DNA of 64,000 nt, taken from the NCBI GenBank assembly GCA_021769135.1, contig JAETTM010000001.1, positions 12,366 through 76,365 of the forward strand. Reading direction: 5' to 3'. This document shows, one piece after another, positions 1 through 64,000 of this stretch. This DNA comes from Lachnospiraceae bacterium. GTDB lineage: Bacteria > Bacillota > Clostridia > Lachnospirales > Lachnospiraceae. Positions within the stretch are counted from its first letter, which is position 1, and each line of letters opens with the position of its first letter. Both the position numbers and the translations under genes were made by a program. The notes beneath the pieces were generated by a model. It saw nothing but the letters and a program-made list of their open reading frames with translations. It was not told the origin of the DNA and did not search any database.

Positions 1-1030
1 CCACACGTTTTCCCAACAGGTTCTGGCGGAAACGCCCGGACTTTCCTTTTAACATATCGGACAGGGATTTTAATGCCCTGTTGCCCGGCCCGGTTACCGG
101 CCTGCCCCTCCTGCCGTTATCAATCAGGGCATCCACCGCTTCCTGAAGCATCCTCTTTTCATTGCGGACGATAATATCCGGCGCCCCCAGTTCGAGAAGC
201 CTCTTTAAACGGTTGTTCCTGTTAATAATCCTTCTATATAAATCGTTCAAATCCGAAGTGGCAAAACGTCCGCCATCCAACTGAACCATAGGGCGCAAAT
301 CCGGCGGGATAACCGGAATCGCATCCATAATCATCCATGACGGCTGATTGCCGGATTCACGGAAAGCTTCCACGACTTCCAGCCTTTTGATAATCCTCGC
401 CCGCTTCTGTCCGGTGGATTCCTTCAGGCCGCTTTTTAACTCTGCCGCTTCCGTTTCCAAATCAATCGCTTCCAACAGTTCTTTAATAGCTTCCGCCCCC
501 ATGCCGACGCGGAAACGGTTTCCCCATGTTTCCCGCGCATCCTGGTATTCCTTTTCGGACAGCACTTGCTTATAATCCATATCGGTATCGCCGGCATCCA
601 GTACAATATAGGACGCGAAATAAAGCACTTTTTCAAGTACCCTGGGCGACAAGTCAAGAATCAGGCCCATACGGCTGGGAATTCCTTTAAAATACCAGAT
701 ATGGGATACCGGGGCTGCCAGTTCGATATGCCCCATACGCTCCCTGCGCACGCTGGCTTTTGTAACTTCTACGCCGCAGCGGTCGCAGACAACGCCTTTA
801 TACCTGATTTTCTTATATTTACCGCAATGACATTCCCAGTCCTTGCTGGGTCCGAAAATCCTTTCGCAGAACAGGCCTTCCTTTTCCGGCTTCAATGTCC
901 TGTAGTTGATGGTTTCCGGCTTTGTCACCTCACCTCTGGACCATTCCCTGATTTTTTCAGGAGATGCTAAACCAATTTTAATCGCATCGAATGTCATCGG
1001 TTGATACGTTTCCTGTTTAATATCCGGCAT
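1..1030 (-). CDS. rpoC: DNA-directed RNA polymerase subunit beta' (N-terminal part; continues past the window start)
   Basis: Minus-strand translation from the ATG at 1028-1030 reads [76 protein letters not shown] (zinc ribbon)..[13 protein letters not shown]. The frame is open to position 1 and lies directly downstream of rpoB. It is missing from the ORF track because it is truncated by the window edge. Confidence 0.95.
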
Positions 1031-1070
1031 CTTCACACATTCCTTTCTTTTCGGACTGTTACTATTATTT

Positions 1071-4000
1071 TTACTCGTCATAAGATTCTACAAACTCAGC
1101 TTCATCATCCAATGACAATTCCAGGTCATCCTCCAAATCATCTTCGTCCGTATTGACCAGTTCCCCGCTGTCCTCATCGAATTCCTGCTTCTGATAGCCC
1201 ATAGAACCGAAGGAATCCTGCTCGTAGTCATAATTTTTAGAATCCCCCTCCATCTCATAACGGTAATCGGTATCGCCGTAATCGATGGTCTCCATAATTT
1301 CCACTTCCGTATGGTCCTCACGGAGAACGCGTACGTCCAGGCCAAGGGACTGCAGTTCTTTCAAAAGAACCTTGAAGGATTCCGGAATACCCGGTTCAGG
1401 GATGTTGTCTCCCTTGATAATCGCCTCATATGTCTTCACACGCCCAATCACATCATCCGACTTCACAGTCAGTATTTCCTGCAGCGTATAAGAAGCGCCG
1501 TAGGCTTCCAGTGCCCAAACTTCCATTTCACCGAACCTTTGTCCGCCGAACTGGGCTTTACCGCCCAAAGGCTGCTGGGTTACCAAAGAGTAAGGGCCTG
1601 TGGAACGGGCATGGATTTTATCGTCCACCAGATGATGCAGCTTCAGGTAGTGCATATGGCCGATGGTAACAGGGCTGTCAAAATATTCCCCTGTCCTGCC
1701 GTCGCGCAGCCTTACCTTCCCATCCCTGGAAATAGGCACGCCTTTCCATACTTCCCTGTGGTCCCGATGCTCGTAAAGATAATCCATTACCTCCGGAAGC
1801 AGTTCCTCTTTATGCTTTTTCTCAAACTCTTCCCATTCCAGATTCACATAGTCATTGGCCAGGTCGAGGGTATCCATAATATCGTCTTCGTTCGCCCCGT
1901 CGAATACAGGCGTAGCCACGTTAAAGCCAAGGGCCCTGGCAGCTAAGGACAAGTGGATTTCCAGTACCTGTCCGATATTCATACGGGAAGGCACGCCCAA
2001 AGGATTCAACACGATATCAAGAGGGCGGCCATTGGGCAGATAAGGCATATCCTCTACCGGAAGCACGCGGGAAACAACGCCCTTATTCCCGTGGCGCCCT
2101 GCCATTTTATCCCCTACGGAAATTTTCCTCTTCTGGGCAATATAAATGCGCACTGCATGATTTACGCCCGGGGAAAGCTCATCCCCGTTTTCCCGTGTGA
2201 ATACTTTGGCGTCCACTACAATACCGTATTCCCCGTGAGGCACTTTCAAGGAAGTATCCCTTACTTCCCTTGCCTTCTCGCCGAAAATAGCACGCAGCAG
2301 CCTTTCTTCCGCCGTCAGCTCCGTCTCTCCCTTAGGGGTTACTTTGCCTACCAATATATCTCCGGCACGGACCTCCGCGCCAATTCGAATAATTCCCCTG
2401 TCATCCAAATCCTTCAAGGCATCATCGCCCACGCCTGGAACATCCCGCGTGATTTCCTCCGGGCCCAGCTTCGTATCGCGGGCTTCCGCTTCATATTCCT
2501 CAATATGCACGGATGTATACACATCCTCCTGCACAAGACGCTCGCTCAAAAGAACCGCATCCTCATAGTTATAGCCTTCCCATGTCATAAAGCCGATTAA
2601 CGGGTTCTTGCCCAAAGCCAGTTCCCCGCCGGATGTGGAAGGTCCGTCCGCAATTACCTGTCCTTTCTCCACATGGTCGCCTTTGAACACAATGGGCTTC
2701 TGGTTATAGCAGTTGGACTGGTTGCTTCGCGTAAATTTCGTCAAACGGTATTCATCCCGCTCTCCGTCATCATAAGTAATCTTAATAATCCTGGATGACA
2801 CATAATCGATTGTCCCCGATTTTCTGGCAACCACGCACACGCCGGAGTCCACCGCAGCCTTCGGCTCCATCCCCGTTCCTACCACGGGCGCTTCCGTATC
2901 CAGAAGCGGAACCGCCTGGCGCTGCATGTTGGAGCCCATCAGCGCACGGTTGGCATCATCGTTCTCCAGGAAAGGAATCAACGCCGTAGCCACCGAAAAT
3001 ACCATTTTCGGGGATACGTCCATATAATCAAACATAGCCTTAGGATATTCGGAAGTCTCTTCTTTGTAACGGCCGGATACAGTATTCCTTACGAAATGGC
3101 CGTTCTCATCCAATAATTCATTGGCCTGGGCCACATGGTAATTATCTTCTTCGTCCGCAGTCATATAAATAACTTCATCCGTTACCCTTGGGTTAGCCGG
3201 GTCGGATTTATCAATCTTACGGTATGGCGCCTCCACGAAGCCATACTCGTTAATCCTGGCATAGCTGGCCAGGGAGTTAATCAAGCCGATGTTCGGACCT
3301 TCCGGCGTCTCAATAGGGCACATCCTCCCATAGTGGGAATAGTGCACGTCACGGACTTCAAACCCTGCACGGTCCCTGGACAAACCGCCCGGGCCCAATG
3401 CGGACAAACGCCTCTTATGGGTCAGCTCGCCCAACGGGTTATTCTGATCCATGAACTGGGAAAGCTGGGAAGAACCGAAGAACTCCTTCACGGCAGCCTG
3501 TACCGGTTTAATGTTAATCAATACCTGCGGGGAAATTTCCTCCGCATCATGGGTCGTCATCCTTTCGCGGACTACCCTTTCCAGCCTGGACAAACCGATT
3601 CTATACTGGTTCTGCAGCAGTTCCCCTACCGCCCTGATGCGCCTGTTGCCCAAATGGTCGATGTCATCGGGATTTCCAATGCCGTATTCCAAATGGATAT
3701 TATAATTGATGGAAGCGAGAATATCTTCCTTCGTAATATGCTTCGGTATCAGTTCGTGCACATTTTTCTGGATGGCTTCCGCCAACTCTTCCGGACTATC
3801 GCTGTATTCGTCCAAAATCTGCGCAAGGACAGGATAATAAACCAATTCCGTTACTCCCAGTTCCCTTGGGTTGCAGTCCACAAAATTCGTAATATCCACC
3901 ATCATATTGGAAAGAATCTTAACATTTTTCTCTTCTGTCTGGATATAAACGTAAGGGATGGCCGCATTCTGAATGGCATCCGCCAATTCCGCCTTCACCT

Positions 4001-4943
4001 TCGTTCCTGCCTCTGCCAGTATCTCCCCTGTGGTGGTATCCACCACATCTTCCGCCAAAATATGGCCTCTTATCCTATTCCTGAACGCCAACTTTTTGTT
4101 AAATTTATATCTTCCGACTTTCGCCAAATCATATCTTCTGGGGTCAAAAAACATGGCAGTAATAAGGCTTTCCGCGCTTTCTACGCTAAGCGGTTCGCCC
4201 GGACGTATTTTTTTATACAACTCCAACAGACCCTCCTGATAATTTTCAGCAGTGTCTTTTCCAAAGCTTGCTTCAATCTTCGGTTCATCGCCGAACAATG
4301 CCCTGATTTCGTCATTGGTACCTACCCCCAATGCCCTAATCAGAACGGTAATCGGCACTTTTCTTGTCCTATCTACCCGTACATAAAAAACATCATTGGA
4401 ATCCGTCTCGTATTCAAGCCAGGCGCCGCGGTTAGGAATTACTGTGGAAGAAAAAAGCCTTTTCCCTATTTTATCATGCCCGATGGCATAATAAATGCCT
4501 GGAGAACGCACAAGCTGGCTAACGATAACACGTTCCGCCCCATTAATTACGAACGTTCCCGTTTCGGTCATCAACGGAAGATCCCCCATGAAGATTTCAT
4601 GTTCGCTGATTTCTTCTTTTTCCTTATTATAAAGGCGAACTTTAACTTTCAATGGCGCCGCATAAGTTGCATCTCTTTCCTTGCATTTTTCGATAGAATA
4701 CTTTACTTCCTTTTCACACAATTCGAAGTCCACGAATTCCAGACTCAAATGGCCGCTGTAATCCGCAATCGGAGAAATATCGTCAAAGACTTCTTTCAAG
4801 CCTTCTTCGAGAAACCATCTATAGGAGTATTTCTGTACTTCTATCAGGTTTGGCATTTCCAAAACCTCTTTTTGCCGTGAATAACTCATACGTATATCTT
4901 TGCCTGCGGCAATGGGACGTATTCTGTTTTTTTCCATTGACAT
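1071..4943 (-). CDS. rpoB: DNA-directed RNA polymerase subunit beta, with a long acidic C-terminal tail
   Basis: 1290-aa ORF with typical RpoB blocks ([63 protein letters not shown]). Standard rplL-rpoB-rpoC synteny. The start could also be the second ATG 6 nt downstream. Confidence 0.97.
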
Positions 4944-5120
4944 TTCACCCCGTTCTTTATGATTTTGAGCCTATTTACCGGTGATTTACATATCTGGTAC
5001 TCTAATTTTATTGTTTTTTTTCATGCAAAACTAGAGTAAGGACACCTTACCACAATAGTGCATCATCCATTCTACTACAAAAATTTGGAAGCGTCAAGAG
5101 TTTTTTAAACGGCGTACACG

Positions 5121-5171
5121 GAAAAAGAACCCGTACCCGGAAGCCTGCATGGCTCTTCCTTGTACCGGTCC
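5121..5171 (-). terminator. Imperfect hairpin plus T-run between rplL and rpoB (possible attenuator or partial terminator)
   Basis: On the minus strand GGACCGGTACAAGGAAG..loop..CTTCCGGGTACGGGTTC is followed by TTTTTC. The stem has mismatches. Position matches the known rplL-rpoB attenuation site in other bacteria. Confidence 0.4.
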
Positions 5172-5198
5172 TTTTATCCAATGAACACTGCTTAGGAA

Positions 5199-5573
5199 CT
5201 ATTTAACAGTAGCTTTAGCTCCTTCTGCTTCCAGTTTGCCTTTCACTTCTTCAGCTTCTTCCTTAGATACGCCTTCTTTTACCATCTTAGGAGCGGAATC
5301 AACAAGGTCTTTTGCTTCTTTCAGGCCAAGGCCTGTAGCTTCACGAACCACTTTGATAACTTTAACTTTGTTAGGGCCTACTTCTGTAAGTTCCACGTCG
5401 AATTCGGTCTTTTCTTCTTCTGCTGCACCTGCGTCAGCTGCTGCTGCAACTACCACGCCTGCTGCTGCGGATACGCCAAATTCCTCTTCACATGCTTTTA
5501 CTAAATCGTTTAATTCTAAAACCGTTAACTCTTTGATAGCATCAATAAGTTCCTGAGCTGTTAATTTTGCCAT
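5199..5573 (-). CDS. rplL: 50S ribosomal protein L7/L12
   Basis: 124 aa. [36 protein letters not shown], Ala-rich hinge, C-terminal [22 protein letters not shown]. Confidence 0.97.
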
Positions 5574-5668
5574 TACTGTTTACCTCCATAAATAAATTTG
5601 AATTTTACATTGCATTTCGATATCTTCAGCTTTCCACCCTATAGGGCTTCCCATCAGGTGGTGTTTCC

Positions 5669-6265
5669 TTACTCCGCCGGGGCCTCTTGTGCCAGTGCGG
5701 CATCCGCGGGCGCTTCAGCCGGTGCCGCATCTTCTACGGCAGCTTCCTCTGTTTGAGCTGCAGGAGCTTCACATGCAGCTGCACCGCCTTTTTCTGCCAG
5801 CTGGTTCATAACGCGCGCAAAGTTTGTAATCGGGGACTGCAAGCTTCCAAGCAGCTTGGAAATCAGTTCTTCCCTTGAAGGAATCTTTGCGATGTCCATG
5901 ATTCCTGCCGCATCATAAGCAATGCCTTCAACCATTCCGCCTTTTACTTCCAGTTTGCTGGCTTCCTTGGCAAATTTGCAAAGTATCCTTGCCGGCGCCG
6001 TAGCATCCGAATTGGAAATTGCAATTGCGCTGGGGCCTTCCAAATATGGAGTAAGCGCTTCATAATCCGTTCCCTTAAACGCGAAATTCATCATCGTGTT
6101 TTTGTAAACCTTGTAAGTAATTCCCGCTTCACGGAGTTCCTTACGAAGCCTTGTGTCCTGCTCTACCGTAAGACCGCGGTAATCCACAAGGACAATCGAC
6201 TGCGCATCCTTAATGTTTGCAGAAATTTCTTCTACAACAGGTTGCTTCAATTCAATTTTTGCCAC
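5669..6265 (-). CDS. rplJ: 50S ribosomal protein L10 (GTG start), with an Ala/Glu-rich C-terminal extension
   Basis: AAGGAGGTAAAGAAA-GTG-GCAAAAATT gives a strong SD before VAKIELKQPVVEEI..VLVDYRGLTVEQDTRLRKELREAG. The longer track ORF (to 6397) runs through the untranslated leader. Confidence 0.9.
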   Translation of the reverse strand: MAKIELKQPVVEEISANIKDAQSIVLVDYRGLTVEQDTRLRKELREAGITYKVYKNTMMNFAFKGTDYEALTPYLEGPSAIAISNSDATAPARILCKFAKEASKLEVKGGMVEGIAYDAAGIMDIAKIPSREELISKLLGSLQSPITNFARVMNQLAEKGGAAACEAPAAQTEEAAVEDAAPAEAPADAALAQEAPAE

Positions 6266-6495
6266 TTTCTTTACCTCCTTATAGATTTGTACAGAACCGG
6301 TTTCCGCGCCGGTCCTTCTTTGCCGAAAGGAGTTTTCTATTGCGCATAAAAAACCTTCCCGTCCAGAAAATCCCAAAGACAGAAAGGTATCAAGCAAGAA
6401 TCAGTCCACTCTTTTCCTCGGTAGGCGTTTTATACTTACGCTGCAGCCACAGCACCTACTGTCTTCGGCATAGCTATTCCCTGGTTGGAATAACT
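6266..6495 (-). promoter_or_regulatory. rplJ 5' leader (candidate L10-leader autoregulatory RNA)
   Basis: About 230 nt untranslated between a consensus promoter and the rplJ SD. It contains CCGAAGACAGUAGGUG...CGCCUACCGAGG pairing and an internal terminator-like hairpin. Class assignment rests on context and memory of the Firmicute L10 leader; no covariance model was run. Confidence 0.5.
6347..6389 (-). terminator. Attenuator hairpin inside the rplJ leader
   Basis: Minus strand ACCUUUCUGUCU..loop..GGACGGGAAGGU (11-12 bp including G-U pairs) followed by UUUUUUA. Confidence 0.45.
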
Positions 6496-6501
6496 TCTAT
6501 T

Positions 6502-6530
6502 ACTATACGATAAACATGGCCCATTGTCAA
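6502..6530 (-). promoter_or_regulatory. SigA-type promoter for the rplJ-rplL operon
   Basis: Minus strand TTGACA - 17 nt - TATAGT. Confidence 0.6.
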
Positions 6531-6546
6531 GAGCCCGTTGAATTTT

Positions 6547-7842
6547 TTACCTCTCGGTTACAAACCCATCCTCATCGATATCCACGCCCGGCGAAATGGA
6601 GCGCATGTAGGCCAGAACCCTTTCTTTTTCCTCATCATGCAGCATGGTGGTGGTGCAGCCCTTTTGCAGCGCAGGAACAAATTGCAGGGATTGCAGGCCG
6701 TTTTCGTCAATGACCGCTTTCATCAGGCATGTATCCAATTCTTTGGAGTTAAACCAGAAATTCCCCAGGCTGTATACCACAGGAATCCCATTCACATATT
6801 CAATCGGCTGCAGGCAGTGGGGATGGTCTCCGATAATCAGGTCCGCTCCCGCATCGGCAATTTTAGGAGCCTGGTCCCGCTGAATCCAGTCGATTTCCGC
6901 GGTATTCTCCGTCCCCCAATGAATATATACGATGACAAAATCGCTGTTTTCCTTTGCCTCCTGCACCACTTCCAACAGCTTGGCCGGGTCCAGGCAGCGG
7001 AACACCCCGGGGGTTTCATCGGTAGCCCCTTTGGTATCCGGATTATCCAGGCGCTCGATCTGTGTGGCTGAGACGATTGCTATTTTTATATCCCCTGCGA
7101 TGAAATATACGGGGCTGGCCGCCTCCTCCAGATTACGCCCGGCCCCCACATAGGGCATTTCCATTTCCGCCAACGTATCCAATGTATCCAAAAAAGCGTC
7201 TTCCCCATAATCATAGGCGTGGTTATTGGCCAGGGATACGATATCCACGCCCATTTCCTCCAAAATGGACGCATATTCCGGCTTGGCCCGGAATGTAAAC
7301 TGCTTTCCTTCCGTAGGCGTTCCCCGGCTGGAATAAGGGAACTCATTATTAATCATCATAATATCGGCATTTATCATCTCATCCATTAAATCTTCCGATA
7401 TGCTGTCATGAATCCCATTCTCCCTCTGAAGCAGACGGGCCATGACGCTGTAATACGGGTCGAACAAGATATCCCCGCCAAAAGCTATGGTTATTTCTTT
7501 TTCCTTTGCAGTCTCTTTCGCGTAAATATTGTTTTCCCGCATATATGCCGAATCGGAGAGAATATCGTCATACTTTCCCTTCGGCTCTTCCGGGGGCGGC
7601 TCTTCCACATATTGCTCCTGCGGCGGGTTTTCCTCCTGCTTTGGAACCACTTCCACAATCGCATTGGAAATAGCTTCCTCCGTCTTCCCTATGCCGCCCT
7701 CCGCTTCCTTTTCCTCTCCCGCTTTCCTGTAAAGCAAAAATGCCAGAATGCCGAGAATCATCACGCCCGTAAAAACGCCCCAGAACGTCAGAATCATGTT
7801 CAGAAAATGGTTTTTTTTCTTTTTCTTCCTTTTTTTCTTCAT
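6547..7842 (-). CDS. CapA-family (PGA-synthesis-type metallophosphoesterase) membrane-anchored protein
   Basis: GGGAG SD before MKKKRKKKKKNHF. One N-terminal TM helix (ILTFWGVFTGVMILGILAFLLY), then FGGDILFD..NNHAYDYG..HWGTE..GDHPH motifs typical of CapA/YwtB-like proteins. Confidence 0.8.
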   Translation of the reverse strand: MKKKRKKKKKNHFLNMILTFWGVFTGVMILGILAFLLYRKAGEEKEAEGGIGKTEEAISNAIVEVVPKQEENPPQEQYVEEPPPEEPKGKYDDILSDSAYMRENNIYAKETAKEKEITIAFGGDILFDPYYSVMARLLQRENGIHDSISEDLMDEMINADIMMINNEFPYSSRGTPTEGKQFTFRAKPEYASILEEMGVDIVSLANNHAYDYGEDAFLDTLDTLAEMEMPYVGAGRNLEEAASPVYFIAGDIKIAIVSATQIERLDNPDTKGATDETPGVFRCLDPAKLLEVVQEAKENSDFVIVYIHWGTENTAEIDWIQRDQAPKIADAGADLIIGDHPHCLQPIEYVNGIPVVYSLGNFWFNSKELDTCLMKAVIDENGLQSLQFVPALQKGCTTTMLHDEEKERVLAYMRSISPGVDIDEDGFVTER

Positions 7843-8024
7843 ATATACTCCCAAGCGCATAAACGTGTTTTGCACGCTCCGGCGCCCAACAAGATGGCAA
7901 CAGTTCAGCCTTTCGGCTTCCCTGTTACGAAATCCGGCCCTTTTCTCCCCCTATGCCACAAAGACCATCTGCCAGGTTTCCCGCACAGATGGTCTCAACA
8001 TTTGTCTGATAAAAATGTATTCCA

Positions 8025-8714
8025 TTAAAATTTTGCAACGCTTACCTTTACGCCGGGGCCCATTGTAGAAGATAATGTAATGCTTCTTAAGAACTGGCCT
8101 TTCACCGCTGAAGGCCTTGCCTTTACGATAGCTTCCATGAGCGCATTAAAGTTCTCTTCCAACTGCTCTTCCGTAAAAGAAGCTTTTCCAATCGGCACGT
8201 GAATAATATTGGATTTATCCAATCTGTACTCAATCTTACCAGCTTTGATATCCTTAATCGCCTTGGTAACATCCATGGTAACGGTTCCCGCTTTAGGGTT
8301 CGGCATCAAACCTTTCGGTCCTAATGTCTTACCGAGACGTCCTACCACGCCCATCATATCGGGCGTAGCTACTACAACATCGAAGTCCAGCCATCCCTCA
8401 TTCTGGATTTTCGGGATAAGTTCGTCTCCGCCTACGTAATCCGCTCCGGCAGCTTCTGCTTCCGTAAGCTTATCCCCCTTGGCAAATACCAATACCTTTA
8501 CTTCTTTACCTGTACCATTCGGCAGCACAACGGCGCCACGAATCTGCTGTTCCGCATGACGTCCATCGCATCCTGTCCTGATGTGGACTTCAATCGTTTC
8601 GTTGAATTTTGCAGTGGCCGTTTTCTTCACAAGCCCAATCGCTTCGTTAGGCTCGTATTGAACGGTGCGGTCTATCTGCTTTGCAGCCTCATTATATTTT
8701 TTTCCATGTTTCAT
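8025..8714 (-). CDS. rplA: 50S ribosomal protein L1
   Basis: 229 aa. [16 protein letters not shown]...[28 protein letters not shown]. Confidence 0.97.
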
Positions 8715-8794
8715 CGCTAATTCCTCCTATGGTTCAACCGGCAGTCCTTCGCCCAGGCATTTTCGCCCGCAGCTGCCTCCCAATTTTATTGTAA

Positions 8795-9220
8795 TTAATC
8801 TTCTACTGTGATTCCCATACTTCTTGCCGTTCCTGCAATCATGCTCATCGCCGCTTCGATGGATGCTGCGTTCAAATCCGGCATCTTCATTTCTGCAATT
8901 TCCTTCAGCTTATCTTTGGAAATGGACGCAACCTTCGTCTTGTTCGGTACTGCGGAACCGGACTTAATGTTGCATGCTTTCTTGAGAAGTACTGCTGCAG
9001 GAGGAGTCTTAGTCACAAAACTGAAGCTTCTGTCTGCGTATACCGTAATAACAACAGGAATAATCGTATCGCCTTTATCCGCTGTCCTCGCGTTGAACTG
9101 TTTCGTAAACTCAACGATATTTACACCATGCTGTCCAAGTGCAGGACCAACCGGTGGAGCCGGCGTTGCTTTTCCGGCAGGAATCTGTAACTTAATATAT
9201 CCTTCTACTTTCTTTGCCAT
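8795..9220 (-). CDS. rplK: 50S ribosomal protein L11
   Basis: 141 aa. [35 protein letters not shown]. Confidence 0.97.
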
Positions 9221-9442
9221 CTTGGCTACCTCCTAAAATATTGTGGTATGGCGCATCCGCCCAGTACGGCGCTGCTCCCACTGCCCCGGCTTTTTCCAGG
9301 GGCTTTCCTTTTGCTGCCGCGGCGTCAATGTCCGCTGTCCGCTCCCTTTCTTTAAAAAACTCTTCCGGGCACTTCCAGCCTCATCCGGCCGCATCTTATA
9401 TTTAAGCCGGATTTCCGGCATAAATATCTTTTTCTAAACGTT

Positions 9443-9961
9443 TTACTGCATTTTTCTTACTTCTTCGAAACCTATTTCGACCGGGGTTTCCCTTCCAAAT
9501 AAATCTACATTTATCGTTGCCGTCTGTTTGCCGTAATCCATCCTCTGGACCATGCCTACCGTATCTTTCCACACTCCGGCGATTACTGCAATCGTATCCC
9601 CTTCGCCGAAATCCACAGTGACATTCTCGGACTTAATACCAAGCGGCCTCATCTCCGTTTCCGTAAGCGGCACCGGCTTGCTTCCCGGCCCTACGAATCC
9701 TGTAACGCCTCTCGTATTTCTGACCACATACCATGTGTCGTCGTTCATCACCATATTGATAAGGACATAACCTGGGAACAATTTCTTCTGGACAGTCTTT
9801 TTCGCCCCGTTCTTCATCTCCACAACATCCTGCATAGGAACACGGACTTCAAGAATTTCATCTTCCAGATGCCTGTTCTCCCTCATTTTATCAATATTGG
9901 CTTTGACTTTATTTTCATATCCGGAATAGGTATGAACTACGTACCAGTTTGCCTCTGCCAT
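9443..9961 (-). CDS. nusG: Transcription termination/antitermination factor NusG
   Basis: 172 aa. WYVVHTYSGYENKVKANI.. NGN domain plus a C-terminal KOW domain (GDTIAVIAGVWKDTVGMV). secE-nusG-rplK synteny. Confidence 0.95.
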   Translation of the reverse strand: MAEANWYVVHTYSGYENKVKANIDKMRENRHLEDEILEVRVPMQDVVEMKNGAKKTVQKKLFPGYVLINMVMNDDTWYVVRNTRGVTGFVGPGSKPVPLTETEMRPLGIKSENVTVDFGEGDTIAVIAGVWKDTVGMVQRMDYGKQTATINVDLFGRETPVEIGFEEVRKMQ

Positions 9962-9976
9962 CTATTTACCCTCACT

Positions 9977-10198
9977 CTATAATGTCGTCAAGAAATCTAT
10001 GCCATACTGGAAAAGGAAATCCAATATAGCGATAATCACTCCAACCACAACCGAGATGCATACAACCGCAACGGACTGTTTCACAAGCGAATCCTTGTCC
10101 GGCCAGGCAATCTTCTTAAACTCAGTTTTCACACCCTTGAAAAAACTCGGTTTCGGTGTCTTATCTGTTTTTGCGGAACCTCCCATGTTAACAACCAT
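9977..10198 (-). CDS. secE: Preprotein translocase subunit SecE
   Basis: 73 aa. FFKGVKTEFKKIAWPDKDSL followed by a single TM helix. Lies between rpmG and nusG. Confidence 0.85.
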   Translation of the reverse strand: MVVNMGGSAKTDKTPKPSFFKGVKTEFKKIAWPDKDSLVKQSVAVVCISVVVGVIIAILDFLFQYGIDFLTTL

Positions 10199-10211
10199 GC
10201 CCTTTCCAGTC

Positions 10212-10361
10212 TTATTTTGTTTCCTTATGCGGAGTATGTTTCCTGCAGAATCTGCAATATTTCCTTAACTCCATTCTTTCAGGATGTGTCTTCTTATCCT
10301 TCGTAGTATTATAATTCCTCTGTTTGCATTCTGTACATGCCAATGTAATTCTCGTACGCAT
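10212..10361 (-). CDS. rpmG: 50S ribosomal protein L33
   Basis: Not in the ORF track (49 aa). Minus-strand ATG at 10361 with a GGAGGG SD gives [49 protein letters not shown], with the two CxxC pairs. Confidence 0.9.
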
Positions 10362-10419
10362 TGATTTTCCCTCCAAATTTGAGCATAAAAAAAAGACCTG
10401 AATAAATCTTGTTTGTTAA

Positions 10420-10447
10420 CTATAGCACAAGATTCTCTCTACGTCAA
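10420..10447 (-). promoter_or_regulatory. SigA-type promoter for rpmG-secE-nusG
   Basis: Minus strand TTGACG - 17 nt - (TGc)TATAGT, with an extended -10. Confidence 0.55.
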
Positions 10448-10510
10448 CTAGTTTCTATGCTTGTTTCGGTTTAATTTTCAAATTTTTCCTTCTCCCCCTC
10501 ACTTTTTCCC

Positions 10511-10538
10511 TTCCAAATTCCGATATATATGATATAAT
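10511..10538 (+). promoter_or_regulatory. Possible promoter for the FliD-like gene
   Basis: TTCCAA - 16 nt - TATAAT on the plus strand, about 275 nt upstream of the ATG at 10815. Confidence 0.35.
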
Positions 10539-10562
10539 GTACGTGTAGGCAATGAGCAGTGC

Positions 10563-10777
10563 GCATCCGCAAACTGGAAAAATGGCAGCTTGCTGACAGT
10601 TTTTCCAGCTTACGGATGCATAGGGCGAAGCCCGCGAGCGAGGAAAACCGCAGGTTTTTCGAGCCGCACTGCGGAGCAGAGCCATAAGCCCACACCCAAC
10701 AAAAATATCCACTCACAACCCCATACGCGGCTGCCGCTTCATTACCCCGGCAGCCTACGCAGGAACAGATTCCTGCG
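10563..10777 (+). promoter_or_regulatory. Highly structured 5' leader of unknown class
   Basis: Nested hairpin 10563-10619 (GCATCCG/CGGATGC outer, CTGGAAAAA/TTTTTCCAG inner). GGGC-GAA-GCCC at 10623-10633. GGCTGCC/GGCAGCC at 10729-10755. CGCAGGAA/TTCCTGCG at 10758-10777. Confidence 0.35.
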
Positions 10778-10814
10778 GACGTATTATTTCAAGGAAGAAA
10801 GGAGGGGGAGTACC

Positions 10815-12122
10815 ATGGCATATAATAATGCAATTCTCAGCAATGTCTACAACTATTATATGACTACCTATACGCCGAAGACCTCGACCCGTTATGACAC
10901 ACATAAGAAGAGCGAGCTTCGCAACATATACAATTCCATTGTCAAGCTAAATAAGGAATCTCCTCTGTACAAACTGGATACCAGCAAGGCATCCAAAAGT
11001 TTTGCCGTAGGCATTAAAGAAGATGCCCGCGAACTACGCAACGTAATTGCGTCCCTGGGCGGTTTGGACGAAGAAAAAATACTGAACAGAAAGGCGTCTT
11101 TTTCCAGCAATGAAGATATCGTGTCGGTCAACTATATCGGCAATTCCCCAAAGGATTCCGAATTGCCCACCTATGACATCGAAGTGCATTCCTTGGCTGC
11201 CGGACAGGTAAACATGGGAACATTCCTTCCCGATGCCAAGCCTGCCCTCCCGCCCGACACATATTCCTTCGATGTTATGATTAACGATTTGAACTACGAA
11301 TTCCAGTTTAATATACGCGAGGGCGAAAGCAACAAAGATATCCAGGCCAGGCTGGCCAAACTGGTCAGCACTGCCGAAATCGGCCTCCATGCCGATGTAG
11401 TAGAGGACGGGAAAGGCAACTCTGCCCTTCGTCTCCGTTCCTCAGCCGAAGGAACCAAAAATAACGACCCTTCCCTTTTTATGGTCAGCGATGACCATAC
11501 CAGCAAGCGAAGCGGTTCGGTGGATTATTTCGGCTTGGATTATCTGGCGCGCCCTGCATCCAATGCGGAGTTTACATTAAACGGCGAGAAGCAAACTTCC
11601 ACTTCCAATCGGTTTACCATCGATAAGGTTTTCGATGTGACGTTAAAGGGCATTAGTTCCATGGAGGGCGACACCGCTACCTTTGGGCTGAAAACCGATA
11701 TGGAATCGTTAACCGAAAATATCAGTTCTTTGGCCCAGGGCTATAACCGCTTTATCGTGAGCATGGCTTCCTACCGGGATAATTTCGCCGGCAGCCAGCG
11801 GCTTTTAAAAGAAATGAACGGCATTGCCAACCTTTATCGAAGCGAACTGGATATTGTAGGCCTGCAGTTCCAGGAAAACGGTACTTTGGAGATTAACCAG
11901 AACAATCTGGAGCATGCCGCCTTATCGGAATATGCCAAAGAGGATTTCGCATCCGTCCGGGATTTTGCCAATTCCCTGGTGCGTAAAATGGATCAGATAT
12001 CGTTAAACCCCATGGATTATGTGGATAAAACAATTGTAGCCTACAAAAATCCCGGGAAGAATTATCCCACCCCATATATTACAAGCGCTTTCAGCGGAAT
12101 GCTGTTTAATTATTATTGCTGA
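10815..12122 (+). CDS. Hypothetical protein, weakly FliD-like (flagellar filament cap-like)
   Basis: GGAGGGGGAG SD 4 nt before the ATG at 10815 (MAYNNAILSNVYNYY). The central region (LAAGQ..YSFDVMINDLNYEFQFNI..DIQARLAKLV..IGLHADVVEDGKGNSALRLRS) and C-terminal GLQFQENGTLEINQNNLEHA resemble the FliD domain pattern. There is no canonical FliD N-terminus. The functional call is low confidence; the CDS itself is solid. Confidence 0.6.
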   Translation: MAYNNAILSNVYNYYMTTYTPKTSTRYDTHKKSELRNIYNSIVKLNKESPLYKLDTSKASKSFAVGIKEDARELRNVIASLGGLDEEKILNRKASFSSNEDIVSVNYIGNSPKDSELPTYDIEVHSLAAGQVNMGTFLPDAKPALPPDTYSFDVMINDLNYEFQFNIREGESNKDIQARLAKLVSTAEIGLHADVVEDGKGNSALRLRSSAEGTKNNDPSLFMVSDDHTSKRSGSVDYFGLDYLARPASNAEFTLNGEKQTSTSNRFTIDKVFDVTLKGISSMEGDTATFGLKTDMESLTENISSLAQGYNRFIVSMASYRDNFAGSQRLLKEMNGIANLYRSELDIVGLQFQENGTLEINQNNLEHAALSEYAKEDFASVRDFANSLVRKMDQISLNPMDYVDKTIVAYKNPGKNYPTPYITSAFSGMLFNYYC

Positions 12123-12176
12123 CGCGGTTCCTTTTTCATATGATAGGGAATTACGCCACAGTGCTGTAAGTCACCA

Positions 12177-12204
12177 GGAGTTGGCCGCTGGGCCAACTCC
12201 TTTT
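12177..12204 (+). terminator. Rho-independent terminator
   Basis: GGAGTTGGCC-GCTG-GGCCAACTCC followed by TTTT. Confidence 0.7.
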
Positions 12205-12300
12205 GACATCCGAATCCTTATAGGAAACTGCGCCGCAAGACGCATGAATTGAGAAAGCGAAGCATTCTTTTTCAGTGCGCAAGTCTGCGGAACGAATTTC

Positions 12301-13926
12301 TCAAAGAGGGATATTGCCATGTTTCTTCTTCGGCCCCTCCGCCGATTTATTTTTTAAAGCCTTTAACGCTTTTAATAGCTTCCCCCTCGTCTCTTCCGGC
12401 TTAATTACCTCATTTACAAATCCCCGGGCAGCCGCCACATACGGGTTCAGGAAGCGCTCTTCATACTCCCTCCTGCACTGCTCACGCATCGCCTGCGGGT
12501 TGCTGGCCGCCTTGATTTTCCGTTTAAACGCAATATTGACCGCGCCCTCCGCCCCCATTACAGCAATTTCCGCAATGGGCCATGCAAACACCATATCCGC
12601 CCCCATTTCTTTGGAATTCATAGCGATGTATGCTCCCCCGTAAGCTTTTCGCATGATGACGGATATTTTCGGAACCGTAGCTTCCGAATAAGCATACAGG
12701 ATTTTAGCCCCATGCCGGATAATCCCATTATGCTCCTGCTGTGTTCCCGGCAGAAATGCCGGTACATCCACCAACGTGATTAGCGGAATGTTGAAGCAGT
12801 CGCAAAACCTGATAAAACGGGCTATTTTGTCGGAAGCCTGATAGTCCAGGGAGCCGCCCATATTTTCCGGCTGATTGGCCACAAAACCTACTACTTCCCC
12901 CTCCATTCGGCCCCATCCGATGACCCCATTGGGGGCAAATTCCTTCTGCACCTCGAAAAAGCTCCCTTCATCCACCAGACATTCAATGACCCCTTTCACG
13001 TCATAAGCCCTGCGGGAATTATCGGGCACAATCTCCCGCAGCCGCTGCGCCTTTTCTTTTTCCCCCTGGGGCAGTGCCTTATTCAGGCTCCCTACTTTCC
13101 CGAACATTTTGTTCACGGCATACAAGAAGGACTGTTTTTCCCCGACGGCCTTCACCACCGGGGCTTTTTCCATATAATTCGCCGGAAGATAGGAAAGCAG
13201 CTTTCTAACGCCCATCAGGCACTCCCCTTCGGTTTCATAAGTAAAATGGGAAACGCCGCTTCTTTCCGCATGGACTTTGGCCCCGCCCAATTCCTCTGTA
13301 GTCACTTCTTCGTTAATGACAGTCTTTACTACATTGGGCCCGGTAATAAACATTTTCGAAATATCCTTTACCATAAAAATAAAATCGCAGATTGCCGGCG
13401 CATAACATGCCCCTCCGGAACAGGGTCCCAGGATTACCGCTATCTGGGGGATAACCCCCGATGCCCTGGTGTGCCTCAAAAACATCCCGCTGTATCCGCT
13501 CAAAGAAGAAATTCCTTCCTCAATCCTGGCGCCGCCGCTATCATTGATACAGATTAACGGGGCTTTCATTTCCATCGCCATATCCTGAATCCTGCAAATC
13601 TTAAAGGAATGGTATTCCCCCAGCGTTCCGCCGATTACGGTAAAATCCTCACTAGCCACAAACACCAGCCTTCCGTCGATTTCCCCATACCCTGTGACCA
13701 CGCCGTCTCCTGCCACACGCCGTTTATCCAAATCGAAATCGTCAATCCTGGATTCAATCATGCCGTCCACTTCCACAAAAGTATCTTTATCCAACAACAT
13801 ATCAATTCTTTCTCTCGCTGTCATCTTTCCGCTGGAATGCTGTTTCTCAATTCTGGCCGCACCCCCTCCCATTCTTGCCTTTTCCCGGCGCTTCTCCAAA
13901 TCTAAAATCGCTTCCTCCCATTTCAT
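12301..13926 (-). CDS. Acyl-CoA carboxylase carboxyltransferase subunit (methylmalonyl-CoA decarboxylase alpha / propionyl-CoA carboxylase beta family)
   Basis: 541 aa. KQHSSGKMTARERIDMLLDKDTFVE..VTGYGEIDGR..INDSGGARIEEG..GPCSGGACYAPA..KAYGGAYIAM. Confidence 0.9.
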   Translation of the reverse strand: MKWEEAILDLEKRREKARMGGGAARIEKQHSSGKMTARERIDMLLDKDTFVEVDGMIESRIDDFDLDKRRVAGDGVVTGYGEIDGRLVFVASEDFTVIGGTLGEYHSFKICRIQDMAMEMKAPLICINDSGGARIEEGISSLSGYSGMFLRHTRASGVIPQIAVILGPCSGGACYAPAICDFIFMVKDISKMFITGPNVVKTVINEEVTTEELGGAKVHAERSGVSHFTYETEGECLMGVRKLLSYLPANYMEKAPVVKAVGEKQSFLYAVNKMFGKVGSLNKALPQGEKEKAQRLREIVPDNSRRAYDVKGVIECLVDEGSFFEVQKEFAPNGVIGWGRMEGEVVGFVANQPENMGGSLDYQASDKIARFIRFCDCFNIPLITLVDVPAFLPGTQQEHNGIIRHGAKILYAYSEATVPKISVIMRKAYGGAYIAMNSKEMGADMVFAWPIAEIAVMGAEGAVNIAFKRKIKAASNPQAMREQCRREYEERFLNPYVAAARGFVNEVIKPEETRGKLLKALKALKNKSAEGPKKKHGNIPL

Positions 13927-14097
13927 ACCTTTTCCACCCTTTTCTTTTTACTATTTCACCATCGTACAGTTTCTTTTTGAATTTTAAATATTTTGATTTT
14001 TAATTTATTTGATTATCAAAGTATTTTGGAATTATTATAGCACACTTTTTCAATTTTGCAAGAGGAAGATTTTTTCCGGCGCCCCAATCCTATTATG

Positions 14098-14131
14098 CAA
14101 AAAAACACCCCGGAATACCCGCTTATGGGGG
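14098..14131 (-). terminator. Weak candidate terminator after glf
   Basis: Minus strand CCCC..loop..GGGG followed by TGTTTTTTT. The stem is short. Confidence 0.3.
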
Positions 14132-14182
14132 TTCCGAAGCGTTTTATGCCTCTTTTTCAAATTTATCTTATTATAATTCTAT

Positions 14183-15292
14183 TTATTCTTCCGCTTCCGC
14201 CATTTCAAGTGCCACTGCAATTACTTTATCCATATCGTAATACTTGTATTGCCCAAGCCTGCCGCCGAAAAGCACATTTTTTTCCTTTTCGGCCAGCGCC
14301 TTATATTCCTGGAATAATTTTTCGTTGCGCTCATCATTTACCGGATAATAAGGCTCATCGCCAGGCTGCCAGCTTGCAGGAAATTCCCTTGTAATCACCG
14401 TTCCCGGCTGAGTCCCGAATTCAAAATGCTTGTGTTCGATGATTCTGGTATATGGTATTTCCCCTTCCGTATAATTCACTACCGCGTTGCCTTGATAGTT
14501 GCTGCAGCCAGGAAGCTGTTCCTCTTCAAATTTCAAGGAACGATATTCCAAAGCGCCCAGCCTGTAATCAAAATATTCGTCAATCATCCCCGTATATAGG
14601 ATTTTGCCAAACGTAATCCCCTTTTTCCTGCATGCTTCCAGGAAATCCTTGTAAGCAGTATTCGTACGCACTTCTATCCCATCCAGAAGCTTTTCCACAA
14701 TTGCCGTATATCCCCCTATCGGAATCCCCTGATACAAATCATTAAAGTAATTGTTATCATAGGTAAAACGAAGCGGAATACGCCGGATAATAAATGCCGG
14801 GAGTTCCCTGCAGGAACGCCCCCATTGTTTCTCCGTATACCCTTTAATCAGTTTTTCATACACATCTTTGCCTGCCAAAGACAATGCCTGCTCTTCCAGG
14901 TTTTTGGGCTCTGCAACGCCGAATTCGCTTATCTGCTCTTCTATTTTCTTCTTTGCCTCCAACGGGGTCCTAATCCCCCACATCCTGCTGAAAGTATTCA
15001 TATTAAAAGGCAGATTATACAGTTCATCCTTATATACCGCTACCGGCGAATTCACAAAACGGTTGAACTCGGCATACTGGTTAATATATTCCCATACGCG
15101 TCTGTCCGATGTATGGAAAATATGGGCACCGTACTTATGTACATGGATGCCCAATATTTCCTCCGTATAAATATTCCCCGCAACATGATTCCGCTTATCA
15201 ATAACGATACAGCTTTTCCCCTTCTTTTTCATTTCACACGCAAAAACGGAACCAAATAAACCTGCGCCTACAATCAGATAATCATAATACAT
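14183..15292 (-). CDS. glf: UDP-galactopyranose mutase
   Basis: 369 aa. YDYLIVGAGLFGSVFA FAD motif, HVHKYGAHIFHT, GRLGQYKYYDMD. Confidence 0.93.
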   Translation of the reverse strand: MYYDYLIVGAGLFGSVFACEMKKKGKSCIVIDKRNHVAGNIYTEEILGIHVHKYGAHIFHTSDRRVWEYINQYAEFNRFVNSPVAVYKDELYNLPFNMNTFSRMWGIRTPLEAKKKIEEQISEFGVAEPKNLEEQALSLAGKDVYEKLIKGYTEKQWGRSCRELPAFIIRRIPLRFTYDNNYFNDLYQGIPIGGYTAIVEKLLDGIEVRTNTAYKDFLEACRKKGITFGKILYTGMIDEYFDYRLGALEYRSLKFEEEQLPGCSNYQGNAVVNYTEGEIPYTRIIEHKHFEFGTQPGTVITREFPASWQPGDEPYYPVNDERNEKLFQEYKALAEKEKNVLFGGRLGQYKYYDMDKVIAVALEMAEAEE

Positions 15293-15329
15293 AAATACAG
15301 CTTATCCTTTCAGATCCCGTCTCCTATGT

Positions 15330-15668
15330 TTACTCCTTCAGCTGGTACTTATCCAGCTGTACATAATCGTCCATCATTTCCAGTATTTTCTTACGCCCTG
15401 TCTTATTTAACCGTACATAATACTGCATCACTCTGTTTTCAAGAATCTTCTCGCCAAGGCTTGCGCCTTTTTCCAGCGATGTAAAGTCCACCGGGTTTAA
15501 ATTCAGCTTATCGCACATTTTAATCACCGTGCCATAGGCCATGCCTTCAATTCCTCTATCCAATGCTGTAACCAATGTGCTATAAGGTATCTGCATCTCA
15601 ATAGCAAATTGGCGTACACTTTTGTACTGTGATAAAATTTCCTTTTTCAAAATCTCTGCTTTTGTCAT
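15330..15668 (-). CDS. XRE-like helix-turn-helix protein
   Basis: 112 aa. SQYKSVRQFAIEMQIPYSTLVTALDRG. Lies 37 nt upstream of glf on the same strand. Confidence 0.7.
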   Translation of the reverse strand: MTKAEILKKEILSQYKSVRQFAIEMQIPYSTLVTALDRGIEGMAYGTVIKMCDKLNLNPVDFTSLEKGASLGEKILENRVMQYYVRLNKTGRKKILEMMDDYVQLDKYQLKE

Positions 15669-15841
15669 ACCTATACTTCCTCCTACTGCTTTTTAAGCAT
15701 ATTATTGGCCGCTAAAATATTACATACAAATATCCGATTATTCATCTGTCCATATTATAGCACATATACATTTTCACGCCATCTTTTTTTTGCATTGTAC
15801 AAAAACTTTATGAATATTTTTTTTATAATACCAAAAAACTT

Positions 15842-15912
15842 AAAAAATAGAAAGACCCCTATTGAAATTTTTTGGTAAAATTAAGAATTTTTAATAAAAA
15901 ATTTCAAAGGGG
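15842..15912 (-). terminator. Long AT-rich hairpin with a G/C clamp and T-run (terminator of the 16125-16514 gene)
   Basis: Arms CCCCTATTGAAATTTTTT (15856-15873) and AAAAAATTTCAAAGGGG (15896-15912), 17 bp with one bulge. The minus strand continues TCTTTCTATTTTTT. Confidence 0.4.
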
Positions 15913-16124
15913 CTTAAGATATGACCGGAAGAAACTAATGCGCAAACCCTATGACATGTGTAAGATGCTAACTCACATGTCTATAATATTAAATAATGTT
16001 TTTCCGGTCAATATATTATGCTAAATTGCAATATTTTTCTGCAAATATACATATATGCATATCCGTTTTTCTTCCAGTTCACGCCATGCCTGCCGGATCC
16101 ATGCACTGGCTGTTCCTTCCCTCT

Positions 16125-16514
16125 TTAAATTTTAGCGGCGTCCTTCAAATCCTTCAAAAAGGGAATCACCGTATCTTCCAGCACCTGGGCTATTTTTTCG
16201 TCTTCCTTGTCTTTAATTGCCGTTCCAAGCTCCATCAGCCGGGCATTCAGTTCCTGTTTTTCCATCCGGATTTTCCCTGTATCCATCACATCGGATGTCC
16301 TGTTGTAAATCTCGATTACCCAATTCAGCCCGTCTATGCACTGCTTCTGGAAATCATCCGTATCGGGCTGCCGGTCTCCCTTCAATTCCTTGCACAAAGT
16401 TTCCATGCCTGGAATCAGTTTCTCCAAATACTCCCTTGCTACTTCTACAGCTTCTTTCTTTTCTTCCAGTAATTGTTCCATTTTTATCCTCATTTCTGCG
16501 GGACTTTTTATCAT
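16125..16514 (-). CDS. Hypothetical all-helical acidic protein
   Basis: 129-aa ORF on the same strand as, and downstream of, the GT2 gene. I recognised no motif. Confidence 0.55.
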   Translation of the reverse strand: MIKSPAEMRIKMEQLLEEKKEAVEVAREYLEKLIPGMETLCKELKGDRQPDTDDFQKQCIDGLNWVIEIYNRTSDVMDTGKIRMEKQELNARLMELGTAIKDKEDEKIAQVLEDTVIPFLKDLKDAAKI

Positions 16515-16692
16515 TGCATTTCCAGCTGCGGATGCCCCACGGACGCAGACTTAGCCGCTCTTTGGCACATACCTGTTACTGTCGAGCAAATATGTATATC
16601 CCTTGCCAAGCGGTACTTCCTTTATCCTATATATACTATATCATTTCCCCGGATACCCGTCAAATACAGTCTTTGTTCATCGAAAAAATATT

Positions 16693-17694
16693 TCACACCC
16701 CTGCCCTATGGCAAAACAGATATTCCGCCAGCGGCAGTTCCATCACTTCCTTATACCAATCGAAAATTTCTTTCTGGAAAAAGAAATCCTCCGCATATGA
16801 CAGCACCTTGAATTCCGGCTCCACCGCAGATTGTATGTACCGATAGCAATTGCTGAAGGCTTCAAACGTCTTCATGGATTCCAGATACCAGAGCAGGAAA
16901 TAAAGGAATTCATTGACAAAGCTTTGTTCATAGGTTCCATATAAGCCCTGCTTTTTCAGCTCCTTTGCAATGAGCGTCCACATGGTAAAGCCATTTTGCC
17001 AGTCATTTTCCTTGGTATTGGACAGGGAGCCGCCGCTTATCCTATGCACCGCCCATTCCTCTTTCCGATAAGCAATCCTTTCCGCCCTGGCCATAAGCAT
17101 ATACACGAAAAACCCGTCTTCCGATGAGCGGAAACAAGGGAACTGATATCCGCATTTTTTCACAAACTCCCTGCGGAAAAGCTTATCCCATGCCCATCCT
17201 TTGGCAATTTGGAAAATCCCCGCGCATAAGAGTTCGCTTCCGGCAAATACCTCTTTTCCGTTTAAGAACACATCTTCATACTCCCAGGCATCGGGCTGCT
17301 GTTCTCCCATTCCATCCGTTTCGCATCCAAAACATTGCCTATATCGGCAAACCACAATATCGGCCCGTCTCTTCTCTGCCTCTTCCGTCATTTTTTCCAG
17401 CATGTACGGCTCATAATAGTCATCCGCATCCAAAAAAGACAAATATTCCCCCGCAGCATATGCCATGCCTTTGTTCCTGGCCGCTCCGGCAAATTGATTT
17501 TCCTGCCTTATCAGCTTTATCCGGGAATCTTTTTGCGCGTAACCCTCCAAAATACGGGGGGAGCTGTCCGTGGATCCATCGTCCACGCATATGATTTCTA
17601 TTTCTTTCAGCGTCTGCCCGCATATGCTGTCCAGACACTGAGCCAAGTATTTTTCTTCATTATAAATGGGTAGAATAACCGATACTTTCACCAT
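16693..17694 (-). CDS. Family 2 glycosyltransferase
   Basis: VSVILPIYNEEKYLAQCLDSICGQT..ICVDDGSTDSS..FLDADDY. Confidence 0.9.
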   Translation of the reverse strand: MVKVSVILPIYNEEKYLAQCLDSICGQTLKEIEIICVDDGSTDSSPRILEGYAQKDSRIKLIRQENQFAGAARNKGMAYAAGEYLSFLDADDYYEPYMLEKMTEEAEKRRADIVVCRYRQCFGCETDGMGEQQPDAWEYEDVFLNGKEVFAGSELLCAGIFQIAKGWAWDKLFRREFVKKCGYQFPCFRSSEDGFFVYMLMARAERIAYRKEEWAVHRISGGSLSNTKENDWQNGFTMWTLIAKELKKQGLYGTYEQSFVNEFLYFLLWYLESMKTFEAFSNCYRYIQSAVEPEFKVLSYAEDFFFQKEIFDWYKEVMELPLAEYLFCHRAGV

Positions 17695-17893
17695 AGAAAC
17701 CGCCTCGCCTTTCCTTCCTGCAAACTTGTATGTTTGTGTTAATATTGCTATTAAACCTCTAAACTGCTGCTTTTTTTATTATATCATATGTCACCAATTT
17801 TCGCCGCAGCAACAGGCTAATTTTTCAATCCACAAGCCCTCTTGACATATTCCGCCAAGTCAATCAAAATAATAGTATTGGTTTACTGTTACA

Positions 17894-19837
17894 ATGCCCA
17901 AGAACATGCGCATGGAGGAAGCTATGGAAGAAATCATCTGCTATACCGGTCATTTGCCCGAAGGCGCGAAACAGAATATTTCATTTATGGAACTTCTCTT
18001 CGATGAACGCTGGGCAGAAGGAGCTGTTTTTTGCCCGAAGGGGATTTTTCAGGAAGTCGGCAGTTTGAATGACAAGCTGACCGCCAATCGGCGTTACGAA
18101 TTCCTGCTGCGCGCGGTGCAGAAATATCCGTTTCTTGCTATTGGGATATCCGACAACTGCATGCATGCCGATGGACAAGGCGCAGGAGGGAATTCTGCCC
18201 CCCTGCCGATGGATGGGCATTGCCAACGGCAGAATATGCCTTTTTCCCCGGAATCTGACGGCTTCCGGCCGCTTGACTGCGGCTGCGGGCCACAGCCTGC
18301 TGACCCTTTCGAGCGCTACCGCACCGACTGCTACATCGCGGGCAAATACCAGCAGGAGCTCCTTTCTTCCGGAAATTTTGATTCCGTTATCCAATCTTTG
18401 CTCGCAGAGGCTTCCCGGCTTCCTGATTACAAAGAAGCGGTTCAATGGCTGGAGGATATGATTTCCCATTCCCCCCGATATTTTGAAATAGATGATAACG
18501 CCCGCCCTATTCTTATATACCGCGGCTCCGATACATGTTACAATATTTTAAACCTTTTGGCCGACCAGCTGGCAGGCGCCCTGCGTTCCTGCGGCCAGCG
18601 GGTCATTGTTTTCGATGTGGAAAAAGAAGGCAACCAGGCGCTGACGCAATGGATTCATTGCCGTTTCAAAGCGGTTATCGGCATTCAGACCTATGTTTTT
18701 TCCATTATGATGCATGATAAAAAAACCAATCTACATGATTTGATTATCGGTCCAAAATATAATCTCATTCTCGACCATCCGTCTATGATGAAAGAACATA
18801 TAGAAAATGGCCCGAAGGATTATTATCTGCTTCTTCATGACCGAAATTATGTAGCCTTTGCCAAATATTTTTATCCTAATGTAAAAGACTGCATTTATTT
18901 CCCGCCCGGGGGCGCACTTCCTTTGGAGGATGATGGACAGATGCCGACTGAAATGCAGCACCAAAGCCAGGAACTATTTAAAGAGCCAGTTCAACGTCAA
19001 AAGCCAGTCCAGCATCAAAGGCCCGCCCAGCATCAAGAGCCCGCCCAGCATCAAAAGCCAGTCCAGCACCAAAGGCCCGCTCAAACACTGCCAGCCATGC
19101 AGGGCTCCCATGCCGGAAAGCAATACGATATCACCTTCATCGGCTCCTATTACAACTACCGCGACCGGCTTTCCTTCATAGCCTCTTTGGAACGGTCCAA
19201 GCGATTCCTTGCCGCCCGCTTTCTGCTGTATATGCGCCAGGAGCCCGACCGCCCTGCCGAGCAGGCATTTCAAAAAGCGTTGGACTACTATCATATCGGC
19301 TTGGACGATGACGGTTTTCTATCCTTATTTTTTGAATTGCGTCAGGCCTGCTTCTGCATCATGCATTATTACAGGGAAAAAATTATCCGCACCCTGCTGG
19401 ATGCCGGGATTGAAATCCATGTATACGGCCCCACCTGGCAGAATGCCCCTTTTTTCTGGCATGAAAAGCTTATCCGCCATCCCGCCCTCGGCGCGGAGGA
19501 AAGCCTGCAGATTATGGCCCAGTCCAAAATTTCTTTAAATATCATGTCCTGGCATAAGGACGGGCTGACCGAACGGGTATTGAATGCCATGCTCTGTCGC
19601 TCCGTCGTATTATCCGATTGGAGTTCTGCTTTGGAAGAAAATTTTATTAATGGAAAAGATTTGCTTCTTTTTTCCTTAAATCGGCTTCATCAGCTTCCCG
19701 GCCTTGTGAAAGGAATGCTGGCGGATAATGTCGGATTGGAGGCCATGGCAGAGCGTGGGTTTGAAAAAGCCTTTGCAGACCATCGATGGAAAAACCGGGC
19801 GGAGAAGTTTTTAAAAGATTTGCGGAATCGTTCGTAA
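17894..19837 (+). CDS. CgeB-like / DUF3880-type glycosyltransferase-family protein with an internal hexapeptide repeat
   Basis: 647 aa. The C-terminal third (ITFIGSYYNYR..IHVYGPTW..SKISLNIMSWHKDGLTERVLNAMLCRSVVLSD..HRW) matches the CgeB/Glyco_trans_1_2 pattern. The N-terminal domain is shared with the partial ORF at 63636. Confidence 0.75.
   Translation: MPKNMRMEEAMEEIICYTGHLPEGAKQNISFMELLFDERWAEGAVFCPKGIFQEVGSLNDKLTANRRYEFLLRAVQKYPFLAIGISDNCMHADGQGAGGNSAPLPMDGHCQRQNMPFSPESDGFRPLDCGCGPQPADPFERYRTDCYIAGKYQQELLSSGNFDSVIQSLLAEASRLPDYKEAVQWLEDMISHSPRYFEIDDNARPILIYRGSDTCYNILNLLADQLAGALRSCGQRVIVFDVEKEGNQALTQWIHCRFKAVIGIQTYVFSIMMHDKKTNLHDLIIGPKYNLILDHPSMMKEHIENGPKDYYLLLHDRNYVAFAKYFYPNVKDCIYFPPGGALPLEDDGQMPTEMQHQSQELFKEPVQRQKPVQHQRPAQHQEPAQHQKPVQHQRPAQTLPAMQGSHAGKQYDITFIGSYYNYRDRLSFIASLERSKRFLAARFLLYMRQEPDRPAEQAFQKALDYYHIGLDDDGFLSLFFELRQACFCIMHYYREKIIRTLLDAGIEIHVYGPTWQNAPFFWHEKLIRHPALGAEESLQIMAQSKISLNIMSWHKDGLTERVLNAMLCRSVVLSDWSSALEENFINGKDLLLFSLNRLHQLPGLVKGMLADNVGLEAMAERGFEKAFADHRWKNRAEKFLKDLRNRS
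18986..19090 (+). repeat. In-frame 18-nt tandem repeat (about 5.8 units) encoding PVQRQK-PVQHQR-PAQHQE-PAQHQK-PVQHQR-PAQTL
   Basis: Direct reading of units ccagtccagcatcaaagg / cccgcccagcatcaagag and so on. Confidence 0.9.
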
Positions 19838-19919
19838 TATATAATATTTATTTCTTTGAATATAAAATATCAACCTATTATCAATACGCTACCGGCGTGC
19901 TTACATGGAGGTACTTCAT

Positions 19920-21023
19920 ATGCTCCCTATATCGGTCTGCCTGATTGCAAAAAATGAAGAAAAATATATCGGCGAATGCCTAAGCCGCCTCGCCCGCTTC
20001 AGCTGGGAAATCGTCGTTGTGGATACCGGCTCTACTGACCGAACGGTGGAAATCGCCCGCACATATACATCGAATGTTTATCATTTTGATTGGATAAATG
20101 ATTTCAGCGCCGCTAAAAATTATGCCGTTCAACAGGCGCATAACGATTGCATATTGACCGTTGACTGCGATGAGTATTTGGAAACTGACGGTGTGGATGA
20201 GGATTTGCTGGGGGAACTGGCGGAAAAGATGGCACCTGGGCAGGCCGGAGTGCTGCACCGTATCAGCCCTGACGCAAGCTTATCCGATTTTGCCGAAAAT
20301 GCGGCTTCCGATACTTCTATGCCTTTGGTCCATGAATCCATTGCCCGCTTTTTCCATCGGGGATATGTACATTATGTGGGAAGCATCCACGAGCAGCTTG
20401 CCTCTATTGATGGCTCTCCTTTGGAATTCATACCTATTCCCCTGACTTTTTTTCATGAGGGATATAGTACCGCCGCTATCAAAAAGGAAAAAGCTTCCCG
20501 CAATATTTCCATGCTGGAAGCTGAATTACAGGCTGGAAATACTGACCCTTATATACTCTTTCAATTGGGGCAGTCTTACTTTGGCCTTTCGGACTACGAG
20601 CATGCGCTGCCTTATTTTGAACGGATTCTTTCCATGGATATAAATGAGAATGAGCCTTATGTCCAGACAATGATAGAATCTTACGGCTATTGTCTGCTGA
20701 ACCTGGGATTTTATGCGAGAGCCCTTGAACTGGAGGGTGTTTATGGCATTTTCTCCAAAACGGCAGATTTTGTATTTCTCATGGGCCTTATATATATGAA
20801 CAATGCCATGTTCCAGCGGGCTATTGAGGAATTTTTAAAGGCCGCCTCCTATTCCGCCTGCGCCGTCGAAGGGGTGAATAGTTATAAGGCTTATTATAAT
20901 ATTGGGGTTATTTATGAGTGTATGGGAAATGAAAAAGATGCCGCGATATTTTATAAAAAGTGCGGGGAATATGAGCCGGCCAGGGGAAGGTTAGAAGGGC
21001 TGGAATTTATACATTTGACATGA
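19920..21023 (+). CDS. GT2 glycosyltransferase fused to C-terminal TPR repeats (GmaR/FgtA-like architecture)
   Basis: GGAGG 8 nt before the ATG at 19920 (alternative ATG at 19905). ISVCLIAKNEEKYIGECL..VVVDTGSTDRT..TVDCDEY, then TPR-like helices (YILFQLGQSYFGLSDYEHALPYFERIL..YYNIGVIYECMGNEKDAAIFYKKC). Confidence 0.85.
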   Translation: MLPISVCLIAKNEEKYIGECLSRLARFSWEIVVVDTGSTDRTVEIARTYTSNVYHFDWINDFSAAKNYAVQQAHNDCILTVDCDEYLETDGVDEDLLGELAEKMAPGQAGVLHRISPDASLSDFAENAASDTSMPLVHESIARFFHRGYVHYVGSIHEQLASIDGSPLEFIPIPLTFFHEGYSTAAIKKEKASRNISMLEAELQAGNTDPYILFQLGQSYFGLSDYEHALPYFERILSMDINENEPYVQTMIESYGYCLLNLGFYARALELEGVYGIFSKTADFVFLMGLIYMNNAMFQRAIEEFLKAASYSACAVEGVNSYKAYYNIGVIYECMGNEKDAAIFYKKCGEYEPARGRLEGLEFIHLT

Positions 21024-21037
21024 CATTCCTGTTTTAT

Positions 21038-21165
21038 CTGGCAGCCAGCTTCTTCTTGGCAGCCAGCTTTTCCTGACAGCCCACCTTTTCCCGGCAATCC
21101 AGCTCCTCCTGGCAACCAGCTTTTCCTGACAGCCTACCTTTTCCTGGCAGCCAGCTTTTCTTTTG
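21038..21165. repeat. Seven degenerate 18-nt tandem units carrying the palindrome CTGGCAGCCAG, in a convergent intergenic region
   Basis: ctggcagccagcttcttct / tggcagccagcttttcc / tgacagcccaccttttcc / cggcaatccagctcctcc / tggcaaccagcttttcc / tgacagcctaccttttcc / tggcagccagcttttc. Confidence 0.85.
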
Positions 21166-21246
21166 AAGCCTTACAAACTTTATTTGCCTTGTTTGGGCGC
21201 TTCTTCCTTTGCACAGAATTGATTCACAAACCATACTATTGTATAT

Positions 21247-22236
21247 TCATCTGTTTTCCTGGCAAAACGCATATACCTTAGTATCCATGCCGGTTTCAAA
21301 AATAATTTTCCCCCTCTCAACAAAATATCCCCCAATCCGTGCAATAAACCCAATGGCATCCCGTTTCATTTCTTCCGGGAATGCGTCCAATACAGGGGCC
21401 GTTTCGAAACTCAATACCTTGTCAAAGCCAATCTTCCCCAATCCTCTGACAAATCCCTCCCAATCCGTGGAGGTCTTATTCCCTCTGCTTCTGGAAAATG
21501 TAAAGGGTATCTGGTGCAAATCGGCAATACCGTCATTATCATGGATATGAAGAACTTTTAATCGATGGCCAAGCATACCGATAAATCGTTCAAAATTGAT
21601 GCCTGCCAGATTGGCATGTCCGGTATCGAAGCAAAACCCCAGCACTTCGGTACCATATCTTTCATTGATACGGTCAATGCGTTCCACAACCTTTTTCCCA
21701 TCGCAGCAAGGGCCTTCTATCAAGTGCCCGCCCAGCCCATCATATAAGTTTTCTATACATATGGTAATCCCCATTTCTTTGGCCATGGGGGCTATGGAAT
21801 GGATGAATTTCTCCGTCTGCTCCCACTCCTTTTCTTCCGAACCCAAATAATGCACCAGCTTAAAGCCATGCACCACAATATAAGGGCAGCCAAAAAAATG
21901 GCAAAGCTCCATGCTTTTCGGCGCAACCTGATTCCAAAGATAATCATTCAACTCTGCCTTGCCTCCAGGCACATACATCGGATATGGCATATGCATTTGA
22001 TGAATGGCAACCCCTGCCTCGCCAGCTGCCCGCTTATGGGGCAAGAAAAACTCCTCCAATTCCCGTACCGTCCGGTTGAAAAAATCGTTAAGCTCCCCCC
22101 GGTAAATGGAAGAATTGATAAGATAAGAATTTAAACTGAAATCCGCACAGGCAAAGCCAGCCTTTGCCATCATGGCAAAGCCCTCTGACGGATTACTGTC
22201 ATTTATAATATTTTGAGTTTGTACGCCTAATCGCAT
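21247..22236 (-). CDS. Sugar phosphate isomerase/epimerase (xylose-isomerase-like TIM barrel)
   Basis: 329 aa. AKAGFACADFSL..YIVVHG..ICIENL..FCFDTGHANL..VLHIHDNDG. Confidence 0.85.
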   Translation of the reverse strand: MRLGVQTQNIINDSNPSEGFAMMAKAGFACADFSLNSYLINSSIYRGELNDFFNRTVRELEEFFLPHKRAAGEAGVAIHQMHMPYPMYVPGGKAELNDYLWNQVAPKSMELCHFFGCPYIVVHGFKLVHYLGSEEKEWEQTEKFIHSIAPMAKEMGITICIENLYDGLGGHLIEGPCCDGKKVVERIDRINERYGTEVLGFCFDTGHANLAGINFERFIGMLGHRLKVLHIHDNDGIADLHQIPFTFSRSRGNKTSTDWEGFVRGLGKIGFDKVLSFETAPVLDAFPEEMKRDAIGFIARIGGYFVERGKIIFETGMDTKVYAFCQENR

Positions 22237-22317
22237 TTTTACTCCATTTCTGTGTACATTCTTTTGCGTATTTCATGCTTGGGCATGTACACAATCGTTA
22301 TTCCCATCCATTCTTTG

Positions 22318-23661
22318 TCAAAAAATTCTATCCGGCACTGCCTTCATTTCCAGCCTGTCAAAATAATAAGAGGGCATATATTCATCGTTGAAATATTCTA
22401 TGGGGTTACGAATCCCCATATCTTTCAACTGCGCCTTGATTTCCTCATAGTAAATATTACAGATGAACACAGCGCATTCTTCCGGCAGTTCCTTTAGGCA
22501 CTGGGGGTTTTTCACCTCCAGTCCGCAAAAAACAGTGCCCCATATGGCAGAATCGTTATCGCATGAATAAAGCGGCGGATATTTCTCTCCATAGCATTTC
22601 ATATAATTCCTGCACATATTCCCTGCACCGAACAGCACTCTGGACGGGTATTTTTTCAGTATATTTTCCATTCCTATCTGCCATTTGAAATAATCCGCAA
22701 TGGCCTTTGCCCATTTCAGCAGTTCCGGATACAATAAGGACGGAAAGGCCGAAATAGTATCTTTCATATTGAAAATCATCTCCCCTGCAAATCCCTGCTC
22801 CCGCAGCCCGCGAATCAGCCCCAGCCAATCCGTCTGCGCCTGCCCGTTGTTCACGCTGGCAAAGGGCAACAGCGCATTTTCGTGGCTTCCATCGCAGTCC
22901 CGCAGCACTACCGCTTTCAGCCGCTCACCCAGCCCTGAAATAAAATCATACATATTCATGCCGCACAAATTGCATGCTCCCACATCCATACAAAAGCCAA
23001 ACCGCTCTTCGCCCAATGTTTCATTGAAACTGTCCACCCAGCTTATCGCTTCATATATGTCTGCGCAAATTCCTCTCACCAAGTGCCCATTTCTATCTCT
23101 GCACTGATTTTCCAGCAATATCTGCACTTCATACTCCCTAGCCAGCAATGCCAATTCCATATAATATTCTCTGTTTCTGCTCCATATTTCTTCATCCGGA
23201 ATGCCAGCAAACAACGGCCTTATCACTATGTATTTGCAGCCCGCCTGGCCGCATGCCCGAATGCTCTCCTTCGCCAGCATTGCGAGAAGGGCATTTAAAT
23301 TCGAATACTTATAGCTTCTTGGCAAATAGGGAGCATAGGCAATTTTTATCCGCATGCCGCTTTTTTGGCATTGTTCTATTAACGAAAAAGACTGCGAAAG
23401 GCTGATACTGCCATTGCCATCATACTCGTTTTCAGCACTCTCTCCGCAGCATTCTTCCTCAAAGGCCAATGCGGCTTCCGTTCCCCTTTCTTTCCCTGTC
23501 TTTTCCAGTTCTTCCGGCGGACAACAAAGTGAAAAGTCCAGCAGCATGCTTTCAAAACCTGCATCGGAGAGGCAGGCAATTCCCCTGCCAGGGCTTTTTA
23601 TAGATACGATTCCGGCTGGGGCGCATACTATGTTTATTTCTTTGTTTGTTTTTTCTGTCAT
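22318..23661 (-). CDS. TIM-barrel sugar phosphate isomerase/epimerase fused to the C-terminal Rossmann-like module
   Basis: 447 aa. KYIVIRP..ILLENQ..FCMDVGACNL..AVVLRDCDG, then RVLFGAGNMCRNYMKCYG..SCDNDSAIWGTVFCGLEVKNPQCL..AVFICN..IKAQLKDMGI. Confidence 0.8.
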   Translation of the reverse strand: MTEKTNKEINIVCAPAGIVSIKSPGRGIACLSDAGFESMLLDFSLCCPPEELEKTGKERGTEAALAFEEECCGESAENEYDGNGSISLSQSFSLIEQCQKSGMRIKIAYAPYLPRSYKYSNLNALLAMLAKESIRACGQAGCKYIVIRPLFAGIPDEEIWSRNREYYMELALLAREYEVQILLENQCRDRNGHLVRGICADIYEAISWVDSFNETLGEERFGFCMDVGACNLCGMNMYDFISGLGERLKAVVLRDCDGSHENALLPFASVNNGQAQTDWLGLIRGLREQGFAGEMIFNMKDTISAFPSLLYPELLKWAKAIADYFKWQIGMENILKKYPSRVLFGAGNMCRNYMKCYGEKYPPLYSCDNDSAIWGTVFCGLEVKNPQCLKELPEECAVFICNIYYEEIKAQLKDMGIRNPIEYFNDEYMPSYYFDRLEMKAVPDRIF

Positions 23662-23806
23662 AATAATCCTTATTCTCCCCAGTCTCCTAATATATATTCT
23701 TCAATATCATATCTCTGATTCAAAACATGCTCCTCCATCATCTCAGCTTCCGCAAAAAGTCTGATTGCTGTCTTTTTCGGTTTGATGCCATTTCGTCTCA
23801 TCTTTG

Positions 23807-24889
23807 CTAAACTGCATATAAAACAGTATCAAACCAAGCGTTTGCATATTGTCGCACATACAGCTTATATTCCCGATTCATTTCCTTTATCATCATTGGA
23901 ATTGTATATAAATCATCTGGCTTATGATAAATACACACCGCCAGTTTTGGCTTATACGTCTGTATAATTTTCCTACAACCTTTCAGCGCTTCCTGCTCTG
24001 CCCCTTCTATGTCCATTTTTATGTAGGTAGGTCTCCTATCATAAACCATTTCATCCAAAGCAACAGTTTCAATTATATTTTTTCCACTCACTTCAGACAC
24101 ATAAGAACTACCCGTTCCCATAGCATTGAAGTAAAGCTTTGTACTTTTACTCCAAACGCCTAACGGGTATAGATGATAACGATTATTTCCCATATTTTTC
24201 TCTATTATTGCTTTTTTAGAAACTTCCGGCTCAAAAATAATAATATCCTGATATTTTCCACCACAATGTTCTATAAATTGCAAGGCCGAGTCTCCATCAA
24301 AACCTCCGCAGTCTATAAACACTTCATCTTCTTTCAATACAACTTTTTCTTCAAAATATTCCTCTCCATCATAACTGACAATCTGTGAAATATCACTTAA
24401 CAAAAATGCTTTCTTCATTCTTTCAAGATATACCTGTCTGGAAAATTCATCCTCCAAAAGCCGATATGCTTCCCTGTATGCCTCAATATTTGCATCAAAA
24501 TATTCTTTTGTCTGCCAATAAAAAAACTCATTCATAATATGTATCTGTGTTTCATTGAATCCCAGCGAAAGCAATTGTTGATAAATCGATTGATATGCTT
24601 TTTCCTCCCCTACACAAACCAATATTTCCGGATGAATAATTGTACCATTCAGCTCCTCTGGCTTGATAACCTTAAGTCCTGTTATTTCATCTATACCACC
24701 GCCCATTCCATTATCACAAAAACATAATGCCTGAATGCCATAGCTATACAGCAGGTCATAAATTCTATGTCCACAGTCACCAGCTCCAAAAATAATCGGA
24801 CTCCCTTCCTTTATATTGCCAAAAAGCCTGTCTTTTATTTTATCTGCCTGCTCTCTAATTTCCTCTGCCACACAGTTAAATCTTTGCAT
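23807..24889 (-). CDS. N-terminal Rossmann-like module fused to an FkbM-family methyltransferase
   Basis: Start chosen at MQRFNC (GAGAGGAA SD). IIFGAGDCGHRIYDLL..FCDNG..GLKVIKPEEL, then FIDCGGFDGDSA..YIKMDIEGAEQEAL. Confidence 0.85.
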   Translation of the reverse strand: MQRFNCVAEEIREQADKIKDRLFGNIKEGSPIIFGAGDCGHRIYDLLYSYGIQALCFCDNGMGGGIDEITGLKVIKPEELNGTIIHPEILVCVGEEKAYQSIYQQLLSLGFNETQIHIMNEFFYWQTKEYFDANIEAYREAYRLLEDEFSRQVYLERMKKAFLLSDISQIVSYDGEEYFEEKVVLKEDEVFIDCGGFDGDSALQFIEHCGGKYQDIIIFEPEVSKKAIIEKNMGNNRYHLYPLGVWSKSTKLYFNAMGTGSSYVSEVSGKNIIETVALDEMVYDRRPTYIKMDIEGAEQEALKGCRKIIQTYKPKLAVCIYHKPDDLYTIPMMIKEMNREYKLYVRQYANAWFDTVLYAV

Positions 24890-24920
24890 ATGCCATTCCT
24901 CTCTTATCGTATCTTCCACA

Positions 24921-25847
24921 CTATTCACCAAACAATACCCGACATTCAATACCTTCAAGCTGTAGGTTTTCCTTAATTGCCAATGATGCATGTTCCGATG
25001 CCGTAACCAAGCAATTGTACTGTTCGCTGTCCTTTTTGTATTCCTGAAGCGAAATCACCTTTTTTCCTTTACGCTGGCTGCCTACTTTAATACTCGAATT
25101 ATCTACAAAAAAACATACATTATCATTTCCCAAAATTTCTAAAACAGCATCTCCTATCCATCCTGCCCCAAATAACACAATAGGTTTCTTCTCCACAAAA
25201 TGCTCACACGCACTTTTTACTTTTTTCTTAATAATATCATACATTTTGCTGTCATCAATCGGCACCCTTATTTCTTTTTTAAATGGTTCGCCCTTTATAT
25301 CATTGCAAGGGCTTTTCTGCGCTGCAAGGCAGGTATCATTCCACTCACTCAACCAATCTATTAAGTAATTCATCTCCGGAACACCTCCCGTGGAGGCATG
25401 ATGCACCTTCATGCCCGCCCATTTGGCAAGTGCCGCTAATCCCTCTCCATAATAACGGTAACAGTCGCTTGATGCACCATAATAAACGGAAGAAGGTACA
25501 ATGATAAAGCAAAAACCAGAGGGTTTCAATATTCTTTCAATTTCTTTCATCGTAAGCCAAGGATATTCAATATATTCAAACGTCTGTCCTGATATCACAA
25601 CATCGAAGCTTTCGTCTTCTATTTCTTTCCAATCATAAACAGACTTTGGAACCAAATCTACATTTGGCCCCTCATGAATATCCAACCCTATATAACTGTA
25701 TCTGGAATCCGCAAAAATTTCCCTGTAGGTTCCCTCTTTATCGCAGCTTCCTACATCAAGCACCTTTATCTTCCCTCTGCTTTCCGGGAAAAATTGTTCA
25801 TAAAAGCTTACCATATATGCCATTTTTTTATACGATGATAAATGCAT
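24921..25847 (-). CDS. Class I SAM-dependent methyltransferase fused to the C-terminal Rossmann-like module
   Basis: VLDVGSCDKEG..FDVVISGQTFEYIEYP..LKPSGFCFIIVP, then IVLFGAGWIGDAVLEILG..FVDNSSIKVGSQRKGKKVISLQE. Confidence 0.85.
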   Translation of the reverse strand: MHLSSYKKMAYMVSFYEQFFPESRGKIKVLDVGSCDKEGTYREIFADSRYSYIGLDIHEGPNVDLVPKSVYDWKEIEDESFDVVISGQTFEYIEYPWLTMKEIERILKPSGFCFIIVPSSVYYGASSDCYRYYGEGLAALAKWAGMKVHHASTGGVPEMNYLIDWLSEWNDTCLAAQKSPCNDIKGEPFKKEIRVPIDDSKMYDIIKKKVKSACEHFVEKKPIVLFGAGWIGDAVLEILGNDNVCFFVDNSSIKVGSQRKGKKVISLQEYKKDSEQYNCLVTASEHASLAIKENLQLEGIECRVLFGE

Positions 25848-25861
25848 ATTTGCCCCTCCTG

Positions 25862-28117
25862 CTACATCAGTTTTTTATCAATCAATGCCTTTATTTTACT
25901 GGAGCTGGTGCTCTCTGTATAGGGAAAAAACACCATCGCAGAACCGTTTTGCTCTAAAAATTCCTTGTTGTTTATCCATGACGGATTGTTTATATAATCG
26001 CTTCCCGAAAACTGACAGTCAAAATGATACATCTTGTATGCCTCCTTTGTATCATGAAATTGCAAAGGAATTTCCACCGCTTCATCCACATAACGGCAGG
26101 AACGCACCATTTCTATCCTTTCCTCAAACGGCACAAAAGGTTCCACCTTCTTTATTTTGCGCACTCCTTCATCCGTTACTACACCCACAATCAAATAATC
26201 ACACTGCTCTTTGGCACGTTTAAACATGTTCAGATGCCCGATATGGAACAAATCGAAAACGCCTGAAATATATCCCACGTGATATTTCTTTTGCACAGCC
26301 CCATCTATATCTTGAACAGTTCCTCTGCTTTTTCTTTCATAGCCTATATTGGCATCATATATACTGTATTTATCCACACCCAGACTTTTTAGCTGTCTTA
26401 ACACAGATATATAATTTTTAATGCACACAATTACTTTGTATTCAGCAGGTTTTAGCTGTCTAAGGATTTCCGGTGAGCAGATTTCTACACCGTCTATGCT
26501 TTCTCCCCATTTGGCTTGATTATTATCGATAATAGCATACACCGGGTAATCCTTTCGGTACAAAGCAATAAATTTTTTTGCAAAGTTTCCCGAACCAAAA
26601 AGAATTAATTTGCGAGTATCCACATCCTTAAATATATCAATAAAAATTTCTCTGTACTCAGAATCTGAACAGTTAATCCTCTGGCGATTTGAATTCACAA
26701 CATCATCATTTATCCGATGCCTGCTATAATACCCTAACAAGCTCTCCTCATTTAAAAGCTTTGACAAAAAAACATACTCCATCTCCGCCCAGTGCTCTGC
26801 TTTGTCAAGAAGATGATATCTAGCAAACATTTCACTCATAGGAATAATTCTACTTAACGATGCATTGCCGCTATAAAACGTAGTAATCATTCTCGCTATA
26901 ATTGCATTGGCTGGATAGTTCTCCTGGCAAAATTCCTGATCATAAAACACAAATTCGCCGTCTATGTAAAAGCTGTTGAGCGGCACCATATCAATATAAC
27001 CTCTACGCAAAATGACCCCTTCACCGTCACCCATATCTTCTTTCACATGCTCTGAGGACTGTAAAATCAAATCACGAAAATAATCCATCTCCTTCAAAAA
27101 TGCATCCTTATCCGTCCGAATCAGGCGCTTTAGATAAAGCTGCGCCGCTTCCCCTCTCATATAAGGCATAACATAGGCATCCTTTTCAATTCGGGCATCA
27201 ACTATGGAAATCCCATGAGCAGCCAAATCATTTGCGTGCTCCACAAATAACGCCAGCCGCTTTCTCCCTTCTGGATATGCCGCCCTTTTCTCTACTCTCT
27301 CTGAATGGTGAATAATAGTAAAAAGCGCCCTCTCCCTGCCTCTGTCCATAGAACATGTTACATGGTCAATGTCTGACAATGTACCGTCTATCGTGCACTC
27401 TATGAGATATGCGTTTGCCATCTGATGAAACATATCGTTATCCACCAGACCCTCATACAACAGCCTTTCATTCATAAAAGCCGTATAAGGATAATTCAAA
27501 AGCGGAATCAACCTGTTTGCCAAATCCTCTGTGGGAAGAAAGTGTTCTGAATAAATAAGCGTTGGATTCTTTAAATCCGAAAAAACAGAAAAAAAGCAAA
27601 ACTGCTCAAACCCTGACACATTCAACATTCTTCTAATCTCGGCACGATTATAACTCCTGCCCTGGAAGTCATCTTCTATTTTGGTATATGCATACTGATA
27701 TCCTTCTATACCATCAAAACTTCTGTTCGTATAAGGGTCTCTGTCACCACAAAAATATCGAATTCCCATCCGATTGTTCATGCCAAGGAGCATAATCCCG
27801 CTGCCTTTAAGAATTATATAAAATACATCTAAAAAAGGCGCAGGAATTGCCTGTCTTTCCAAAGCCTCTATACAAACTATATAATCAAAATAATGACGAT
27901 GCTCCTGCTGCCATGCCTCTTCCAGCAGCCTTTCCAGTGGTGCACATGTGATACTCATTTCTTTTTCCCATAGCATATGAGCCAAAGGCGTATTTTCATC
28001 TCCAATATAGAGCACATCGCTCCCTTCCTTAAAATCATACCATTGCAGAAGCCCCTTTTGTATCCCCTCAATCAATTCCTGCGTCTGTTCCACCTTTATC
28101 CTCCTTTCTTCATGCAC
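25862..28117 (-). CDS. Four-domain fusion: methyltransferase-like / kinase-like (APH-ChoK fold) / Rossmann-like module / HxGH cytidylyltransferase
   Basis: 751 aa. Residues ~25-175 VLYIGDEN..FDYIVCIEALE..LKGSGIMLLG. Residues ~230-470 GYIDMVPLNSFYIDGEFVFYDQEF (kinase-like D..N..D). Residues 503-588 LILFGSGNFAKKF..IIDNNQAKWGESIDGVEICSPE. Residues 610-751 GYISGVFDLFHIGHLNMF..YLIVGVVTDE..CRYVDEAV..SSSKIK (TagD-like). Confidence 0.85.
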   Translation of the reverse strand: MHEERRIKVEQTQELIEGIQKGLLQWYDFKEGSDVLYIGDENTPLAHMLWEKEMSITCAPLERLLEEAWQQEHRHYFDYIVCIEALERQAIPAPFLDVFYIILKGSGIMLLGMNNRMGIRYFCGDRDPYTNRSFDGIEGYQYAYTKIEDDFQGRSYNRAEIRRMLNVSGFEQFCFFSVFSDLKNPTLIYSEHFLPTEDLANRLIPLLNYPYTAFMNERLLYEGLVDNDMFHQMANAYLIECTIDGTLSDIDHVTCSMDRGRERALFTIIHHSERVEKRAAYPEGRKRLALFVEHANDLAAHGISIVDARIEKDAYVMPYMRGEAAQLYLKRLIRTDKDAFLKEMDYFRDLILQSSEHVKEDMGDGEGVILRRGYIDMVPLNSFYIDGEFVFYDQEFCQENYPANAIIARMITTFYSGNASLSRIIPMSEMFARYHLLDKAEHWAEMEYVFLSKLLNEESLLGYYSRHRINDDVVNSNRQRINCSDSEYREIFIDIFKDVDTRKLILFGSGNFAKKFIALYRKDYPVYAIIDNNQAKWGESIDGVEICSPEILRQLKPAEYKVIVCIKNYISVLRQLKSLGVDKYSIYDANIGYERKSRGTVQDIDGAVQKKYHVGYISGVFDLFHIGHLNMFKRAKEQCDYLIVGVVTDEGVRKIKKVEPFVPFEERIEMVRSCRYVDEAVEIPLQFHDTKEAYKMYHFDCQFSGSDYINNPSWINNKEFLEQNGSAMVFFPYTESTSSSKIKALIDKKLM

Positions 28118-28132
28118 CTGCAGATTTAACGC

Positions 28133-29434
28133 TTATACATCTATTTTTCTCGCCGATACCGTTATAATATTGGGAAACCGAAGCTTCTTTAAGCAGTCCA
28201 GCATTGCCTGAAATGTATCTGATTTCTCTTTTACTGCCAAAATAACCAGGCTTATATCTTTTTCACTAAGGCAGTCAGAAATTTCACATACAGGTTCTCC
28301 CTGGCATTCCATACTCTTTCCACTAAGACTTGTAACTGCAACCCTTATCCTCTGCGTGTCCGTCTTCGCCTTTTTTACTCTATAGGTGATCTGTTCGCCA
28401 TATACGCCTGCGCCATATACAATAATATTTTTATAGCCCCGGACAGCTTCCCTTGTTATTTCCCTCCCCTGCATCAAGGCATCCTCCACATAGGCTAACG
28501 GATTACTTATAATCGAAATCTGTTCCTGGGTCATACGGTCATAAAACGCTTCATTCTGCTCTTCAAAAAATATTTTCTCCTGTTCCATTACCTTTGCAAA
28601 TTCCAGTTTCATGGGAAAGTCAATTTTCCACAGAGTGCTTATATACTCCATCATCCGCAAGTGAAAGCAAATTCGGTATAGTTTTTTATCTATATCTCTC
28701 TGGTCCCTCATAAACCTTCGGATAAAGTCAAACTCATTTTTCATAGCATACACTTTTTGTTTGTTGTGTATGGATGAAAGCATATTATCCTGCCTGTAGT
28801 TATAAAATGCCTTGTCCAAGAACATAACCCGCCGAGACCAGTAAAAAGTCTGAAACCAAAACCCGTTGTCCTGAAAAGATGCGCCCGGCGTTTCATTATA
28901 TCTAATCTTATTTTGGAGAATCAACTCTTTTTTGTATAATGCATCCCATGTGAACTTTTCAAGGAAATACGAGTCTAACTCTGAATTAGGGTTAAGAACC
29001 CTGTTATACATCCTCTTTTCTTCCGTCATGGTGCAATACTTCTTCTCCATTGTACCGTCTTCCTTATCCCACACGGCAAAGAAGTCTGTCTTTACAAAGT
29101 CCAAATCATACTCTGTAATTGTATGATATAGGACCTGATACATATCACATTCAATTGTATCATCACTCTCAACAATACCGATATATCTTCCCTGGGCCAG
29201 CAACATCGCCTCATTCATTGTATTCCCGTAGCCAGTATTTTCCTTATGTACAACCTTTACCCGCTTATCCTTTAGCGCATACTCGTCTAAGATTTCCCCT
29301 GACCGGTCCGTGGAACCGTCATCCATACAGATTACCTCAAAATCTGTAAATGTCTGCGCAAGTATGCTGTCAAGACAAGCCCTCAGATATTTTTCAACAT
29401 TATAAACCGGTACAAGAACCGATATTTCCACCAT
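28133..29434 (-). CDS. GT2 glycosyltransferase fused to the C-terminal Rossmann-like module
   Basis: ISVLVPVYNVEKYLRACLDSILAQT..ICMDDGSTDRS..IVESDD, then NIIVYGAGVYGEQITYRV. Confidence 0.9.
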   Translation of the reverse strand: MVEISVLVPVYNVEKYLRACLDSILAQTFTDFEVICMDDGSTDRSGEILDEYALKDKRVKVVHKENTGYGNTMNEAMLLAQGRYIGIVESDDTIECDMYQVLYHTITEYDLDFVKTDFFAVWDKEDGTMEKKYCTMTEEKRMYNRVLNPNSELDSYFLEKFTWDALYKKELILQNKIRYNETPGASFQDNGFWFQTFYWSRRVMFLDKAFYNYRQDNMLSSIHNKQKVYAMKNEFDFIRRFMRDQRDIDKKLYRICFHLRMMEYISTLWKIDFPMKLEFAKVMEQEKIFFEEQNEAFYDRMTQEQISIISNPLAYVEDALMQGREITREAVRGYKNIIVYGAGVYGEQITYRVKKAKTDTQRIRVAVTSLSGKSMECQGEPVCEISDCLSEKDISLVILAVKEKSDTFQAMLDCLKKLRFPNIITVSARKIDV

Positions 29435-29438
29435 ACTG

Positions 29439-30323
29439 TTATCCCCTTATTTTACGTGTATATTCCTCAACCCCAACACCTGTATAGTTCTTCGAGATTT
29501 CATTAAAAATAATTTCCAGATGCTCATATAAAATTTTAATTCCCCCTTCTGTTTTAAAGGTTGGGCTTCCTCCCGGCATCAGTTCAGAGGAATGTAACAT
29601 AAACATTAAGTAGTCACAGTTAGAATCGGCATACTGCTCTATCAAATAAAGCATTTCATCCAGATTGGTCCGATTGGGGCGCAGCCATAAAGCCCTCTTC
29701 TTTTCTTCTGACCACAGAGTTGTTACCGGTATCTCCGTTATCCCCTGTCTGATTGAAATAACAGGCATCTCATTTGAATAATCCGGTCCGGCAAAATGCG
29801 GTGTCTGCCCAACACTTGTAGCCCAATCCACATATGGTGTCACAGAGCAGTCTACAATATAACCCAATTCGTGCAAAATCCTAAAATACTCCTCACTCAT
29901 CCCCCATCTTCCTGCACGGTGGGTAACGGGTCTTTTGCCAAATTTTTTCTCAATCAAATCTGTCATTGCTATCACTTTTTTTCTCATAATCTCTGAGGGA
30001 TACTCTGTCAGATAAGCCAAACCAGAATTCTCCCATCTTGGCAGTTCATAATAAGGTGGCGTATTCCAGGCGTGCAGATGCATGCCGACCTCACACCTCC
30101 TTGCACGCAGATTTTCATTTGCAAAAGCTGTAAAATTCTCATTGTTTACCATTTCCCAATTACAGAACCATGTGGGAATAAAATGATATTGATTACATAA
30201 ATCCTGAAATCTGGGCAGGAAACGTACATTCTCAGTTCCCAGAGGAGTTCCTTCCTTCCATTCCCACAAATTGTCTCCTTCTGTATCTATGGTTATCACA
30301 AAATGTTTCTTTTTTTGTTTCAT
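29439..30323 (-). CDS. Polysaccharide-deacetylase-like (CE4-superfamily-like) protein
   Basis: Start at MKQKKKHF (AAGAGG SD). FVITIDTEGDNLW..EVGMHLHAWN..THRAGRWGMS..MLHSSEL. The family call is from pattern memory only. Confidence 0.55.
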   Translation of the reverse strand: MKQKKKHFVITIDTEGDNLWEWKEGTPLGTENVRFLPRFQDLCNQYHFIPTWFCNWEMVNNENFTAFANENLRARRCEVGMHLHAWNTPPYYELPRWENSGLAYLTEYPSEIMRKKVIAMTDLIEKKFGKRPVTHRAGRWGMSEEYFRILHELGYIVDCSVTPYVDWATSVGQTPHFAGPDYSNEMPVISIRQGITEIPVTTLWSEEKKRALWLRPNRTNLDEMLYLIEQYADSNCDYLMFMLHSSELMPGGSPTFKTEGGIKILYEHLEIIFNEISKNYTGVGVEEYTRKIRG

Positions 30324-30342
30324 CACAGCCTCTTTTCCATAT

Positions 30343-31953
30343 TTATTGCATGCAGCCGTCAAGCACCTCGGACAAAGATATTATCGGAAGTAAGGTTTTT
30401 CCCATTAGCCCCTTCTTTATAGCTTCTGCTTCATGTACTGGCGTAATAATGATGCAATCTGCATCTGGTATTCTTTCCTCCGCCGTAATAACAGGAAATC
30501 CTCCATATTTGTTTATTGCATTTCTATCAATAGCACATACGATATCAATACTGCTACCTTTCAAATCTTCCAACAAATGATTTGCCATCTTTCCCAAACC
30601 ATAAATAATAATCTTTTTCATGCCCTGTGATATAAAATATTGTTTTGTTCCGCCGCCCTTTTCACGCAGTGTCATCCACTTTTCCAACAGTCTATAATAT
30701 GCAACATACATATTTGTATTTGACGCTTCCGGTGTCGGATATGCTTCTATATTTTTTCTTCTAATCTTTTCAAACTCGTTACAATCCCCTTCTCTTTGTC
30801 TAATGTTTGTAAATATATCTTCCACCCATAGAGAACCAATTACATCTGCTGAAAACCTATGTGCCATTTTTACCGCCGCTGCCGCCATTTGGTTTCTTAA
30901 TTCATCGTCTTTAAGCAAATGCACTATCTCTTCTGCCAGCGCTTCTTCCTCCTGTGAAATATCATCCGCATAATTCTCCGTAATATAAGGCGTTATAATA
31001 CCACAGTTTCCTACGATAGGGCTAGAAATGTCTTTTTGCTCATATGAAATTCCAAGTTCCTCCCTAATCCCCCCTGGGCTGTCACAGGAAACCACCGGTA
31101 CACCTACGCTCAAAGCCTCCAGAACCGAACAAGGCATAGCTTCGTATCTGGAGGTCATTGCAAAGACTTTTGCTTTTGCCAAATAGTCCTGAACATTCTT
31201 CACATTTCCAGGCATCTCCACATCCTCGCTTAAGCCCAACTGCTTCACCAGCATTTCCAGCTTAGGCCTCAATTCCCCTTCCCCTAAAATAATCAGCTTG
31301 CTATCCGGACATTCCTCTTTTACCTGACGAAAAGCTTTAATCAAATGCCACTGCCTCTTAATACTGTGCATCCTGCCAACTGCAATAACAATGTTCTCTT
31401 TATGATTATTTTTCTTATCCTGCATCATATGAACCGGATTGTATACCGTTCTTGTGATACAATTCTTATCCCCATAATGCTTTAGCCAGTCATCCCTGCA
31501 AAAATCTGACGGAAATGTAATAAGTTCTGCGTACTGGTATAGCTCGCGAAAAGTTTCTTCCGCCCAGAATACTGATTTCTCATACTTTGCATATTCAGAA
31601 TTTACACTATGGGTTGTAAGAATGACTTTTTCTTTCCCTCTGGATAAAATATTAAAGTAATTTGCAAGCTGCATAAAACTGATTGCAATATCAATATGAT
31701 ATTTCTTTTTCAAATCCTCCAGTTCACTTACTCTGTCCTGCAAGGGGTTGGCATTCTGTGTTTTACCCATTGATGATAAAGCAAAGCTATAGTCTACAAG
31801 AGTTCCTGCATAATCATATTCAATTTTTACCGATAATTCTGTAAAAATATATACTTTAAAACCCCTTTGGGTAAAAATCACACTTAAGTCAGCGGCACAC
31901 CGCTCCGCACCTCCGCCTTGTAATGTGCCTATTATCAATGCAATATTTTGCAT
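30343..31953 (-). CDS. GT4 (GT-B) glycosyltransferase fused to the C-terminal Rossmann-like module
   Basis: GGGAERCAADL..VGRMHSIKRQ..SRYEAMPCSVLEALSVGVPVV, then KKIIIYGLGKMANHLLEDL..AIDRNAINKYGGFPVIT. Confidence 0.85.
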   Translation of the reverse strand: MQNIALIIGTLQGGGAERCAADLSVIFTQRGFKVYIFTELSVKIEYDYAGTLVDYSFALSSMGKTQNANPLQDRVSELEDLKKKYHIDIAISFMQLANYFNILSRGKEKVILTTHSVNSEYAKYEKSVFWAEETFRELYQYAELITFPSDFCRDDWLKHYGDKNCITRTVYNPVHMMQDKKNNHKENIVIAVGRMHSIKRQWHLIKAFRQVKEECPDSKLIILGEGELRPKLEMLVKQLGLSEDVEMPGNVKNVQDYLAKAKVFAMTSRYEAMPCSVLEALSVGVPVVSCDSPGGIREELGISYEQKDISSPIVGNCGIITPYITENYADDISQEEEALAEEIVHLLKDDELRNQMAAAAVKMAHRFSADVIGSLWVEDIFTNIRQREGDCNEFEKIRRKNIEAYPTPEASNTNMYVAYYRLLEKWMTLREKGGGTKQYFISQGMKKIIIYGLGKMANHLLEDLKGSSIDIVCAIDRNAINKYGGFPVITAEERIPDADCIIITPVHEAEAIKKGLMGKTLLPIISLSEVLDGCMQ

Positions 31954-31980
31954 ATGGCCTCCCGTTAGAACTCTATTCTA

Positions 31981-32457
31981 CTAAACTTCAAACACAATAT
32001 CCTCTATAGAAACAATCGGACATTCTACTTTCTCCTTGAGCATTTCTTCTATTTCATCAAAAAAATCAATTGCAGTTACCACAATAGCATCTACATGGCC
32101 TGGCAGCTCCTCTGGCAGCACAATCGTAATATCGGCATGGCTGGAAAGCACCCTTTTGTCAATTCCATATGCCACTTCTATTTCTGTTCCTTTCAACTCC
32201 TCCAAAAGAGTCTCCCCAATATAACTCATCCCATAGATAGCAACTTTCCTGTAGTTATTTTTTTCAAAAAAAGAAGATAAATTTTTCCCCTCCTGCTTTA
32301 CCTTCACCCATTGATTCATCATATGGAACATTGCTAAAAATTTCCCTGATAATCTTTCCGCTTTCTTTCGTTTATCTCTTTCCGCTTTGCCCACAGCCCC
32401 AGCACCTGCCAATGCTCCCACCAAAGCCGAAAATACCGAAATGGTTTCCTTTTTCAT
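31981..32457 (-). CDS. Stand-alone copy of the Rossmann-like module with an N-terminal hydrophobic helix
   Basis: 158 aa. ISVFSALVGALAGAGAVG, a basic stretch, then MMNQWVKVKQEGKNLSSFFEKNNYRKVAIYGMSYIGETLLEEL..GIDKR..DAIVVTA. No catalytic domain is attached. Confidence 0.65.
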   Translation of the reverse strand: MKKETISVFSALVGALAGAGAVGKAERDKRKKAERLSGKFLAMFHMMNQWVKVKQEGKNLSSFFEKNNYRKVAIYGMSYIGETLLEELKGTEIEVAYGIDKRVLSSHADITIVLPEELPGHVDAIVVTAIDFFDEIEEMLKEKVECPIVSIEDIVFEV

Positions 32458-32471
32458 TTAAACATTTCTCC

Positions 32472-33653
32472 CTATTTACGTTTACTATTTTCTATCACAT
32501 ACTCATACAGACTCACCAATTTTCTAACCACATAGTCCGGTTGCAGCCTGTCAATCCGTCTTTTGGCCCATTTCCCCATCTCCATCTTTTCTTTTTCACC
32601 CATAGCTACAGCCATCTGCATTTTTTCTAACAAATCCTGTGAATTGCCTATCTGACAGAGCAAACCATTTTTGCCATGTTTGATTAATTGCTCAAAACTG
32701 GCGCCATCCGTTCCGATGACCACCCTTTCAAAATACATTGCTTCAATACAGGCATTTGAAAGGTTCTCCATATACGAAGGCAAAACTACAAAGTCAGCGG
32801 AACAAATAACAGGATATAACTGTTTGTGCTCCAAGGCCTTTGATATGATAATTCTATCCACATATTTTCCCGCTTTTTCCTGTAGCAGGCGGGTTGAATT
32901 TTCCCCATTTATCCTGCATTCATCTCCAATGAACACAAAATCATAATCTGGATTATTTTCTAAAAACTTTTCCAGTATCTCTGCGATAACTAAAATACCT
33001 TTTTCTGCATATAGCGCTCCGAAGAATAATACATATTTTTTCCCTTGCAAATAATGGTTATAAAATTGATAATCGTATTCCTCCACATCATTTACAAAAG
33101 GAGTTTCAATCACTTTTACCCTTCTACGACAATCCCTTCCAAATTGGGCTGCATTTGTTATACACGGTGCAAAAATCGCATTGCATCTATGGGATGATGC
33201 CCTTTCAATCAAAGCCATCATCCTCACAGTCTCCAGCGAATGTGTCTGATAAGATGAAAATGCGGTCTTCGCATAAGAGGATAATCTTAACACCGTCGGA
33301 ACCTTTTCATGATAAAGCAATGCTATTCCATAAAGTGAAGTAAATTGGATAATATCAATATGAATCTTCTTCAACAATTCTGTAATCTTTCGGTTCAAAG
33401 CATAACCTGTCTGTAGAGCGCTTAACGCATAATTAAGGGACTGTGACTTATAATTATGGTATGTTTTGACGCTTACAGTCCATATTTCTATACCTCGTTC
33501 CGTTCTATGACTATCCCACCCTCCTACTGCCAGAATCATGGGCTTATGCCCCAGCTGAATCAGCGATAAGGATACACGATATAAATAGTTAGGAAAACCT
33601 GTTGTTGGCTGTCCTCTTCTGGGATAATCTGTTGATGCAAACAGTATGTTCAA
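32472..33653 (-). CDS. GT4 (GT-B) glycosyltransferase
   Basis: 393 aa. ILFASTDYP..FGALYAEKG..LPSYMENLSNACIEAMYFERVVIGT. Confidence 0.85.
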   Translation of the reverse strand: MNILFASTDYPRRGQPTTGFPNYLYRVSLSLIQLGHKPMILAVGGWDSHRTERGIEIWTVSVKTYHNYKSQSLNYALSALQTGYALNRKITELLKKIHIDIIQFTSLYGIALLYHEKVPTVLRLSSYAKTAFSSYQTHSLETVRMMALIERASSHRCNAIFAPCITNAAQFGRDCRRRVKVIETPFVNDVEEYDYQFYNHYLQGKKYVLFFGALYAEKGILVIAEILEKFLENNPDYDFVFIGDECRINGENSTRLLQEKAGKYVDRIIISKALEHKQLYPVICSADFVVLPSYMENLSNACIEAMYFERVVIGTDGASFEQLIKHGKNGLLCQIGNSQDLLEKMQMAVAMGEKEKMEMGKWAKRRIDRLQPDYVVRKLVSLYEYVIENSKRK

Positions 33654-33709
33654 TTTGTCGTCTCCTTGTCTGATTTTTTATCCGATTATTTACCAGAGGC
33701 GCTGTATCT

Positions 33710-34939
33710 TTAAACTCCTACCCGGGCAATAATCTGCTGTTCATATAAACTATCTGCAATTTCATCAGGGATTCTGTAATTGACAGATTCTGCCACACAC
33801 TTTCCTGGTATTTTAATCTTTTTGTCAGTGCCCCGCATATACCACTCATACTCATTATCCAATTGTCCAATATCTAAAGCCTGAATTCCTTTCATAGCCA
33901 AATCGTAAGCCAAAACCGTTGCCGTAGGCCCCAAGCTAATTAGAGCCAGCGTATCTTTCCCTGCATACTTTTCTGCTGCTGCCAAGATTTCATCATACAT
34001 AGAAAAGGCATTTTTTGCCGGGGCAATAACCCTGCGGATACTGGCTGCCTCCTGAAACAAGTCATTTCTTATCCCATTATACGCATATCTGCCTTCTACA
34101 ACCAGAATATCCCGATTTTTCCATATTTTTTTAAACAGCTTAAAAATATGGCTTGCATAAGCCTTGTCCTGATACTGGATATATGGTCTTGATACATACG
34201 CATCATAATATATTCGATTAAGGTCTATCATCTGCATTACATTTTCACGAATACCCTGTGATAAATATTGACGTATTGCATCTGCCGAATCTTCTGTAAA
34301 ACAGTCTAAATTGCCAAAATCGTTAGCTAATGCAATAATTATCCTCTGGTCCTTACAATTAAATACCTCTTTCAATCGCTCGGCAAGTTTTTTATCCGTT
34401 TCCTGAAACCATGGGCGCGATCTGTTTTGCATAATCTCCAATTCGCCATCCCCATAACGGCTTAAAGATTTTTTTTCTTTTATTATCGTTTCCAACAGTT
34501 CCTCTGCCGATCGTATCATCGGCCCTGGCTTTATACCTAACTCATATGGCAAATTATTTAGACGGATTTTAATTTTCTTTAGTTCCTCTTCCAGCTCATA
34601 TACCTTTTTAACATTGCCATCTATAAAATCATATTCTGTATCCGATTCCCAATAGACAATAATTTTGCTCTCTTCAATTCCCATTTCCCTACACTGCTCT
34701 AAAATGGTCTCACTGAATTCAGGTGAAATAATAATATAATCAATTGATTGATTAATTAATTTTTCTGGAGCATCTATTAACCACTGGTTCATGTATCGTT
34801 CATGATGCCGTTCCCGATTTGAATCAGCTATTCCTTTCAAGATACATTTATCTTTCCGGATTGCACTCACTACCATTTTGCATTTTTTTCCAGCTCCCCA
34901 AATGGCCACTGTTGGTAGGCTTTTCCTCTCGCCAGCCAT
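33710..34939 (-). CDS. N-terminal Rossmann-like module fused to a GT-D (DUF1792-type) glycosyltransferase
   Basis: VAIWGAGKKCKMVVSAI..IADSN, then SLSRYGDGELEIMQN (the GDGE motif of DUF1792/GT-D) ..LISLGPTATVLAYDL. Confidence 0.75.
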   Translation of the reverse strand: MAGERKSLPTVAIWGAGKKCKMVVSAIRKDKCILKGIADSNRERHHERYMNQWLIDAPEKLINQSIDYIIISPEFSETILEQCREMGIEESKIIVYWESDTEYDFIDGNVKKVYELEEELKKIKIRLNNLPYELGIKPGPMIRSAEELLETIIKEKKSLSRYGDGELEIMQNRSRPWFQETDKKLAERLKEVFNCKDQRIIIALANDFGNLDCFTEDSADAIRQYLSQGIRENVMQMIDLNRIYYDAYVSRPYIQYQDKAYASHIFKLFKKIWKNRDILVVEGRYAYNGIRNDLFQEAASIRRVIAPAKNAFSMYDEILAAAEKYAGKDTLALISLGPTATVLAYDLAMKGIQALDIGQLDNEYEWYMRGTDKKIKIPGKCVAESVNYRIPDEIADSLYEQQIIARVGV

Positions 34940-34976
34940 TATTTTCTCCCCCTGACAACACTCCTGTTACAATATA

Positions 34977-36185
34977 TCATGTAACATGGAAATTCTCAAT
35001 TTTCCCATAACATTCTTTGGGCAATTCATAAAGTATGTACTCATGAAAACCCCTTTTTTCTAGCTCTTTTTTAATCTCTTCCTGCAAATCCCAGTTTACA
35101 GAAATAATAATTCCCGTATTCTCTGTAATTATCAAATCTGAAATAGCAAACACTGGAATTTCCTCATCTTCTGACTTTATCTCTGTGACAATAAATCCTT
35201 TGGGAAAAATATTGCAAGCCTGGCACAATCGTAAACATTCCTTTCCTCGCTTTCCTGCTCCATATAAATAAAGCTCAGAATGCTTTTCTGCAAATGCCTT
35301 AATCCGTTCATAGTTATCCAACCCTCTATAAGAACAAATTCCAAACCCTGCATCCAACTGATTCCATAAGCCATTCATCTCACCATGCAATTGATGAATA
35401 AAAGAAGCCGCAAATGATGTAGACAAAAGGATTTTCGTTTCGTATCCCGCATCTTCCACAGCATACTGCATAATCCTCTCTATTGCATGATTAATTTCAC
35501 CATCATTTCTCATTGGCTCTTCTGGGAAGTCTGTATATTTCCAATCTCTTAAAAATATTTTCTTTAATACAGCAGATCTCGCCCAGAAAACCGTACTGTA
35601 TGTAACTGGCGGTTTCTCCAAACAGATATTTCCTGATATATTTAAATCCTGTGCCAGTCTCTTAACATTTTCAAAGTTTTCTCCCCATGCCCCCCTTAAC
35701 CAAGCCCCATTGTCTCTCCCATATGGCGGAAGGGGTACAAACATTCCAATTCTTTTATTTTGGAATGCATCTAACACATTGTATATGTATGCTTTTGATT
35801 GCAGCATATTTCCCCACAGATTCTTAATCCAAGAGTCTACATAACCTTTTTGTTCTTGCCTCTTTTCCTTTTTATCATGTATAAAACACACATATTCATA
35901 ATGAAAAATTAACTTCTTAGCTGCCACTAACAATGCACTTATATCTCTTCCTCTGTTTTCTTTTCTGATTGTTGTAAAACGCTCCCCCTTAAAGCTTTCC
36001 AGTATCTTTTCATTAGATGATATTATTATTATATCTATAAAATCAGGCACTTGCCCCAAATAGTTATGATAAATCTTTACCTGTTCTATATAAAACAGAT
36101 GCACAAAGACAGCTGCCTTTACTTCCTCAATATTTGCTTCTGATATAACCTTTTTCTGGTCGGGAATGATGCAATATGTTTCCAT
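34977..36185 (-). CDS. RgpF-family (rhamnan synthesis protein F-like) glycosyltransferase fused to the C-terminal Rossmann-like module
   Basis: AVFVHLFYIEQ..RKENRGRDISALL..CFIHDKK..WIKNLW, then ELYLYGAGKRGKECLRL. Confidence 0.8.
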   Translation of the reverse strand: METYCIIPDQKKVISEANIEEVKAAVFVHLFYIEQVKIYHNYLGQVPDFIDIIIISSNEKILESFKGERFTTIRKENRGRDISALLVAAKKLIFHYEYVCFIHDKKEKRQEQKGYVDSWIKNLWGNMLQSKAYIYNVLDAFQNKRIGMFVPLPPYGRDNGAWLRGAWGENFENVKRLAQDLNISGNICLEKPPVTYSTVFWARSAVLKKIFLRDWKYTDFPEEPMRNDGEINHAIERIMQYAVEDAGYETKILLSTSFAASFIHQLHGEMNGLWNQLDAGFGICSYRGLDNYERIKAFAEKHSELYLYGAGKRGKECLRLCQACNIFPKGFIVTEIKSEDEEIPVFAISDLIITENTGIIISVNWDLQEEIKKELEKRGFHEYILYELPKECYGKIENFHVT

Positions 36186-36244
36186 AAATAATCATGCTCC
36201 TTTATTCATAGTTTACTCCATTACACCTTCTAGCCTCCATAATA

Positions 36245-37783
36245 TCAACTAAGCAAATCATTCATCCAATTTTCGATAGAAACTGCATTTTGAATTTCCT
36301 TTTGCCGCATTTTTTCAATTACCTCTTCTGCACCATACACTGTAACAATTAAAATGTCCGTTTGTGGAATCTCTTCTTGCAGTCTATACATTGGTATGCT
36401 CTCCAATACTCTTGCCGCATCAATATCCACTGTATAAGCAATTTCTATCCCTTCCTGAATCAGTTGATTAATTAACAATTTTCCAATTGGCCCCACGCCA
36501 TATACAGAGATTTTTTTAATATTTTTTTTATTAAAATATTTTTTTATTTTGTAGGAATTATTTTGTATGATTGATGCGAATCGTATTGTATTTTCATACA
36601 ACCATCTAAACTTATTTATTTTATCATTTAGTAGCTTTAACTGACCTGTTATCTCTTCTTCTGTATAACTATAGCTATATTCACTGGGAATCTCCACCAT
36701 TTCATATTTAGCATTCACTTTTTTAATAGATTCTAACGCTGCATATCCGTTTTCTTCATCAGGTTCCAAGTACATTCCTTCTCCCCACTCATTCCATGCA
36801 TTGATAAATATATATTCGTTTCCGCATTCAATGGCTTTTTTGTACAGTCCATCAATTAACACTTCAAACAACTCACTTGAATTGTCCAACAAACATTCCC
36901 CATTATATCCACGTCTGGGTGTAGTATCATATCCCGGCACTCCACAGAAATATGTTTTGATGCCAATTAAACATTGATTATTTAGCATTTCCTCTACAAA
37001 ATCCGAATATTTAAAACAAGTCACCCCATTTTTTACCGAATATAGATTTTTCTCTAATAATTTTTTTCGTGTATATGTAGGTTCACTTATCAATACCGCA
37101 TCCAGTTCTTCTCTATATCCTGAAACATTGGCTCCAATAAAATAAAGTCCTTTTAATCCTTCCTCTTTTGCTAAATCTGCCCAATATTTTGTCATCTTTT
37201 CTATGCAAGGTATCTGTTCAGCATTATGAAAGATAAAAACAGGTTTGCCATCAATTTTTATATATCTTTCGTCTCTAAAGAATTGAAGTAAATAGTCAAA
37301 ATGTTCTTTCCATTCCTTTCTTGATCCAAAATTTTGTTCAATAAGGATTCCTTCTCCCCCCCGTTCAACATCTTTATCAAATTTTTCTCCCCAAACATCC
37401 CCATAAAAGTTACTCCAGGTTCTAATCCAACTTTTACTCGCCCAGTTAAGGCAATACGGAATATCAATGTCTTTCCATTGGAGCAGGTTTTCTACAGGTT
37501 TTTCCAAAACCCTAGCACCGTCTTTAAAGTAATAATGATAAAAGCAAAATCCATATATGCCATATTTTTTCATCAACTTTTCTTGGTTTTGAAATGTCTT
37601 TTTATCTAACAAATCATAGTAATCATAACCTAATGGAATCTTCGGCTGCTTATGGTCATCGAAACAGGGAAGTGCTTTTTTTACTGCTGTCCAATCAGTA
37701 AACCCCTTTCCCCACCACCTACTGTTATATTCTGTTTCATGATACTGCGGAAGATAGATTGCAATTAGTTTTAAATTATTCAT
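36245..37783 (-). CDS. WbsX-family glycosyltransferase/glycosidase-like protein fused to the C-terminal Rossmann-like module
   Basis: LIAIYLPQYHETEYNSRWWGKGFTDWTAV..INAWNEWGEG, then KKISVYGVGPIGKLLINQL..TVDIDA. Confidence 0.8.
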   Translation of the reverse strand: MNNLKLIAIYLPQYHETEYNSRWWGKGFTDWTAVKKALPCFDDHKQPKIPLGYDYYDLLDKKTFQNQEKLMKKYGIYGFCFYHYYFKDGARVLEKPVENLLQWKDIDIPYCLNWASKSWIRTWSNFYGDVWGEKFDKDVERGGEGILIEQNFGSRKEWKEHFDYLLQFFRDERYIKIDGKPVFIFHNAEQIPCIEKMTKYWADLAKEEGLKGLYFIGANVSGYREELDAVLISEPTYTRKKLLEKNLYSVKNGVTCFKYSDFVEEMLNNQCLIGIKTYFCGVPGYDTTPRRGYNGECLLDNSSELFEVLIDGLYKKAIECGNEYIFINAWNEWGEGMYLEPDEENGYAALESIKKVNAKYEMVEIPSEYSYSYTEEEITGQLKLLNDKINKFRWLYENTIRFASIIQNNSYKIKKYFNKKNIKKISVYGVGPIGKLLINQLIQEGIEIAYTVDIDAARVLESIPMYRLQEEIPQTDILIVTVYGAEEVIEKMRQKEIQNAVSIENWMNDLLS

Positions 37784-38856
37784 TTTCTTTTCCTTCCAAT
37801 AACCGTAATCACTATTTGATAATACTCATCATTAAACATATAGTCACTTTCATTGAGATCCTCCATGCATAACCCATATAAAAGTGCCGTGGCAACTTTA
37901 GCATTGCCATACGAATGTACTTCCACTTCATCAAAATACTTTTCAAACAATAATTTTACTGATTTTTTTGTGAACCTCCAATACTCCCCCCATCTATTAT
38001 AATCTGATATTGATAATTGGCTAATACCATGCATTGTTACTAATGCCGTTCCATTATCTTTTAATGAACGATAAACGTTTTTTATTGTACTTTCAATATC
38101 AAAAATACATTGTAAAGTCTGGGTACATATAAAGCAATCCAACATTTCTTCCTGAATGCCCTCTCCCGTAACTAAGTCACCTTTTATGGCCTTTTCCCCT
38201 AATCCCATTGCATGTAACACGTAGGCCTCTTCTACTTTTTCTCCATATTTTTTTATATAAGTGTCATCCCCAATTTCCATAACACTGCCACAAATTAAAT
38301 TACTTTCGCTTTCCAAAAACTTTTCAATATAATATCTGTCTACTGGCGTTCCCCTTTCCCTGCCAAACCTTCTACTAAGAGGTTCCAATGGCAAACTTAA
38401 TATATCGTTTATTATATGCTTGTCCTTTATCAATCCATTCATTATTCTTGTGTATTCCCTAATATCGGCAAACTTGTAGTTACCACTATTGCATGTAACG
38501 AATAACTCACCGTTTTTCGATACCACTTTCCCATTTAGCTGGCTTAATATCTCCTCTGTACAATCAAAATAGGGGCTATAGTTCATGCCAAATTCTATAC
38601 GATTTTCGTCAATCCCTTCCTTCATCAACTGTTTCCACATTTCAATAAAATGAATTGACATGATTATAATTGGTATCTTGGGTAAATTTATTAATTCTTT
38701 TGGTAAATAGGTAGGAATATCACTTTCCTCTGTACTTATGTCTATATAGCTATCTGCTGCATTATCTATAAATGCAATAATTCTATATTCTTTTTCAATC
38801 TGTTCCTTTTTTCTTTCAAAATACCATCCTTTACCAAATACAATAATATCTTGCAT
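37780..38856 (-). CDS. N-terminal Rossmann-like module fused to a SAM-dependent methyltransferase-like domain
   Basis: MQDIIVFGKGWYFERK..FIDNAAD, then GSVMEIGDDTY..LDCFICTQTLQCIFD..LKDNGTALVTMHG. 4-nt overlap with the next gene. Confidence 0.75.
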   Translation of the reverse strand: MQDIIVFGKGWYFERKKEQIEKEYRIIAFIDNAADSYIDISTEESDIPTYLPKELINLPKIPIIIMSIHFIEMWKQLMKEGIDENRIEFGMNYSPYFDCTEEILSQLNGKVVSKNGELFVTCNSGNYKFADIREYTRIMNGLIKDKHIINDILSLPLEPLSRRFGRERGTPVDRYYIEKFLESESNLICGSVMEIGDDTYIKKYGEKVEEAYVLHAMGLGEKAIKGDLVTGEGIQEEMLDCFICTQTLQCIFDIESTIKNVYRSLKDNGTALVTMHGISQLSISDYNRWGEYWRFTKKSVKLLFEKYFDEVEVHSYGNAKVATALLYGLCMEDLNESDYMFNDEYYQIVITVIGRKRK

Positions 38857-38875
38857 ATAATCTATTCCTCCATAT

Positions 38876-39727
38876 TTAATATTTGTTTAGAAAGACCTTT
38901 CTTACCCGTTTCTGTGCCCTATACTCTTGAATAGAAAAATCCCAATATTTTAAATCTATTACCTCAATTTCATTAAGGGTATTATAGGTATGTATTCCTG
39001 TGAATTTTCTCTTGGTTTTTATAGGAATATCGTCTACTGATATTTTTCTTATTAAATGTTCCTCATAATTTGGCCAAACGCTATCTATTTCACTAAAAGC
39101 TAAACCACCCCCATAGCCTTTAGAGCAATCCTGTGATACCCGGATATACTTGCCATTTTTGTTAAGTATATTTCCTCCTGGACGAGCAAATTCCCTATTA
39201 TCAGTTATATGCCTTTCCCCATCAATGCAGCCATCTTTTAATCTATACAAATAAAGGCCACCACCATGCCTTTGAAAGCTCGGTTTAAATGTAAATAAAT
39301 AATTTTCCCCTTTATATGGGAAAAATGTTGTATCCACACACTTTTCATTTTCAATAAATGTATTTGTTTTCATCCATTTATCCGGAAACTCCCGAAGCTT
39401 ATATACACTCACGTCTTCTCTTTGATAACTTTCCGGGCACATATATAATTCATCATGATAAACAAATATATTTGGATAAGATAAATGCCAGTGCCTGTCC
39501 ATTGTAACTACCCATTCACCAAAAACCCCATTATGGTATTCACAATAACCGATGACTCCATTACGTTCAGATTTATACAAATAAAGCTCTGCGAATAAAT
39601 ATATTTTCTCCTGAAATTCTACCAAAAAAGGATCTGCTGCCCATGCATAAGGTGGGTTAGGAATCAAACGAAACTCTTTTTCTTCTTTCATACGGTAGGC
39701 AATTTGCCAATGATTAAACTTTATCAT
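38876..39727 (-). CDS. Hypothetical protein (possibly a beta-propeller, GH43-like fold)
   Basis: 283 aa. PYAWAADPFLVEF..LSYPNIF..YGGGLAF. The family was not securely recognised. Confidence 0.55.
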   Translation of the reverse strand: MIKFNHWQIAYRMKEEKEFRLIPNPPYAWAADPFLVEFQEKIYLFAELYLYKSERNGVIGYCEYHNGVFGEWVVTMDRHWHLSYPNIFVYHDELYMCPESYQREDVSVYKLREFPDKWMKTNTFIENEKCVDTTFFPYKGENYLFTFKPSFQRHGGGLYLYRLKDGCIDGERHITDNREFARPGGNILNKNGKYIRVSQDCSKGYGGGLAFSEIDSVWPNYEEHLIRKISVDDIPIKTKRKFTGIHTYNTLNEIEVIDLKYWDFSIQEYRAQKRVRKVFLNKY

Positions 39728-40844
39728 AATTTTTGTTTATATCCTGATATATTTTCTCAATCTCTTTTATTTGTTGATTAGTGTCAAATCCTTTCATCAT
39801 AATAATCTTGCTTCTATCTTCTCTCTTTTTCTGAAATGATGCCTTTTTTATCTTCTGAATCCACTCTTCACGATTTGACAACGGTATGCGCTCCGTTCCC
39901 TCAATAATCAAAGCCTCTTGCGGAATCCCTTCGCTACAAAGGCATTCTAATCCACTACATTGTGCCTCCAATAAAACAAGTGGAAATCCTTCCAATAGAG
40001 AAGGCAATACAAAGACATCCATAGCCTGATAATAAGACTCAGTATCTTCTTTTTTACCTACGAAGGTAACCAAATCCATTATTCCAAGCTCCTTTACTAT
40101 TTTTTCCAAATTTTCCCGTAAGGAACCATCTCCTACAATAAGCAAGGCAGCATGGCTAATTTCCTTATGGATTTCAGCAAATATCTCTATCAAAAACTGT
40201 TGATTTTTCACGCGTTCTAATCTGCCAATATGCCCTATTACGAACTTATCTTGTAATTTGAGCCGTTCTCTTATCCGTTCCCTGGATTTTGGGGAAAACG
40301 CAAATCTTTTCGTATCAATCGTGTTTTTAATAAACTTAATTTTTTCTTTTGGTACGGCATCTCCATAAAGCCAATCCGAAGCACTTTGTGAACATGAGAA
40401 ATAGTAATCAGCTAAACTTGCATTGATTTTCCTTTTTATTTCTATATGCCTTTTAAACAATTCTGCTTCTTCATCTGCATTTTTAGCTTTTGATATACCT
40501 GTACTATGCGCATGAATAATAACCTTAATTCCTTTCTCCTTTGCCATTACCTCAACAATAGTGCTCTTCCAAAAACTTGTATGTATCTCTATTGCATCGT
40601 ATTTTTGATTTAGCACATTTCGAAATTCAGCAATAAATGTCTCCATATTTTCCTCTGGATATGCAGATATCCGATACACTTGACAGCCATTATTGATAAA
40701 TTCTTCTGCAAAATCAATTGTTTTACTAAATGTCACAAAATCAAAATGCACCTTGCTTTTATCCATACATCGCCAAATATTCGTTATGTATTGCGTATAT
40801 CCTCCTTTCGATGCTGCAATTGCAAATTGAAGTATTCTTACCAT
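39714..40844 (-). CDS. GT4 (GT-B) glycosyltransferase
   Basis: Start at MVRILQF (GGGGAGAAAG SD). GHIGRLERVKNQ..LPSLLEGFPLVLLEAQCSGL. Confidence 0.85.
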   Translation of the reverse strand: MVRILQFAIAASKGGYTQYITNIWRCMDKSKVHFDFVTFSKTIDFAEEFINNGCQVYRISAYPEENMETFIAEFRNVLNQKYDAIEIHTSFWKSTIVEVMAKEKGIKVIIHAHSTGISKAKNADEEAELFKRHIEIKRKINASLADYYFSCSQSASDWLYGDAVPKEKIKFIKNTIDTKRFAFSPKSRERIRERLKLQDKFVIGHIGRLERVKNQQFLIEIFAEIHKEISHAALLIVGDGSLRENLEKIVKELGIMDLVTFVGKKEDTESYYQAMDVFVLPSLLEGFPLVLLEAQCSGLECLCSEGIPQEALIIEGTERIPLSNREEWIQKIKKASFQKKREDRSKIIMMKGFDTNQQIKEIEKIYQDINKNYDKV

Positions 40845-40860
40845 ATTATCTTTCTCCCCA

Positions 40861-41904
40861 TTAAATTTTTCTTCTATTCTCCGCCATCTCCACCCCCGCA
40901 AAAATAGCGTCCATCATACTCTCCTCATTTGCCCTGCCTTCCCCCGCTTTTCCAAAAGCCGTTCCATGGTCCACCGAAGTCCGGACAATGGGTAATCCAA
41001 TGGTACAGTTAATACCACTTACCGAGTCATACATATTCTTCTGCAAATCATATTTAAATCCACTCAATTTCAGTGGAATATGACCTTGGTCATGATACAT
41101 GGCCACCACAATATCAAATTGCCCGGCCTGACATTTTACAAAAACTGTATCCGGTGATTCCGGCCCGGTCACATCAATCCCCTCTTTTCTCGCTTCCTCT
41201 ATAGCGGGCAGAATCTCCTGTGTTTCTTCCGTTCCAAAAAGGCCGTTCTCTGAACAATGGGGATTCAAGCCTGATACTCCAATTTTAGGGTGCGCATATC
41301 CCAGTTGCCGCATCCCCTCCTGCGCCAGCCGGATAACCTTTAGCACCCGTTCTTTCTTCACTCTGTCACAGGCCTCCCGTAGCGAACAGTGTGTGGATAC
41401 ATGTATCACCCTTAACGTCTTGCTGGCAAGCAGCATGGCAAAATCTTTCGTATTAGTATAATCCGCAAAAATTTCCGTATGTCCACTGTAATGATGCCCT
41501 GACATGTTAATAGATTCTTTGCTAATTGGCGCCGTCACCACTGCCTGCACATTACCCTCCATTGCCTGCTTAATTCCATATATTACATATTGAAAAGATG
41601 CTTCCCCGCATTTTGCACTGTTTTGTTTATACTCCCACTCGCCTGGCCTAATTTTTTTCATGTCAATAAAATCAATGTAGCCAAACTCCCCTTTGGCTTC
41701 TGACACATCTGCCACTTTGCGCAGTTTAACAGGCAGACTGCAAAAACAAATAGCATCTGCCAGCGCTGCATAATCACCGATTACCACCGGTATGCACTTC
41801 TTATATATGTCCACATGGCTCAGTGCCTTTACAATGATTTCCGAACCAACCCCTGCCGGGTCACCCATAGTAATAGCGATTCTCATCCTTTTTCCCTGGC
41901 TCAT
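40861..41904 (-). CDS. PdxA-family NAD-dependent 4-phospho-hydroxyacid dehydrogenase
   Basis: RIAITMGDPAGVGSEI..YSGHTE..IHVSTHCSL..DHGTAFGKAG. Its ATG overlaps the stop of the upstream cytidylyltransferase (ATGA). Confidence 0.88.
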   Translation of the reverse strand: MSQGKRMRIAITMGDPAGVGSEIIVKALSHVDIYKKCIPVVIGDYAALADAICFCSLPVKLRKVADVSEAKGEFGYIDFIDMKKIRPGEWEYKQNSAKCGEASFQYVIYGIKQAMEGNVQAVVTAPISKESINMSGHHYSGHTEIFADYTNTKDFAMLLASKTLRVIHVSTHCSLREACDRVKKERVLKVIRLAQEGMRQLGYAHPKIGVSGLNPHCSENGLFGTEETQEILPAIEEARKEGIDVTGPESPDTVFVKCQAGQFDIVVAMYHDQGHIPLKLSGFKYDLQKNMYDSVSGINCTIGLPIVRTSVDHGTAFGKAGEGRANEESMMDAIFAGVEMAENRRKI

Positions 41905-42338
41905 ATACTATCTCCGCTCATGATTTTCTCCCGGATTTCCGTAGTGGAAATTCCTTTTGTATAGGGAACATACACCACATCCACATTTACTTTAGCAAGC
42001 ACCTTTTCAAACTGATTCCACCGCGGTGTTCCTTTCCAGTCATCGCCGATGAACACCACATCAAAGTGGTACAGTTCCCACAGCTTTAGTTTATCCCGAA
42101 ACCGATTGATTTCCGCCCGGTCCACCCCTTTCACCGACTCTATAATTCTTTTTCTATCATTTTCATTAATAATTGGCCGACAATGCTTATATTCTTCCAC
42201 CACATCGTCTCCATGTACCCCTACTATCAAATATTCACAATTTTGTTTTGCTGTTTGAATCATGTTTAAATGCCCTATATGGAACAAATCGTATACCCCG
42301 TCCGTATAACCAATTTTATATTTCCTCTTTTCTTCCAA
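41901..42338 (-). CDS. TagD-like HxGH cytidylyltransferase
   Basis: 145 aa. IGYTDGVYDLFHIGHLNMIQTAK..YLIVGVHGDD..STTEIREKI. Confidence 0.88.
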   Translation of the reverse strand: MEEKRKYKIGYTDGVYDLFHIGHLNMIQTAKQNCEYLIVGVHGDDVVEEYKHCRPIINENDRKRIIESVKGVDRAEINRFRDKLKLWELYHFDVVFIGDDWKGTPRWNQFEKVLAKVNVDVVYVPYTKGISTTEIREKIMSGDSI

Positions 42339-42430
42339 TGTCTGTCGCTCCTTAAATGTAACAGTTCAGCCTCCCTTAACGCTCTGCTTCCTCTATACTA
42401 GAAAATAGCCTTATACTATCTATCAATGCT

Positions 42431-43267
42431 TTAGTTCTCCGGCAATTTAAGTTCTGACACCGGATGCACCTTGCGTTTATCTTTTGGCGGAAGCTCCATA
42501 TAGTTTCCATATTTTACTTTCAGATAGCCGTCATAGTCCATCGCCCCAGGAAGGTTCATATCCGCAAACCGATATTCCGCCAACTGTGTATACCACTTTC
42601 TCTCATATCCGTATACCCTTTTCGGAGTCGGAAATGTGAGGATACGCACCAGCTTAGTTTTTTTCTTTTGTCCATCATCAATAAATTTCTGATAACGATT
42701 TACAATCATTTTCATCGGAATATGTCTAAGCAAATGATAAATACATCGTATCCCTGTATTTTTTTCTACCCTGCTTCCCACTTCCGACCAAAACAGCTTG
42801 CGAAATAAAAAACATCGGAAAAAATGGATTCTCCTGGAAAGCCACCCATCCGGCACATTGTCAAAAGGCATAAGGTCTATAAAAATTCCCTGCTCATAAG
42901 GCATAAATTCCTGTCCAAGCCTTGTAAACACCGTATTTTTCCTGCGAAGCTTGCCATATCCCCAGCGGTATCCTTCCGTATCCCGCAAATCCTGCATATA
43001 ATATTTTTCATGGTTCAGCTCTGTTTTACATGCTTTTCGGAATTTTTCATACTCCGTTCGAAGGAACCCAATGTCCGCATCATCATCCCATGGAATATGC
43101 CCTTTATGACGGATAGCTCCGAGCATCGTTCCTCCGACCATATTGAAATGAATATTGCACTTTTGGCATATTCGTTTTACCTCACCAATCAATTCCCTCT
43201 GAACGCCCTGAATCTGCCCCAACTCTTTTTCTGATATACAATATTGTTGCATTTTACTATTACTCAC
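42431..43267 (-). CDS. LicD-family phosphotransferase
   Basis: LIGEVKRICQKCNIHFNMVGGTMLGAIRHKGHIPWDDDADIGF. Confidence 0.88.
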   Translation of the reverse strand: MSNSKMQQYCISEKELGQIQGVQRELIGEVKRICQKCNIHFNMVGGTMLGAIRHKGHIPWDDDADIGFLRTEYEKFRKACKTELNHEKYYMQDLRDTEGYRWGYGKLRRKNTVFTRLGQEFMPYEQGIFIDLMPFDNVPDGWLSRRIHFFRCFLFRKLFWSEVGSRVEKNTGIRCIYHLLRHIPMKMIVNRYQKFIDDGQKKKTKLVRILTFPTPKRVYGYERKWYTQLAEYRFADMNLPGAMDYDGYLKVKYGNYMELPPKDKRKVHPVSELKLPEN

Positions 43268-43308
43268 TTTTTCTTCCCTTTATTATCATAAACTTTTCTT
43301 ACAAAATT

Positions 43309-44475
43309 TTATTTCCCTGCGGGTTCACATTCTGTTAAATAATTAGTAAAAACGCCCGTTACATTCATTCTTCTAAGTGCCGAATACTCATCAACAGAAT
43401 CCGTACTGAAAGCAAATATTTTAATATTTTTATCTGTAAAAATCCTTATTAACTTCTTCCACTCCAAGCAGGCATCTACCGGCATCGCTATTACTTTTAC
43501 ACCATATTTATGACAGAGGATGACTGTATTCATGAAATAAGACCATTGTGGATTTCTATATTGTGTAAAAATCATGTTGAATTCTTTTTCCTTTGCAATC
43601 TTAATTGTCTCTTCATCATATACTTCCATAATAACTTGACCTTTCAAGACACCTCTTTCATTACTATCATCACAAATAGTTTGGATAAGCCTGTCGATTT
43701 CATTTACCAGAAGACAATATTCATCATGATCTTTCCATTTAGTATCAATAAGACAGTGCATCTCTCTATGCTTTTTTAAAAGCATGAGCAGGTCTTTTGC
43801 TGTCATCATCGAATACTGTTCCTCTTCCAATTCCCAGCAACGTTCCCAATCATGCAGCAATACTAATTCCCCATTATATAAACGCGTCAAATCACATTCT
43901 AAAAGCTTAAATTTTTTCTTTACCGAATATTCAAAAGCTTCTTTTGAATTTGAATACATCATTCTTTTTCCATTAACAATTCCACCACAAGCATGGGAAA
44001 TCATTCTGCCTTTGTTGTACCATTCTTCCACTTTTTCTTCGCAAGCCGGAATCTTTGAATAAATATCAAACATAGTTCTATATTCTGTAACAATATTTAT
44101 TATTTTTTGTGGTTCAAAATATATCTTTTTTATAAGATTTATATCAATATCATCTATATTTCCCACACAATATCGTTTAATATCCTTTGCAACAAATACT
44201 TGAATTTTTTCCTTTTCAATCCCCATATCTATTAACTGTTCTTTAATTCCCTCATATGCTGATAATGCCGTTACCAAAATATAGTCTACAGCCTTCTCGC
44301 AAACCAACTGTTTGGAAGCAGCCATAATAGGAATATTCCTATAACAAATCCCATGCTTCGTTTCATCATTATCAAAAAATAATACTATTTCCGTATTTAA
44401 TGGATTGATTCCTTCTATGATAGCATTTAAAATGCCATCACTGATTCCCCAAATTGCAATTCGAACTTTTTTCAT
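43309..44475 (-). CDS. N-terminal Rossmann-like module fused to a glycerophosphodiester-phosphodiesterase-like (GDPD) domain
   Basis: VRIAIWGISDGILNAI..FFDNDETKHGICYRNIPI, then ISHACGG..YSNSKEAFEYSVKKKFKLLECDL..GELVLLHDW. Confidence 0.7.
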   Translation of the reverse strand: MKKVRIAIWGISDGILNAIIEGINPLNTEIVLFFDNDETKHGICYRNIPIMAASKQLVCEKAVDYILVTALSAYEGIKEQLIDMGIEKEKIQVFVAKDIKRYCVGNIDDIDINLIKKIYFEPQKIINIVTEYRTMFDIYSKIPACEEKVEEWYNKGRMISHACGGIVNGKRMMYSNSKEAFEYSVKKKFKLLECDLTRLYNGELVLLHDWERCWELEEEQYSMMTAKDLLMLLKKHREMHCLIDTKWKDHDEYCLLVNEIDRLIQTICDDSNERGVLKGQVIMEVYDEETIKIAKEKEFNMIFTQYRNPQWSYFMNTVILCHKYGVKVIAMPVDACLEWKKLIRIFTDKNIKIFAFSTDSVDEYSALRRMNVTGVFTNYLTECEPAGK

Positions 44476-44546
44476 GGAAATTGCTCCTTTTCAGAATACT
44501 GCCTTCTGCAAATGCCCTTGACTATATTTTCTATACGTTCATATCC

Positions 44547-45890
44547 TCATACGTGCAATCTTTTTTCGTCATGCATAAATTTTTCCATAATTTCTGCAAT
44601 AGCAAGGGATTCTTCCCCTGTCAGCTTAAATCTACTTTTATCATCTCCGTTAATCATATTGATAAAGTCCTTGATTTCATACCGAAGCCCGTTCCCTAAA
44701 AACCTCTCGGAATATTTATCTACACGGGAAACATCTTCATAATGGACTTCAAAATAAGTTGTCTTCCACCATGGTGCTTCCACCACGATATATCCTTTGG
44801 TTCCTGCAATCAAAAGCCTTCCCTCTGATTTTACGCCCAGGCCGCAGGTTGCCGTAGCAATTCCCTTTGAATAACAGAAAGAAGCCTTCGTAAAAAGATC
44901 CACTCCATTCTTATCATGTATTATATCAAACCTAATATCATCATATTGATATCCAAACAACTTGATAATCGGGAGCAGGCAATAGCTCGCCAACTCTGTA
45001 AAACTGCCTCCATACTTCTCATCTGTCAGTTCTCTGCTGCCTGCATTCTCCAGCTTGGTAAAGCAAGCATCAATATAACGAATAGTTCCAATAGTTCCAC
45101 TACAGGCAATTCCTAACAATTTTTCAAATCCTGGGCAATATGCTGTCTTAATTCCCTCCACCAATATCAGTTGATGTTGCCTGGCATATGCAAAAAGTTC
45201 TTCCGCCTGTTCACGCCGAAGCACCATAGGCTTCTCGCATAGTACATGCTTTCCATGTTCCAGAGCAAACTTCACATATTCATAGTGAAACTGATGTGGT
45301 GATGCTACATAGACCACATCCACATCTCTACAAAATGATTTCAAATCATCATAAGCATCTATCTCCCACTTTCGTGCAAAAGCTTCCGCGCTTTCTTTAT
45401 GGGGATTGTATACTCCTTGTGCGCTGATACCGCTGACCAGCTTTGCCTCTGGTATAAAGCGGTTGGCTATCCTTCCAGTACCAATAATTCCTGCTTTCAA
45501 AATCCGTTTGTTCTGTTCCCTGAGCATAGTGCTGGATATATTTTTTGTCCGCTCCAGATAGACTACTTTACAGAAATCGTTGATAAAGTCAAATGTTCCT
45601 GTCCAGTCGGAGCCCACTGTAAAAATATCCACACTATACTTCTTGATATCATTTATTTTTTGACCCAGTGTCTCTTCCACAATAATTTCATCGGCAAACC
45701 CAGTCTTTTTCACATTTTCCATACGAGTCAGCAAAGGATCTACCACATTGAGTTTCCCTCTCTCAATATCATATTTCTCGCTGGTTACTCCCACAATCAG
45801 ATAATCGCCAAGCGCTTTCGCCCTTTGCAGTAAACGGTAATGGCCTTCATGGAATAAATCAAATGTACCATACGTAATTACTTTCACCAT
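44547..45890 (-). CDS. Bifunctional HxGH cytidylyltransferase / Gfo-Idh-MocA oxidoreductase
   Basis: VITYGTFDLFHEGHYRLLQRAK..YLIVGVTSE..SSTMLR, then ILKAGIIGTGRIANRF..VYVASPHQFHYEY..GKHVLCEKP. Confidence 0.85.
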   Translation of the reverse strand: MVKVITYGTFDLFHEGHYRLLQRAKALGDYLIVGVTSEKYDIERGKLNVVDPLLTRMENVKKTGFADEIIVEETLGQKINDIKKYSVDIFTVGSDWTGTFDFINDFCKVVYLERTKNISSTMLREQNKRILKAGIIGTGRIANRFIPEAKLVSGISAQGVYNPHKESAEAFARKWEIDAYDDLKSFCRDVDVVYVASPHQFHYEYVKFALEHGKHVLCEKPMVLRREQAEELFAYARQHQLILVEGIKTAYCPGFEKLLGIACSGTIGTIRYIDACFTKLENAGSRELTDEKYGGSFTELASYCLLPIIKLFGYQYDDIRFDIIHDKNGVDLFTKASFCYSKGIATATCGLGVKSEGRLLIAGTKGYIVVEAPWWKTTYFEVHYEDVSRVDKYSERFLGNGLRYEIKDFINMINGDDKSRFKLTGEESLAIAEIMEKFMHDEKRLHV

Positions 45891-45894
45891 ACTA

Positions 45895-46080
45895 TTATCC
45901 TCCGTTCCTATTTCCAGCTACAAACCGATAAATCTTTTCCCTGCATGTTCCGCCATTTTTCCGCGAATAATGAGGCTTATTCCCTTGAGCAATTATCCAT
46001 TCACCATCTCCATCCTGGTAAAATTCGGTTACGATTTCTCCCCGCCAGTCATCCGCATCTACGGGCTCCAATCTAATAAT
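45895..46080 (-). pseudogene. Remnant of a second TagF-like paralog
   Basis: The minus-strand frame reads IIRLEPVDADDWRGEIVTEFYQDGDGEWIIAQGNKPHYS|RKNGGTCREKIYRFVAGN. In the intact neighbour (46170-48800) the matching stretches are EEPSEEDWRGEIITGFRRDGYDEWKITQGNKLYYS and DGTCGEKIYRFAAT. The roughly 380 codons between these two blocks are missing. Confidence 0.5.
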
Positions 46081-46169
46081 TCAAAGCAACATATGTCCAT
46101 TCTATCATTGCCAATCAAATACCCAACCCAACCAATGGTTGGGTTTAAACACAACATTTAGCGCGTTGC

Positions 46170-48800
46170 CTATGGGAATGCATCCTCTGTGGCCGCAAAC
46201 CGATATATCTTTTCTCCGCATGTTCCATCATTATTTTCCACAATCGTCCTGTATGCCTCTCTTTGAAGTTCTTGACTAAAAAGTTTCCCTGGCGTTTTCC
46301 CGCTTAGAAAATCGGACAATGAATGAAATGCATCCTCATTGCAGCTGTACGTCATCCACTGAGAGGTCTTATCAAAACCCGCCGCATGCTCTTCCAGTTC
46401 TTTTTTATCAAATTCTATAGGAATTTCCCTATATCCTCCGTTTTCCAAATCAACATCATATAGTTTTCTGGCTTGGACATCATAATATCGGTAGCTCCAC
46501 TCCCCCAGCACATCCGTCTTTCGTACAAAAATTCCTACCGACCAAAACGGGAAATATCCGTTTTTTTCTTCATAAGACACTTCAAAGGGCGGTTTCCATT
46601 CCTCGCATTTCCCTGTGTCTCTATTCAGCATCAGAAACATATTTCCCAAGCTAGGGGATAATATCAAATTATTTTTATATGGTATCGCCATACTAAAAAG
46701 AGAGCTTTCCTTATTTTCTCCACAATATCCGGCAGCCCCATCCCGCATATGGATTGTTTCCGGTAATTCGGAATATTCTCTCGCCTCTCCCGTCTCTGGA
46801 TCCCAGCGTGTAACCATCCGACCCACATAAGGGAGAAACCATATCTCCTTATCCACTGCAATCATTGTCGCACATCCGCAGGAATTTCCAGGTTTTATCG
46901 TAAATACCTGGGTTTCCAGGCTCTCGCTGTGAATGGCCAGCACCTTGCTGTCCACAGGGGAAGCCAGCATCAGGTATTGATTCCATGTACAGCTCCCCCC
47001 TACTCTGTGTTCCCCGTCTATTTCCCTGATAAATATTTCATTTGAACCCATAACGTAGGATACTTTATCATTTCGGGTATCCAGACGCACAATATAGGGA
47101 TATCTATTTGGAACAAGAAAAAGATACTCACCAATTCTCCAGGCTAGATTAAATGCGCCAGGCACTTCTAAGAATCGTTCCAATTCAATCCTCTTAATAA
47201 TTTTCCTGTCCTCTATCACCAAAATATCCTGTGCATTCGCTGGACATATATATACCTTTCCATTTATCTCAATTGCGCTGGAATAATATTCACCCCCAGC
47301 ATACTCCGACAAATCACAGTAGTATTCATATCTATAATCATTATCTGGCGAATAATAAAGCTTATTCCCCTGGGTAATTTTCCATTCGTCATATCCATCC
47401 CGTCTAAACCCGGTTATGATTTCCCCACGCCAATCCTCTTCCGACGGCTCTTCGGAAATGTTGTTATTCAAAATAAACATAGGCTTTCCCGCAATGCCAA
47501 ACAGGGCGGTTACGGATGTTCCCGCATCGCCAATATAAACATCGCTTAAAGCGATTGTGTCTTCAATATTCGGCGTATCGTCAAAAATCCCCCAGTCCTC
47601 CCGAATAAATTGCTGCTTCAACGAGTCATACATAGGCCGATACTCTGCTCTCATGGAATCCAAAGTAGATTCCATCAACGGATGAGGCCGCCATAATAAA
47701 CAGACATCCTCCCTTCCCCTGAAACAGCGGAACACATATTCCATTTTCTTCAGGAATTTCTCCGTATTTCCCAGTATTCCACCCAAACTTGTATTGTAAA
47801 AGTACACCTTTTTGCCTTCCATTTTCTTTTTCCAGCTCTCTGGCGCCTCCGGTGGGTTTTGGCACTTTTTCAGTACACTATCAGATTTAGGCGAACCTAA
47901 TGCCTGAAATTTTTTATCGGGAATGATGGGGTCAAAAAATTTCCTGAATTTTTCCGATTGGATGATAATATAGTCCGCATGAACATATGCTGAACATAGC
48001 GACTGCCCTTCGCTCATTCCGCCGGTTGTTATATAATAAGGTATATATACTAAACAGTCTGTAAACTTTTTTATATTGCTGGAATAAAAGAAGGGGTGAA
48101 TGCTTGTCACCGCATTAGCCATGTCATACGGATTGTGTATAAATATCATATCCGGATGATGTCCTTTAAAATCAAACTCATCATATTTTGTAATAGGCAC
48201 ATACTCCGGATACTGTTCGCCCTCATAATGCATCTCCCCCAAGCTTCCATCCGGCTTTTTATCAAAATATGGAATCGGTATTACATAAGCATCGCAATCA
48301 GAGTCCGCTTTCGCTGCCTCCCAGACGCTCTCCAAAGAATCCCACATGGATGCCTTGTAGGGAAGAAAAACAGCTTCTTTCCTTATTTTGATATCATTGC
48401 GTACGCTGTTCCTTATCTGTTTCAATGATTCGTTCAGATGATTCCATGTAGTACCTGGATTTGCATTATGCCCCTGTTCACCGCCGATAATTGTGCCCTT
48501 CTCACCCTGTCCTTTTTCACTGACCGTTCCATCTCCAGTATACCGGCTCATTCCAGCAACTTCTTCATAAATTCCATAAACCAGTTCGCAATAGTTTTCC
48601 AGCAGATGGATTGTTGGAAAGTCTTCCCCTTCTGCCTTCTCTATCATCTCCCCCAGTTTCATTGCCCCATCCTGACATTGCCCCAACAGGTCTAGTGCCG
48701 TATTCTTTTCATTTGCCCTGATAGCCGCCTTTATTTCGTTATGAGCCTGTCCAAGCAGATTTAGGAATTCCTCCGCCTGATTTTTCTGCATTCTCCTCAC
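46170..48800 (-). CDS. CDP-alcohol (TagB/TagF-family) glycerophosphotransferase-like enzyme with an N-terminal helical domain and a ~400-aa C-terminal repeat/propeller-like domain
   Basis: 876 aa. AVFLPYKASMWDSLESVW..IHNPYD..LVYIPY..LLWRPHP..DVYIGDAGTSVTALFGIAGKP. The C-terminal half has no recognised motif. Confidence 0.8.
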   Translation of the reverse strand: MRRMQKNQAEEFLNLLGQAHNEIKAAIRANEKNTALDLLGQCQDGAMKLGEMIEKAEGEDFPTIHLLENYCELVYGIYEEVAGMSRYTGDGTVSEKGQGEKGTIIGGEQGHNANPGTTWNHLNESLKQIRNSVRNDIKIRKEAVFLPYKASMWDSLESVWEAAKADSDCDAYVIPIPYFDKKPDGSLGEMHYEGEQYPEYVPITKYDEFDFKGHHPDMIFIHNPYDMANAVTSIHPFFYSSNIKKFTDCLVYIPYYITTGGMSEGQSLCSAYVHADYIIIQSEKFRKFFDPIIPDKKFQALGSPKSDSVLKKCQNPPEAPESWKKKMEGKKVYFYNTSLGGILGNTEKFLKKMEYVFRCFRGREDVCLLWRPHPLMESTLDSMRAEYRPMYDSLKQQFIREDWGIFDDTPNIEDTIALSDVYIGDAGTSVTALFGIAGKPMFILNNNISEEPSEEDWRGEIITGFRRDGYDEWKITQGNKLYYSPDNDYRYEYYCDLSEYAGGEYYSSAIEINGKVYICPANAQDILVIEDRKIIKRIELERFLEVPGAFNLAWRIGEYLFLVPNRYPYIVRLDTRNDKVSYVMGSNEIFIREIDGEHRVGGSCTWNQYLMLASPVDSKVLAIHSESLETQVFTIKPGNSCGCATMIAVDKEIWFLPYVGRMVTRWDPETGEAREYSELPETIHMRDGAAGYCGENKESSLFSMAIPYKNNLILSPSLGNMFLMLNRDTGKCEEWKPPFEVSYEEKNGYFPFWSVGIFVRKTDVLGEWSYRYYDVQARKLYDVDLENGGYREIPIEFDKKELEEHAAGFDKTSQWMTYSCNEDAFHSLSDFLSGKTPGKLFSQELQREAYRTIVENNDGTCGEKIYRFAATEDAFP

Positions 48801-49146
48801 AATCCGATGTCCTCTTTACTTACTCTTTGTGCTTTGCAAAATCCTACCTCGCGCTTTGCTGATTTCTTTTTTACGCTTTTCTAATTCCACAAGCAGCAAG
48901 ATAAACAACTTCATTTACAAAAACTGCCGGATAACTTTGTCCATATACGAAAAAAATAAGAATAAAAATCGACCATATAAAAAATATAATAATCAACTTT
49001 TACTCTTATGTTTATCATCCATGATAGCTACCTGACCTTCCTTGTCATCCTATACCTATGATATATTTATCGGCATTTATTTTTATTTCTTTAGTTCCCA
49101 TTTCTTCATACGCTTTTACACCCATTTTTTCATTCACCGCCCATAG

Positions 49147-50126
49147 CTAAACCACAGCCTCCACAATCATTTTATCTCCCAGCGTTATTGTTTTTACCCC
49201 CACTTCCTTCTTCCTGTTAAAATTAAAGCTCACCATATACCCTTTATCCAGACGGTAGTAATCCAGATACTCCGCCAGCTGTTCTTTTCCCCGCTCATTA
49301 TACTCATTCCCATGCCAGATTTTCAATTCTATGACAAACTGCTCACCCCGGTAGTCCACCACCACATCGGTGCGCCTGGCATCCCTTGTTTCCGCTTCCA
49401 GATAATAGTTCCCAGTGCCGTTTATAATCGGCTTCAAATACAGCAGGAAAAATTTCCTCCCGTATTTCTCCAAAAACTTTTCATCATTATCCCCATAGAT
49501 ATCCGTAAAGTGCACCACAAACTTCTCTAGCACCAAATCCATATCCAGCCTGCCCTGGTGGATGAATTGGTTTTTGTCATCCTGGCCATATAAATATATT
49601 TCACTTTTGATTGAGTCTTCTGCAATAAATAAATTCAGCAAATACATCTCAAAAATACGGTTTGCTATTGTAATACGTCCATTATCATCCTTAAAGTAAC
49701 CGAACATCAATCCTAAATTAAGCGATTTCTCGGCCGGGCTGAATAAAATTTTTCTCCCCCGATACAAAAGCTGTTCTATCAACTCTTTCAAATCCTTAAA
49801 CGTATCCAACTGCTTCACCATGCTGTCAAACAAAGGAGTATTCTCATTCAGCAGGATTTTTACAGCCTCCTGAATGCCCTCTTTGGTCCAGACGGAAGCC
49901 ATATTCTCAAATCCGGCCAGTTCCGGGATTTCTTCATCCAGAAACTTGCAAATAGCGGAAACGAGGTAGGGATAACCCGATGTATAGCCATAAATCCCTT
50001 CCGCCATATCTTCCACATTCATCCCGGTATGGTTATCCTGCTCATATTCCTCCAGCATGGCTGCAATTTGACCATATAGTGCTTATTCGGTTCGCATTGC
50101 CCCTCCGTATTGAAATACCGCTGCAT
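49147..50126 (-). pseudogene. AAA-ATPase/PD-(D/E)XK gene (family of 60519-62123) with a large internal deletion and a frameshift
   Basis: GGAGGAT SD plus ATG at 50126 gives MQRYFNTEGQCEPNKHYMVKLQ (compare MAKTFNITADCKPEIHYMVNIE). After 17 nt out of frame it joins MLEEYEQDNHTGMNVEDMAEGIYGYTSGYPYLVS, which matches residue ~240 onward of the intact paralog. The ATPase core is missing. Confidence 0.65.
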
Positions 50127-50142
50127 TTTTATCCTCCTGATA

Positions 50143-51267
50143 TCACCCCATCAAATGCCCCATAAACGCTTCTTTATTTTCCACCGGCGTAGTGGACGGC
50201 CTGCCCAAATCTTCCCTCGCCCCGATGGCTGCCTTCACTTCTATAAATGCCAGCCCGTCCGTTTCCTTCACCAGCTTCAGGGCCTCGTCCAATTCTTCAA
50301 AATTTTCCGCGCTGAAAACCCTCCGATAGCCGCAACCCTCTGCCACTTTCGTTAGCCTTAGTCCACCCGCTCCCGCTGCAGTGGGCATTCCGCCTACCGA
50401 TTCATGGGCGCCATTATTAATGACTATATGCACCAAGTTATCAGGCGCTGTCTGGCCAATAACCGCCATAGCCCCCATATGCATCAGCGCCGCCCCATCC
50501 CCATCAATACACCAGATTTTTCTGTCCGGCCGGTGCAGCGCAATGCCCAATGCGATGGAAGAAGCATGGCCCATGGAGCCTACGGTCAGGAAATCATATT
50601 GATGCCCCTGCCCATTGGCTTCACGGATTTCAAACAATTCCCGGCTGGCCTTGCCTGTGGTGGAAACTACCGGATCTTCCCCAGAATACCGGGCAATATA
50701 GCCTATAACTTCTTCCCTGCTCATCCCATATTTATTCCTGTAAACTACCTTTTTCTCATACTTCAATGCCCCTTTGCGGATGACAAAGGCCACATTTTTC
50801 CCTTCTGCCAGCAGCTTACGGTATTCCTTCATTTTATCTTTTACTTCCTCTTCCGCCGTATCATTGCCAACTACAAAGAAGTTTATCCCCATATCTTCCA
50901 ACAGCTTCAGCGTTATCTCCCCTTGATAAATATGCTGCGGCTCGTCATGAACGCCGGGCTCTCCACGCCACCCAATCAGGAAAATGCAGGGAATCCCATA
51001 AACTTTCTCATGCAAAAGGGAAGCTGCCGGATTAATGATATTTCCTTCCCCGCTATTCTGCATATATACCACCGGCACTTTGCCGGTAGCCAGATGGTAT
51101 CCTGCTGCCAATGCGGCACAATTCCCTTCATTTGCCCCGATTACGTGATGCTTCGGGTCAGTTCCGTATACATCTATCATATAATCGCACAGAGCCCTTA
51201 GCTGGGAATCCGGAACTCCTGTATAAAAATCTGCACCTATAATTTCCACTAATTTTTTAACGTCCAT
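50143..51267 (-). CDS. Phosphonopyruvate decarboxylase-like ThDP enzyme
   Basis: 374 aa. GADFYTGVPDSQLRALCDY..NEGNCAALAAGYHLATGK..YMQNSGEGN..GWRGEPGVHDEPQH..IDGDGAALMHMG(24 aa)NNGAHES ThDP motif. Sulfopyruvate decarboxylase cannot be excluded by eye. Confidence 0.75.
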   Translation of the reverse strand: MDVKKLVEIIGADFYTGVPDSQLRALCDYMIDVYGTDPKHHVIGANEGNCAALAAGYHLATGKVPVVYMQNSGEGNIINPAASLLHEKVYGIPCIFLIGWRGEPGVHDEPQHIYQGEITLKLLEDMGINFFVVGNDTAEEEVKDKMKEYRKLLAEGKNVAFVIRKGALKYEKKVVYRNKYGMSREEVIGYIARYSGEDPVVSTTGKASRELFEIREANGQGHQYDFLTVGSMGHASSIALGIALHRPDRKIWCIDGDGAALMHMGAMAVIGQTAPDNLVHIVINNGAHESVGGMPTAAGAGGLRLTKVAEGCGYRRVFSAENFEELDEALKLVKETDGLAFIEVKAAIGAREDLGRPSTTPVENKEAFMGHLMG

Positions 51268-51308
51268 TTTTATAACTATGCTCCTTTTCTGTCCTTACCA
51301 TTCTGCCA

Positions 51309-53021
51309 TTATATTCTTCCATATACCACTTTGCAAGTCTTCTTGTAACAGGCAATGCCATATTTATGAACCGTTCGCATTCCTTCCCGACTAAGAGCCG
51401 CCGCATACCCATTCTTTTCGATTTGAACCATAGCCTCCTGGCATGCTGCATCAAAAGCCCCATTTTCCGCATATTTCACTTCAATAATACATCCTATTTT
51501 CTCAGACGGAACTATAATCTTAATATCCGTATAGCCGACTCCTGACTCCACATTAGATTCTGCTATCCAACTCCCTTCTGCCTTCAGCAATCCAAGGAGC
51601 ATCCCATGGTAAAAGTTTTCCTTCATTTCCTTCTTTACATAAGTATCTCGGATGCTGATAGATTCAACCAAAAATTCATTAAAAACAGTCTGAACCAATT
51701 TGGCATTCCCATCTTTGATAGCTGTACAAAACTTTTTCCAGTTTGCTGTATTGCCAGTTACCTTTGTCCTAAACCAGGAACTGATTTTCTTTTTGTAAAT
51801 TCCCAAAACTTCTTTATTAGGAATCGCTAACTTATGACAGCCTCCTTCCACTTGCCCAATATCCGTCAAATACCCTGTAGCAAAAAGAACGCTCCAAAGA
51901 TATGTCTGACGTATATCTCCATCCTCACTGTCTAAATCCGTGTAAGTTAACTCAGGAATCAATGTTTTTTCCACACAGCCTCCCGAAATCAGTTCTTCTA
52001 TTTCCATCTTTGTTGCTTCTGTAGCCTTTTCAATGAGGTCCTGAACAATTGCATTACTGCTGCTGTTCTCCCAGTGCGGCTCCATATCCGCATCCTTCTT
52101 CGCCCTCAATTTATCACACTGATTCAACACATCCCAAGGGCAATATACATCAACAAAACCGAAATGATATCCATCATACCATTCTTTAAAATCAGGGTAA
52201 CGCTCTTCTACCCCGTAATATTCCAGCATCTCTTTTACTTCCCTATCTGTAAAGCCAAAATACTCTGCGCAGTCTATGTCCGAGATTGTCCGCACCTTAA
52301 AGTTATTAAGCCCTGTGAAAACGCTCTCTTTGGCAACCCTTAGGCATCCTGTAATGACTGCAAATTCCAAATTCCCATTGGACTTCAATGCTTCACTGAA
52401 CAAAGCCCTTATATGGTCCACCATTTCCTGATAATAATTCTGCTGATACGCTTTATCCAATGGAACATCATACTCATCTATCAATATAATTGCCTTCTTT
52501 CCATAATGCTTATAAAGCATCTCAGAAAGCAAATCCAGGCTTCCCTCCTGCACATCTTCTTCTAAATATGGCACATACAATGTCCTTAACACGTCTTTGT
52601 CCACATCTGTCAGCCTTGTGCTTTCCAAAAGATATTGGTGTCTGCGCACTTCCTTTTTGATAACTTTTGACATTTTCTTCAGGGCTGAATCATATGATGA
52701 ACCGTTCACATCTTTTAGGTTGAGGAAAATAACCGGATATTTCCCCATATATTCGCCACATAGTTCTGTTTCATTGGATATTTCCAGCCCTTGAAACAGA
52801 GAAGCGTCTGTTCCTATTTCAAAAAAAGTTTTCAGCATATCCATGTTCAGGCTTTTCCCAAAACGGCGGGGACGCGTAAACAGATTCACACTTCCCCATG
52901 TATGGAGCAAGTCTCTAATAAAGCCCGTCTTATCCACATAGTAAAATCCTTTCGTCCTAATGTCGTGAAAAAATTCTATTCCTATTGGCAGTTTCATTTC
53001 CTTTCTTGCCATCCCGCCCAT
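51309..53021 (-). CDS. AAA-ATPase-like / PDDEXK_9-type nuclease fusion protein
   Basis: 570 aa. LPIGIEFFHDIRTKGFYYVDKTGFIRDLL..TRPRRFGKSLNMDML..ILIDEYD..C-terminal GYTDIKIIVP..IIEVKY. Confidence 0.85.
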   Translation of the reverse strand: MGGMARKEMKLPIGIEFFHDIRTKGFYYVDKTGFIRDLLHTWGSVNLFTRPRRFGKSLNMDMLKTFFEIGTDASLFQGLEISNETELCGEYMGKYPVIFLNLKDVNGSSYDSALKKMSKVIKKEVRRHQYLLESTRLTDVDKDVLRTLYVPYLEEDVQEGSLDLLSEMLYKHYGKKAIILIDEYDVPLDKAYQQNYYQEMVDHIRALFSEALKSNGNLEFAVITGCLRVAKESVFTGLNNFKVRTISDIDCAEYFGFTDREVKEMLEYYGVEERYPDFKEWYDGYHFGFVDVYCPWDVLNQCDKLRAKKDADMEPHWENSSSNAIVQDLIEKATEATKMEIEELISGGCVEKTLIPELTYTDLDSEDGDIRQTYLWSVLFATGYLTDIGQVEGGCHKLAIPNKEVLGIYKKKISSWFRTKVTGNTANWKKFCTAIKDGNAKLVQTVFNEFLVESISIRDTYVKKEMKENFYHGMLLGLLKAEGSWIAESNVESGVGYTDIKIIVPSEKIGCIIEVKYAENGAFDAACQEAMVQIEKNGYAAALSREGMRTVHKYGIACYKKTCKVVYGRI

Positions 53022-53092
53022 ATTTTGTTCTCCCTTCCGGATTTACCATTATCAGGCTGATATATCAGAAGTTAATGATTCGATGTATTAGT

Positions 53093-53121
53093 TATTCTAC
53101 CATACCCCATTTTTCATTACA
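53093..53121 (-). promoter_or_regulatory. SigA-type promoter (TTGTAA-17-TGgTAGAAT)
   Basis: Minus strand CTTGTAATGAAAAATGGGGTATGGTAGAATA, 72-100 nt upstream of the ATG at 53021. Near-identical copies lie at 56062-56090 and 62220-62248. Confidence 0.5.
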
Positions 53122-53185
53122 AGATTTGCTGTTGTATTTCTGAAGCTTACTGGATATAATGGAATCAGGAGCGGAGGTAAGTATT

Positions 53186-53719
53186 ATGGACGTATTAAGC
53201 AAAGACAATGTTTATACAATAGACGATATTTATGCCCTGCCCGATGGAGAGCGGGCCGAGTTGATTGATGGAAAAATTTATTATATGGCTCCGCCAAATA
53301 CGCTGCATCAAAGATTAGTACATTTTTTTGACAGAGAAATCGGAAATTATATTCAAAAAAATAATGGTGAATGTGAAATTTTCCCAGCTCCGTTTGCAGT
53401 ATTTTTGAGCAAAAATGATAAAAACTATGTTGAACCTGATATATCCGTCATTTGTGATAAGAATAAGATTACGGATAAGGGCTGTATTGGTGCGCCAGAT
53501 TTGATTATTGAAATCGTTTCGCCAGGCAGTGTACAGATGGACTATTTTACAAAACTCTTTAAATATCGTACAGCAAAAGTCAGGGAATATTGGATAGTCG
53601 ATGCTGCAAAGGAAATAACAACAGTATATAGATTTGAAAAAGAGATAATGGAACAGTACTCTTTCAGTGAAGATGTGCCGGTTGGGATATATGAAGGGTT
53701 TTCCATACGGATACATTAA
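53186..53719 (+). CDS. Uma2-family (DUF820) endonuclease
   Basis: GGAGG SD before MDVLSKD. YTIDDIYALPDGERAELIDGKIYYMAPP..EPDISVIC..APDLIIEIVSP..KVREYWIVD. Confidence 0.85.
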   Translation: MDVLSKDNVYTIDDIYALPDGERAELIDGKIYYMAPPNTLHQRLVHFFDREIGNYIQKNNGECEIFPAPFAVFLSKNDKNYVEPDISVICDKNKITDKGCIGAPDLIIEIVSPGSVQMDYFTKLFKYRTAKVREYWIVDAAKEITTVYRFEKEIMEQYSFSEDVPVGIYEGFSIRIH

Positions 53720-53786
53720 GCCGCTTAACAATCAATAGCTTACAAATTTTCGTTCCGGAGACTTTGAAAGGAGCATAACTATAAAT

Positions 53787-54665
53787 ATGAGAATCCAATA
53801 CTTAAACGGCGGCCTCGCCAATCAGGTTTTCCAATATATTTTTGTACGTTTCGCCCAGCTCTATGCTCCGGATAGCGGCCCATGGTTTCTCGACGATTCT
53901 TTTTTCTTTGTCAACCAGGTGCACAACGGGTATGAGTTGGAAAAAGTGTTCGGTCTTCAGCCTAATCTACTGAGCCAATATTTTGATGCTGACGTTTGGC
54001 GGGAGTTTATCCGCAATAAGCAAAACGGAATCAGCATCGCCCAGTCCTTTACCAATCTGGGCTTTTCCATTGAAATGATTGCGGAAACGTCCAATTACAC
54101 AACCCATAACCCCTTCAATGGCAAGGTTTATTCCATTCCTTCCAATGAATTTCATCCTGAAATTATACGCTTTCCGGGAGAGGCCATTTACTATCACGGC
54201 TACTGGATTCACCCCAAATGGTTCCGCACTTATCAGGATATCTTCCGGAAAGAACTGGCTTTCCCCCCGATTAGCGATGAAAAAAACCAGGAATATGCCC
54301 GGCAGATACTTTCCTCTAAATCCATTGGCGTACATATCCGAAGGGGGGATTATGTGACTATCGGATGGGCTCTTTCCCATACATATTATCTGGATTCCGC
54401 GAAGAAACTATTGGCAGAGCATCCCGATGCCGTTTTCTTTGTGTTTTCCGATGATTTGAATTGGTGCCGCAGCAATGCAGCTTCCCTGGGCCTTGATTTG
54501 CCTTCCCATACTGTTTATGTGGAAGGAAATACCAATGGCTCCAACTTCCGGGATTTACAGCTTATGAGCATGTGCCATGGGCTGCTGATGTCCAACAGCG
54601 CGTTTTGTTATCTGGCGGCACTGTTGAATGAGGGGATGGAAATTTGCGTGGAACCGCCGCATTAG
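53787..54665 (+). CDS. GT11 alpha-1,2-fucosyltransferase
   Basis: 292 aa. GGLANQVFQYIF..IGVHIRRGDY..FFVFSDDLNWC..SNSAFCYLAA. Confidence 0.88.
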   Translation: MRIQYLNGGLANQVFQYIFVRFAQLYAPDSGPWFLDDSFFFVNQVHNGYELEKVFGLQPNLLSQYFDADVWREFIRNKQNGISIAQSFTNLGFSIEMIAETSNYTTHNPFNGKVYSIPSNEFHPEIIRFPGEAIYYHGYWIHPKWFRTYQDIFRKELAFPPISDEKNQEYARQILSSKSIGVHIRRGDYVTIGWALSHTYYLDSAKKLLAEHPDAVFFVFSDDLNWCRSNAASLGLDLPSHTVYVEGNTNGSNFRDLQLMSMCHGLLMSNSAFCYLAALLNEGMEICVEPPH

Positions 54666-54737
54666 GCTATACAATTCTTTTTCCTCCACATGACAGAAAA
54701 ATACGTTTTACGGAATTTTCCATACCCTCTACTTGAT

Positions 54738-55298
54738 TTAAATATTCAGCAAATCTGCAATTATCGAGAAATTGACGTACAAATCATCATAGATACCGGC
54801 CTTGACAGACTCAGAAAAAGTATAATCCTTGATATCCTCTGATTGAAAATCATATACAATGATACCTTTTTTATCAGGGTCTACTATCCAATATTCACGA
54901 ACACCTGCAGCGCGATATTTGAACAACTTTGTGAAATAGTCCATCCGTCTGCTACTGGTTGATACGATTTCAATAATCCAGTCTGGCGCACCAAAACATC
55001 CTTTATCGGTAAGTTTATTGGGGTCACATATGACAGAAATATCCGGTTCAACATAATTTGCATCATCTTTATCCAAAAATACTGCAAATGGAGCCATATC
55101 CACTTCACAAGGGCCATTATGGGTGTTGATATATTCGCGGATGGCGGCAAATATTTCGCCTATAATTCGCTGGTGTTTTCTGGTCGGGGGCGCCATATAA
55201 TAAATCTGGCCGTCAACCAGTTCTGCCCTGCGGCCTTCTGGAAGGCCGTAGATATCATCAATCGTATAGAGCTTCTCTTGCGCAAGTACTGGCGGCAT
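54738..55298 (-). CDS. Uma2-family (DUF820) endonuclease, diverged paralog of 53186-53719
   Basis: Start at MPPVLAQEKLYTIDDIYGLPEGRRAELVDGQIYYMAPP..EPDISVICD..APDWIIEIVS..GVREYWIVDP. Confidence 0.85.
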   Translation of the reverse strand: MPPVLAQEKLYTIDDIYGLPEGRRAELVDGQIYYMAPPTRKHQRIIGEIFAAIREYINTHNGPCEVDMAPFAVFLDKDDANYVEPDISVICDPNKLTDKGCFGAPDWIIEIVSTSSRRMDYFTKLFKYRAAGVREYWIVDPDKKGIIVYDFQSEDIKDYTFSESVKAGIYDDLYVNFSIIADLLNI

Positions 55299-55318
55299 TG
55301 TAACACTTCCTTTCTTGG

Positions 55319-55989
55319 CTATTGTATACAGTTGCATGTATCTTCTTGCTTAATTTTATATATTTGTTCCATAGCCTCTTGGCATGAAGCCTCAAAGGTT
55401 CCATTGTCTGCATATTTCACTTCAATAATACATCCTATTTTTTCAGGCGGAATTATAATCCTAATATCCGTATAACTAATCCCTGACTCCACATTGGATT
55501 CTGCTATCCAGCTAACCTCTGCCTTCAGCAATCCCCGGTTACCTTTGCCCTGAAACACATCCTTGTCCACATCTGTCAGCTTTATGCTTTCCAAAAGATA
55601 TTGATGCCTGCGCACTTCCTTATTGATAACTTTTGACATTTTCTTCAATGCCGAATCGTATGATGAACCGTTCACATCTTTTAGGTTGAGGAAAATAACC
55701 GGATATTTCCCCATATATTCGTCGCATAATTCTTTTTCATTGGATATTTCCAGCCCTTGAACAGGGAAGAAGCATCCGTTCCTATTTCGAAAAAAGTTTT
55801 CAGCATATCCATGTTCAGGCTTTTCCCGAAACGGCGAGGTCGCGTAAACGGGTTCACACTTCCCCATGTATGGAGCAGGTCTCTAATAAATTCTGTCTTA
55901 TCCACATAGTAAAACCCTTTCGTCCTGATGTCGCGAAAAAATTCTATTCCTATTGGCAGTTTCATTTCTTTTCTTGCCATCCCGCCCAT
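55319..55989 (-). pseudogene. Decayed copy of the 51309-53021 AAA-ATPase/PDDEXK_9 gene (frameshift plus large internal deletion)
   Basis: The two track ORFs (55681-55989 and 55319-55867) together reproduce MGGMARKEMKLPIGIEFF.DIRTKGFYYVDKT..RPRRFGKSLNMDMLKTFFEIGTDAS, then in another frame GLEISNE.ELC.EYMGKYPVIFLNLKDVNGSSYDSALKKMSKVI.KEVRRHQYLLES..LTDVDKDV. This jumps directly to LLKAE.SWIAESNVESG..YTDI.IIVP.EKIGCIIEVKYA. Confidence 0.8.
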
Positions 55990-56061
55990 ACTTTGTTCTC
56001 CCTTCCTGATTTACCATTATCAATCTGATATATTAGAAGTTAATGATTCGATGTATTAATT

Positions 56062-56090
56062 ATTCTACCATACACCATTTTTCATTACAA
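56062..56090 (-). promoter_or_regulatory. Copy of the TTGTAA-17-TAGAAT promoter, upstream of the pseudogene
   Basis: Minus strand CTTGTAATGAAAAATGGTGTATGGTAGAATA. Confidence 0.4.
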
Positions 56091-56100
56091 GATTTGCATT

Positions 56101-56215
56101 GAAAAGAACCAGAAATATGCCCAGCAGATACTTTCCTCTAAATCCATTGGAATTCATATCAGACGTGGATTCCGCAAAGAAACAATTGGCAGAGCATCCC
56201 AATCACCGCATTAGG
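56101..56215 (+). pseudogene. Three-piece remnant of the GT11 fucosyltransferase gene
   Basis: gaaaagaaccagaaatatgcccagcagatactttcctctaaatccattgg matches 54279-54330. attccgcaaagaaacaattggcagagcatccc matches 54394-54425. accgcattaggctata matches 54654-54670. Confidence 0.65.
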
Positions 56216-57370
56216 CTATAATTTTTCCAGCACACAATCTATATTGTTCTGTAAACCTTTTAATATAGCATCCTTTCTCTTTGCAGGAAGCACAGGGTTC
56301 ATGGACAATATATCCGAAACTTTATCCGCAAAGCCTTTTAAGCCTGTATTATCGAACCAATTAAAGTTTTCGAATAATTCCAGCTGTTCTTTGGGCGCCA
56401 TACCATTCCGTCCAAAGGGCTTTGCCATATACTGATAATCAACGTATCTGTCCAAAATAAGCTTATCATGCCAAAGACAGGAGCCCGAATCGTATATTGG
56501 TGCCAACCGCGTATATTCCAGCGTCTCCACATTACGGATGAGTCCAAAATTTCTATAATGCCTGTCATGATTCGCAAGGATAAAGTCACAGGTAAACATC
56601 TTTGCAAAGTGTTCAAGAATATCTGAATGGGGGATTCCGCATTTTTCGCACAGACTTATACAGAACTGATAGTCATTCTGATAGTTTGGCTTTATGCTGT
56701 TTTTCAAAATATCCCACATGGGGATGAGTTCCTCATCCTCGCACAACATATTTGGACAGGCAGAGTATCTTCCTTGCAAGGTATAAGGCACATAATCTTT
56801 TTCCAGCAAAATGGCCTTGTGAAGCAGCGTAGCAACTGTCTCGTTGTAAGGCTCCTGAAAGAAGGGGCCGGAACCTGATTTTAACAGAATCCTCCGCCCA
56901 TCTTGTATTGCCCATTTTTTCTGCAAATCGCCGTTCAACGTGCTGTTCGGGGAAAACATGTTTTCGGATGAATCATGCGACTGCTGCTTTTCCCCCAAGG
57001 TGATAACGCCTAAATCATCCGAGAACGGATTATCAAAGAAGTTCACATCCGCCCATTTAATTTCCAGATTATCGGTCATCCAATATCTATCGGACAAGGA
57101 GAGCCCCATGTTCTGCTCGGGAAGTTCCATAGTATCATCCAGATAGGGAAAATCCTTTGCCAAATGGTTCCTTGATGCAGGGATTGCACGGTTTTTCCAC
57201 CAATCATTTAGCAGGCGTCTTTCTGGTATGCCCTTTGTATTAAGTATTACAGGAGACGCATGGCGGACATCGTATATTTCAGTTATTTTTGTGAAAACAT
57301 GAAGTTCGTCATCATATATTGCCTGTAGTATAGGGTAATCTTTATTGAATAAAGTCATATGCTTCTCCAT
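56216..57370 (-). CDS. HipA-like serine/threonine kinase (toxin-type)
   Basis: 384 aa. LNDWWKNRAIPASR..GLSLSDRYWM..LNGDLQKKW..FILANHDRHYRNFGLI..APIYDSGSCLW. Confidence 0.8.
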   Translation of the reverse strand: MEKHMTLFNKDYPILQAIYDDELHVFTKITEIYDVRHASPVILNTKGIPERRLLNDWWKNRAIPASRNHLAKDFPYLDDTMELPEQNMGLSLSDRYWMTDNLEIKWADVNFFDNPFSDDLGVITLGEKQQSHDSSENMFSPNSTLNGDLQKKWAIQDGRRILLKSGSGPFFQEPYNETVATLLHKAILLEKDYVPYTLQGRYSACPNMLCEDEELIPMWDILKNSIKPNYQNDYQFCISLCEKCGIPHSDILEHFAKMFTCDFILANHDRHYRNFGLIRNVETLEYTRLAPIYDSGSCLWHDKLILDRYVDYQYMAKPFGRNGMAPKEQLELFENFNWFDNTGLKGFADKVSDILSMNPVLPAKRKDAILKGLQNNIDCVLEKL

Positions 57371-57487
57371 AATATTGGGTTCCTTTCCTTATATATGCCT
57401 TTTTCATCCCTTTCTTATTTCAATAGCTTGTTTCACTTCCATTTCCTCTAATTCTATGTCATATTCATCCATAATGATGCTTCTCTC

Positions 57488-58213
57488 CTAGGCCATTTTA
57501 TACCTCTGCTCTTCTATGTATAAAACCACCGTATCAATCAGTTCTTCCAAAAAACCTACCACAAATTCTTCATTATGCTTCATATCCGAAATGCTATCCT
57601 CCCTCACGGCATCCACGAAGGAAACCGCCCCATGGGCCAAATTATTTCGGTTTGACTTTATATTCTCCAATATATCCGGCCTAAAATTTCCACTTGTTGT
57701 CCGAACCTGAATGCCATGTGATGCAAAAGTCTCTTTAATAGAAATCCCGTCCAAGTTTCCTGCTGGCAATGTATTTCTCGACTTCATTTCAATCGTTTTG
57801 CCTTCTAAAATTGCATTTATGATATCTTCGTTTTTCTTTAAGAAAGTGGTGAAATTTGCATTCGGGTCACTTGCCGACTTAAGCAAAGTTTTTCTCCACA
57901 ACGCTTTTATAGACATATTAACATCTACATATGTCAAATGATGCATCCTGATTTCATCATAAATACTATCCATTAAATTAGCCACCGTATACTCAATAAT
58001 ATTATAAATCATCAAAGACACATTCGACTTCAATATATTAATTAGTGATTGATATGTCAGCTGTATTCCGTTCTCTCCGGAATGAAAAAATTTGCTGAAT
58101 TTACTAACCCCGTCCTCTCTCTCATTTTCTTTTTGTTCTAAAAATTCCATTAATTCGATAAATTCCTCAATTTCCTTCTTTCTGCTATCATATGTATCTC
58201 TAAATACTATCAT
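57488..58213 (-). CDS. HEPN-like protein (Rx4H motif; resembles the MAE_28990/MAE_18760 family)
   Basis: 241 aa, helical. SNRNNLAHG is an R-x4-H HEPN catalytic motif near the C-terminus. Starts 4 nt downstream of the DUF262 gene. Confidence 0.65.
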   Translation of the reverse strand: MIVFRDTYDSRKKEIEEFIELMEFLEQKENEREDGVSKFSKFFHSGENGIQLTYQSLINILKSNVSLMIYNIIEYTVANLMDSIYDEIRMHHLTYVDVNMSIKALWRKTLLKSASDPNANFTTFLKKNEDIINAILEGKTIEMKSRNTLPAGNLDGISIKETFASHGIQVRTTSGNFRPDILENIKSNRNNLAHGAVSFVDAVREDSISDMKHNEEFVVGFLEELIDTVVLYIEEQRYKMA

Positions 58214-58217
58214 TTAT

Positions 58218-59309
58218 TCATTCCCCTTGTAGAAGTTTATTTTTAACAAATTCTATTCTCCCAATTAACTTGCTCTTGTTATTGGCAGCATCGGATTTGG
58301 TGATATTCGAGAAATCGTCACCGTCAATCCAGCTTGAGATATCCTTGACAGGCAAACACGGATTTTCTTTTAATGCGAGAGTTATCCCAATTGATAATGC
58401 TTCGAACCTGGCTCTTGGCGTTGATTTAGACGTCATCGTTTTTCTAAATCCTCTTTTGCCTAAAATTTGTTCCGCATAATCCAGCATTTGCTCAAATTGA
58501 ATACGATATTGGCTGATAGCCTTCTTATTTTTTCCACAAATTTCATTTTGCCTCTCGACATATCCATCAATATATTCTGTCACATTTCCATTATATCCCT
58601 CATATCCATTTTCATAGTTTTCCGAATATGCAAAAAACCGGGATACCATCTCAAACCCCTCATATCTGTCTTCCGTAATCTTAGTCCGCGGAGCTAGCTT
58701 ATTGAATTTCGCATTTTTTACGCATTCCTCCAAAAATTCTTTAAATTTCCCCTCAAATGCTCCCCTTCTTGCCTCCGCAGGATTTACATGCAATCCTCCC
58801 GTATTAATTCGTTTAAAAATTTCTTGGCGCACTTTTTCTGTTGTTCCTTCTTCCAGAAAAACCACCCGGATTTTCTGCTGTAGAAATCTGCGCTGAATAG
58901 CTATATCAAAATCTTCAAACTTGAATCCATTGGATTCTGTCAATATCTTCAATCCCTGTAATTCCAAATTGTTCTGGCAAAACTGCACCAATGTCCGTGT
59001 CCGCTGTGCACCGTCCACGATTTCTATCCTTCCATCCTTCGTATCTGAAAAAAACATATACGGAATGGGAAGCCCCATTAATATTGATTCAATAAAAAAA
59101 CATCTGTCCTTGTCATTCCAAACAAATTGCCTCTGATATTCCAAAGGAATATAGAATTCCTCTTTTTCATACTGGTCAATTAAATAATCAATCACATAGT
59201 CCCTTGTATCATATTTAATATCCTGTTTCTTCTCACTAATCTGTTTTGATGACCTTCCTTTTTCCTGTTCCGTCTTTTTCTCTCGCGCGCTCTTCACTAA
59301 TTTCTCCAT
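58218..59309 (-). CDS. DUF262 (ParB/Srx-like, GmrSD N-terminal-type) protein without a DUF1524 nuclease domain
   Basis: FYIPLEYQRQFVWNDKDRCFFIESILMGLPIPYMFF..IEIVDGAQRTRTL (DGQQR-type motif). Overlaps the dcm 3' end by 74 nt. Confidence 0.85.
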   Translation of the reverse strand: MEKLVKSAREKKTEQEKGRSSKQISEKKQDIKYDTRDYVIDYLIDQYEKEEFYIPLEYQRQFVWNDKDRCFFIESILMGLPIPYMFFSDTKDGRIEIVDGAQRTRTLVQFCQNNLELQGLKILTESNGFKFEDFDIAIQRRFLQQKIRVVFLEEGTTEKVRQEIFKRINTGGLHVNPAEARRGAFEGKFKEFLEECVKNAKFNKLAPRTKITEDRYEGFEMVSRFFAYSENYENGYEGYNGNVTEYIDGYVERQNEICGKNKKAISQYRIQFEQMLDYAEQILGKRGFRKTMTSKSTPRARFEALSIGITLALKENPCLPVKDISSWIDGDDFSNITKSDAANNKSKLIGRIEFVKNKLLQGE

Positions 59310-60366
59310 AATTATCCCCTTTTCTTTTAAAGTTCTTCAAATGTTGGCAAATACTTATACCAATCGCTTTTCCCAGTTCCACCGGAACTGCATTTCCAAT
59401 ATGTGTTCCTAACTCTCTTTTTTTAGCCAGATGGTCTTCATCCACAAAAATATAATCCTCTGGAAATGATTGTAGGATAGCCCCTTCTCGAAGTGAAATT
59501 GCCCGATTCTGTTCTGGATGGCCAAAACGCCCGTTCCCATATCCATAAAACTGCGTTGTTATTGTAGGTGATGGCTCATCCCATTTCATACGTCCATAAA
59601 CTGAAGGATAAGTGCTGCCTGAACTCTTTTTATGACAATCCAGCCTCAATTCTTCATCCCATTCCCTCCATGTTCCACCTGGCACAGACTGCTCTATCCG
59701 CCTTCGATTAATAGGAGATAATCTGCTGGAACGGTGCATCGCATCATTCCCATATATCTCCCCATCTTTAATAGCTGGCAAATGTCCTATCGCCATCCAT
59801 ACGGTTCGATAATTTTTCCCATTATATATTGGAGGAATCAGATGAATTTCTCCTAACCTTGAAGCTAATAAAACTAATCTCTTCCTATGCTGCGGAACCC
59901 CATATTGCATGCAGTTTACCACCTGATAATCAACAAAATATCCAAGTTCCTGTAATGTGGCTACGAAATCGCCAAAAACCACCTCTTCCCGCAAATTCGG
60001 CACGTTTTCCATTGACACAATTTCTGGGATGCATTCCTTCACCAAACGTCCAAACGAATACAGCAGTTTCCACTTTTCGTCAGGATGACCGTCTTTTCGA
60101 TATCTGCTTGAATATTTGGAAAACGGCTGGCAAGGTGCACATCCTACTAAAATTTTAATTTCTGCGCCTTGATAGTATTTCATTATTTCTTCCGGTTCAA
60201 CATTTACAATATCTTCGCATATAAAGTCAGAATTATTATTCTTTTCATATGCAAATCTACAACTTTCATCCACATCAAATCCTGCTGCCACATCTATGCC
60301 GGCCAATGACAGTCCTTTTGTCAAACCTCCGATTCCACAAAACAAGTCCACCGCAGTGCCTATCAT
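59236..60366 (-). CDS. dcm: DNA (cytosine-5)-methyltransferase
   Basis: Motif I DLFCGIGG, motif IV GCAPCQPFS, motif VI MENVPN, motif VIII QHRKRL, motif X IGNAVPV. Start placed at MIGTAV (GGAGAG SD); an ATG at 60381 is also possible. The track ORF start (60447) lies inside a predicted promoter. Confidence 0.9.
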   Translation of the reverse strand: MIGTAVDLFCGIGGLTKGLSLAGIDVAAGFDVDESCRFAYEKNNNSDFICEDIVNVEPEEIMKYYQGAEIKILVGCAPCQPFSKYSSRYRKDGHPDEKWKLLYSFGRLVKECIPEIVSMENVPNLREEVVFGDFVATLQELGYFVDYQVVNCMQYGVPQHRKRLVLLASRLGEIHLIPPIYNGKNYRTVWMAIGHLPAIKDGEIYGNDAMHRSSRLSPINRRRIEQSVPGGTWREWDEELRLDCHKKSSGSTYPSVYGRMKWDEPSPTITTQFYGYGNGRFGHPEQNRAISLREGAILQSFPEDYIFVDEDHLAKKRELGTHIGNAVPVELGKAIGISICQHLKNFKRKGDNYGEISEERAREKDGTGKRKVIKTD

Positions 60367-60418
60367 AATTATTCTCTCCATATCCACATCCATTCCCTGC
60401 ATAGGTCTTGGATATTCT

Positions 60419-60447
60419 TTTATATACATATTACCATAGTTTATCAA
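60419..60447 (-). promoter_or_regulatory. Candidate promoter of the dcm-DUF262-HEPN operon
   Basis: Minus strand TTGATA - 17 nt - TATAAA. Confidence 0.45.
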
Positions 60448-60518
60448 TACACAACATATAAATTAAAATAGCAACTTCTTTCTGACAGGGAATATTTAGA
60501 GTATTTCCGCGTGATAAC

Positions 60519-62123
60519 CTAGACTATGGCTTCAATCAAAACCTTATCCCCCAGAATAATCTCACGCACGCCAACCGTTTTTTTCTTGTTAAAATTAAAA
60601 CTGACCATATAACCTGTTTTCTTCCCATAATCATCAAGATACCCTGTCAGCTGTTTCTCTCCGCGGTTATTGTATTCCTCGCCTCTCCAAATTTTCATTT
60701 CAATAATATATTGCTCCCCACGGTAATCCACAATCACATCTGTCCTATGGAGCCCTCTGGTCCTGGATTCTACATAATAATTTCCCTTTCCGTTAATAAT
60801 CGGCTTAAGATAGAGCAAAAAATATTTCCTTCCGTCCTCCTCCACAAAAGCATCTGTCCTGTCGCCATACAATTCATGAAAACGCCTGGTAAACTTTTCA
60901 AGAATCAGCCGCATATTTAAATGCTCATTTATAAGGAATTGATTCTTATCCTGTAAAGACGCCTTATAAATATCCTCCCTCTGCATACTGGCAGCGGCAA
61001 GATAATGATTATAAAGCCTTGTTTCAAAAATCCGGTTAGACATGGCCACCATTCCGTCCTGATTCTTTATAAATCCAAACATCGTTGCCACATCAATGGC
61101 AGGCTCGTCCGAATTGTACACAATATTTTTCCCCGTGAAAAGCAGTTCCTGCAGCATTGCATCCAATTCCGGATAATCCCTTAACTTGCCAAAAAGCGAT
61201 TCGAATAAAGTATTCTTCTCCGCCAGCAAAAGCCTTACCGCTTCATGAAATCCATTTTGGATCCACGCCGCTGCCTTTGTGCCAAATTCCCCATTTTCAC
61301 TGACAATTTCATCCATCAGCTTACATAGACGGGAGACTAAGAACGGATAGCCTGATGTATAATCGTACAGCATCCCGGCCATTCCCTCCACGTTCATCCC
61401 CGTTTCATAATCCTCTTCATACTCCTGAAGCATCCCAGCAATTTCAGCTGCGGAAAAACTCATGTCCACATTAAAATCAGCCGCAATATTCCAGGGGCTG
61501 TTTACTTTGCGCCCTTCTTCCGGATGCATCTTATGTTTAAGATTTTTTATATCATACACCCCGGCCAAAATAACGGATTGGAATGTGGGCTGTTCATCCC
61601 GGTCAATATAGCAGGCCCGCAGCTGCGCAAGAAAATCCAGGAAAACCTGGTGATTCGCCGCACTGTCAACCTCATCCGCCATTAGCACAATTGGCTTATC
61701 GGAAGCTGCACAAATATCTCCCAACCCTTCAAATAATTCCTGCAATTCAAAACCCTCCGGCTTCCCTTCCGCCACTTTTTTCAACTGCCAGGCAGCGCCG
61801 TCTCTTTCTCCGCCATCCCACAGCTTGTTCCTTTTTAGTCTCCGCAGGAAAGAATTAGCAAAAGCTAATGAGAAAGCATTCTCATTCCTGAATTTTGCAT
61901 TTCCAAACGTTTGGAAGTCTATAAGCACTACATAATATTCATTCTGTAAAAGGCGATTCAATGCCCGCAGCGTTGTTGTCTTGCCATACTGCCTCGCCCG
62001 GTTAATGGTAAAATACTTTCCAGCATCCACCAGGCTTTTTATTTCCAGCAATCTGTTTTCTATATTTACCATATAGTGGATTTCCGGTTTACAGTCCGCC
62101 GTTATATTAAATGTTTTTGCCAT
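60519..62123 (-). CDS. AAA-ATPase / C-terminal PD-(D/E)XK nuclease fusion protein (second family)
   Basis: MAKTFNITADCKPEIHYMV..RQYGKTT (Walker A)..VLMADEVD..C-terminal TDVIVDYRGEQYIIEMKIW. The start is uncertain (62123, 62132 or GTG 62144). Confidence 0.8.
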   Translation of the reverse strand: MAKTFNITADCKPEIHYMVNIENRLLEIKSLVDAGKYFTINRARQYGKTTTLRALNRLLQNEYYVVLIDFQTFGNAKFRNENAFSLAFANSFLRRLKRNKLWDGGERDGAAWQLKKVAEGKPEGFELQELFEGLGDICAASDKPIVLMADEVDSAANHQVFLDFLAQLRACYIDRDEQPTFQSVILAGVYDIKNLKHKMHPEEGRKVNSPWNIAADFNVDMSFSAAEIAGMLQEYEEDYETGMNVEGMAGMLYDYTSGYPFLVSRLCKLMDEIVSENGEFGTKAAAWIQNGFHEAVRLLLAEKNTLFESLFGKLRDYPELDAMLQELLFTGKNIVYNSDEPAIDVATMFGFIKNQDGMVAMSNRIFETRLYNHYLAAASMQREDIYKASLQDKNQFLINEHLNMRLILEKFTRRFHELYGDRTDAFVEEDGRKYFLLYLKPIINGKGNYYVESRTRGLHRTDVIVDYRGEQYIIEMKIWRGEEYNNRGEKQLTGYLDDYGKKTGYMVSFNFNKKKTVGVREIILGDKVLIEAIV

Positions 62124-62219
62124 ATGGCGCATACAGGATTTCACGTCCTTTCCTGATAAAATGTTTCCACGCTATTCTGTTACATTCTTTTCCATACTTA
62201 TCTAACATATCGTATAGCT

Positions 62220-62248
62220 ATTCTACCATACGCTATTTTTCATTACAA
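62220..62248 (-). promoter_or_regulatory. Third copy of the TTGTAA-17-TGgTAGAAT promoter
   Basis: Minus strand CTTGTAATGAAAAATAGCGTATGGTAGAATA. Confidence 0.45.
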
Positions 62249-62529
62249 GTTTACCTATAGCAAAAGAAAAACATCTTTGGTATCACAGAACACAAATGCG
62301 GTTGGATTATATGGGGCTACATGACTCTAATTTGAAAAATAATAAACTTTTTTTTAACGGAGATGTCATCTGCTAAAATATATTCCTCAAACTTCGCATT
62401 TGAATAAGCGCAGATGCACCTTGAAAATTCAATAAAAACTGGCAATAAAATAGCATGAAACCGTCTGGCACCAAAACCTTTTTACTTTTCAATGAATTCA
62501 GGCTTAATAGACTATACAAGCATTACAAT

Positions 62530-63396
62530 TTATTTCACCACTACAAACACCGCATGATCTCCGTACCCCTTTTGATTCAGTTCGGCCGTCAAGCTCACAA
62601 ACTCATCCACTTCTTTTTGGGTAAACGTATTTCTTATAGACTCTTCCCCCTGCTCCACATAGGGTATTCCCCTCTGATACAGCAAACTGGATATGAATTG
62701 AGAAACCTGCGAATTATAATGGATGCTTTCTATCCTTAACCCAGCCTTCTGGCAAAGATATACCATGCTCTTCACCGAGTGTAAAAATAAATGCCTTGGG
62801 GCATCCCACTCGAACCAATCTACCCCAAATAGTTCATAGGCCGCATTGGGAAAAACCGGTATGCTGATAAGACACATACCATTTGCATCCAATAAACGTT
62901 CTACGCTTATTAATACTTCCAAAGGGTCCGCCATATGCTCCAAAGAATCGCTCAAACGAATTAAGTCAAAAGTGCCCGTCATCTCATGTATCGTACATTT
63001 TTTAATATGTATACAAGGTTCATAGAATATTTCCTTTTCAATAAATGGGTCACAACCTGTCAAATTTACATGCCCCTGTTCATATTTTTCTATCAGCCAT
63101 TTTCCTGCCCCGCACCCTACATCCAGAATTCTGGTTTCTATCTCCTCCGATGTCTGGGGTTTATGTATCTCAGGTTTTTTAAAGCTGTAATATTCTTTTC
63201 CATAAAAATCCCCAAGGTTTTCTGGTACTTCTAATATCTGCATGCATTGACAGTTGCCGCACTCAAAATAATCGAATTCCTGCCTTGTTCCAAAAAACAT
63301 TTCCTTCACCCGATATACTTTGTGTTCCGCCTCTTCCCCACATATTCTGCATTTACTGTATACCGCTTTATTTTGTCCACTCATATCCATCCCCAC
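62530..63396 (-). CDS. Class I SAM-dependent methyltransferase with an N-terminal Cys4 zinc ribbon
   Basis: CRICGEE..CGNCQC, then ILDVGCGAGKWL..FDLIRLSDSLEHMADP..LDANGMCLISIP. Confidence 0.8.
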   Translation of the reverse strand: MGMDMSGQNKAVYSKCRICGEEAEHKVYRVKEMFFGTRQEFDYFECGNCQCMQILEVPENLGDFYGKEYYSFKKPEIHKPQTSEEIETRILDVGCGAGKWLIEKYEQGHVNLTGCDPFIEKEIFYEPCIHIKKCTIHEMTGTFDLIRLSDSLEHMADPLEVLISVERLLDANGMCLISIPVFPNAAYELFGVDWFEWDAPRHLFLHSVKSMVYLCQKAGLRIESIHYNSQVSQFISSLLYQRGIPYVEQGEESIRNTFTQKEVDEFVSLTAELNQKGYGDHAVFVVVK

Positions 63397-63635
63397 TATA
63401 TCAATTATTTATATATTGCTTATACTGATTCATCTTACTTTAAATCTCTATCTTCATTCAGTATAAATGAATTCTATAAAAACTTCAACTGCGTTGACTT
63501 TTTCATTATTCATGGTTATGATAAATCTAATGTATATAAAGTTTGGCAGGACACCATACTGCCAAAGCCCCGCCACAAACAACGGGGCGTCAAACTTGAA
63601 ACACCCCAAAGGGCGGGGTATTTGGGAGGTCTCTT

Positions 63636-64000
63636 ATGCGCTCAGAAAACATAAATTCAGGAAATACAATCCAGGAAAACATTCCCACAGAAATCCTTTG
63701 CTATACCTCCTGCCTGCCAGAAGGCAGCACGAAACAAATATCCTTTATGGAACTTCTTCTGAATGAAAACTGGGCAAACGGCCAGATAATTTGTTCCGAA
63801 GAGGTTTATTCCCATGTGGGCAATAGAAACCAACTGATTACCGCAAAGCAAAACTACGAATTCCTGCTCCGCGCCGCCTTGCAATATCCGATAAAAGCAA
63901 TCGGCTCTCCTTCTGCCGCCTCCTACTCTTCATTCCAGTCTGTTTCCACAGATGACTCATGGAATAGCTATCTCACAGACTGTTACATAGCCGGAAAATA
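63636..64000 (+). CDS. Paralog of the 17894-19837 CgeB-like protein (N-terminal part; runs off the window)
   Basis: GGGAGG SD, then ATG at 63636. ..EILCYTSCLPEGSTKQISFMELLLNENWANG..NYEFLLRAALQYP..TDCYIAGK aligns with EIICYTGHLPEGAKQNISFMELLFDERWAEG..RYEFLLRAVQKYP..TDCYIAGK. Missing from the ORF track because the frame is open at the edge. Confidence 0.7.
   Translation, partial: MRSENINSGNTIQENIPTEILCYTSCLPEGSTKQISFMELLLNENWANGQIICSEEVYSHVGNRNQLITAKQNYEFLLRAALQYPIKAIGSPSAASYSSFQSVSTDDSWNSYLTDCYIAGK

Follow-up and report, generated by a model that had tools for sequence, protein, structure and literature searches.

Analysis of the window (the whole 64,000-nucleotide stretch of DNA) revealed 27 intact genes between positions 14183 and 48800, which encoded glycosyltransferases, methyltransferases, cytidylyltransferases, LicD, GDPD and related enzymes. 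The source was a rat-gut bacterium of the Lachnospiraceae type. A Rossmann-like module of about 90 aa, detected with a module HMM, was common to ten enzymes of this island. The features are given below with window coordinates and strand.

10590-12122, + strand: FliD-like flank gene, outside the island (FliD_C 29.8 bits, E 5e-7)
14183-15292, - strand: UDP-galactopyranose mutase glf (GLF 275 bits)
15330-15668, - strand: 112-aa protein, XRE-type helix-turn-helix-looking when read by eye, 90-92% identical in relatives
16693-17694, - strand: GT2 glycosyltransferase (Glycos_transf_2 149 bits)
17894-19837, + strand: CgeB-like GT-B glycosyltransferase, 647 aa (Glyco_trans_1_2, Pfam)
19905-21023, + strand: GmaR-type GT2 plus TPR protein glycosyltransferase, 372 aa (Pfam TPR_2 and TPR_8; PDB match)
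21247-22236 and 22318-23661, - strand: two xylose-isomerase-like TIM barrels of the sugar isomerase/epimerase type (AP_endonuc_2)
23807-24991 and 24921-25847, - strand: SAM methyltransferases of FkbM type and class I, both with a fused module (Pfam)
25862-28117, - strand: 751-aa fusion, C-terminal module plus TagD-like cytidylyltransferase (CTP_transf_like 70.7 bits)
28133-29434, - strand: GT2, 433 aa (Pfam)
29439-30362, - strand: 307-aa protein, no family match
30343-31953, - strand: GT4 plus module (Pfam; module HMM)
31981-32457, - strand: stand-alone module protein, 158 aa (module HMM)
32472-33653, - strand: second GT4 (Pfam)
33710-34939, - strand: module plus GT-D (GT-D 277 bits)
34977-36185, - strand: RgpF-like (RgpF 189 bits)
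36245-37783, - strand: WbsX plus module (WbsX 367 bits)
37780-38856, - strand: module plus methyltransferase-like protein (weak methyltransferase match)
38876-40901, - strand: GINT1_N-like protein, then third GT4 at 39714-40901 (Pfam)
40861-45890, - strand: phosphodiester cassette of PdxA-family dehydrogenase, cytidylyltransferase (CT), LicD, module plus GDPD, and CT-GFO, a fusion of cytidylyltransferase with GFO/IDH/MocA oxidoreductase (Pfam)
42431-43267, - strand: LicD of this cassette (Pfam)
46170-48800, - strand: 876-aa protein, first operon gene (AF2 model, pLDDT 86)
49067-49093, - strand: promoter motif of the sigma-28 (FliA/SigD) type, TAAAG-N14-GCCGATAA, which precedes 46170-48800 by 267 nt
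49147-62144, no strand: mosaic insert of defence and selfish genes (PD-(D/E)XK/AAA, two Uma2, HipA_C-like, HEPN, DUF262 (GmrSD_N), Dcm)
50143-51267: glycan-type phosphonopyruvate-decarboxylase-like ThDP enzyme inside the insert
53787-54665, + strand: glycan-type GT11 inside the insert
62530-63396, - strand: methyltransferase, start of the flagellin-proximal cluster, which runs on beyond the window to flagellin
63636 onward, + strand: CgeB-like gene of the same cluster, which continues beyond the window

Pfam scans recovered the families listed in a preliminary description of the island (three GT2, three GT4, GT-D, RgpF, WbsX, CgeB-like, LicD and two TIM barrels), and its methyltransferases were found as the FkbM and class-I domains and as the weak match in 37780-38856. 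The same scans of the window added three cytidylyltransferase domains, PdxA and GDPD to that list. The name "deacetylase-like", probably given to 29439-30362, found no backing in Pfam, NCBIfam or PDB matches. The 751-aa fusion matched g3p_cytidyltrns and the NeuD N-terminus in NCBIfam, its N-terminal two thirds had no Pfam assignment, and its orthologues occurred in Lachnospiraceae UBA7093 (88%), Butyrivibrio, Hungatella and G020 (48%). The second TIM barrel carried the module at its C-terminus, and the module is most likely a common nucleotide-binding or docking surface.

The island was described at first as free of membrane proteins, and a Kyte-Doolittle scan found none. The 158-aa protein, in which that description had noted the one hydrophobic helix, gave a marginal segment at its N-terminus, and other isolated segments were equally marginal (1.65-1.75). 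At least two TM-like segments were found in 0 of about 45 glycan genes versus 21% of the genome's ORFs of at least 150 aa, and the hydropathy scan showed no membrane proteins among the products of the 18 genes between the right end of the window and flagellin. Inspection of the flanking genome revealed no priming transferase, flippase, polymerase or ABC exporter on either side of the locus, and the genome's five Bac_transf priming transferases were all on other contigs. These five genes would suit a cell-wall, teichoic-acid-like polymer or exopolysaccharide with primer and exporter elsewhere, for which the island supplied the cytoplasmic steps only, as would the teichoic-acid-type chemistry (TagD-like cytidylyltransferases, LicD, GDPD, RgpF). 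Und-P pathways, however, normally have at least flippase or ABC genes in cis. Such genes were missing here, and membrane proteins were absent both from the approximately 68 kb of this locus and from the 40-kb locus of G020, which made a polymer very unlikely.

The preliminary description had instead guessed at flagellin as the acceptor, and flagellins were present in the organism. A flagellin gene (282 aa) was located at 94151-94999 of contig C15, 33 kb beyond the island on the same contig and strand, together with genes for FlgN-like, FliS, FliD, FlaG, FliW, FlgL and FlgM proteins. Flagellin was abutted by a second cluster, whose 18 genes for soluble enzymes included four CgeB/DUF3880, three GT2-methyltransferase, two Glyco_tranf_2_5 and two LicD genes. 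The 33-kb gap between island and flagellin included 13 kb of unrelated genes, which counts against a link with flagellin. The genome under study (G000) was compared with G020 and G015, complete genomes of the same genus. Their gene order was rpoBC...nusG, the FliD-like gene, carboxyltransferase, glf, the helix-turn-helix gene, glycan block, flagellin, fliS, fliD...flgM, and the glycan block of 40-50 kb ran uninterrupted from glf to flagellin and mixed homologues of both G000 clusters. The mosaic insert was missing from both relatives, save a GT11 homologue located within the flagellar operon of G015. Judged from these gene orders, the insert splits in G000 the block that is continuous in its relatives. 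In G009, G012, G013, G015, G017, G020 and G021, clusters with the module likewise shared the contig of flagellin and lay 11-57 kb downstream, and in G039, from another family, they were 2.3 kb from a flagellin. Most likely, a single hypervariable locus for flagellin glycosylation, with about 57 genes in about 68 kb, has the 34-kb island as its distal half; its proposed limits are glf (window 14183) and, 18 kb past the right end of the window, the flagellin gene.

The left border of the locus was conserved. The gene 2 kb upstream, first called a divergent FliD-like gene, barely passed FliD_C, scored well under the NCBIfam cut-off and occupied the same position in G020 and G015 with 64-65% identity; it was a conserved flank gene and not the filament cap fliD, and the true FliD (683 aa, 86 and 71 bits) was encoded at C15:96034-98085, outside the window. 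The 112-aa protein, a candidate regulator, was matched by neither Pfam nor NCBIfam. The glf gene was 77% identical in G020 and G015 and bordered the variable glycan region. In G015, glf abutted a Wzx/Pel-type locus, and a Wzx flippase, PelF/PelG-like genes and a 12-TM protein lay between the island and glf. This arrangement again speaks for a polymer, and because of these exporter genes at least the glf end may serve a secreted polymer; the gene itself may be part of a polysaccharide system next to the locus rather than of the flagellin glycan. It is also possible, though rather unlikely, that the locus is mixed, with approximately 40861-48800, the GT2-TPR gene and the CgeB-like gene serving flagellin, and glf and the GT2 gene 16693-17694 either left over from another glycan system or feeding it. 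The fixed glf-helix-turn-helix border and the high variability across the genus of the genes between the fixed borders agree with such a division, but nothing else near glf in G000 and G020 was able to use UDP-Galf for export, and a flagellin glycan could still contain Galf.

An enzymatic link to flagellin came from the GT2-TPR protein. Its top PDB match was GmaR (22ao_A, 106 bits, E 2.2e-29, residues 9-211) with the DxD region aligned, its best NCBIfam match was SunS, under the cut-off, and it grouped with protein- or peptide-glycosylating GT2 enzymes, GmaR first and SunS and ThuS next. Homologues adjoined flagellin in L027 and L036; in G020 and G015 their distance to flagellin was 7-8 kb. 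The product is a candidate priming enzyme on flagellin Ser/Thr. The GT2 domain was clearly homologous to that of Listeria monocytogenes GmaR, the flagellin O-GlcNAc transferase and MogR antirepressor, and TPR repeats followed it in both proteins (PMC9638930). However, GmaR has 637 aa and adds a single GlcNAc, whereas the 372-aa enzyme was part of a multi-enzyme island. This shorter enzyme had neither linker nor antirepressor domains, and a regulatory role of the MogR type is therefore not expected. The 647-aa CgeB-like protein had a 42%-identical homologue 4 kb from flagellin in G015, and CgeB/YkvP_N-type genes flanked flagellin in L027 and L036.

Neither Pfam nor NCBIfam gave a match to the 876-aa protein at a threshold as loose as E<=1, so the earlier name "TagF-like" was not borne out by sequence and came down to fold and context. 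In the AF2 model, a GT-B core lay between a helical bundle at the N-terminus and a beta-propeller at the C-terminus, and Foldseek matches of the model were GT-B 2-epimerases and propellers. A PF04464 protein was matched weakly by hhalign, with no detectable PF04464 signature. The family comprised 2634 members of about 845 aa. We propose that the protein may modify the flagellin glycan as a TagF/FtaD-like phosphotransferase of CDP-alcohols. The CT-GFO fusion followed the family gene in all seven contigs, and homologues with the CT-GFO, GDPD, LicD, CT and PdxA cassette came directly after flagellin in the Lachnospiraceae contigs L025, L027 and L036, with gene order unchanged in L025. In four of the seven contigs the cassette was not within 10 kb of a flagellin, which counts against the link. 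The same cassette next to flagellin in other genomes also argues against a polymer, as does the flagellar promoter motif.

Four matches to this motif were found in the first 112 kb of C15, preceding flgM, flaG-fliD, flagellin and the gene 46170-48800, and only 10 intergenic matches were found genome-wide (4.4 Mb). FliA was encoded at C143 (263 bits). The motif was kept before 876-aa homologues in L027 and L038 and had one mismatch in L036 and L026; L038 had no flagellin within 10 kb. The main operon, from 48800 to about 21247, is driven by a predicted sigma-28 promoter, as judged by motif match rather than a mapped start, and would therefore be expressed with the late flagellar genes. A SpoIVA match (404 bits) indicated that the organism forms endospores, and enzymes acting in the mother-cell cytoplasm on coat, crust or exosporium proteins would need no exporter, compatible with the all-soluble content; moreover, the CgeB-like (Glyco_trans_1_2) and YkvP_N/DUF3880 families were named after Bacillus spore proteins. 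Spore-surface glycosylation is nevertheless highly improbable, since the motif was of the sigma-28 and not the sporulation-sigma type, a GmaR-type transferase was present, the link between the locus and flagellin recurred throughout the genus and in other families, and Pfam scans found no spore-coat genes in it.

Linkage, synteny, the GmaR match, the sigma-28 motif and the recurrence of the cassette favoured flagellin over an undecaprenyl-linked polymer as acceptor. From the anatomy, linkage and promoter motif, we infer that flagellin is probably glycosylated by the locus products. The TPR array would recognise unfolded or chaperone-free flagellin, and, still in the cytoplasm, the GT2-TPR enzyme would start the glycan on Ser/Thr, probably with HexNAc. 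Soluble GT2, GT4, GT-D, RgpF, WbsX and CgeB-like enzymes would elongate the glycan on the protein with no undecaprenyl carrier, possibly from UDP-Galf (Glf) and from sugars that the two TIM-barrel enzymes had reshaped, and several SAM methyltransferases would cap hydroxyl or amino groups. CDP-activated alcohols or acids, made by the cytidylyltransferase domains with the aid of PdxA-type and GFO-type oxidoreductases, would be transferred by LicD and the 876-aa GT-B/propeller protein as phosphodiester-linked substituents, on the model of C. difficile FtaD (CD0244), and GDPD would trim or transfer. The modified flagellin would exit via the flagellar type III export channel.

In the Bacillus subtilis spore-crust glycosylation system (cgeB, sps, ykvP), soluble GT-B enzymes of the CgeB/YkvP family likewise work in the cytoplasm with no export machinery. 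This family was common to both, but in the present locus the promoter motif and the genomic linkage were of flagellar rather than sporulation-specific type. The flagellin islands of Campylobacter, Aeromonas, Pseudomonas aeruginosa (a-type) and Clostridium consist of genes for cytoplasmic sugar synthesis and for transferases, which are regulated together with the late flagellar genes. They are hypervariable and flagellin-linked, as here (PMC4065374, PMC13317340); unlike them, the present locus had no Pse/Leg nonulosonic-acid pathway, Maf or FlmG among the Pfam hits of the island and the flagellin-proximal cluster, showed teichoic-acid-type chemistry, was at the upper end in size and was split by a defence-gene mosaic. 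It belongs to a known kind of system; its size is unusual and its make-up undescribed.

C. difficile FliC bears GlcNAc-phospho-N-methylthreonine, made from CDP-donors by the TagF-like FtaD (PMC10714395; bioRxiv 10.64898/2026.02.12.704994). The C. difficile type A locus (CD0240 and FtaABCD/CD0241-0244) is downstream of fliC and all cytoplasmic, and its priming transferase, whose putative counterpart here is GT2-TPR, puts HexNAc on Ser/Thr (PMC4441256, PMC10714395). A cytidylyltransferase makes the CDP-donor, a TagF-like GT-B enzyme transfers the phosphodiester and a methyltransferase also acts (bioRxiv 10.64898/2026.02.12.704994). CD0244 and the 876-aa protein both resemble UDP-GlcNAc 2-epimerases by fold (PMC10714395), although the latter has the added helical bundle and beta-propeller. 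The C. difficile locus has five genes, against approximately 57 here. The present locus is further distinguished by Glf, the shared module, LicD, GDPD, oxidoreductases of the PdxA and GFO types and a complement of 20 or more transferases. Larger fta-containing clusters have been noted in Lachnospiraceae sp. (bioRxiv 10.64898/2026.02.12.704994). More than 20 transferases for one 282-aa flagellin exceed the need of any characterised flagellin glycan, and some island genes may be redundant, alternative or aimed at other targets.

The stretch from 14183 to 48800 of the window contained 27 intact glycan-type genes by Pfam, all but two of them on the minus strand, and was most likely the distal half of a flagellin glycosylation island of a known kind. 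The preliminary description had made its proposal of a flagellin acceptor depend on the organism possessing flagellin, and three flagellins were present in the source genome (4.43 Mb in 152 contigs). A PF00669 search returned four flagellin-type genes, two of which were on C15, the contig whose positions 12366-76365 make up the window, surrounded by genes that Pfam identified as FlgN-like, FliS, the true FliD (683 aa), FlaG, FliW and FlgM. Flagellin, fliS, fliD, flaG, fliW, flgL and flgM were located on the same contig and strand as the island, 33 kb away, which is the physical linkage expected of a flagellin glycosylation island. Between the right end of the window and flagellin, there were 18 further soluble genes.

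Features of the locus (window positions, or positions on contig C15 where so prefixed)
1-13926: left flank, with rpoC, rpoB, L7/L12, L10, CapA-like, L1, L11, NusG, FliD-like and acyl-CoA carboxyltransferase genes
49067-49093, minus strand: sigma-28-type motif TAAAG-N14-GCCGATAA, 267 nt upstream of the gene at 46170-48800
49147-62144: mosaic of PD-(D/E)XK/AAA, Uma2, HipA_C-like, HEPN, DUF262 and Dcm genes with a ThDP enzyme and a GT11 gene (Pfam)
Window right end to flagellin: flagellin-proximal cluster of 4 CgeB/DUF3880-type GT-B enzymes, 3 GT2-methyltransferase fusions, 2 Glyco_tranf_2_5, 2 LicD and methyltransferases
C15:94151-94999, minus strand: flagellin, 282 aa (PF00669)
C15:100233-101885, minus strand: FlgL (PF00669)

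The arrangement in two complete genomes of the same genus (G020 and G015) revealed how the two halves belong together. In both, the frame ran from rpoBC to nusG, the FliD-like gene, the carboxyltransferase, glf and a 112-aa helix-turn-helix gene, through a variable glycan block of 40-50 kb, to flagellin, fliS and fliD as far as flgM. The block combined homologues of the window island (the 751-aa fusion, the 876-aa protein, GT2, a cytidylyltransferase-GFO/IDH/MocA oxidoreductase fusion, TIM barrels, GT2-TPR and CgeB-like among them) with homologues of the flagellin-proximal cluster; it was contiguous with flagellin, carried no defence mosaic, and placed the GT2-TPR gene 7-8 kb from flagellin. 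Since the block is continuous in these genomes, the island and the flagellin-proximal cluster are best regarded as the two halves of one locus bounded by flagellin, split in the source genome. Within the flagellin-proximal cluster, several gene families were repeated in tandem beside flagellin, at C15:76001-94042. GT2-methyltransferase fusions occurred three times, CgeB/DUF3880 genes three or four times, and a two-gene unit of Glyco_tranf_2_5 and a ~220-aa protein of unassigned family twice, a pattern that suggests recent duplication and diversification. Homologues of the 751-aa fusion were found in Lachnospiraceae bacterium UBA7093 (88% identity), Butyrivibrio sp. MB2005 and Hungatella sp., and the island sequence itself was found in rat-gut metagenome runs.

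The gene inventory of the preliminary description was upheld by Pfam except for three genes. The 876-aa protein is treated below; the 307-aa protein called deacetylase-like had no match in Pfam, NCBIfam or PDB; and the FliD-like gene retained a marginal FliD_C match but was distinct from the true fliD, which lay outside the window. This FliD-like paralogue (10590-12122, plus strand), with a partial FliD_C match, was located between nusG and the carboxyltransferase and was 64-65% conserved in the genus. Also in the left flank, a CapA-like (PGA_cap) gene (6547-7875, minus strand) with one N-terminal transmembrane segment was located between rplJ and rplA, and showed 65% identity at the same place in G020 and G015. 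The 112-aa protein (15330-15668, minus strand), an XRE-type helix-turn-helix by eye, was 90-92% identical in these two genomes, versus 77% for glf, and may act as a regulator of the glycan region. Scans of the island for sigma-70 and terminator consensus sequences did not rise above chance and defined no operon borders.

The soluble character of the locus argued against a lipid-linked polysaccharide cluster. A Kyte-Doolittle scan found no island protein with at least two transmembrane-like segments, whereas 530 of the 2486 ORFs of at least 150 aa in the genome had them; at this background rate, the chance probability of about 45 consecutive glycan genes lacking such a protein is about 2 in 100,000 (0.79^45). 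The genome's five Bac_transf priming transferases were all encoded on contigs other than C15. Hydropathy scans and the Bac_transf search thus agreed with the earlier reading that membrane proteins, exporter and priming transferase were missing, and revealed no lipid-carrier priming enzyme, flippase, polymerase or exporter/ABC transporter in the locus. Components of an Und-P-dependent (Wzx/Wzy or ABC) pathway were seen only in the relative G015, where, within G015:C1:830001-850000, genes between the soluble block and glf encoded a PelF-like DUF3492+GT4 protein, PelG, DUF2194, a Wzx flippase, a BspA-type-LRR GT2 and a 776-aa protein with 12 transmembrane segments. Glf, perhaps with its neighbours, may therefore belong to the synthesis of a secreted polymer, which makes it uncertain where the flagellin island begins on the left, and the wedging of these membrane-linked genes suggests that the interval from carboxyltransferase to flagellin is a general glycan hot spot.

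A candidate for the dedicated flagellin glycosyltransferase was the GT2-TPR protein at 19905-21023. Its best match in a PDB sequence search was the catalytic domain of Listeria GmaR (22ao_A, E 2.2e-29, residues 9-211), with the DxD region aligned (DCDE to DADE) and about half of the first 100 residues identical by eye. The next-best matches were the peptide S-glycosyltransferases SunS and ThuS, and SunS was also the best NCBIfam match, under the cut-off. The comparison with GmaR proposed in the preliminary description was thereby borne out, and the protein grouped with GmaR, SunS and ThuS instead of the non-protein-glycosylating enzymes that would have spoken against it. GmaR, a flagellin O-GlcNAc transferase of 637 residues and four domains, has a TPR domain proposed to recognise flagellin (PMC9638930). 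The window protein carried its TPR domain C-terminal to the catalytic domain (TPR_2, TPR_8 and TPR_1 at 216-358 by Pfam) and ended at residue 372, without the linker and antirepressor domains of GmaR. In two metagenome contigs that also carry homologues of the 876-aa protein, GT2-TPR genes directly adjoined flagellin (three copies in contig L027, two in L036). By homology, a GmaR-type priming enzyme can thus be named as a candidate.

A possible regulatory tie to the flagellum was found in the promoters. The strict B. subtilis-type sigma-D pattern TAAA-N14-16-GCCGATA gave 25 matches genome-wide, mostly intragenic, and missed the flagellin promoters; the motif was therefore read off the genome's own flagellin promoters and then generalised. 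Upstream of the two main flagellin genes it read TAAAG-N14/15-TCCGATAT, and the generalised form matched at 43 sites genome-wide, of which only 10 were intergenic. All four matches in the first 112 kb of C15 were on the minus strand and preceded flgM, flaG-fliD, flagellin and the gene at 46170-48800, which encodes the 876-aa protein. The genome encoded a FliA/WhiG sigma factor on contig C143 (263 bits, above the cut-off). The motif stood at a similar distance before the 876-aa homologue in L027, occurred with one mismatch (GTCGATA) in L036 and L026, and was also present in L038, where flagellin is absent within 10 kb. These motifs suggest that the island may be co-regulated with the late flagellar genes. 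Four public runs of unspecified type yielded only contigs of 150-850 bases on either side of the promoter, too fragmentary for a transcript start. Elsewhere in the genome, the motif was found upstream of a DUF6033 protein gene (C122:23537-24364) and of a gene for a 410-aa protein of unassigned family (C22:89127-90359), both of which are possible members of the flagellar regulon.

The 876-aa protein belonged to an uncharacterised family of 2634 members, mostly ~845 aa, whose few named members were annotated as hypothetical proteins of Lachnospiraceae or Acetatifactor. It had no match in Pfam at E<=1 (PF04464 Glyphos_transf included), in NCBIfam or in the PDB sequence search. Its AlphaFold (AF2) model (pLDDT 86, pTM 0.78) consisted of an N-terminal helical bundle, a GT-B core at ~140-445 and a beta-propeller at ~470-800. 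Foldseek matched the model to GT-B UDP-GlcNAc 2-epimerases (E 2e-9, TM ~0.5-0.57 on target) and assorted propellers, with TagF absent among the top 50. An hhalign comparison with the PF04464 protein of L027 was weak (probability 2.8%, E 0.016) and aligned the C-terminal HP...D...S/T...P block. CD0244/FtaD has likewise been reported to resemble both TagF and UDP-GlcNAc 2-epimerase (PMC10714395). The family gene headed a conserved phospho-cassette: the cytidylyltransferase-oxidoreductase fusion (44547-45890 in the window) followed it directly in 7/7 contigs and in the source genome, GDPD came next in 6/7, LicD was present in 4/7, and flagellin was at most 10 kb upstream in 3/7. In L025, the order was flagellin, GT2, the 844-aa protein, the fusion, GDPD, LicD, cytidylyltransferase and PdxA, the last six of which matched window 40861-48800 in the same order. 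The modelled GT-B two-Rossmann core and the cytidylyltransferase coupling favoured the earlier label of TagF-like, but the PF04464 signature was absent at E<=1. From the fold, the motif arrangement and the invariable cytidylyltransferase coupling, we infer that the protein is a putative TagF/FtaD-like phosphotransferase.

Ten island enzymes shared a ~90-aa Rossmann-like module, which an HMM rebuilt in this analysis found nowhere else in the genome. It resembled, each weakly, the WbpM-type N-terminal domain (PDB 3nkl, E 9e-9), Rex, the NeuD/PglD N-terminus and PF22674. The module was present in 19/24 same-genus genomes. Wherever contiguity was sufficient (G009, G012, G013, G015, G017, G020 and G021), its clusters shared a contig with flagellin/flgL and were 11-57 kb downstream. 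These co-locations within the genus are mutually non-independent; independent cases are the metagenome contigs with homologues of the 876-aa protein and G039, a genome of another family with a module cluster 2.3 kb from a flagellin. With more doubt than conviction, we suggest that the ~845-aa family (>2,600 members, without a Pfam family) might form a new class of phosphotransferases for the flagellin glycan, controlled by sigma-28, functionally analogous to TagF/FtaD and docking on flagellin by their propeller, and that the module might assemble the ten enzymes into a carrier-free line building a teichoic-acid-like glycan directly on protein.

In the mammalian gut, flagellins of Lachnospiraceae rank among the major immune-stimulating antigens, and to our knowledge their glycans are essentially uncharacterised. 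From the locus, we predict a very elaborate flagellin glycan with phosphodiester decorations, made without a lipid carrier. The GmaR-type enzyme would prime Ser/Thr of flagellin; soluble transferases would extend the glycan without a carrier; methylation would follow; LicD and the 876-aa enzyme would add phosphodiesters from CDP-donors; and the modified flagellin would be exported via the flagellar type III channel. The count of >20 transferases is high for a single short flagellin and points to redundancy, to alternative glycoforms or to several acceptors. Glycosylation of the spore surface is a real rival, since the organism is an endospore former with SpoIVA in its genome and the CgeB/YkvP-type enzymes are called after spore proteins, but spore-coat genes were absent among the Pfam matches of the locus, and we rank this poorly supported explanation low. 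As a flagellin glycosylation island, the locus had its nearest characterised relatives in the C. difficile type A system and Listeria GmaR. Unlike these, it spanned ~68 kb and ~57 genes, and combined teichoic-acid-type phosphodiester chemistry (LicD, GDPD and PdxA/GFO-type enzymes), the module, an unclassified GT-B/propeller family heading the cassette, a defence mosaic inside the locus, and GT-D, RgpF and WbsX transferases. We know of no report of these three transferases acting on flagellin. Our literature search on flagellin glycosylation in Lachnospiraceae, Roseburia or Butyrivibrio found no specific paper; larger fta-containing clusters in "Lachnospiraceae sp" have already been noted in a 2026 preprint (bioRxiv 10.64898/2026.02.12.704994).

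The mosaic between the two halves indicates that the glycan region is an insertion hot spot for defence genes. Within it, the fucosyltransferase-family GT11 gene (53787-54665, plus strand) had a Uma2 gene on either side; its G015 homologue, 68% identical, was located within the flagellar operon between fliW and flaG. The phosphonopyruvate-decarboxylase-like ThDP enzyme (50143-51267, minus strand) was encoded between two AAA/PD-(D/E)XK genes, and the sole PEP-mutase-family gene of the genome was off the contig, at C14:21599-22360. At 57488-60447 (minus strand), genes for a Dcm cytosine methyltransferase, DUF262 (GmrSD_N) and a MAE_28990-type HEPN protein were consecutive and formed a candidate defence cassette.

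Follow-up and report, generated by a model that had tools for sequence, protein, structure and literature searches.

The window analysed here, a 64,000-nucleotide (64-kb) stretch of contig JAETTM010000001.1 from a gut bacterium of the Lachnospiraceae, contains a compact operon on the minus strand (21247..45890) with about 21 closely spaced genes. According to the ORF list and searches with Pfam and NCBIfam, these genes encode soluble glycan-building and glycan-decorating enzymes, including three cytidylyltransferases, LicD and glycosyltransferases. The same sources, together with a hydrophobicity scan of the operon, revealed no flippase, polymerase, ABC transporter or phosphoglycosyl transferase among its genes. 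On the public contigs L001-L006 the gene order is identical to that of the operon. A module of about 85 residues is borne by 12 of the ~21 consecutive genes, and HMM envelopes place its twelve homologous copies, all on the minus strand, where an earlier note on this DNA had proposed them (Table 1). The window also holds true Rossmann domains, in a GFO/IDH/MocA gene and a Glf gene.

Leave-one-out (LOO) HMM searches covered the ORFs of all six reading frames in the window. In every search the held-out copy ranked twelfth, right behind its 11 training copies, with E-values of 1.9e-12 to 2.2e-6 for 11 copies. The GT2 copy was the weakest (E 2.9e-3, 13 bits) and still outranked all non-members, the best of which reached E-values of 0.06-1.0. 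The recurrence of the module, first noted from the letters, is confirmed. An HMM built from all 12 copies detected no further copy anywhere in the 64 kb and gave no match to the Rossmann domains of the GFO/IDH/MocA or Glf genes. The pairwise identity between copies is 20-35%, which argues that they are old paralogues rather than recent repeats. The glycine loop reads G-x-G in 10 of the 12 copies and G-x-S in the other two, and an Asp after strand 2, as read by eye in the alignment, is present in 10/12, being absent from the GT2 and RgpF copies. The GT2 copy, the most divergent, also carries an insertion. The GT4, stand-alone and WbsX copies form one subfamily, in which the GT4 copy matches the stand-alone copy with a pairwise E of 1e-13.

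Table 1. Module copies and associated features in the window (LOO E, leave-one-out E-value; PF22674, precomputed match of the protein).
Feature	Position	Strand	Gene	Context	LOO E	Loop, later motif	PF22674
Copy 1	22393..22641	-	22318-23661	C-terminal to AP_endonuc_2 (xylose-isomerase-like) TIM barrel	6.3e-11	FGAGNMC, CDND	
Copy 2	24536..24799	-	23807-24991	N-terminal to FkbM methyltransferase (Pfam Methyltransf_21)	1.6e-8		weak
Copy 3	24933..25181	-	24921-25847	C-terminal to class I SAM methyltransferase (Methyltransf_11)	8.8e-11		yes
Copy 4	26357..26611	-	25862-28117	internal in 751-aa protein	1.9e-12		yes
Copy 5	28160..28429	-	28133-29434	C-terminal to GT2	2.9e-3		
Copy 6	30397..30615	-	30343-31953	C-terminal to GT4	2.7e-12		yes
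Copy 7	31984..32247	-	31981-32457	stand-alone 158-aa protein	4.5e-9	YGMSYIG, GIDK	
Copy 8	34658..34909	-	33710-34939	N-terminal to GT-D (Pfam 1.6e-82)	1.4e-7		yes
Copy 9	35028..35273	-	34977-36185	C-terminal to RgpF (1.5e-55)	2.2e-6		
Copy 10	36260..36514	-	36245-37783	C-terminal to WbsX (2e-109)	4.1e-7		
Copy 11	38593..38850	-	37780-38856	N-terminal in 358-aa protein	3e-7		weak
Copy 12	44197..44460	-	43309-44475	N-terminal to GDPD (3.7e-10)	1.5e-8	WGISDG, FDND	
Hydrophobic Gly/Ala-rich N-terminal segment	32389..32445	-		stand-alone protein, residues 5-23; Kyte-Doolittle 19-residue mean 1.72			
Leader helix	32260..32346	-		stand-alone protein, residues ~38-66; KHLxxFxMMNQWVKxKQxGKxLxxYF (alignment consensus, AF2)			

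The partner domains are largely those named by the earlier note. Ten families were matched by Pfam: the AP_endonuc_2 TIM barrel, FkbM, Methyltransf_11, CTP_transf_like, GT2, GT4, GT-D, RgpF, WbsX and GDPD. The “kinase-like” part claimed for the 751-aa protein was not confirmed, the ~500-aa N-terminal region of this protein giving no Pfam or NCBIfam match. Copy 4 is flanked by this region and by the cytidylyltransferase domain (CTP_transf_like, residues 617-743), and residues 503-569 match the N-terminal part of NCBIfam NeuD/PglB/VioB (E 1.5e-4). The methyltransferase assigned to the 358-aa protein was recovered only weakly: its C-terminal part resembles Methyltransf_12/23/11 at E-values from ~2e-3 (2e-3 to 6e-3), under the curated cut-offs. 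The copy 8 protein shows homology over residues 149-408 to two GalT1/DUF1792 structures, 4phr and 5v4a. For the copy 2 gene the real start is probably Met25, matching the 370-aa product on public contigs. The AF2 model of copy 1 (residues 325-447) has a pLDDT of 85, and its fold matches include Rex, WbaP, 3nkl and PglD-like structures.

The stand-alone protein has no catalytic partner domain. Its AF2 model (pLDDT 84.8) contains helices at residues 4-55 and 61-66, and its hydrophobic segment, the only N-terminal one that the hydrophobicity scan found in the operon, is followed by a Lys/Arg-rich stretch. Homologues of this protein were found in 15 genome loci from 15 species-level genomes (39-84% identity), and N-terminal hydrophobicity is kept in 25/25 stand-alone homologues although the sequence varies. 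We therefore regard the segment as a predicted membrane anchor, with a module that would be cytoplasmic by the positive-inside rule. The segment is Gly/Ala-rich and only marginally hydrophobic in some homologues, and could be an amphipathic or lipid-surface helix instead of a transmembrane anchor. A leader helix similar to the conserved one of the stand-alone protein precedes the GT4 and WbsX copies in the translations, in agreement with the earlier observation of a shared preceding helix.

To which family does the module belong? Precomputed matches to PF22674 (C2185-like_N, uncharacterised) are recorded for 7 of the 11 window-identical proteins on contig L001, with none recorded for 4/11, and nearly all stand-alone homologues carry such a match. 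The Pfam model PF22674.2 itself finds only 2/12 copies at E <= 10. The GT2 + PF22674 architecture is also present in L022, L024 and L027. PF22674 takes its name from Clostridium acetobutylicum CAC2185, which we take to be the structural-genomics entry PDB 2g6t; the module profile matches 2g6t at E 0.019. CAC2185 presumably also has a GT-D-like domain, which would parallel the 409-aa protein of the window. We found no paper on PF22674, a family without a described function, and whole-locus deployment of the module is absent from every family description that we found.

A profile search against the PDB gave 3nkl as the best sequence match (1e-6), followed by Rex (4e-6), and Foldseek returned Rex, WbaP (8t53), 3nkl, Pcryo_0637 and VioB, all with probabilities of 0.98-1.0. 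By profile and modelled fold, the module groups with Rex, the CoA_binding_3 domain of WbaP/3nkl and PglD_N, so that the likeness to PglD_N and CoA_binding_3 domains first noted from the letters is borne out by both kinds of search. In Rex, a mini-Rossmann domain both senses a nucleotide and forms the dimer interface. This NAD(H)-binding domain (CoA_binding, PF02629) is the top fold match (2vt3, 6e-5, probability 1.0). Rex responds to NADH/NAD+ and binds DNA through a winged-helix domain, whereas the module proteins have no DNA-binding part. PglD_N (PF17836), the domain of the sugar N-acetyltransferases PglD, NeuD, VioB and Pcryo_0637, has the small Rossmann-like fold in common with the module (7l7z, probability 0.99; 7txp, probability 0.98, r.m.s.d. 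2.6 Å over 81 columns), as well as the signature hydrophobic strand-G-x-G/S-x-x-G ... D-D/N; its HMM weakly matches 4/12 copies. PglD_N is always joined to a left-handed β-helix acyltransferase and is integral to its active site, whereas the module is joined to 11 different folds without a fixed position and can also stand alone. CoA_binding_3 (PF13727), the “DUF” of large phosphoglycosyl transferases (WbaP) and of PglF/WbpM/CapD dehydratases, has a module-like fold (8t53 and 3nkl, probability 0.99) and, like the module, is an accessory domain on glycan enzymes, lying close to the membrane; the PF13727 HMM matched none of the 12 copies. Each pathway has a single protein with this domain, which is placed between a membrane bundle of four helices and one catalytic domain. 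The module, in contrast, is present 12 times in a locus, on soluble enzymes and also in a stand-alone protein that has just one N-terminal helix. The WbaP domain is reported to bind the uridine nucleotides UMP, UDP and UTP, to stabilise a dimer and to have an allosteric role in regulating catalysis (PMC10942596).

Across the family, conservation is highest at the classical nucleotide-binding positions. Among 373 modules, the most conserved columns are G6 (99%), D30 (90%), L75 (89%) and G8 (85%). In an hhalign alignment, module residues G6, G8, D30 and N31 correspond to G11, S13, D35 and D36 of PglD, which are part of its UDP-binding platform, Ser-13 being listed among the residues that bind the UDP-sugar (PMC8040287). 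The loops GMS, GKG and GIS had been read as degenerate and as an argument against strict dinucleotide binding in all copies; they do not speak against nucleotide binding, because GKG is itself G-x-G and PglD itself has G-x-S.

The arrangement is not confined to this window. In 15/15 Lachnospiraceae loci, 3-12 modules share one strand in an interval of ±10 kb and each time include a 158-aa stand-alone copy, although the loci were found via the stand-alone protein and its presence in all is partly by construction. Two further annotated loci show the same pattern. The module is present in about 19,000 representative proteins, with dozens of families as partners; this is ~1e-5 of 1.84 billion representative proteins (matches at E <= 1e-3). 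Promiscuous fusion is thus real and general, with 43 partner Pfam families among 91 representative proteins. Of the best 149 representatives, 21 are module-only proteins with 1-3 copies each, and triple-module proteins occur in glycan loci of other Firmicutes. The position of the module varies among proteins (N-terminal, C-terminal or internal), some tandem copies in other genomes have G-x-N, and catalytic families occur both with and without it, e.g. WbsX in L022. For 116/121 modules the nearest neighbour is a module in a different locus, and therefore there is no sign of locus-specific co-adaptation. The module is already catalogued in Pfam, as PF22674; it is borne by 12 of ~21 consecutive genes here, against a background of ~1e-5. 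We found no paper describing a locus-wide arrangement of the module with a stand-alone copy.

We interpret the module as an accessory domain of the mini-Rossmann type, ~85 residues long and often placed after a leader helix, from the Rex/CoA_binding_3/PglD_N/C2185-like_N lineage. Its ligand would most likely be a nucleotide moiety, either an NMP or NDP or the nucleotide part by which a sugar or an alcohol phosphate is activated. The G-x-G/S loop that follows strand 1 and the Asp-Asn pair that follows strand 2 would bind it. As most enzymes of the operon are fused to the module, it would provide one nucleotide-dependent handle for chemically unrelated catalysts. Modules may pair with each other, much like their relatives in the Rex and WbaP dimers, and the stand-alone copy, which its hydrophobic N-terminal helix would tether to the membrane, may be the anchor at which the tagged soluble enzymes are collected, possibly gated by the shared nucleotide. 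Taken as a whole, this reading of a nucleotide-binding, self-pairing tag that gathers enzymes at a membrane-anchored copy is tentative, and we put it somewhat below an even chance. The homology of the twelve copies, the fold class, the conservation of the nucleotide site and the repeated occurrence of loci with many copies, among them a stand-alone one with a predicted anchor, are directly supported. The docking idea gains circumstantial support from the conserved hydrophobic segment of the stand-alone copy in all related loci, from the module-only proteins with 1-3 copies and, by analogy, from the dimer-stabilising WbaP domain. Dockerin-cohesin and PKS/NRPS docking domains offer a functional analogy only, with no sequence or fold kinship to the module: on the proposed reading the module locus, like them, would combine a small recurrent tag on unrelated catalytic domains with a non-catalytic anchor or scaffold bearing the partner. 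The proposed module pairing would be like-with-like, whereas those systems pair a tag with a distinct receptor. Conserved G-x-G and Asp positions would be superfluous in a tag that only docks, as would a stand-alone copy for a site that only binds a nucleotide; the combined model is therefore less parsimonious than either alone. The GT2 and RgpF copies without Asp, the G-x-N tandem copies of other genomes, the retrieval of the loci via the stand-alone protein, the marginal hydrophobicity of some N-terminal segments and the missing sign of co-adaptation within loci also count against it.

Could the module act only within its own protein? TcaB9-type C-methyltransferases provide a precedent for a nucleotide-holding domain beside a catalytic domain, as in the PglD/VioB acetyltransferases, and matches to Methyltransf_14 (the C-methyltransferase C-terminal domain) fall on the module. 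Each module would then hold the nucleotide of an NDP- or CMP-linked substrate while the fused domain modifies the sugar, and the entire pathway would tailor nucleotide-linked intermediates with no module-module contact. Similarity to PglD_N proteins in sequence and structure, the highly conserved Gly loop and Asp, and the abundance of nucleotide-activated chemistry in the operon (three cytidylyltransferases, LicD, glycosyltransferases) agree with this, as does the description of the N-terminal domain of the PglD homologue Pcryo_0637 as a UDP binding platform (PMC8040287). We nevertheless consider it rather doubtful, since it leaves unexplained the catalytically empty stand-alone copy in all related loci and the module-only proteins, glycosyltransferases already bind nucleotide-sugar donors, the same catalytic families function without the module in other proteins, and the side of the catalytic domain on which it is placed varies. 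Alternatively, each enzyme may carry an independent allosteric sensor through which a common by-product (such as UMP, UDP or CMP) throttles its step without higher-order assembly. The nucleotide-binding WbaP domain, for whose regulatory role the authors use the term “one-size-fits-all” (PMC10942596), the fold shared with 8t53 and the NADH sensor Rex, the conserved site residues and the optional occurrence of the module across many enzyme families would fit. This is unlikely, however, because the methyltransferases, TIM-barrel enzymes and GDPD phosphodiesterase share no nucleotide that they make or use, and because a membrane-anchored stand-alone copy and tandem sensor-only proteins need a partner, which brings protein-protein contacts back.

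Low pairwise identity and the two copies without Asp would also suit a generic structural or solubility appendage, or a shuffled evolutionary passenger with no common ligand or partner, whose clustering reflects the common descent of the locus genes; nearest neighbours in other loci likewise indicate that the fusions are old and stably inherited. The near-invariance of G6 and D30 among 373 diverged copies, the retention of the stand-alone copy in 15 species-level genomes at 39-84% identity, the existence of module-only proteins and at least 43 partner families, which argue for selection on the module itself, make this improbable. Ordinary NAD(P)/FAD-binding redox Rossmann domains, or chance G-x-G-x-x-G matches, are disfavoured as highly improbable. 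Weak Pfam matches to 2-Hacid_dh_C, F420_oxidored and Shikimate_DH (E 0.003-0.05) point that way, but ~85 residues are too short for a dehydrogenase nucleotide-binding domain, no catalytic half follows the module, its HMM skips the genuine Rossmann domains of the window and the partners are non-redox enzymes; chance matches are excluded by the leave-one-out statistics. Returning to the preferred reading, the module family is already catalogued but unstudied, and its locus-wide use, alongside a free copy with a predicted membrane anchor, points to a common nucleotide-sensing tag that would gather the enzymes.

The twelve segments described in the earlier note as copies of one ~85-residue mini-Rossmann (GxGxxG-type) module, eleven of them fused to other domains and one standing alone, align over ~87 columns, with one glycine invariant and an aspartate nearly so. 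In a leave-one-out (LOO) test, HMMs built from eleven copies were searched against all 495 stop-to-stop open reading frames (ORFs) in the six frames of the window. In every run the held-out copy ranked directly below the training copies, with E-values of 1.9e-12 to 2.2e-6 for 11 of the 12 and of 2.9e-3 for the GT2 copy; the best E-value of an unrelated ORF was never better than 0.06. The full twelve-copy HMM returned exactly twelve copies at 60-91 bits, the next match in the window scoring 7 bits, and these searches bear out the homology that the note had claimed. Its boundaries lie within a few codons of the HMM envelopes, with the exception of the GT4 copy, whose envelope begins ~12 codons inside the span first assigned. 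The module HMM gave no match to the real Rossmann domains of Glf and of the GFO/IDH/MocA gene. Its specificity, the length of the module and the nature of the partners lead us to reject a generic NAD-binding Rossmann domain. Pairwise identity between the copies is 20-35%, and two subfamilies are visible, one comprising the copies of the TIM barrel, the 751-aa protein and FkbM, the other those of the stand-alone protein, GT4 and WbsX.

The modules belong to a minus-strand operon in which about 21 genes lie close together at 21.2-45.9 kb of the window. The partner domains confirmed by Pfam are an AP_endonuc_2 TIM barrel, FkbM, Methyltransf_11 (the proposed SAM methyltransferase), CTP_transf_like (the proposed cytidylyltransferase), GT2, GT4, GT-D, RgpF, WbsX and GDPD; the GT-D domain is homologous to GalT1/DUF1792 structures. 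The methyltransferase assigned to a 358-aa protein found weak support, and the “kinase-like” region of the 751-aa protein had no Pfam or NCBIfam match. By eye, residues ~380-400 of that protein carry a motif recalling aminoglycoside/choline-kinase folds and its first ~120 residues have the look of a class I methyltransferase, neither region matching Pfam or NCBIfam. Operon genes without the module encode a second TIM barrel, two GT4 enzymes, GINT1_N-like, PdxA-like and LicD proteins, a small cytidylyltransferase and a cytidylyltransferase-GFO fusion. GINT1_N, the N-terminal domain of glucosamine inositolphosphorylceramide transferase 1, is an unexpected family in a bacterium. No flippase, polymerase, ABC transporter or phosphoglycosyl transferase was found in the operon.

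The real start of the FkbM gene is probably Met25 (~24919), judging from public contigs, which call a 370-aa product. Shorter public calls likewise exist for the ORFs of 751 aa (743), 307 aa (294), 395 aa (376) and 278 aa (273). A promoter scan did no better than on shuffled sequence, and a terminator scan returned a single hairpin, which lies together with promoter-like sites between the 876-aa ORF and the operon and may mark, with these sites, the operon start.

Coordinates of features in and around the module-bearing operon (window positions)
Feature	Position	Strand	Remarks
Weak FliD-like protein	10590-12122	+	FliD_C, 29.8 bits
Glf	14183-15292
647-aa protein	17894-19837	+	Glyco_trans_1_2 domain
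GT2-TPR protein	19905-21023	+	SunS-like similarity
FkbM gene	23807-24991	-	Longest ORF overlaps upstream gene (24921-25847, -) by 71 nt
751-aa protein	25862-28117	-
GT2 copy of the module	28160-28429	-
307-aa protein	29439-30362	-	Operon gene; no family match
283-aa protein	38876-39727	-	Operon gene; sole match GINT1_N
GFO/IDH/MocA gene	44547-45890
Hairpin	46144-46121	-	Only hairpin of the terminator scan
876-aa ORF	46170-48800	-	Directly upstream of operon; no Pfam/NCBIfam match
PD-(D/E)XK and AAA-ATPase-like genes	49147-50058, 51309-53021		Neighbours of phosphonopyruvate decarboxylase
Phosphonopyruvate decarboxylase	50143-51267	-	TIGR03297, 460 bits vs cut-off 312.5; just upstream of operon
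Defence-like cluster	56216-62144	-	HipA_C-like, GmrSD_N-domain gene, C-5 cytosine DNA methylase, AAA_35 ATPase

In a HMMER scan of 1.84 billion representative proteins (clusters at 50% identity), 19,272 matched at E <= 1e-3, of which 1,140 reached E <= 1e-10. In the top 149 proteins, 53 modules are N-terminal, 95 C-terminal and 100 internal, and 5 stand alone; two to four copies occur in 90 of these proteins, and 21 consist of one to three modules with no space for a catalytic domain. A Pfam scan of 91 of the 149 proteins named 43 families, mostly catalytic partners, so the family as a whole is given to promiscuous fusion with glycan enzymes. The commonest partners are AP_endonuc_2 (18), GT2 (11) and GT4 (10), besides LicD, FkbM, GFO, WbsX, cytidylyltransferase, radical SAM, GT-D, TagF-like, RgpF and TupA ATP-grasp domains; a few of the 43 families name the module itself, as Methyltransf_14, PglD_N, C2185-like_N or CoA_binding depending on the protein. 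Tandem modules occur in the metagenomic proteins P0121 (621 aa), P0122 (990 aa) and P0143 (423 aa; compare the public loci L026 and L027). In P0121 four modules precede the same cytidylyltransferase domain as in the 751-aa protein of the window, P0143 is made of three modules and nothing else, and G-x-N replaces G-x-G in some tandem copies. Triple-module-only relatives of P0143 are found in glycan loci of other Firmicutes, beside giant multi-GT/TagF-like enzymes.

The co-occurrence of module-bearing genes, which the earlier note had raised as a matter for a genome survey, extends to other genomes. A search of species-representative genomes with the stand-alone protein as probe identified 15 loci, nearly all from Lachnospiraceae (MAGs from mouse, vole, rabbit and other guts). 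Within ±10 kb of the stand-alone gene each locus has 3-12 copies of the module, every one on that gene's strand, and several have two stand-alone-sized copies; the sample is biased to loci with a stand-alone copy, whose presence is given by construction and whose accompanying multiplicity is not. The annotated neighbourhoods of two further homologues present the same picture, with TupA ATP-grasp, TOD1_MUCI70, DUF1796 and GT2 partners and no transporters. For 116 of 121 modules the closest relative belongs to a different locus, which indicates old fusions passed on vertically rather than products of recent shuffling within a locus, and recent duplication or concerted evolution of the modules is rejected.

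To which family does the module belong? Precomputed matches to PF22674.3 (C2185-like_N) are recorded for seven of the eleven proteins of the public contig L001 that are identical to those of the window (four unmarked, three “weak”), leaving 4 of 11 with no recorded match, and for nearly all homologues of the stand-alone protein. The older model PF22674.2, searched directly, found only 2 of the 12 copies (best E 1.1e-3); the copies missed by PF22674 are tied to the family by the LOO HMMs. PglD_N (PF17836) matched 4 of the 12 copies (best E 5.6e-4) below its curated threshold and was not seen in full-protein Pfam scans at E <= 0.01, CoA_binding (PF02629) matched 3 of the 12 weakly, and CoA_binding_3 (PF13727) was not among the HMM matches to the copies. 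On the 751-aa protein the N-terminal part of NCBIfam TIGR03570 scored 21 bits (cut-off 160.8). Matches in profile searches of the PDB were 3nkl, the N-terminal domain of a WbpM/PglF-type enzyme (E 1.1e-6 and 1.7e-6), Rex (2vt2, E 3.7e-6; 5zz5, E 3.2e-5), VioB (E 0.07) and 2g6t, the CAC2185 structure (residues 37-88, E 0.019; in a second search residues 37-99, E 0.16). Matches of a single module to designed “Bagel” propellers in a phmmer search of the PDB were discarded as spurious and repeat-driven.

The AlphaFold2 model of the C-terminal 123 residues of the TIM-barrel protein (pLDDT 85) has a leader helix followed by a compact alternation of strands and helices, and that of the stand-alone protein (pLDDT 84.8) one long helix (residues 4-55) followed by the module. 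We used a module-only model for Foldseek searches of the PDB, the full 158-aa model being blurred by its long N-terminal helix (best E 1e-3). Rex was the best match (2vt3, E 6e-5, probability 1.0), followed by WbaP (8t53), 3nkl and the PglD homologue Pcryo_0637 (7l7z), each with probability 0.99, and VioB (7txp; 0.98, rmsd 2.6 Å); 2g6t was absent from the top 50 matches of either model. Since Rex, WbaP, 3nkl, Pcryo_0637 and VioB are among these profile and fold matches, the guess of a PglD/NeuD and CoA_binding_3 relationship was correct, and the module is a member of a small Rossmann-like lineage that Pfam splits into CoA_binding, CoA_binding_3, PglD_N and C2185-like_N. The surroundings of the module set it apart from its relatives. 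PglD_N is attached to a C-terminal left-handed β-helix acyltransferase, whereas none of the twelve hosts has a hexapeptide/LbH domain. The CoA_binding_3 domain follows an N-terminal bundle of four membrane helices and precedes a catalytic domain of PGT or SDR type; the module hosts have none of these, and one N-terminal hydrophobic helix is present, in the stand-alone copy only. Rex is a repressor with an N-terminal winged-helix DNA-binding domain, but no DNA-binding domain was found in any module host.

Conservation was analyzed over 373 modules (the 12 of the window, 252 from the top 149 representative proteins and 109 from related loci). The most informative HMM columns are G6 (99%), D30 (90%), L75 (89%) and G8 (85%, Ser 7%), followed by I71, G79 and position 11 (Gly, Ala or Cys, 84%). 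In hhalign, G6, G8, D30 and N31 correspond to Gly-11, Ser-13, Asp-35 and Asp-36 of PglD, the numbering agreeing with that in PMC8040287. The N-terminal domain of Pcryo_0637 is described as a UDP binding platform in which Ser-11, Asp-40 and Asp-41, equated with PglD Ser-13, Asp-35 and Asp-36, contact the ribose, a phosphoryl oxygen and the uracil (PMC8040287). In PglD_N a Gly/Ser loop and an Asp-Asp dyad hold the UDP or TDP of the substrate, and the module has equivalent residues on the same small Rossmann-like fold. In the window, 10 of the 12 copies keep G-x-G, the exceptions being the stand-alone and GDPD copies with their G-x-S loop; the aspartate is likewise kept in 10 of the 12 and is missing from those of GT2 and RgpF. 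Such loops had been called degenerate and cited against strict dinucleotide binding in all copies, but G-x-S is the variant that PglD has at Ser-13 and is not evidence of lost binding. From this homology we strongly infer that the module is likely to bind a nucleotide.

The stand-alone protein (158 aa) is identical over its full length to the public protein P0031, and its homologues are 39-93% identical. Its N-terminal Gly/Ala-rich segment varies in sequence and keeps its hydrophobicity in 25 of 25 homologues, with a basic stretch after it; in a hydrophobicity scan of the operon this was the only N-terminal membrane-like segment. The leader helix (MMNQWVKxKQxGKxLxxYF) is very conserved among the homologues, in which the module reads YGMSYxGE and its aspartate is invariant. 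We read the protein as single-pass or surface-anchored, with a module that the positive-inside rule predicts to be cytoplasmic.

What could one module do on so many unrelated enzymes? By analogy with PglD it might serve in cis as a platform for the nucleotide handle of the substrate, or it might be an allosteric nucleotide sensor of each enzyme, the role proposed for the domain of WbaP, which is reported to bind UMP, UDP and UTP, to stabilise a homodimer and to regulate catalysis allosterically (PMC10942596). Both readings explain the conserved glycine loop and aspartate, but neither accounts for a catalytically empty anchored copy or for module-only proteins. These are explained if the module is a docking tag that pairs with itself and the anchored stand-alone copy is its hub, as are its optional presence, its free position in the host and the unrelated chemistry of its partners; a docking tag alone, however, leaves the conserved nucleotide site unexplained. 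Because each single reading leaves a part unexplained, we chose a combined model in which the tag binds a nucleotide and the modules also pair with one another, and put it forward tentatively; the pairing is by itself an equally tentative suggestion.

On a bolder reading, Lachnospiraceae and some other Firmicutes would use a self-pairing mini-Rossmann “address tag”, present on as many as twelve of the soluble enzymes that build and tailor a glycan from a single operon. The small membrane-anchored stand-alone copy, or elsewhere module-only scaffolds with up to three copies, would collect the tagged enzymes into one nucleotide-gated assembly line, a modular “glycosylosome” whose enzymes could be swapped between loci by keeping the tag. 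We consider this reading as a whole rather unlikely.

The neighbouring genes bear on the glycan and its target. Phosphonopyruvate decarboxylase, LicD, three cytidylyltransferases and GDPD hint at a phosphonate or phospho-alcohol decoration of the glycan; no PEP mutase was found among the ORFs scanned in the window. On the opposite strand the operon is adjoined by the FliD-like, Glyco_trans_1_2 and GT2-TPR genes, the second of which we take to encode a CgeB-family protein. Family searches covering part of the window's ORFs found no flagellin gene. The FliD-like, CgeB-like and SunS-like neighbours and the absence of export genes from the operon may point to a protein surface, of flagellin or of the spore, as the target in place of a lipid-linked polysaccharide; wall polysaccharide is a further candidate. 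The defence-like cluster further along appears unrelated to the module.

The domain family itself is already known: it is catalogued in Pfam (PF22674), some of its relatives have solved structures, and those in WbaP and PglD have been studied. Its role as a scaffold is a proposal. A text search for papers on PF22674, its namesake CAC2185 or 2g6t as a protein found none, and the literature on Lachnospiraceae flagellin glycosylation and on docking or promiscuous domains in polysaccharide synthesis yielded nothing on the module. In the literature searched we found no description of an operon with over half of its enzymes tagged in this way, nor of a conserved anchored stand-alone copy. How the many soluble enzymes of bacterial glycan pathways find each other and their membrane- or protein-bound substrate is a long-standing question, and evidence on their association is mostly indirect, drawn from two-hybrid and co-purification work. 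Should the module do no more than bind a nucleotide in cis, the result would remain a useful annotation, though a much less surprising one. Because the Pfam model misses copies, an improved HMM would better annotate the glycan loci of gut commensals. A tag shared by over half of a locus's enzymes, and with it an anchored copy that has no catalytic domain, would open the association question to direct testing, and a function would follow for an uncharacterised Pfam domain that matches ~19,000 protein clusters (50% identity).
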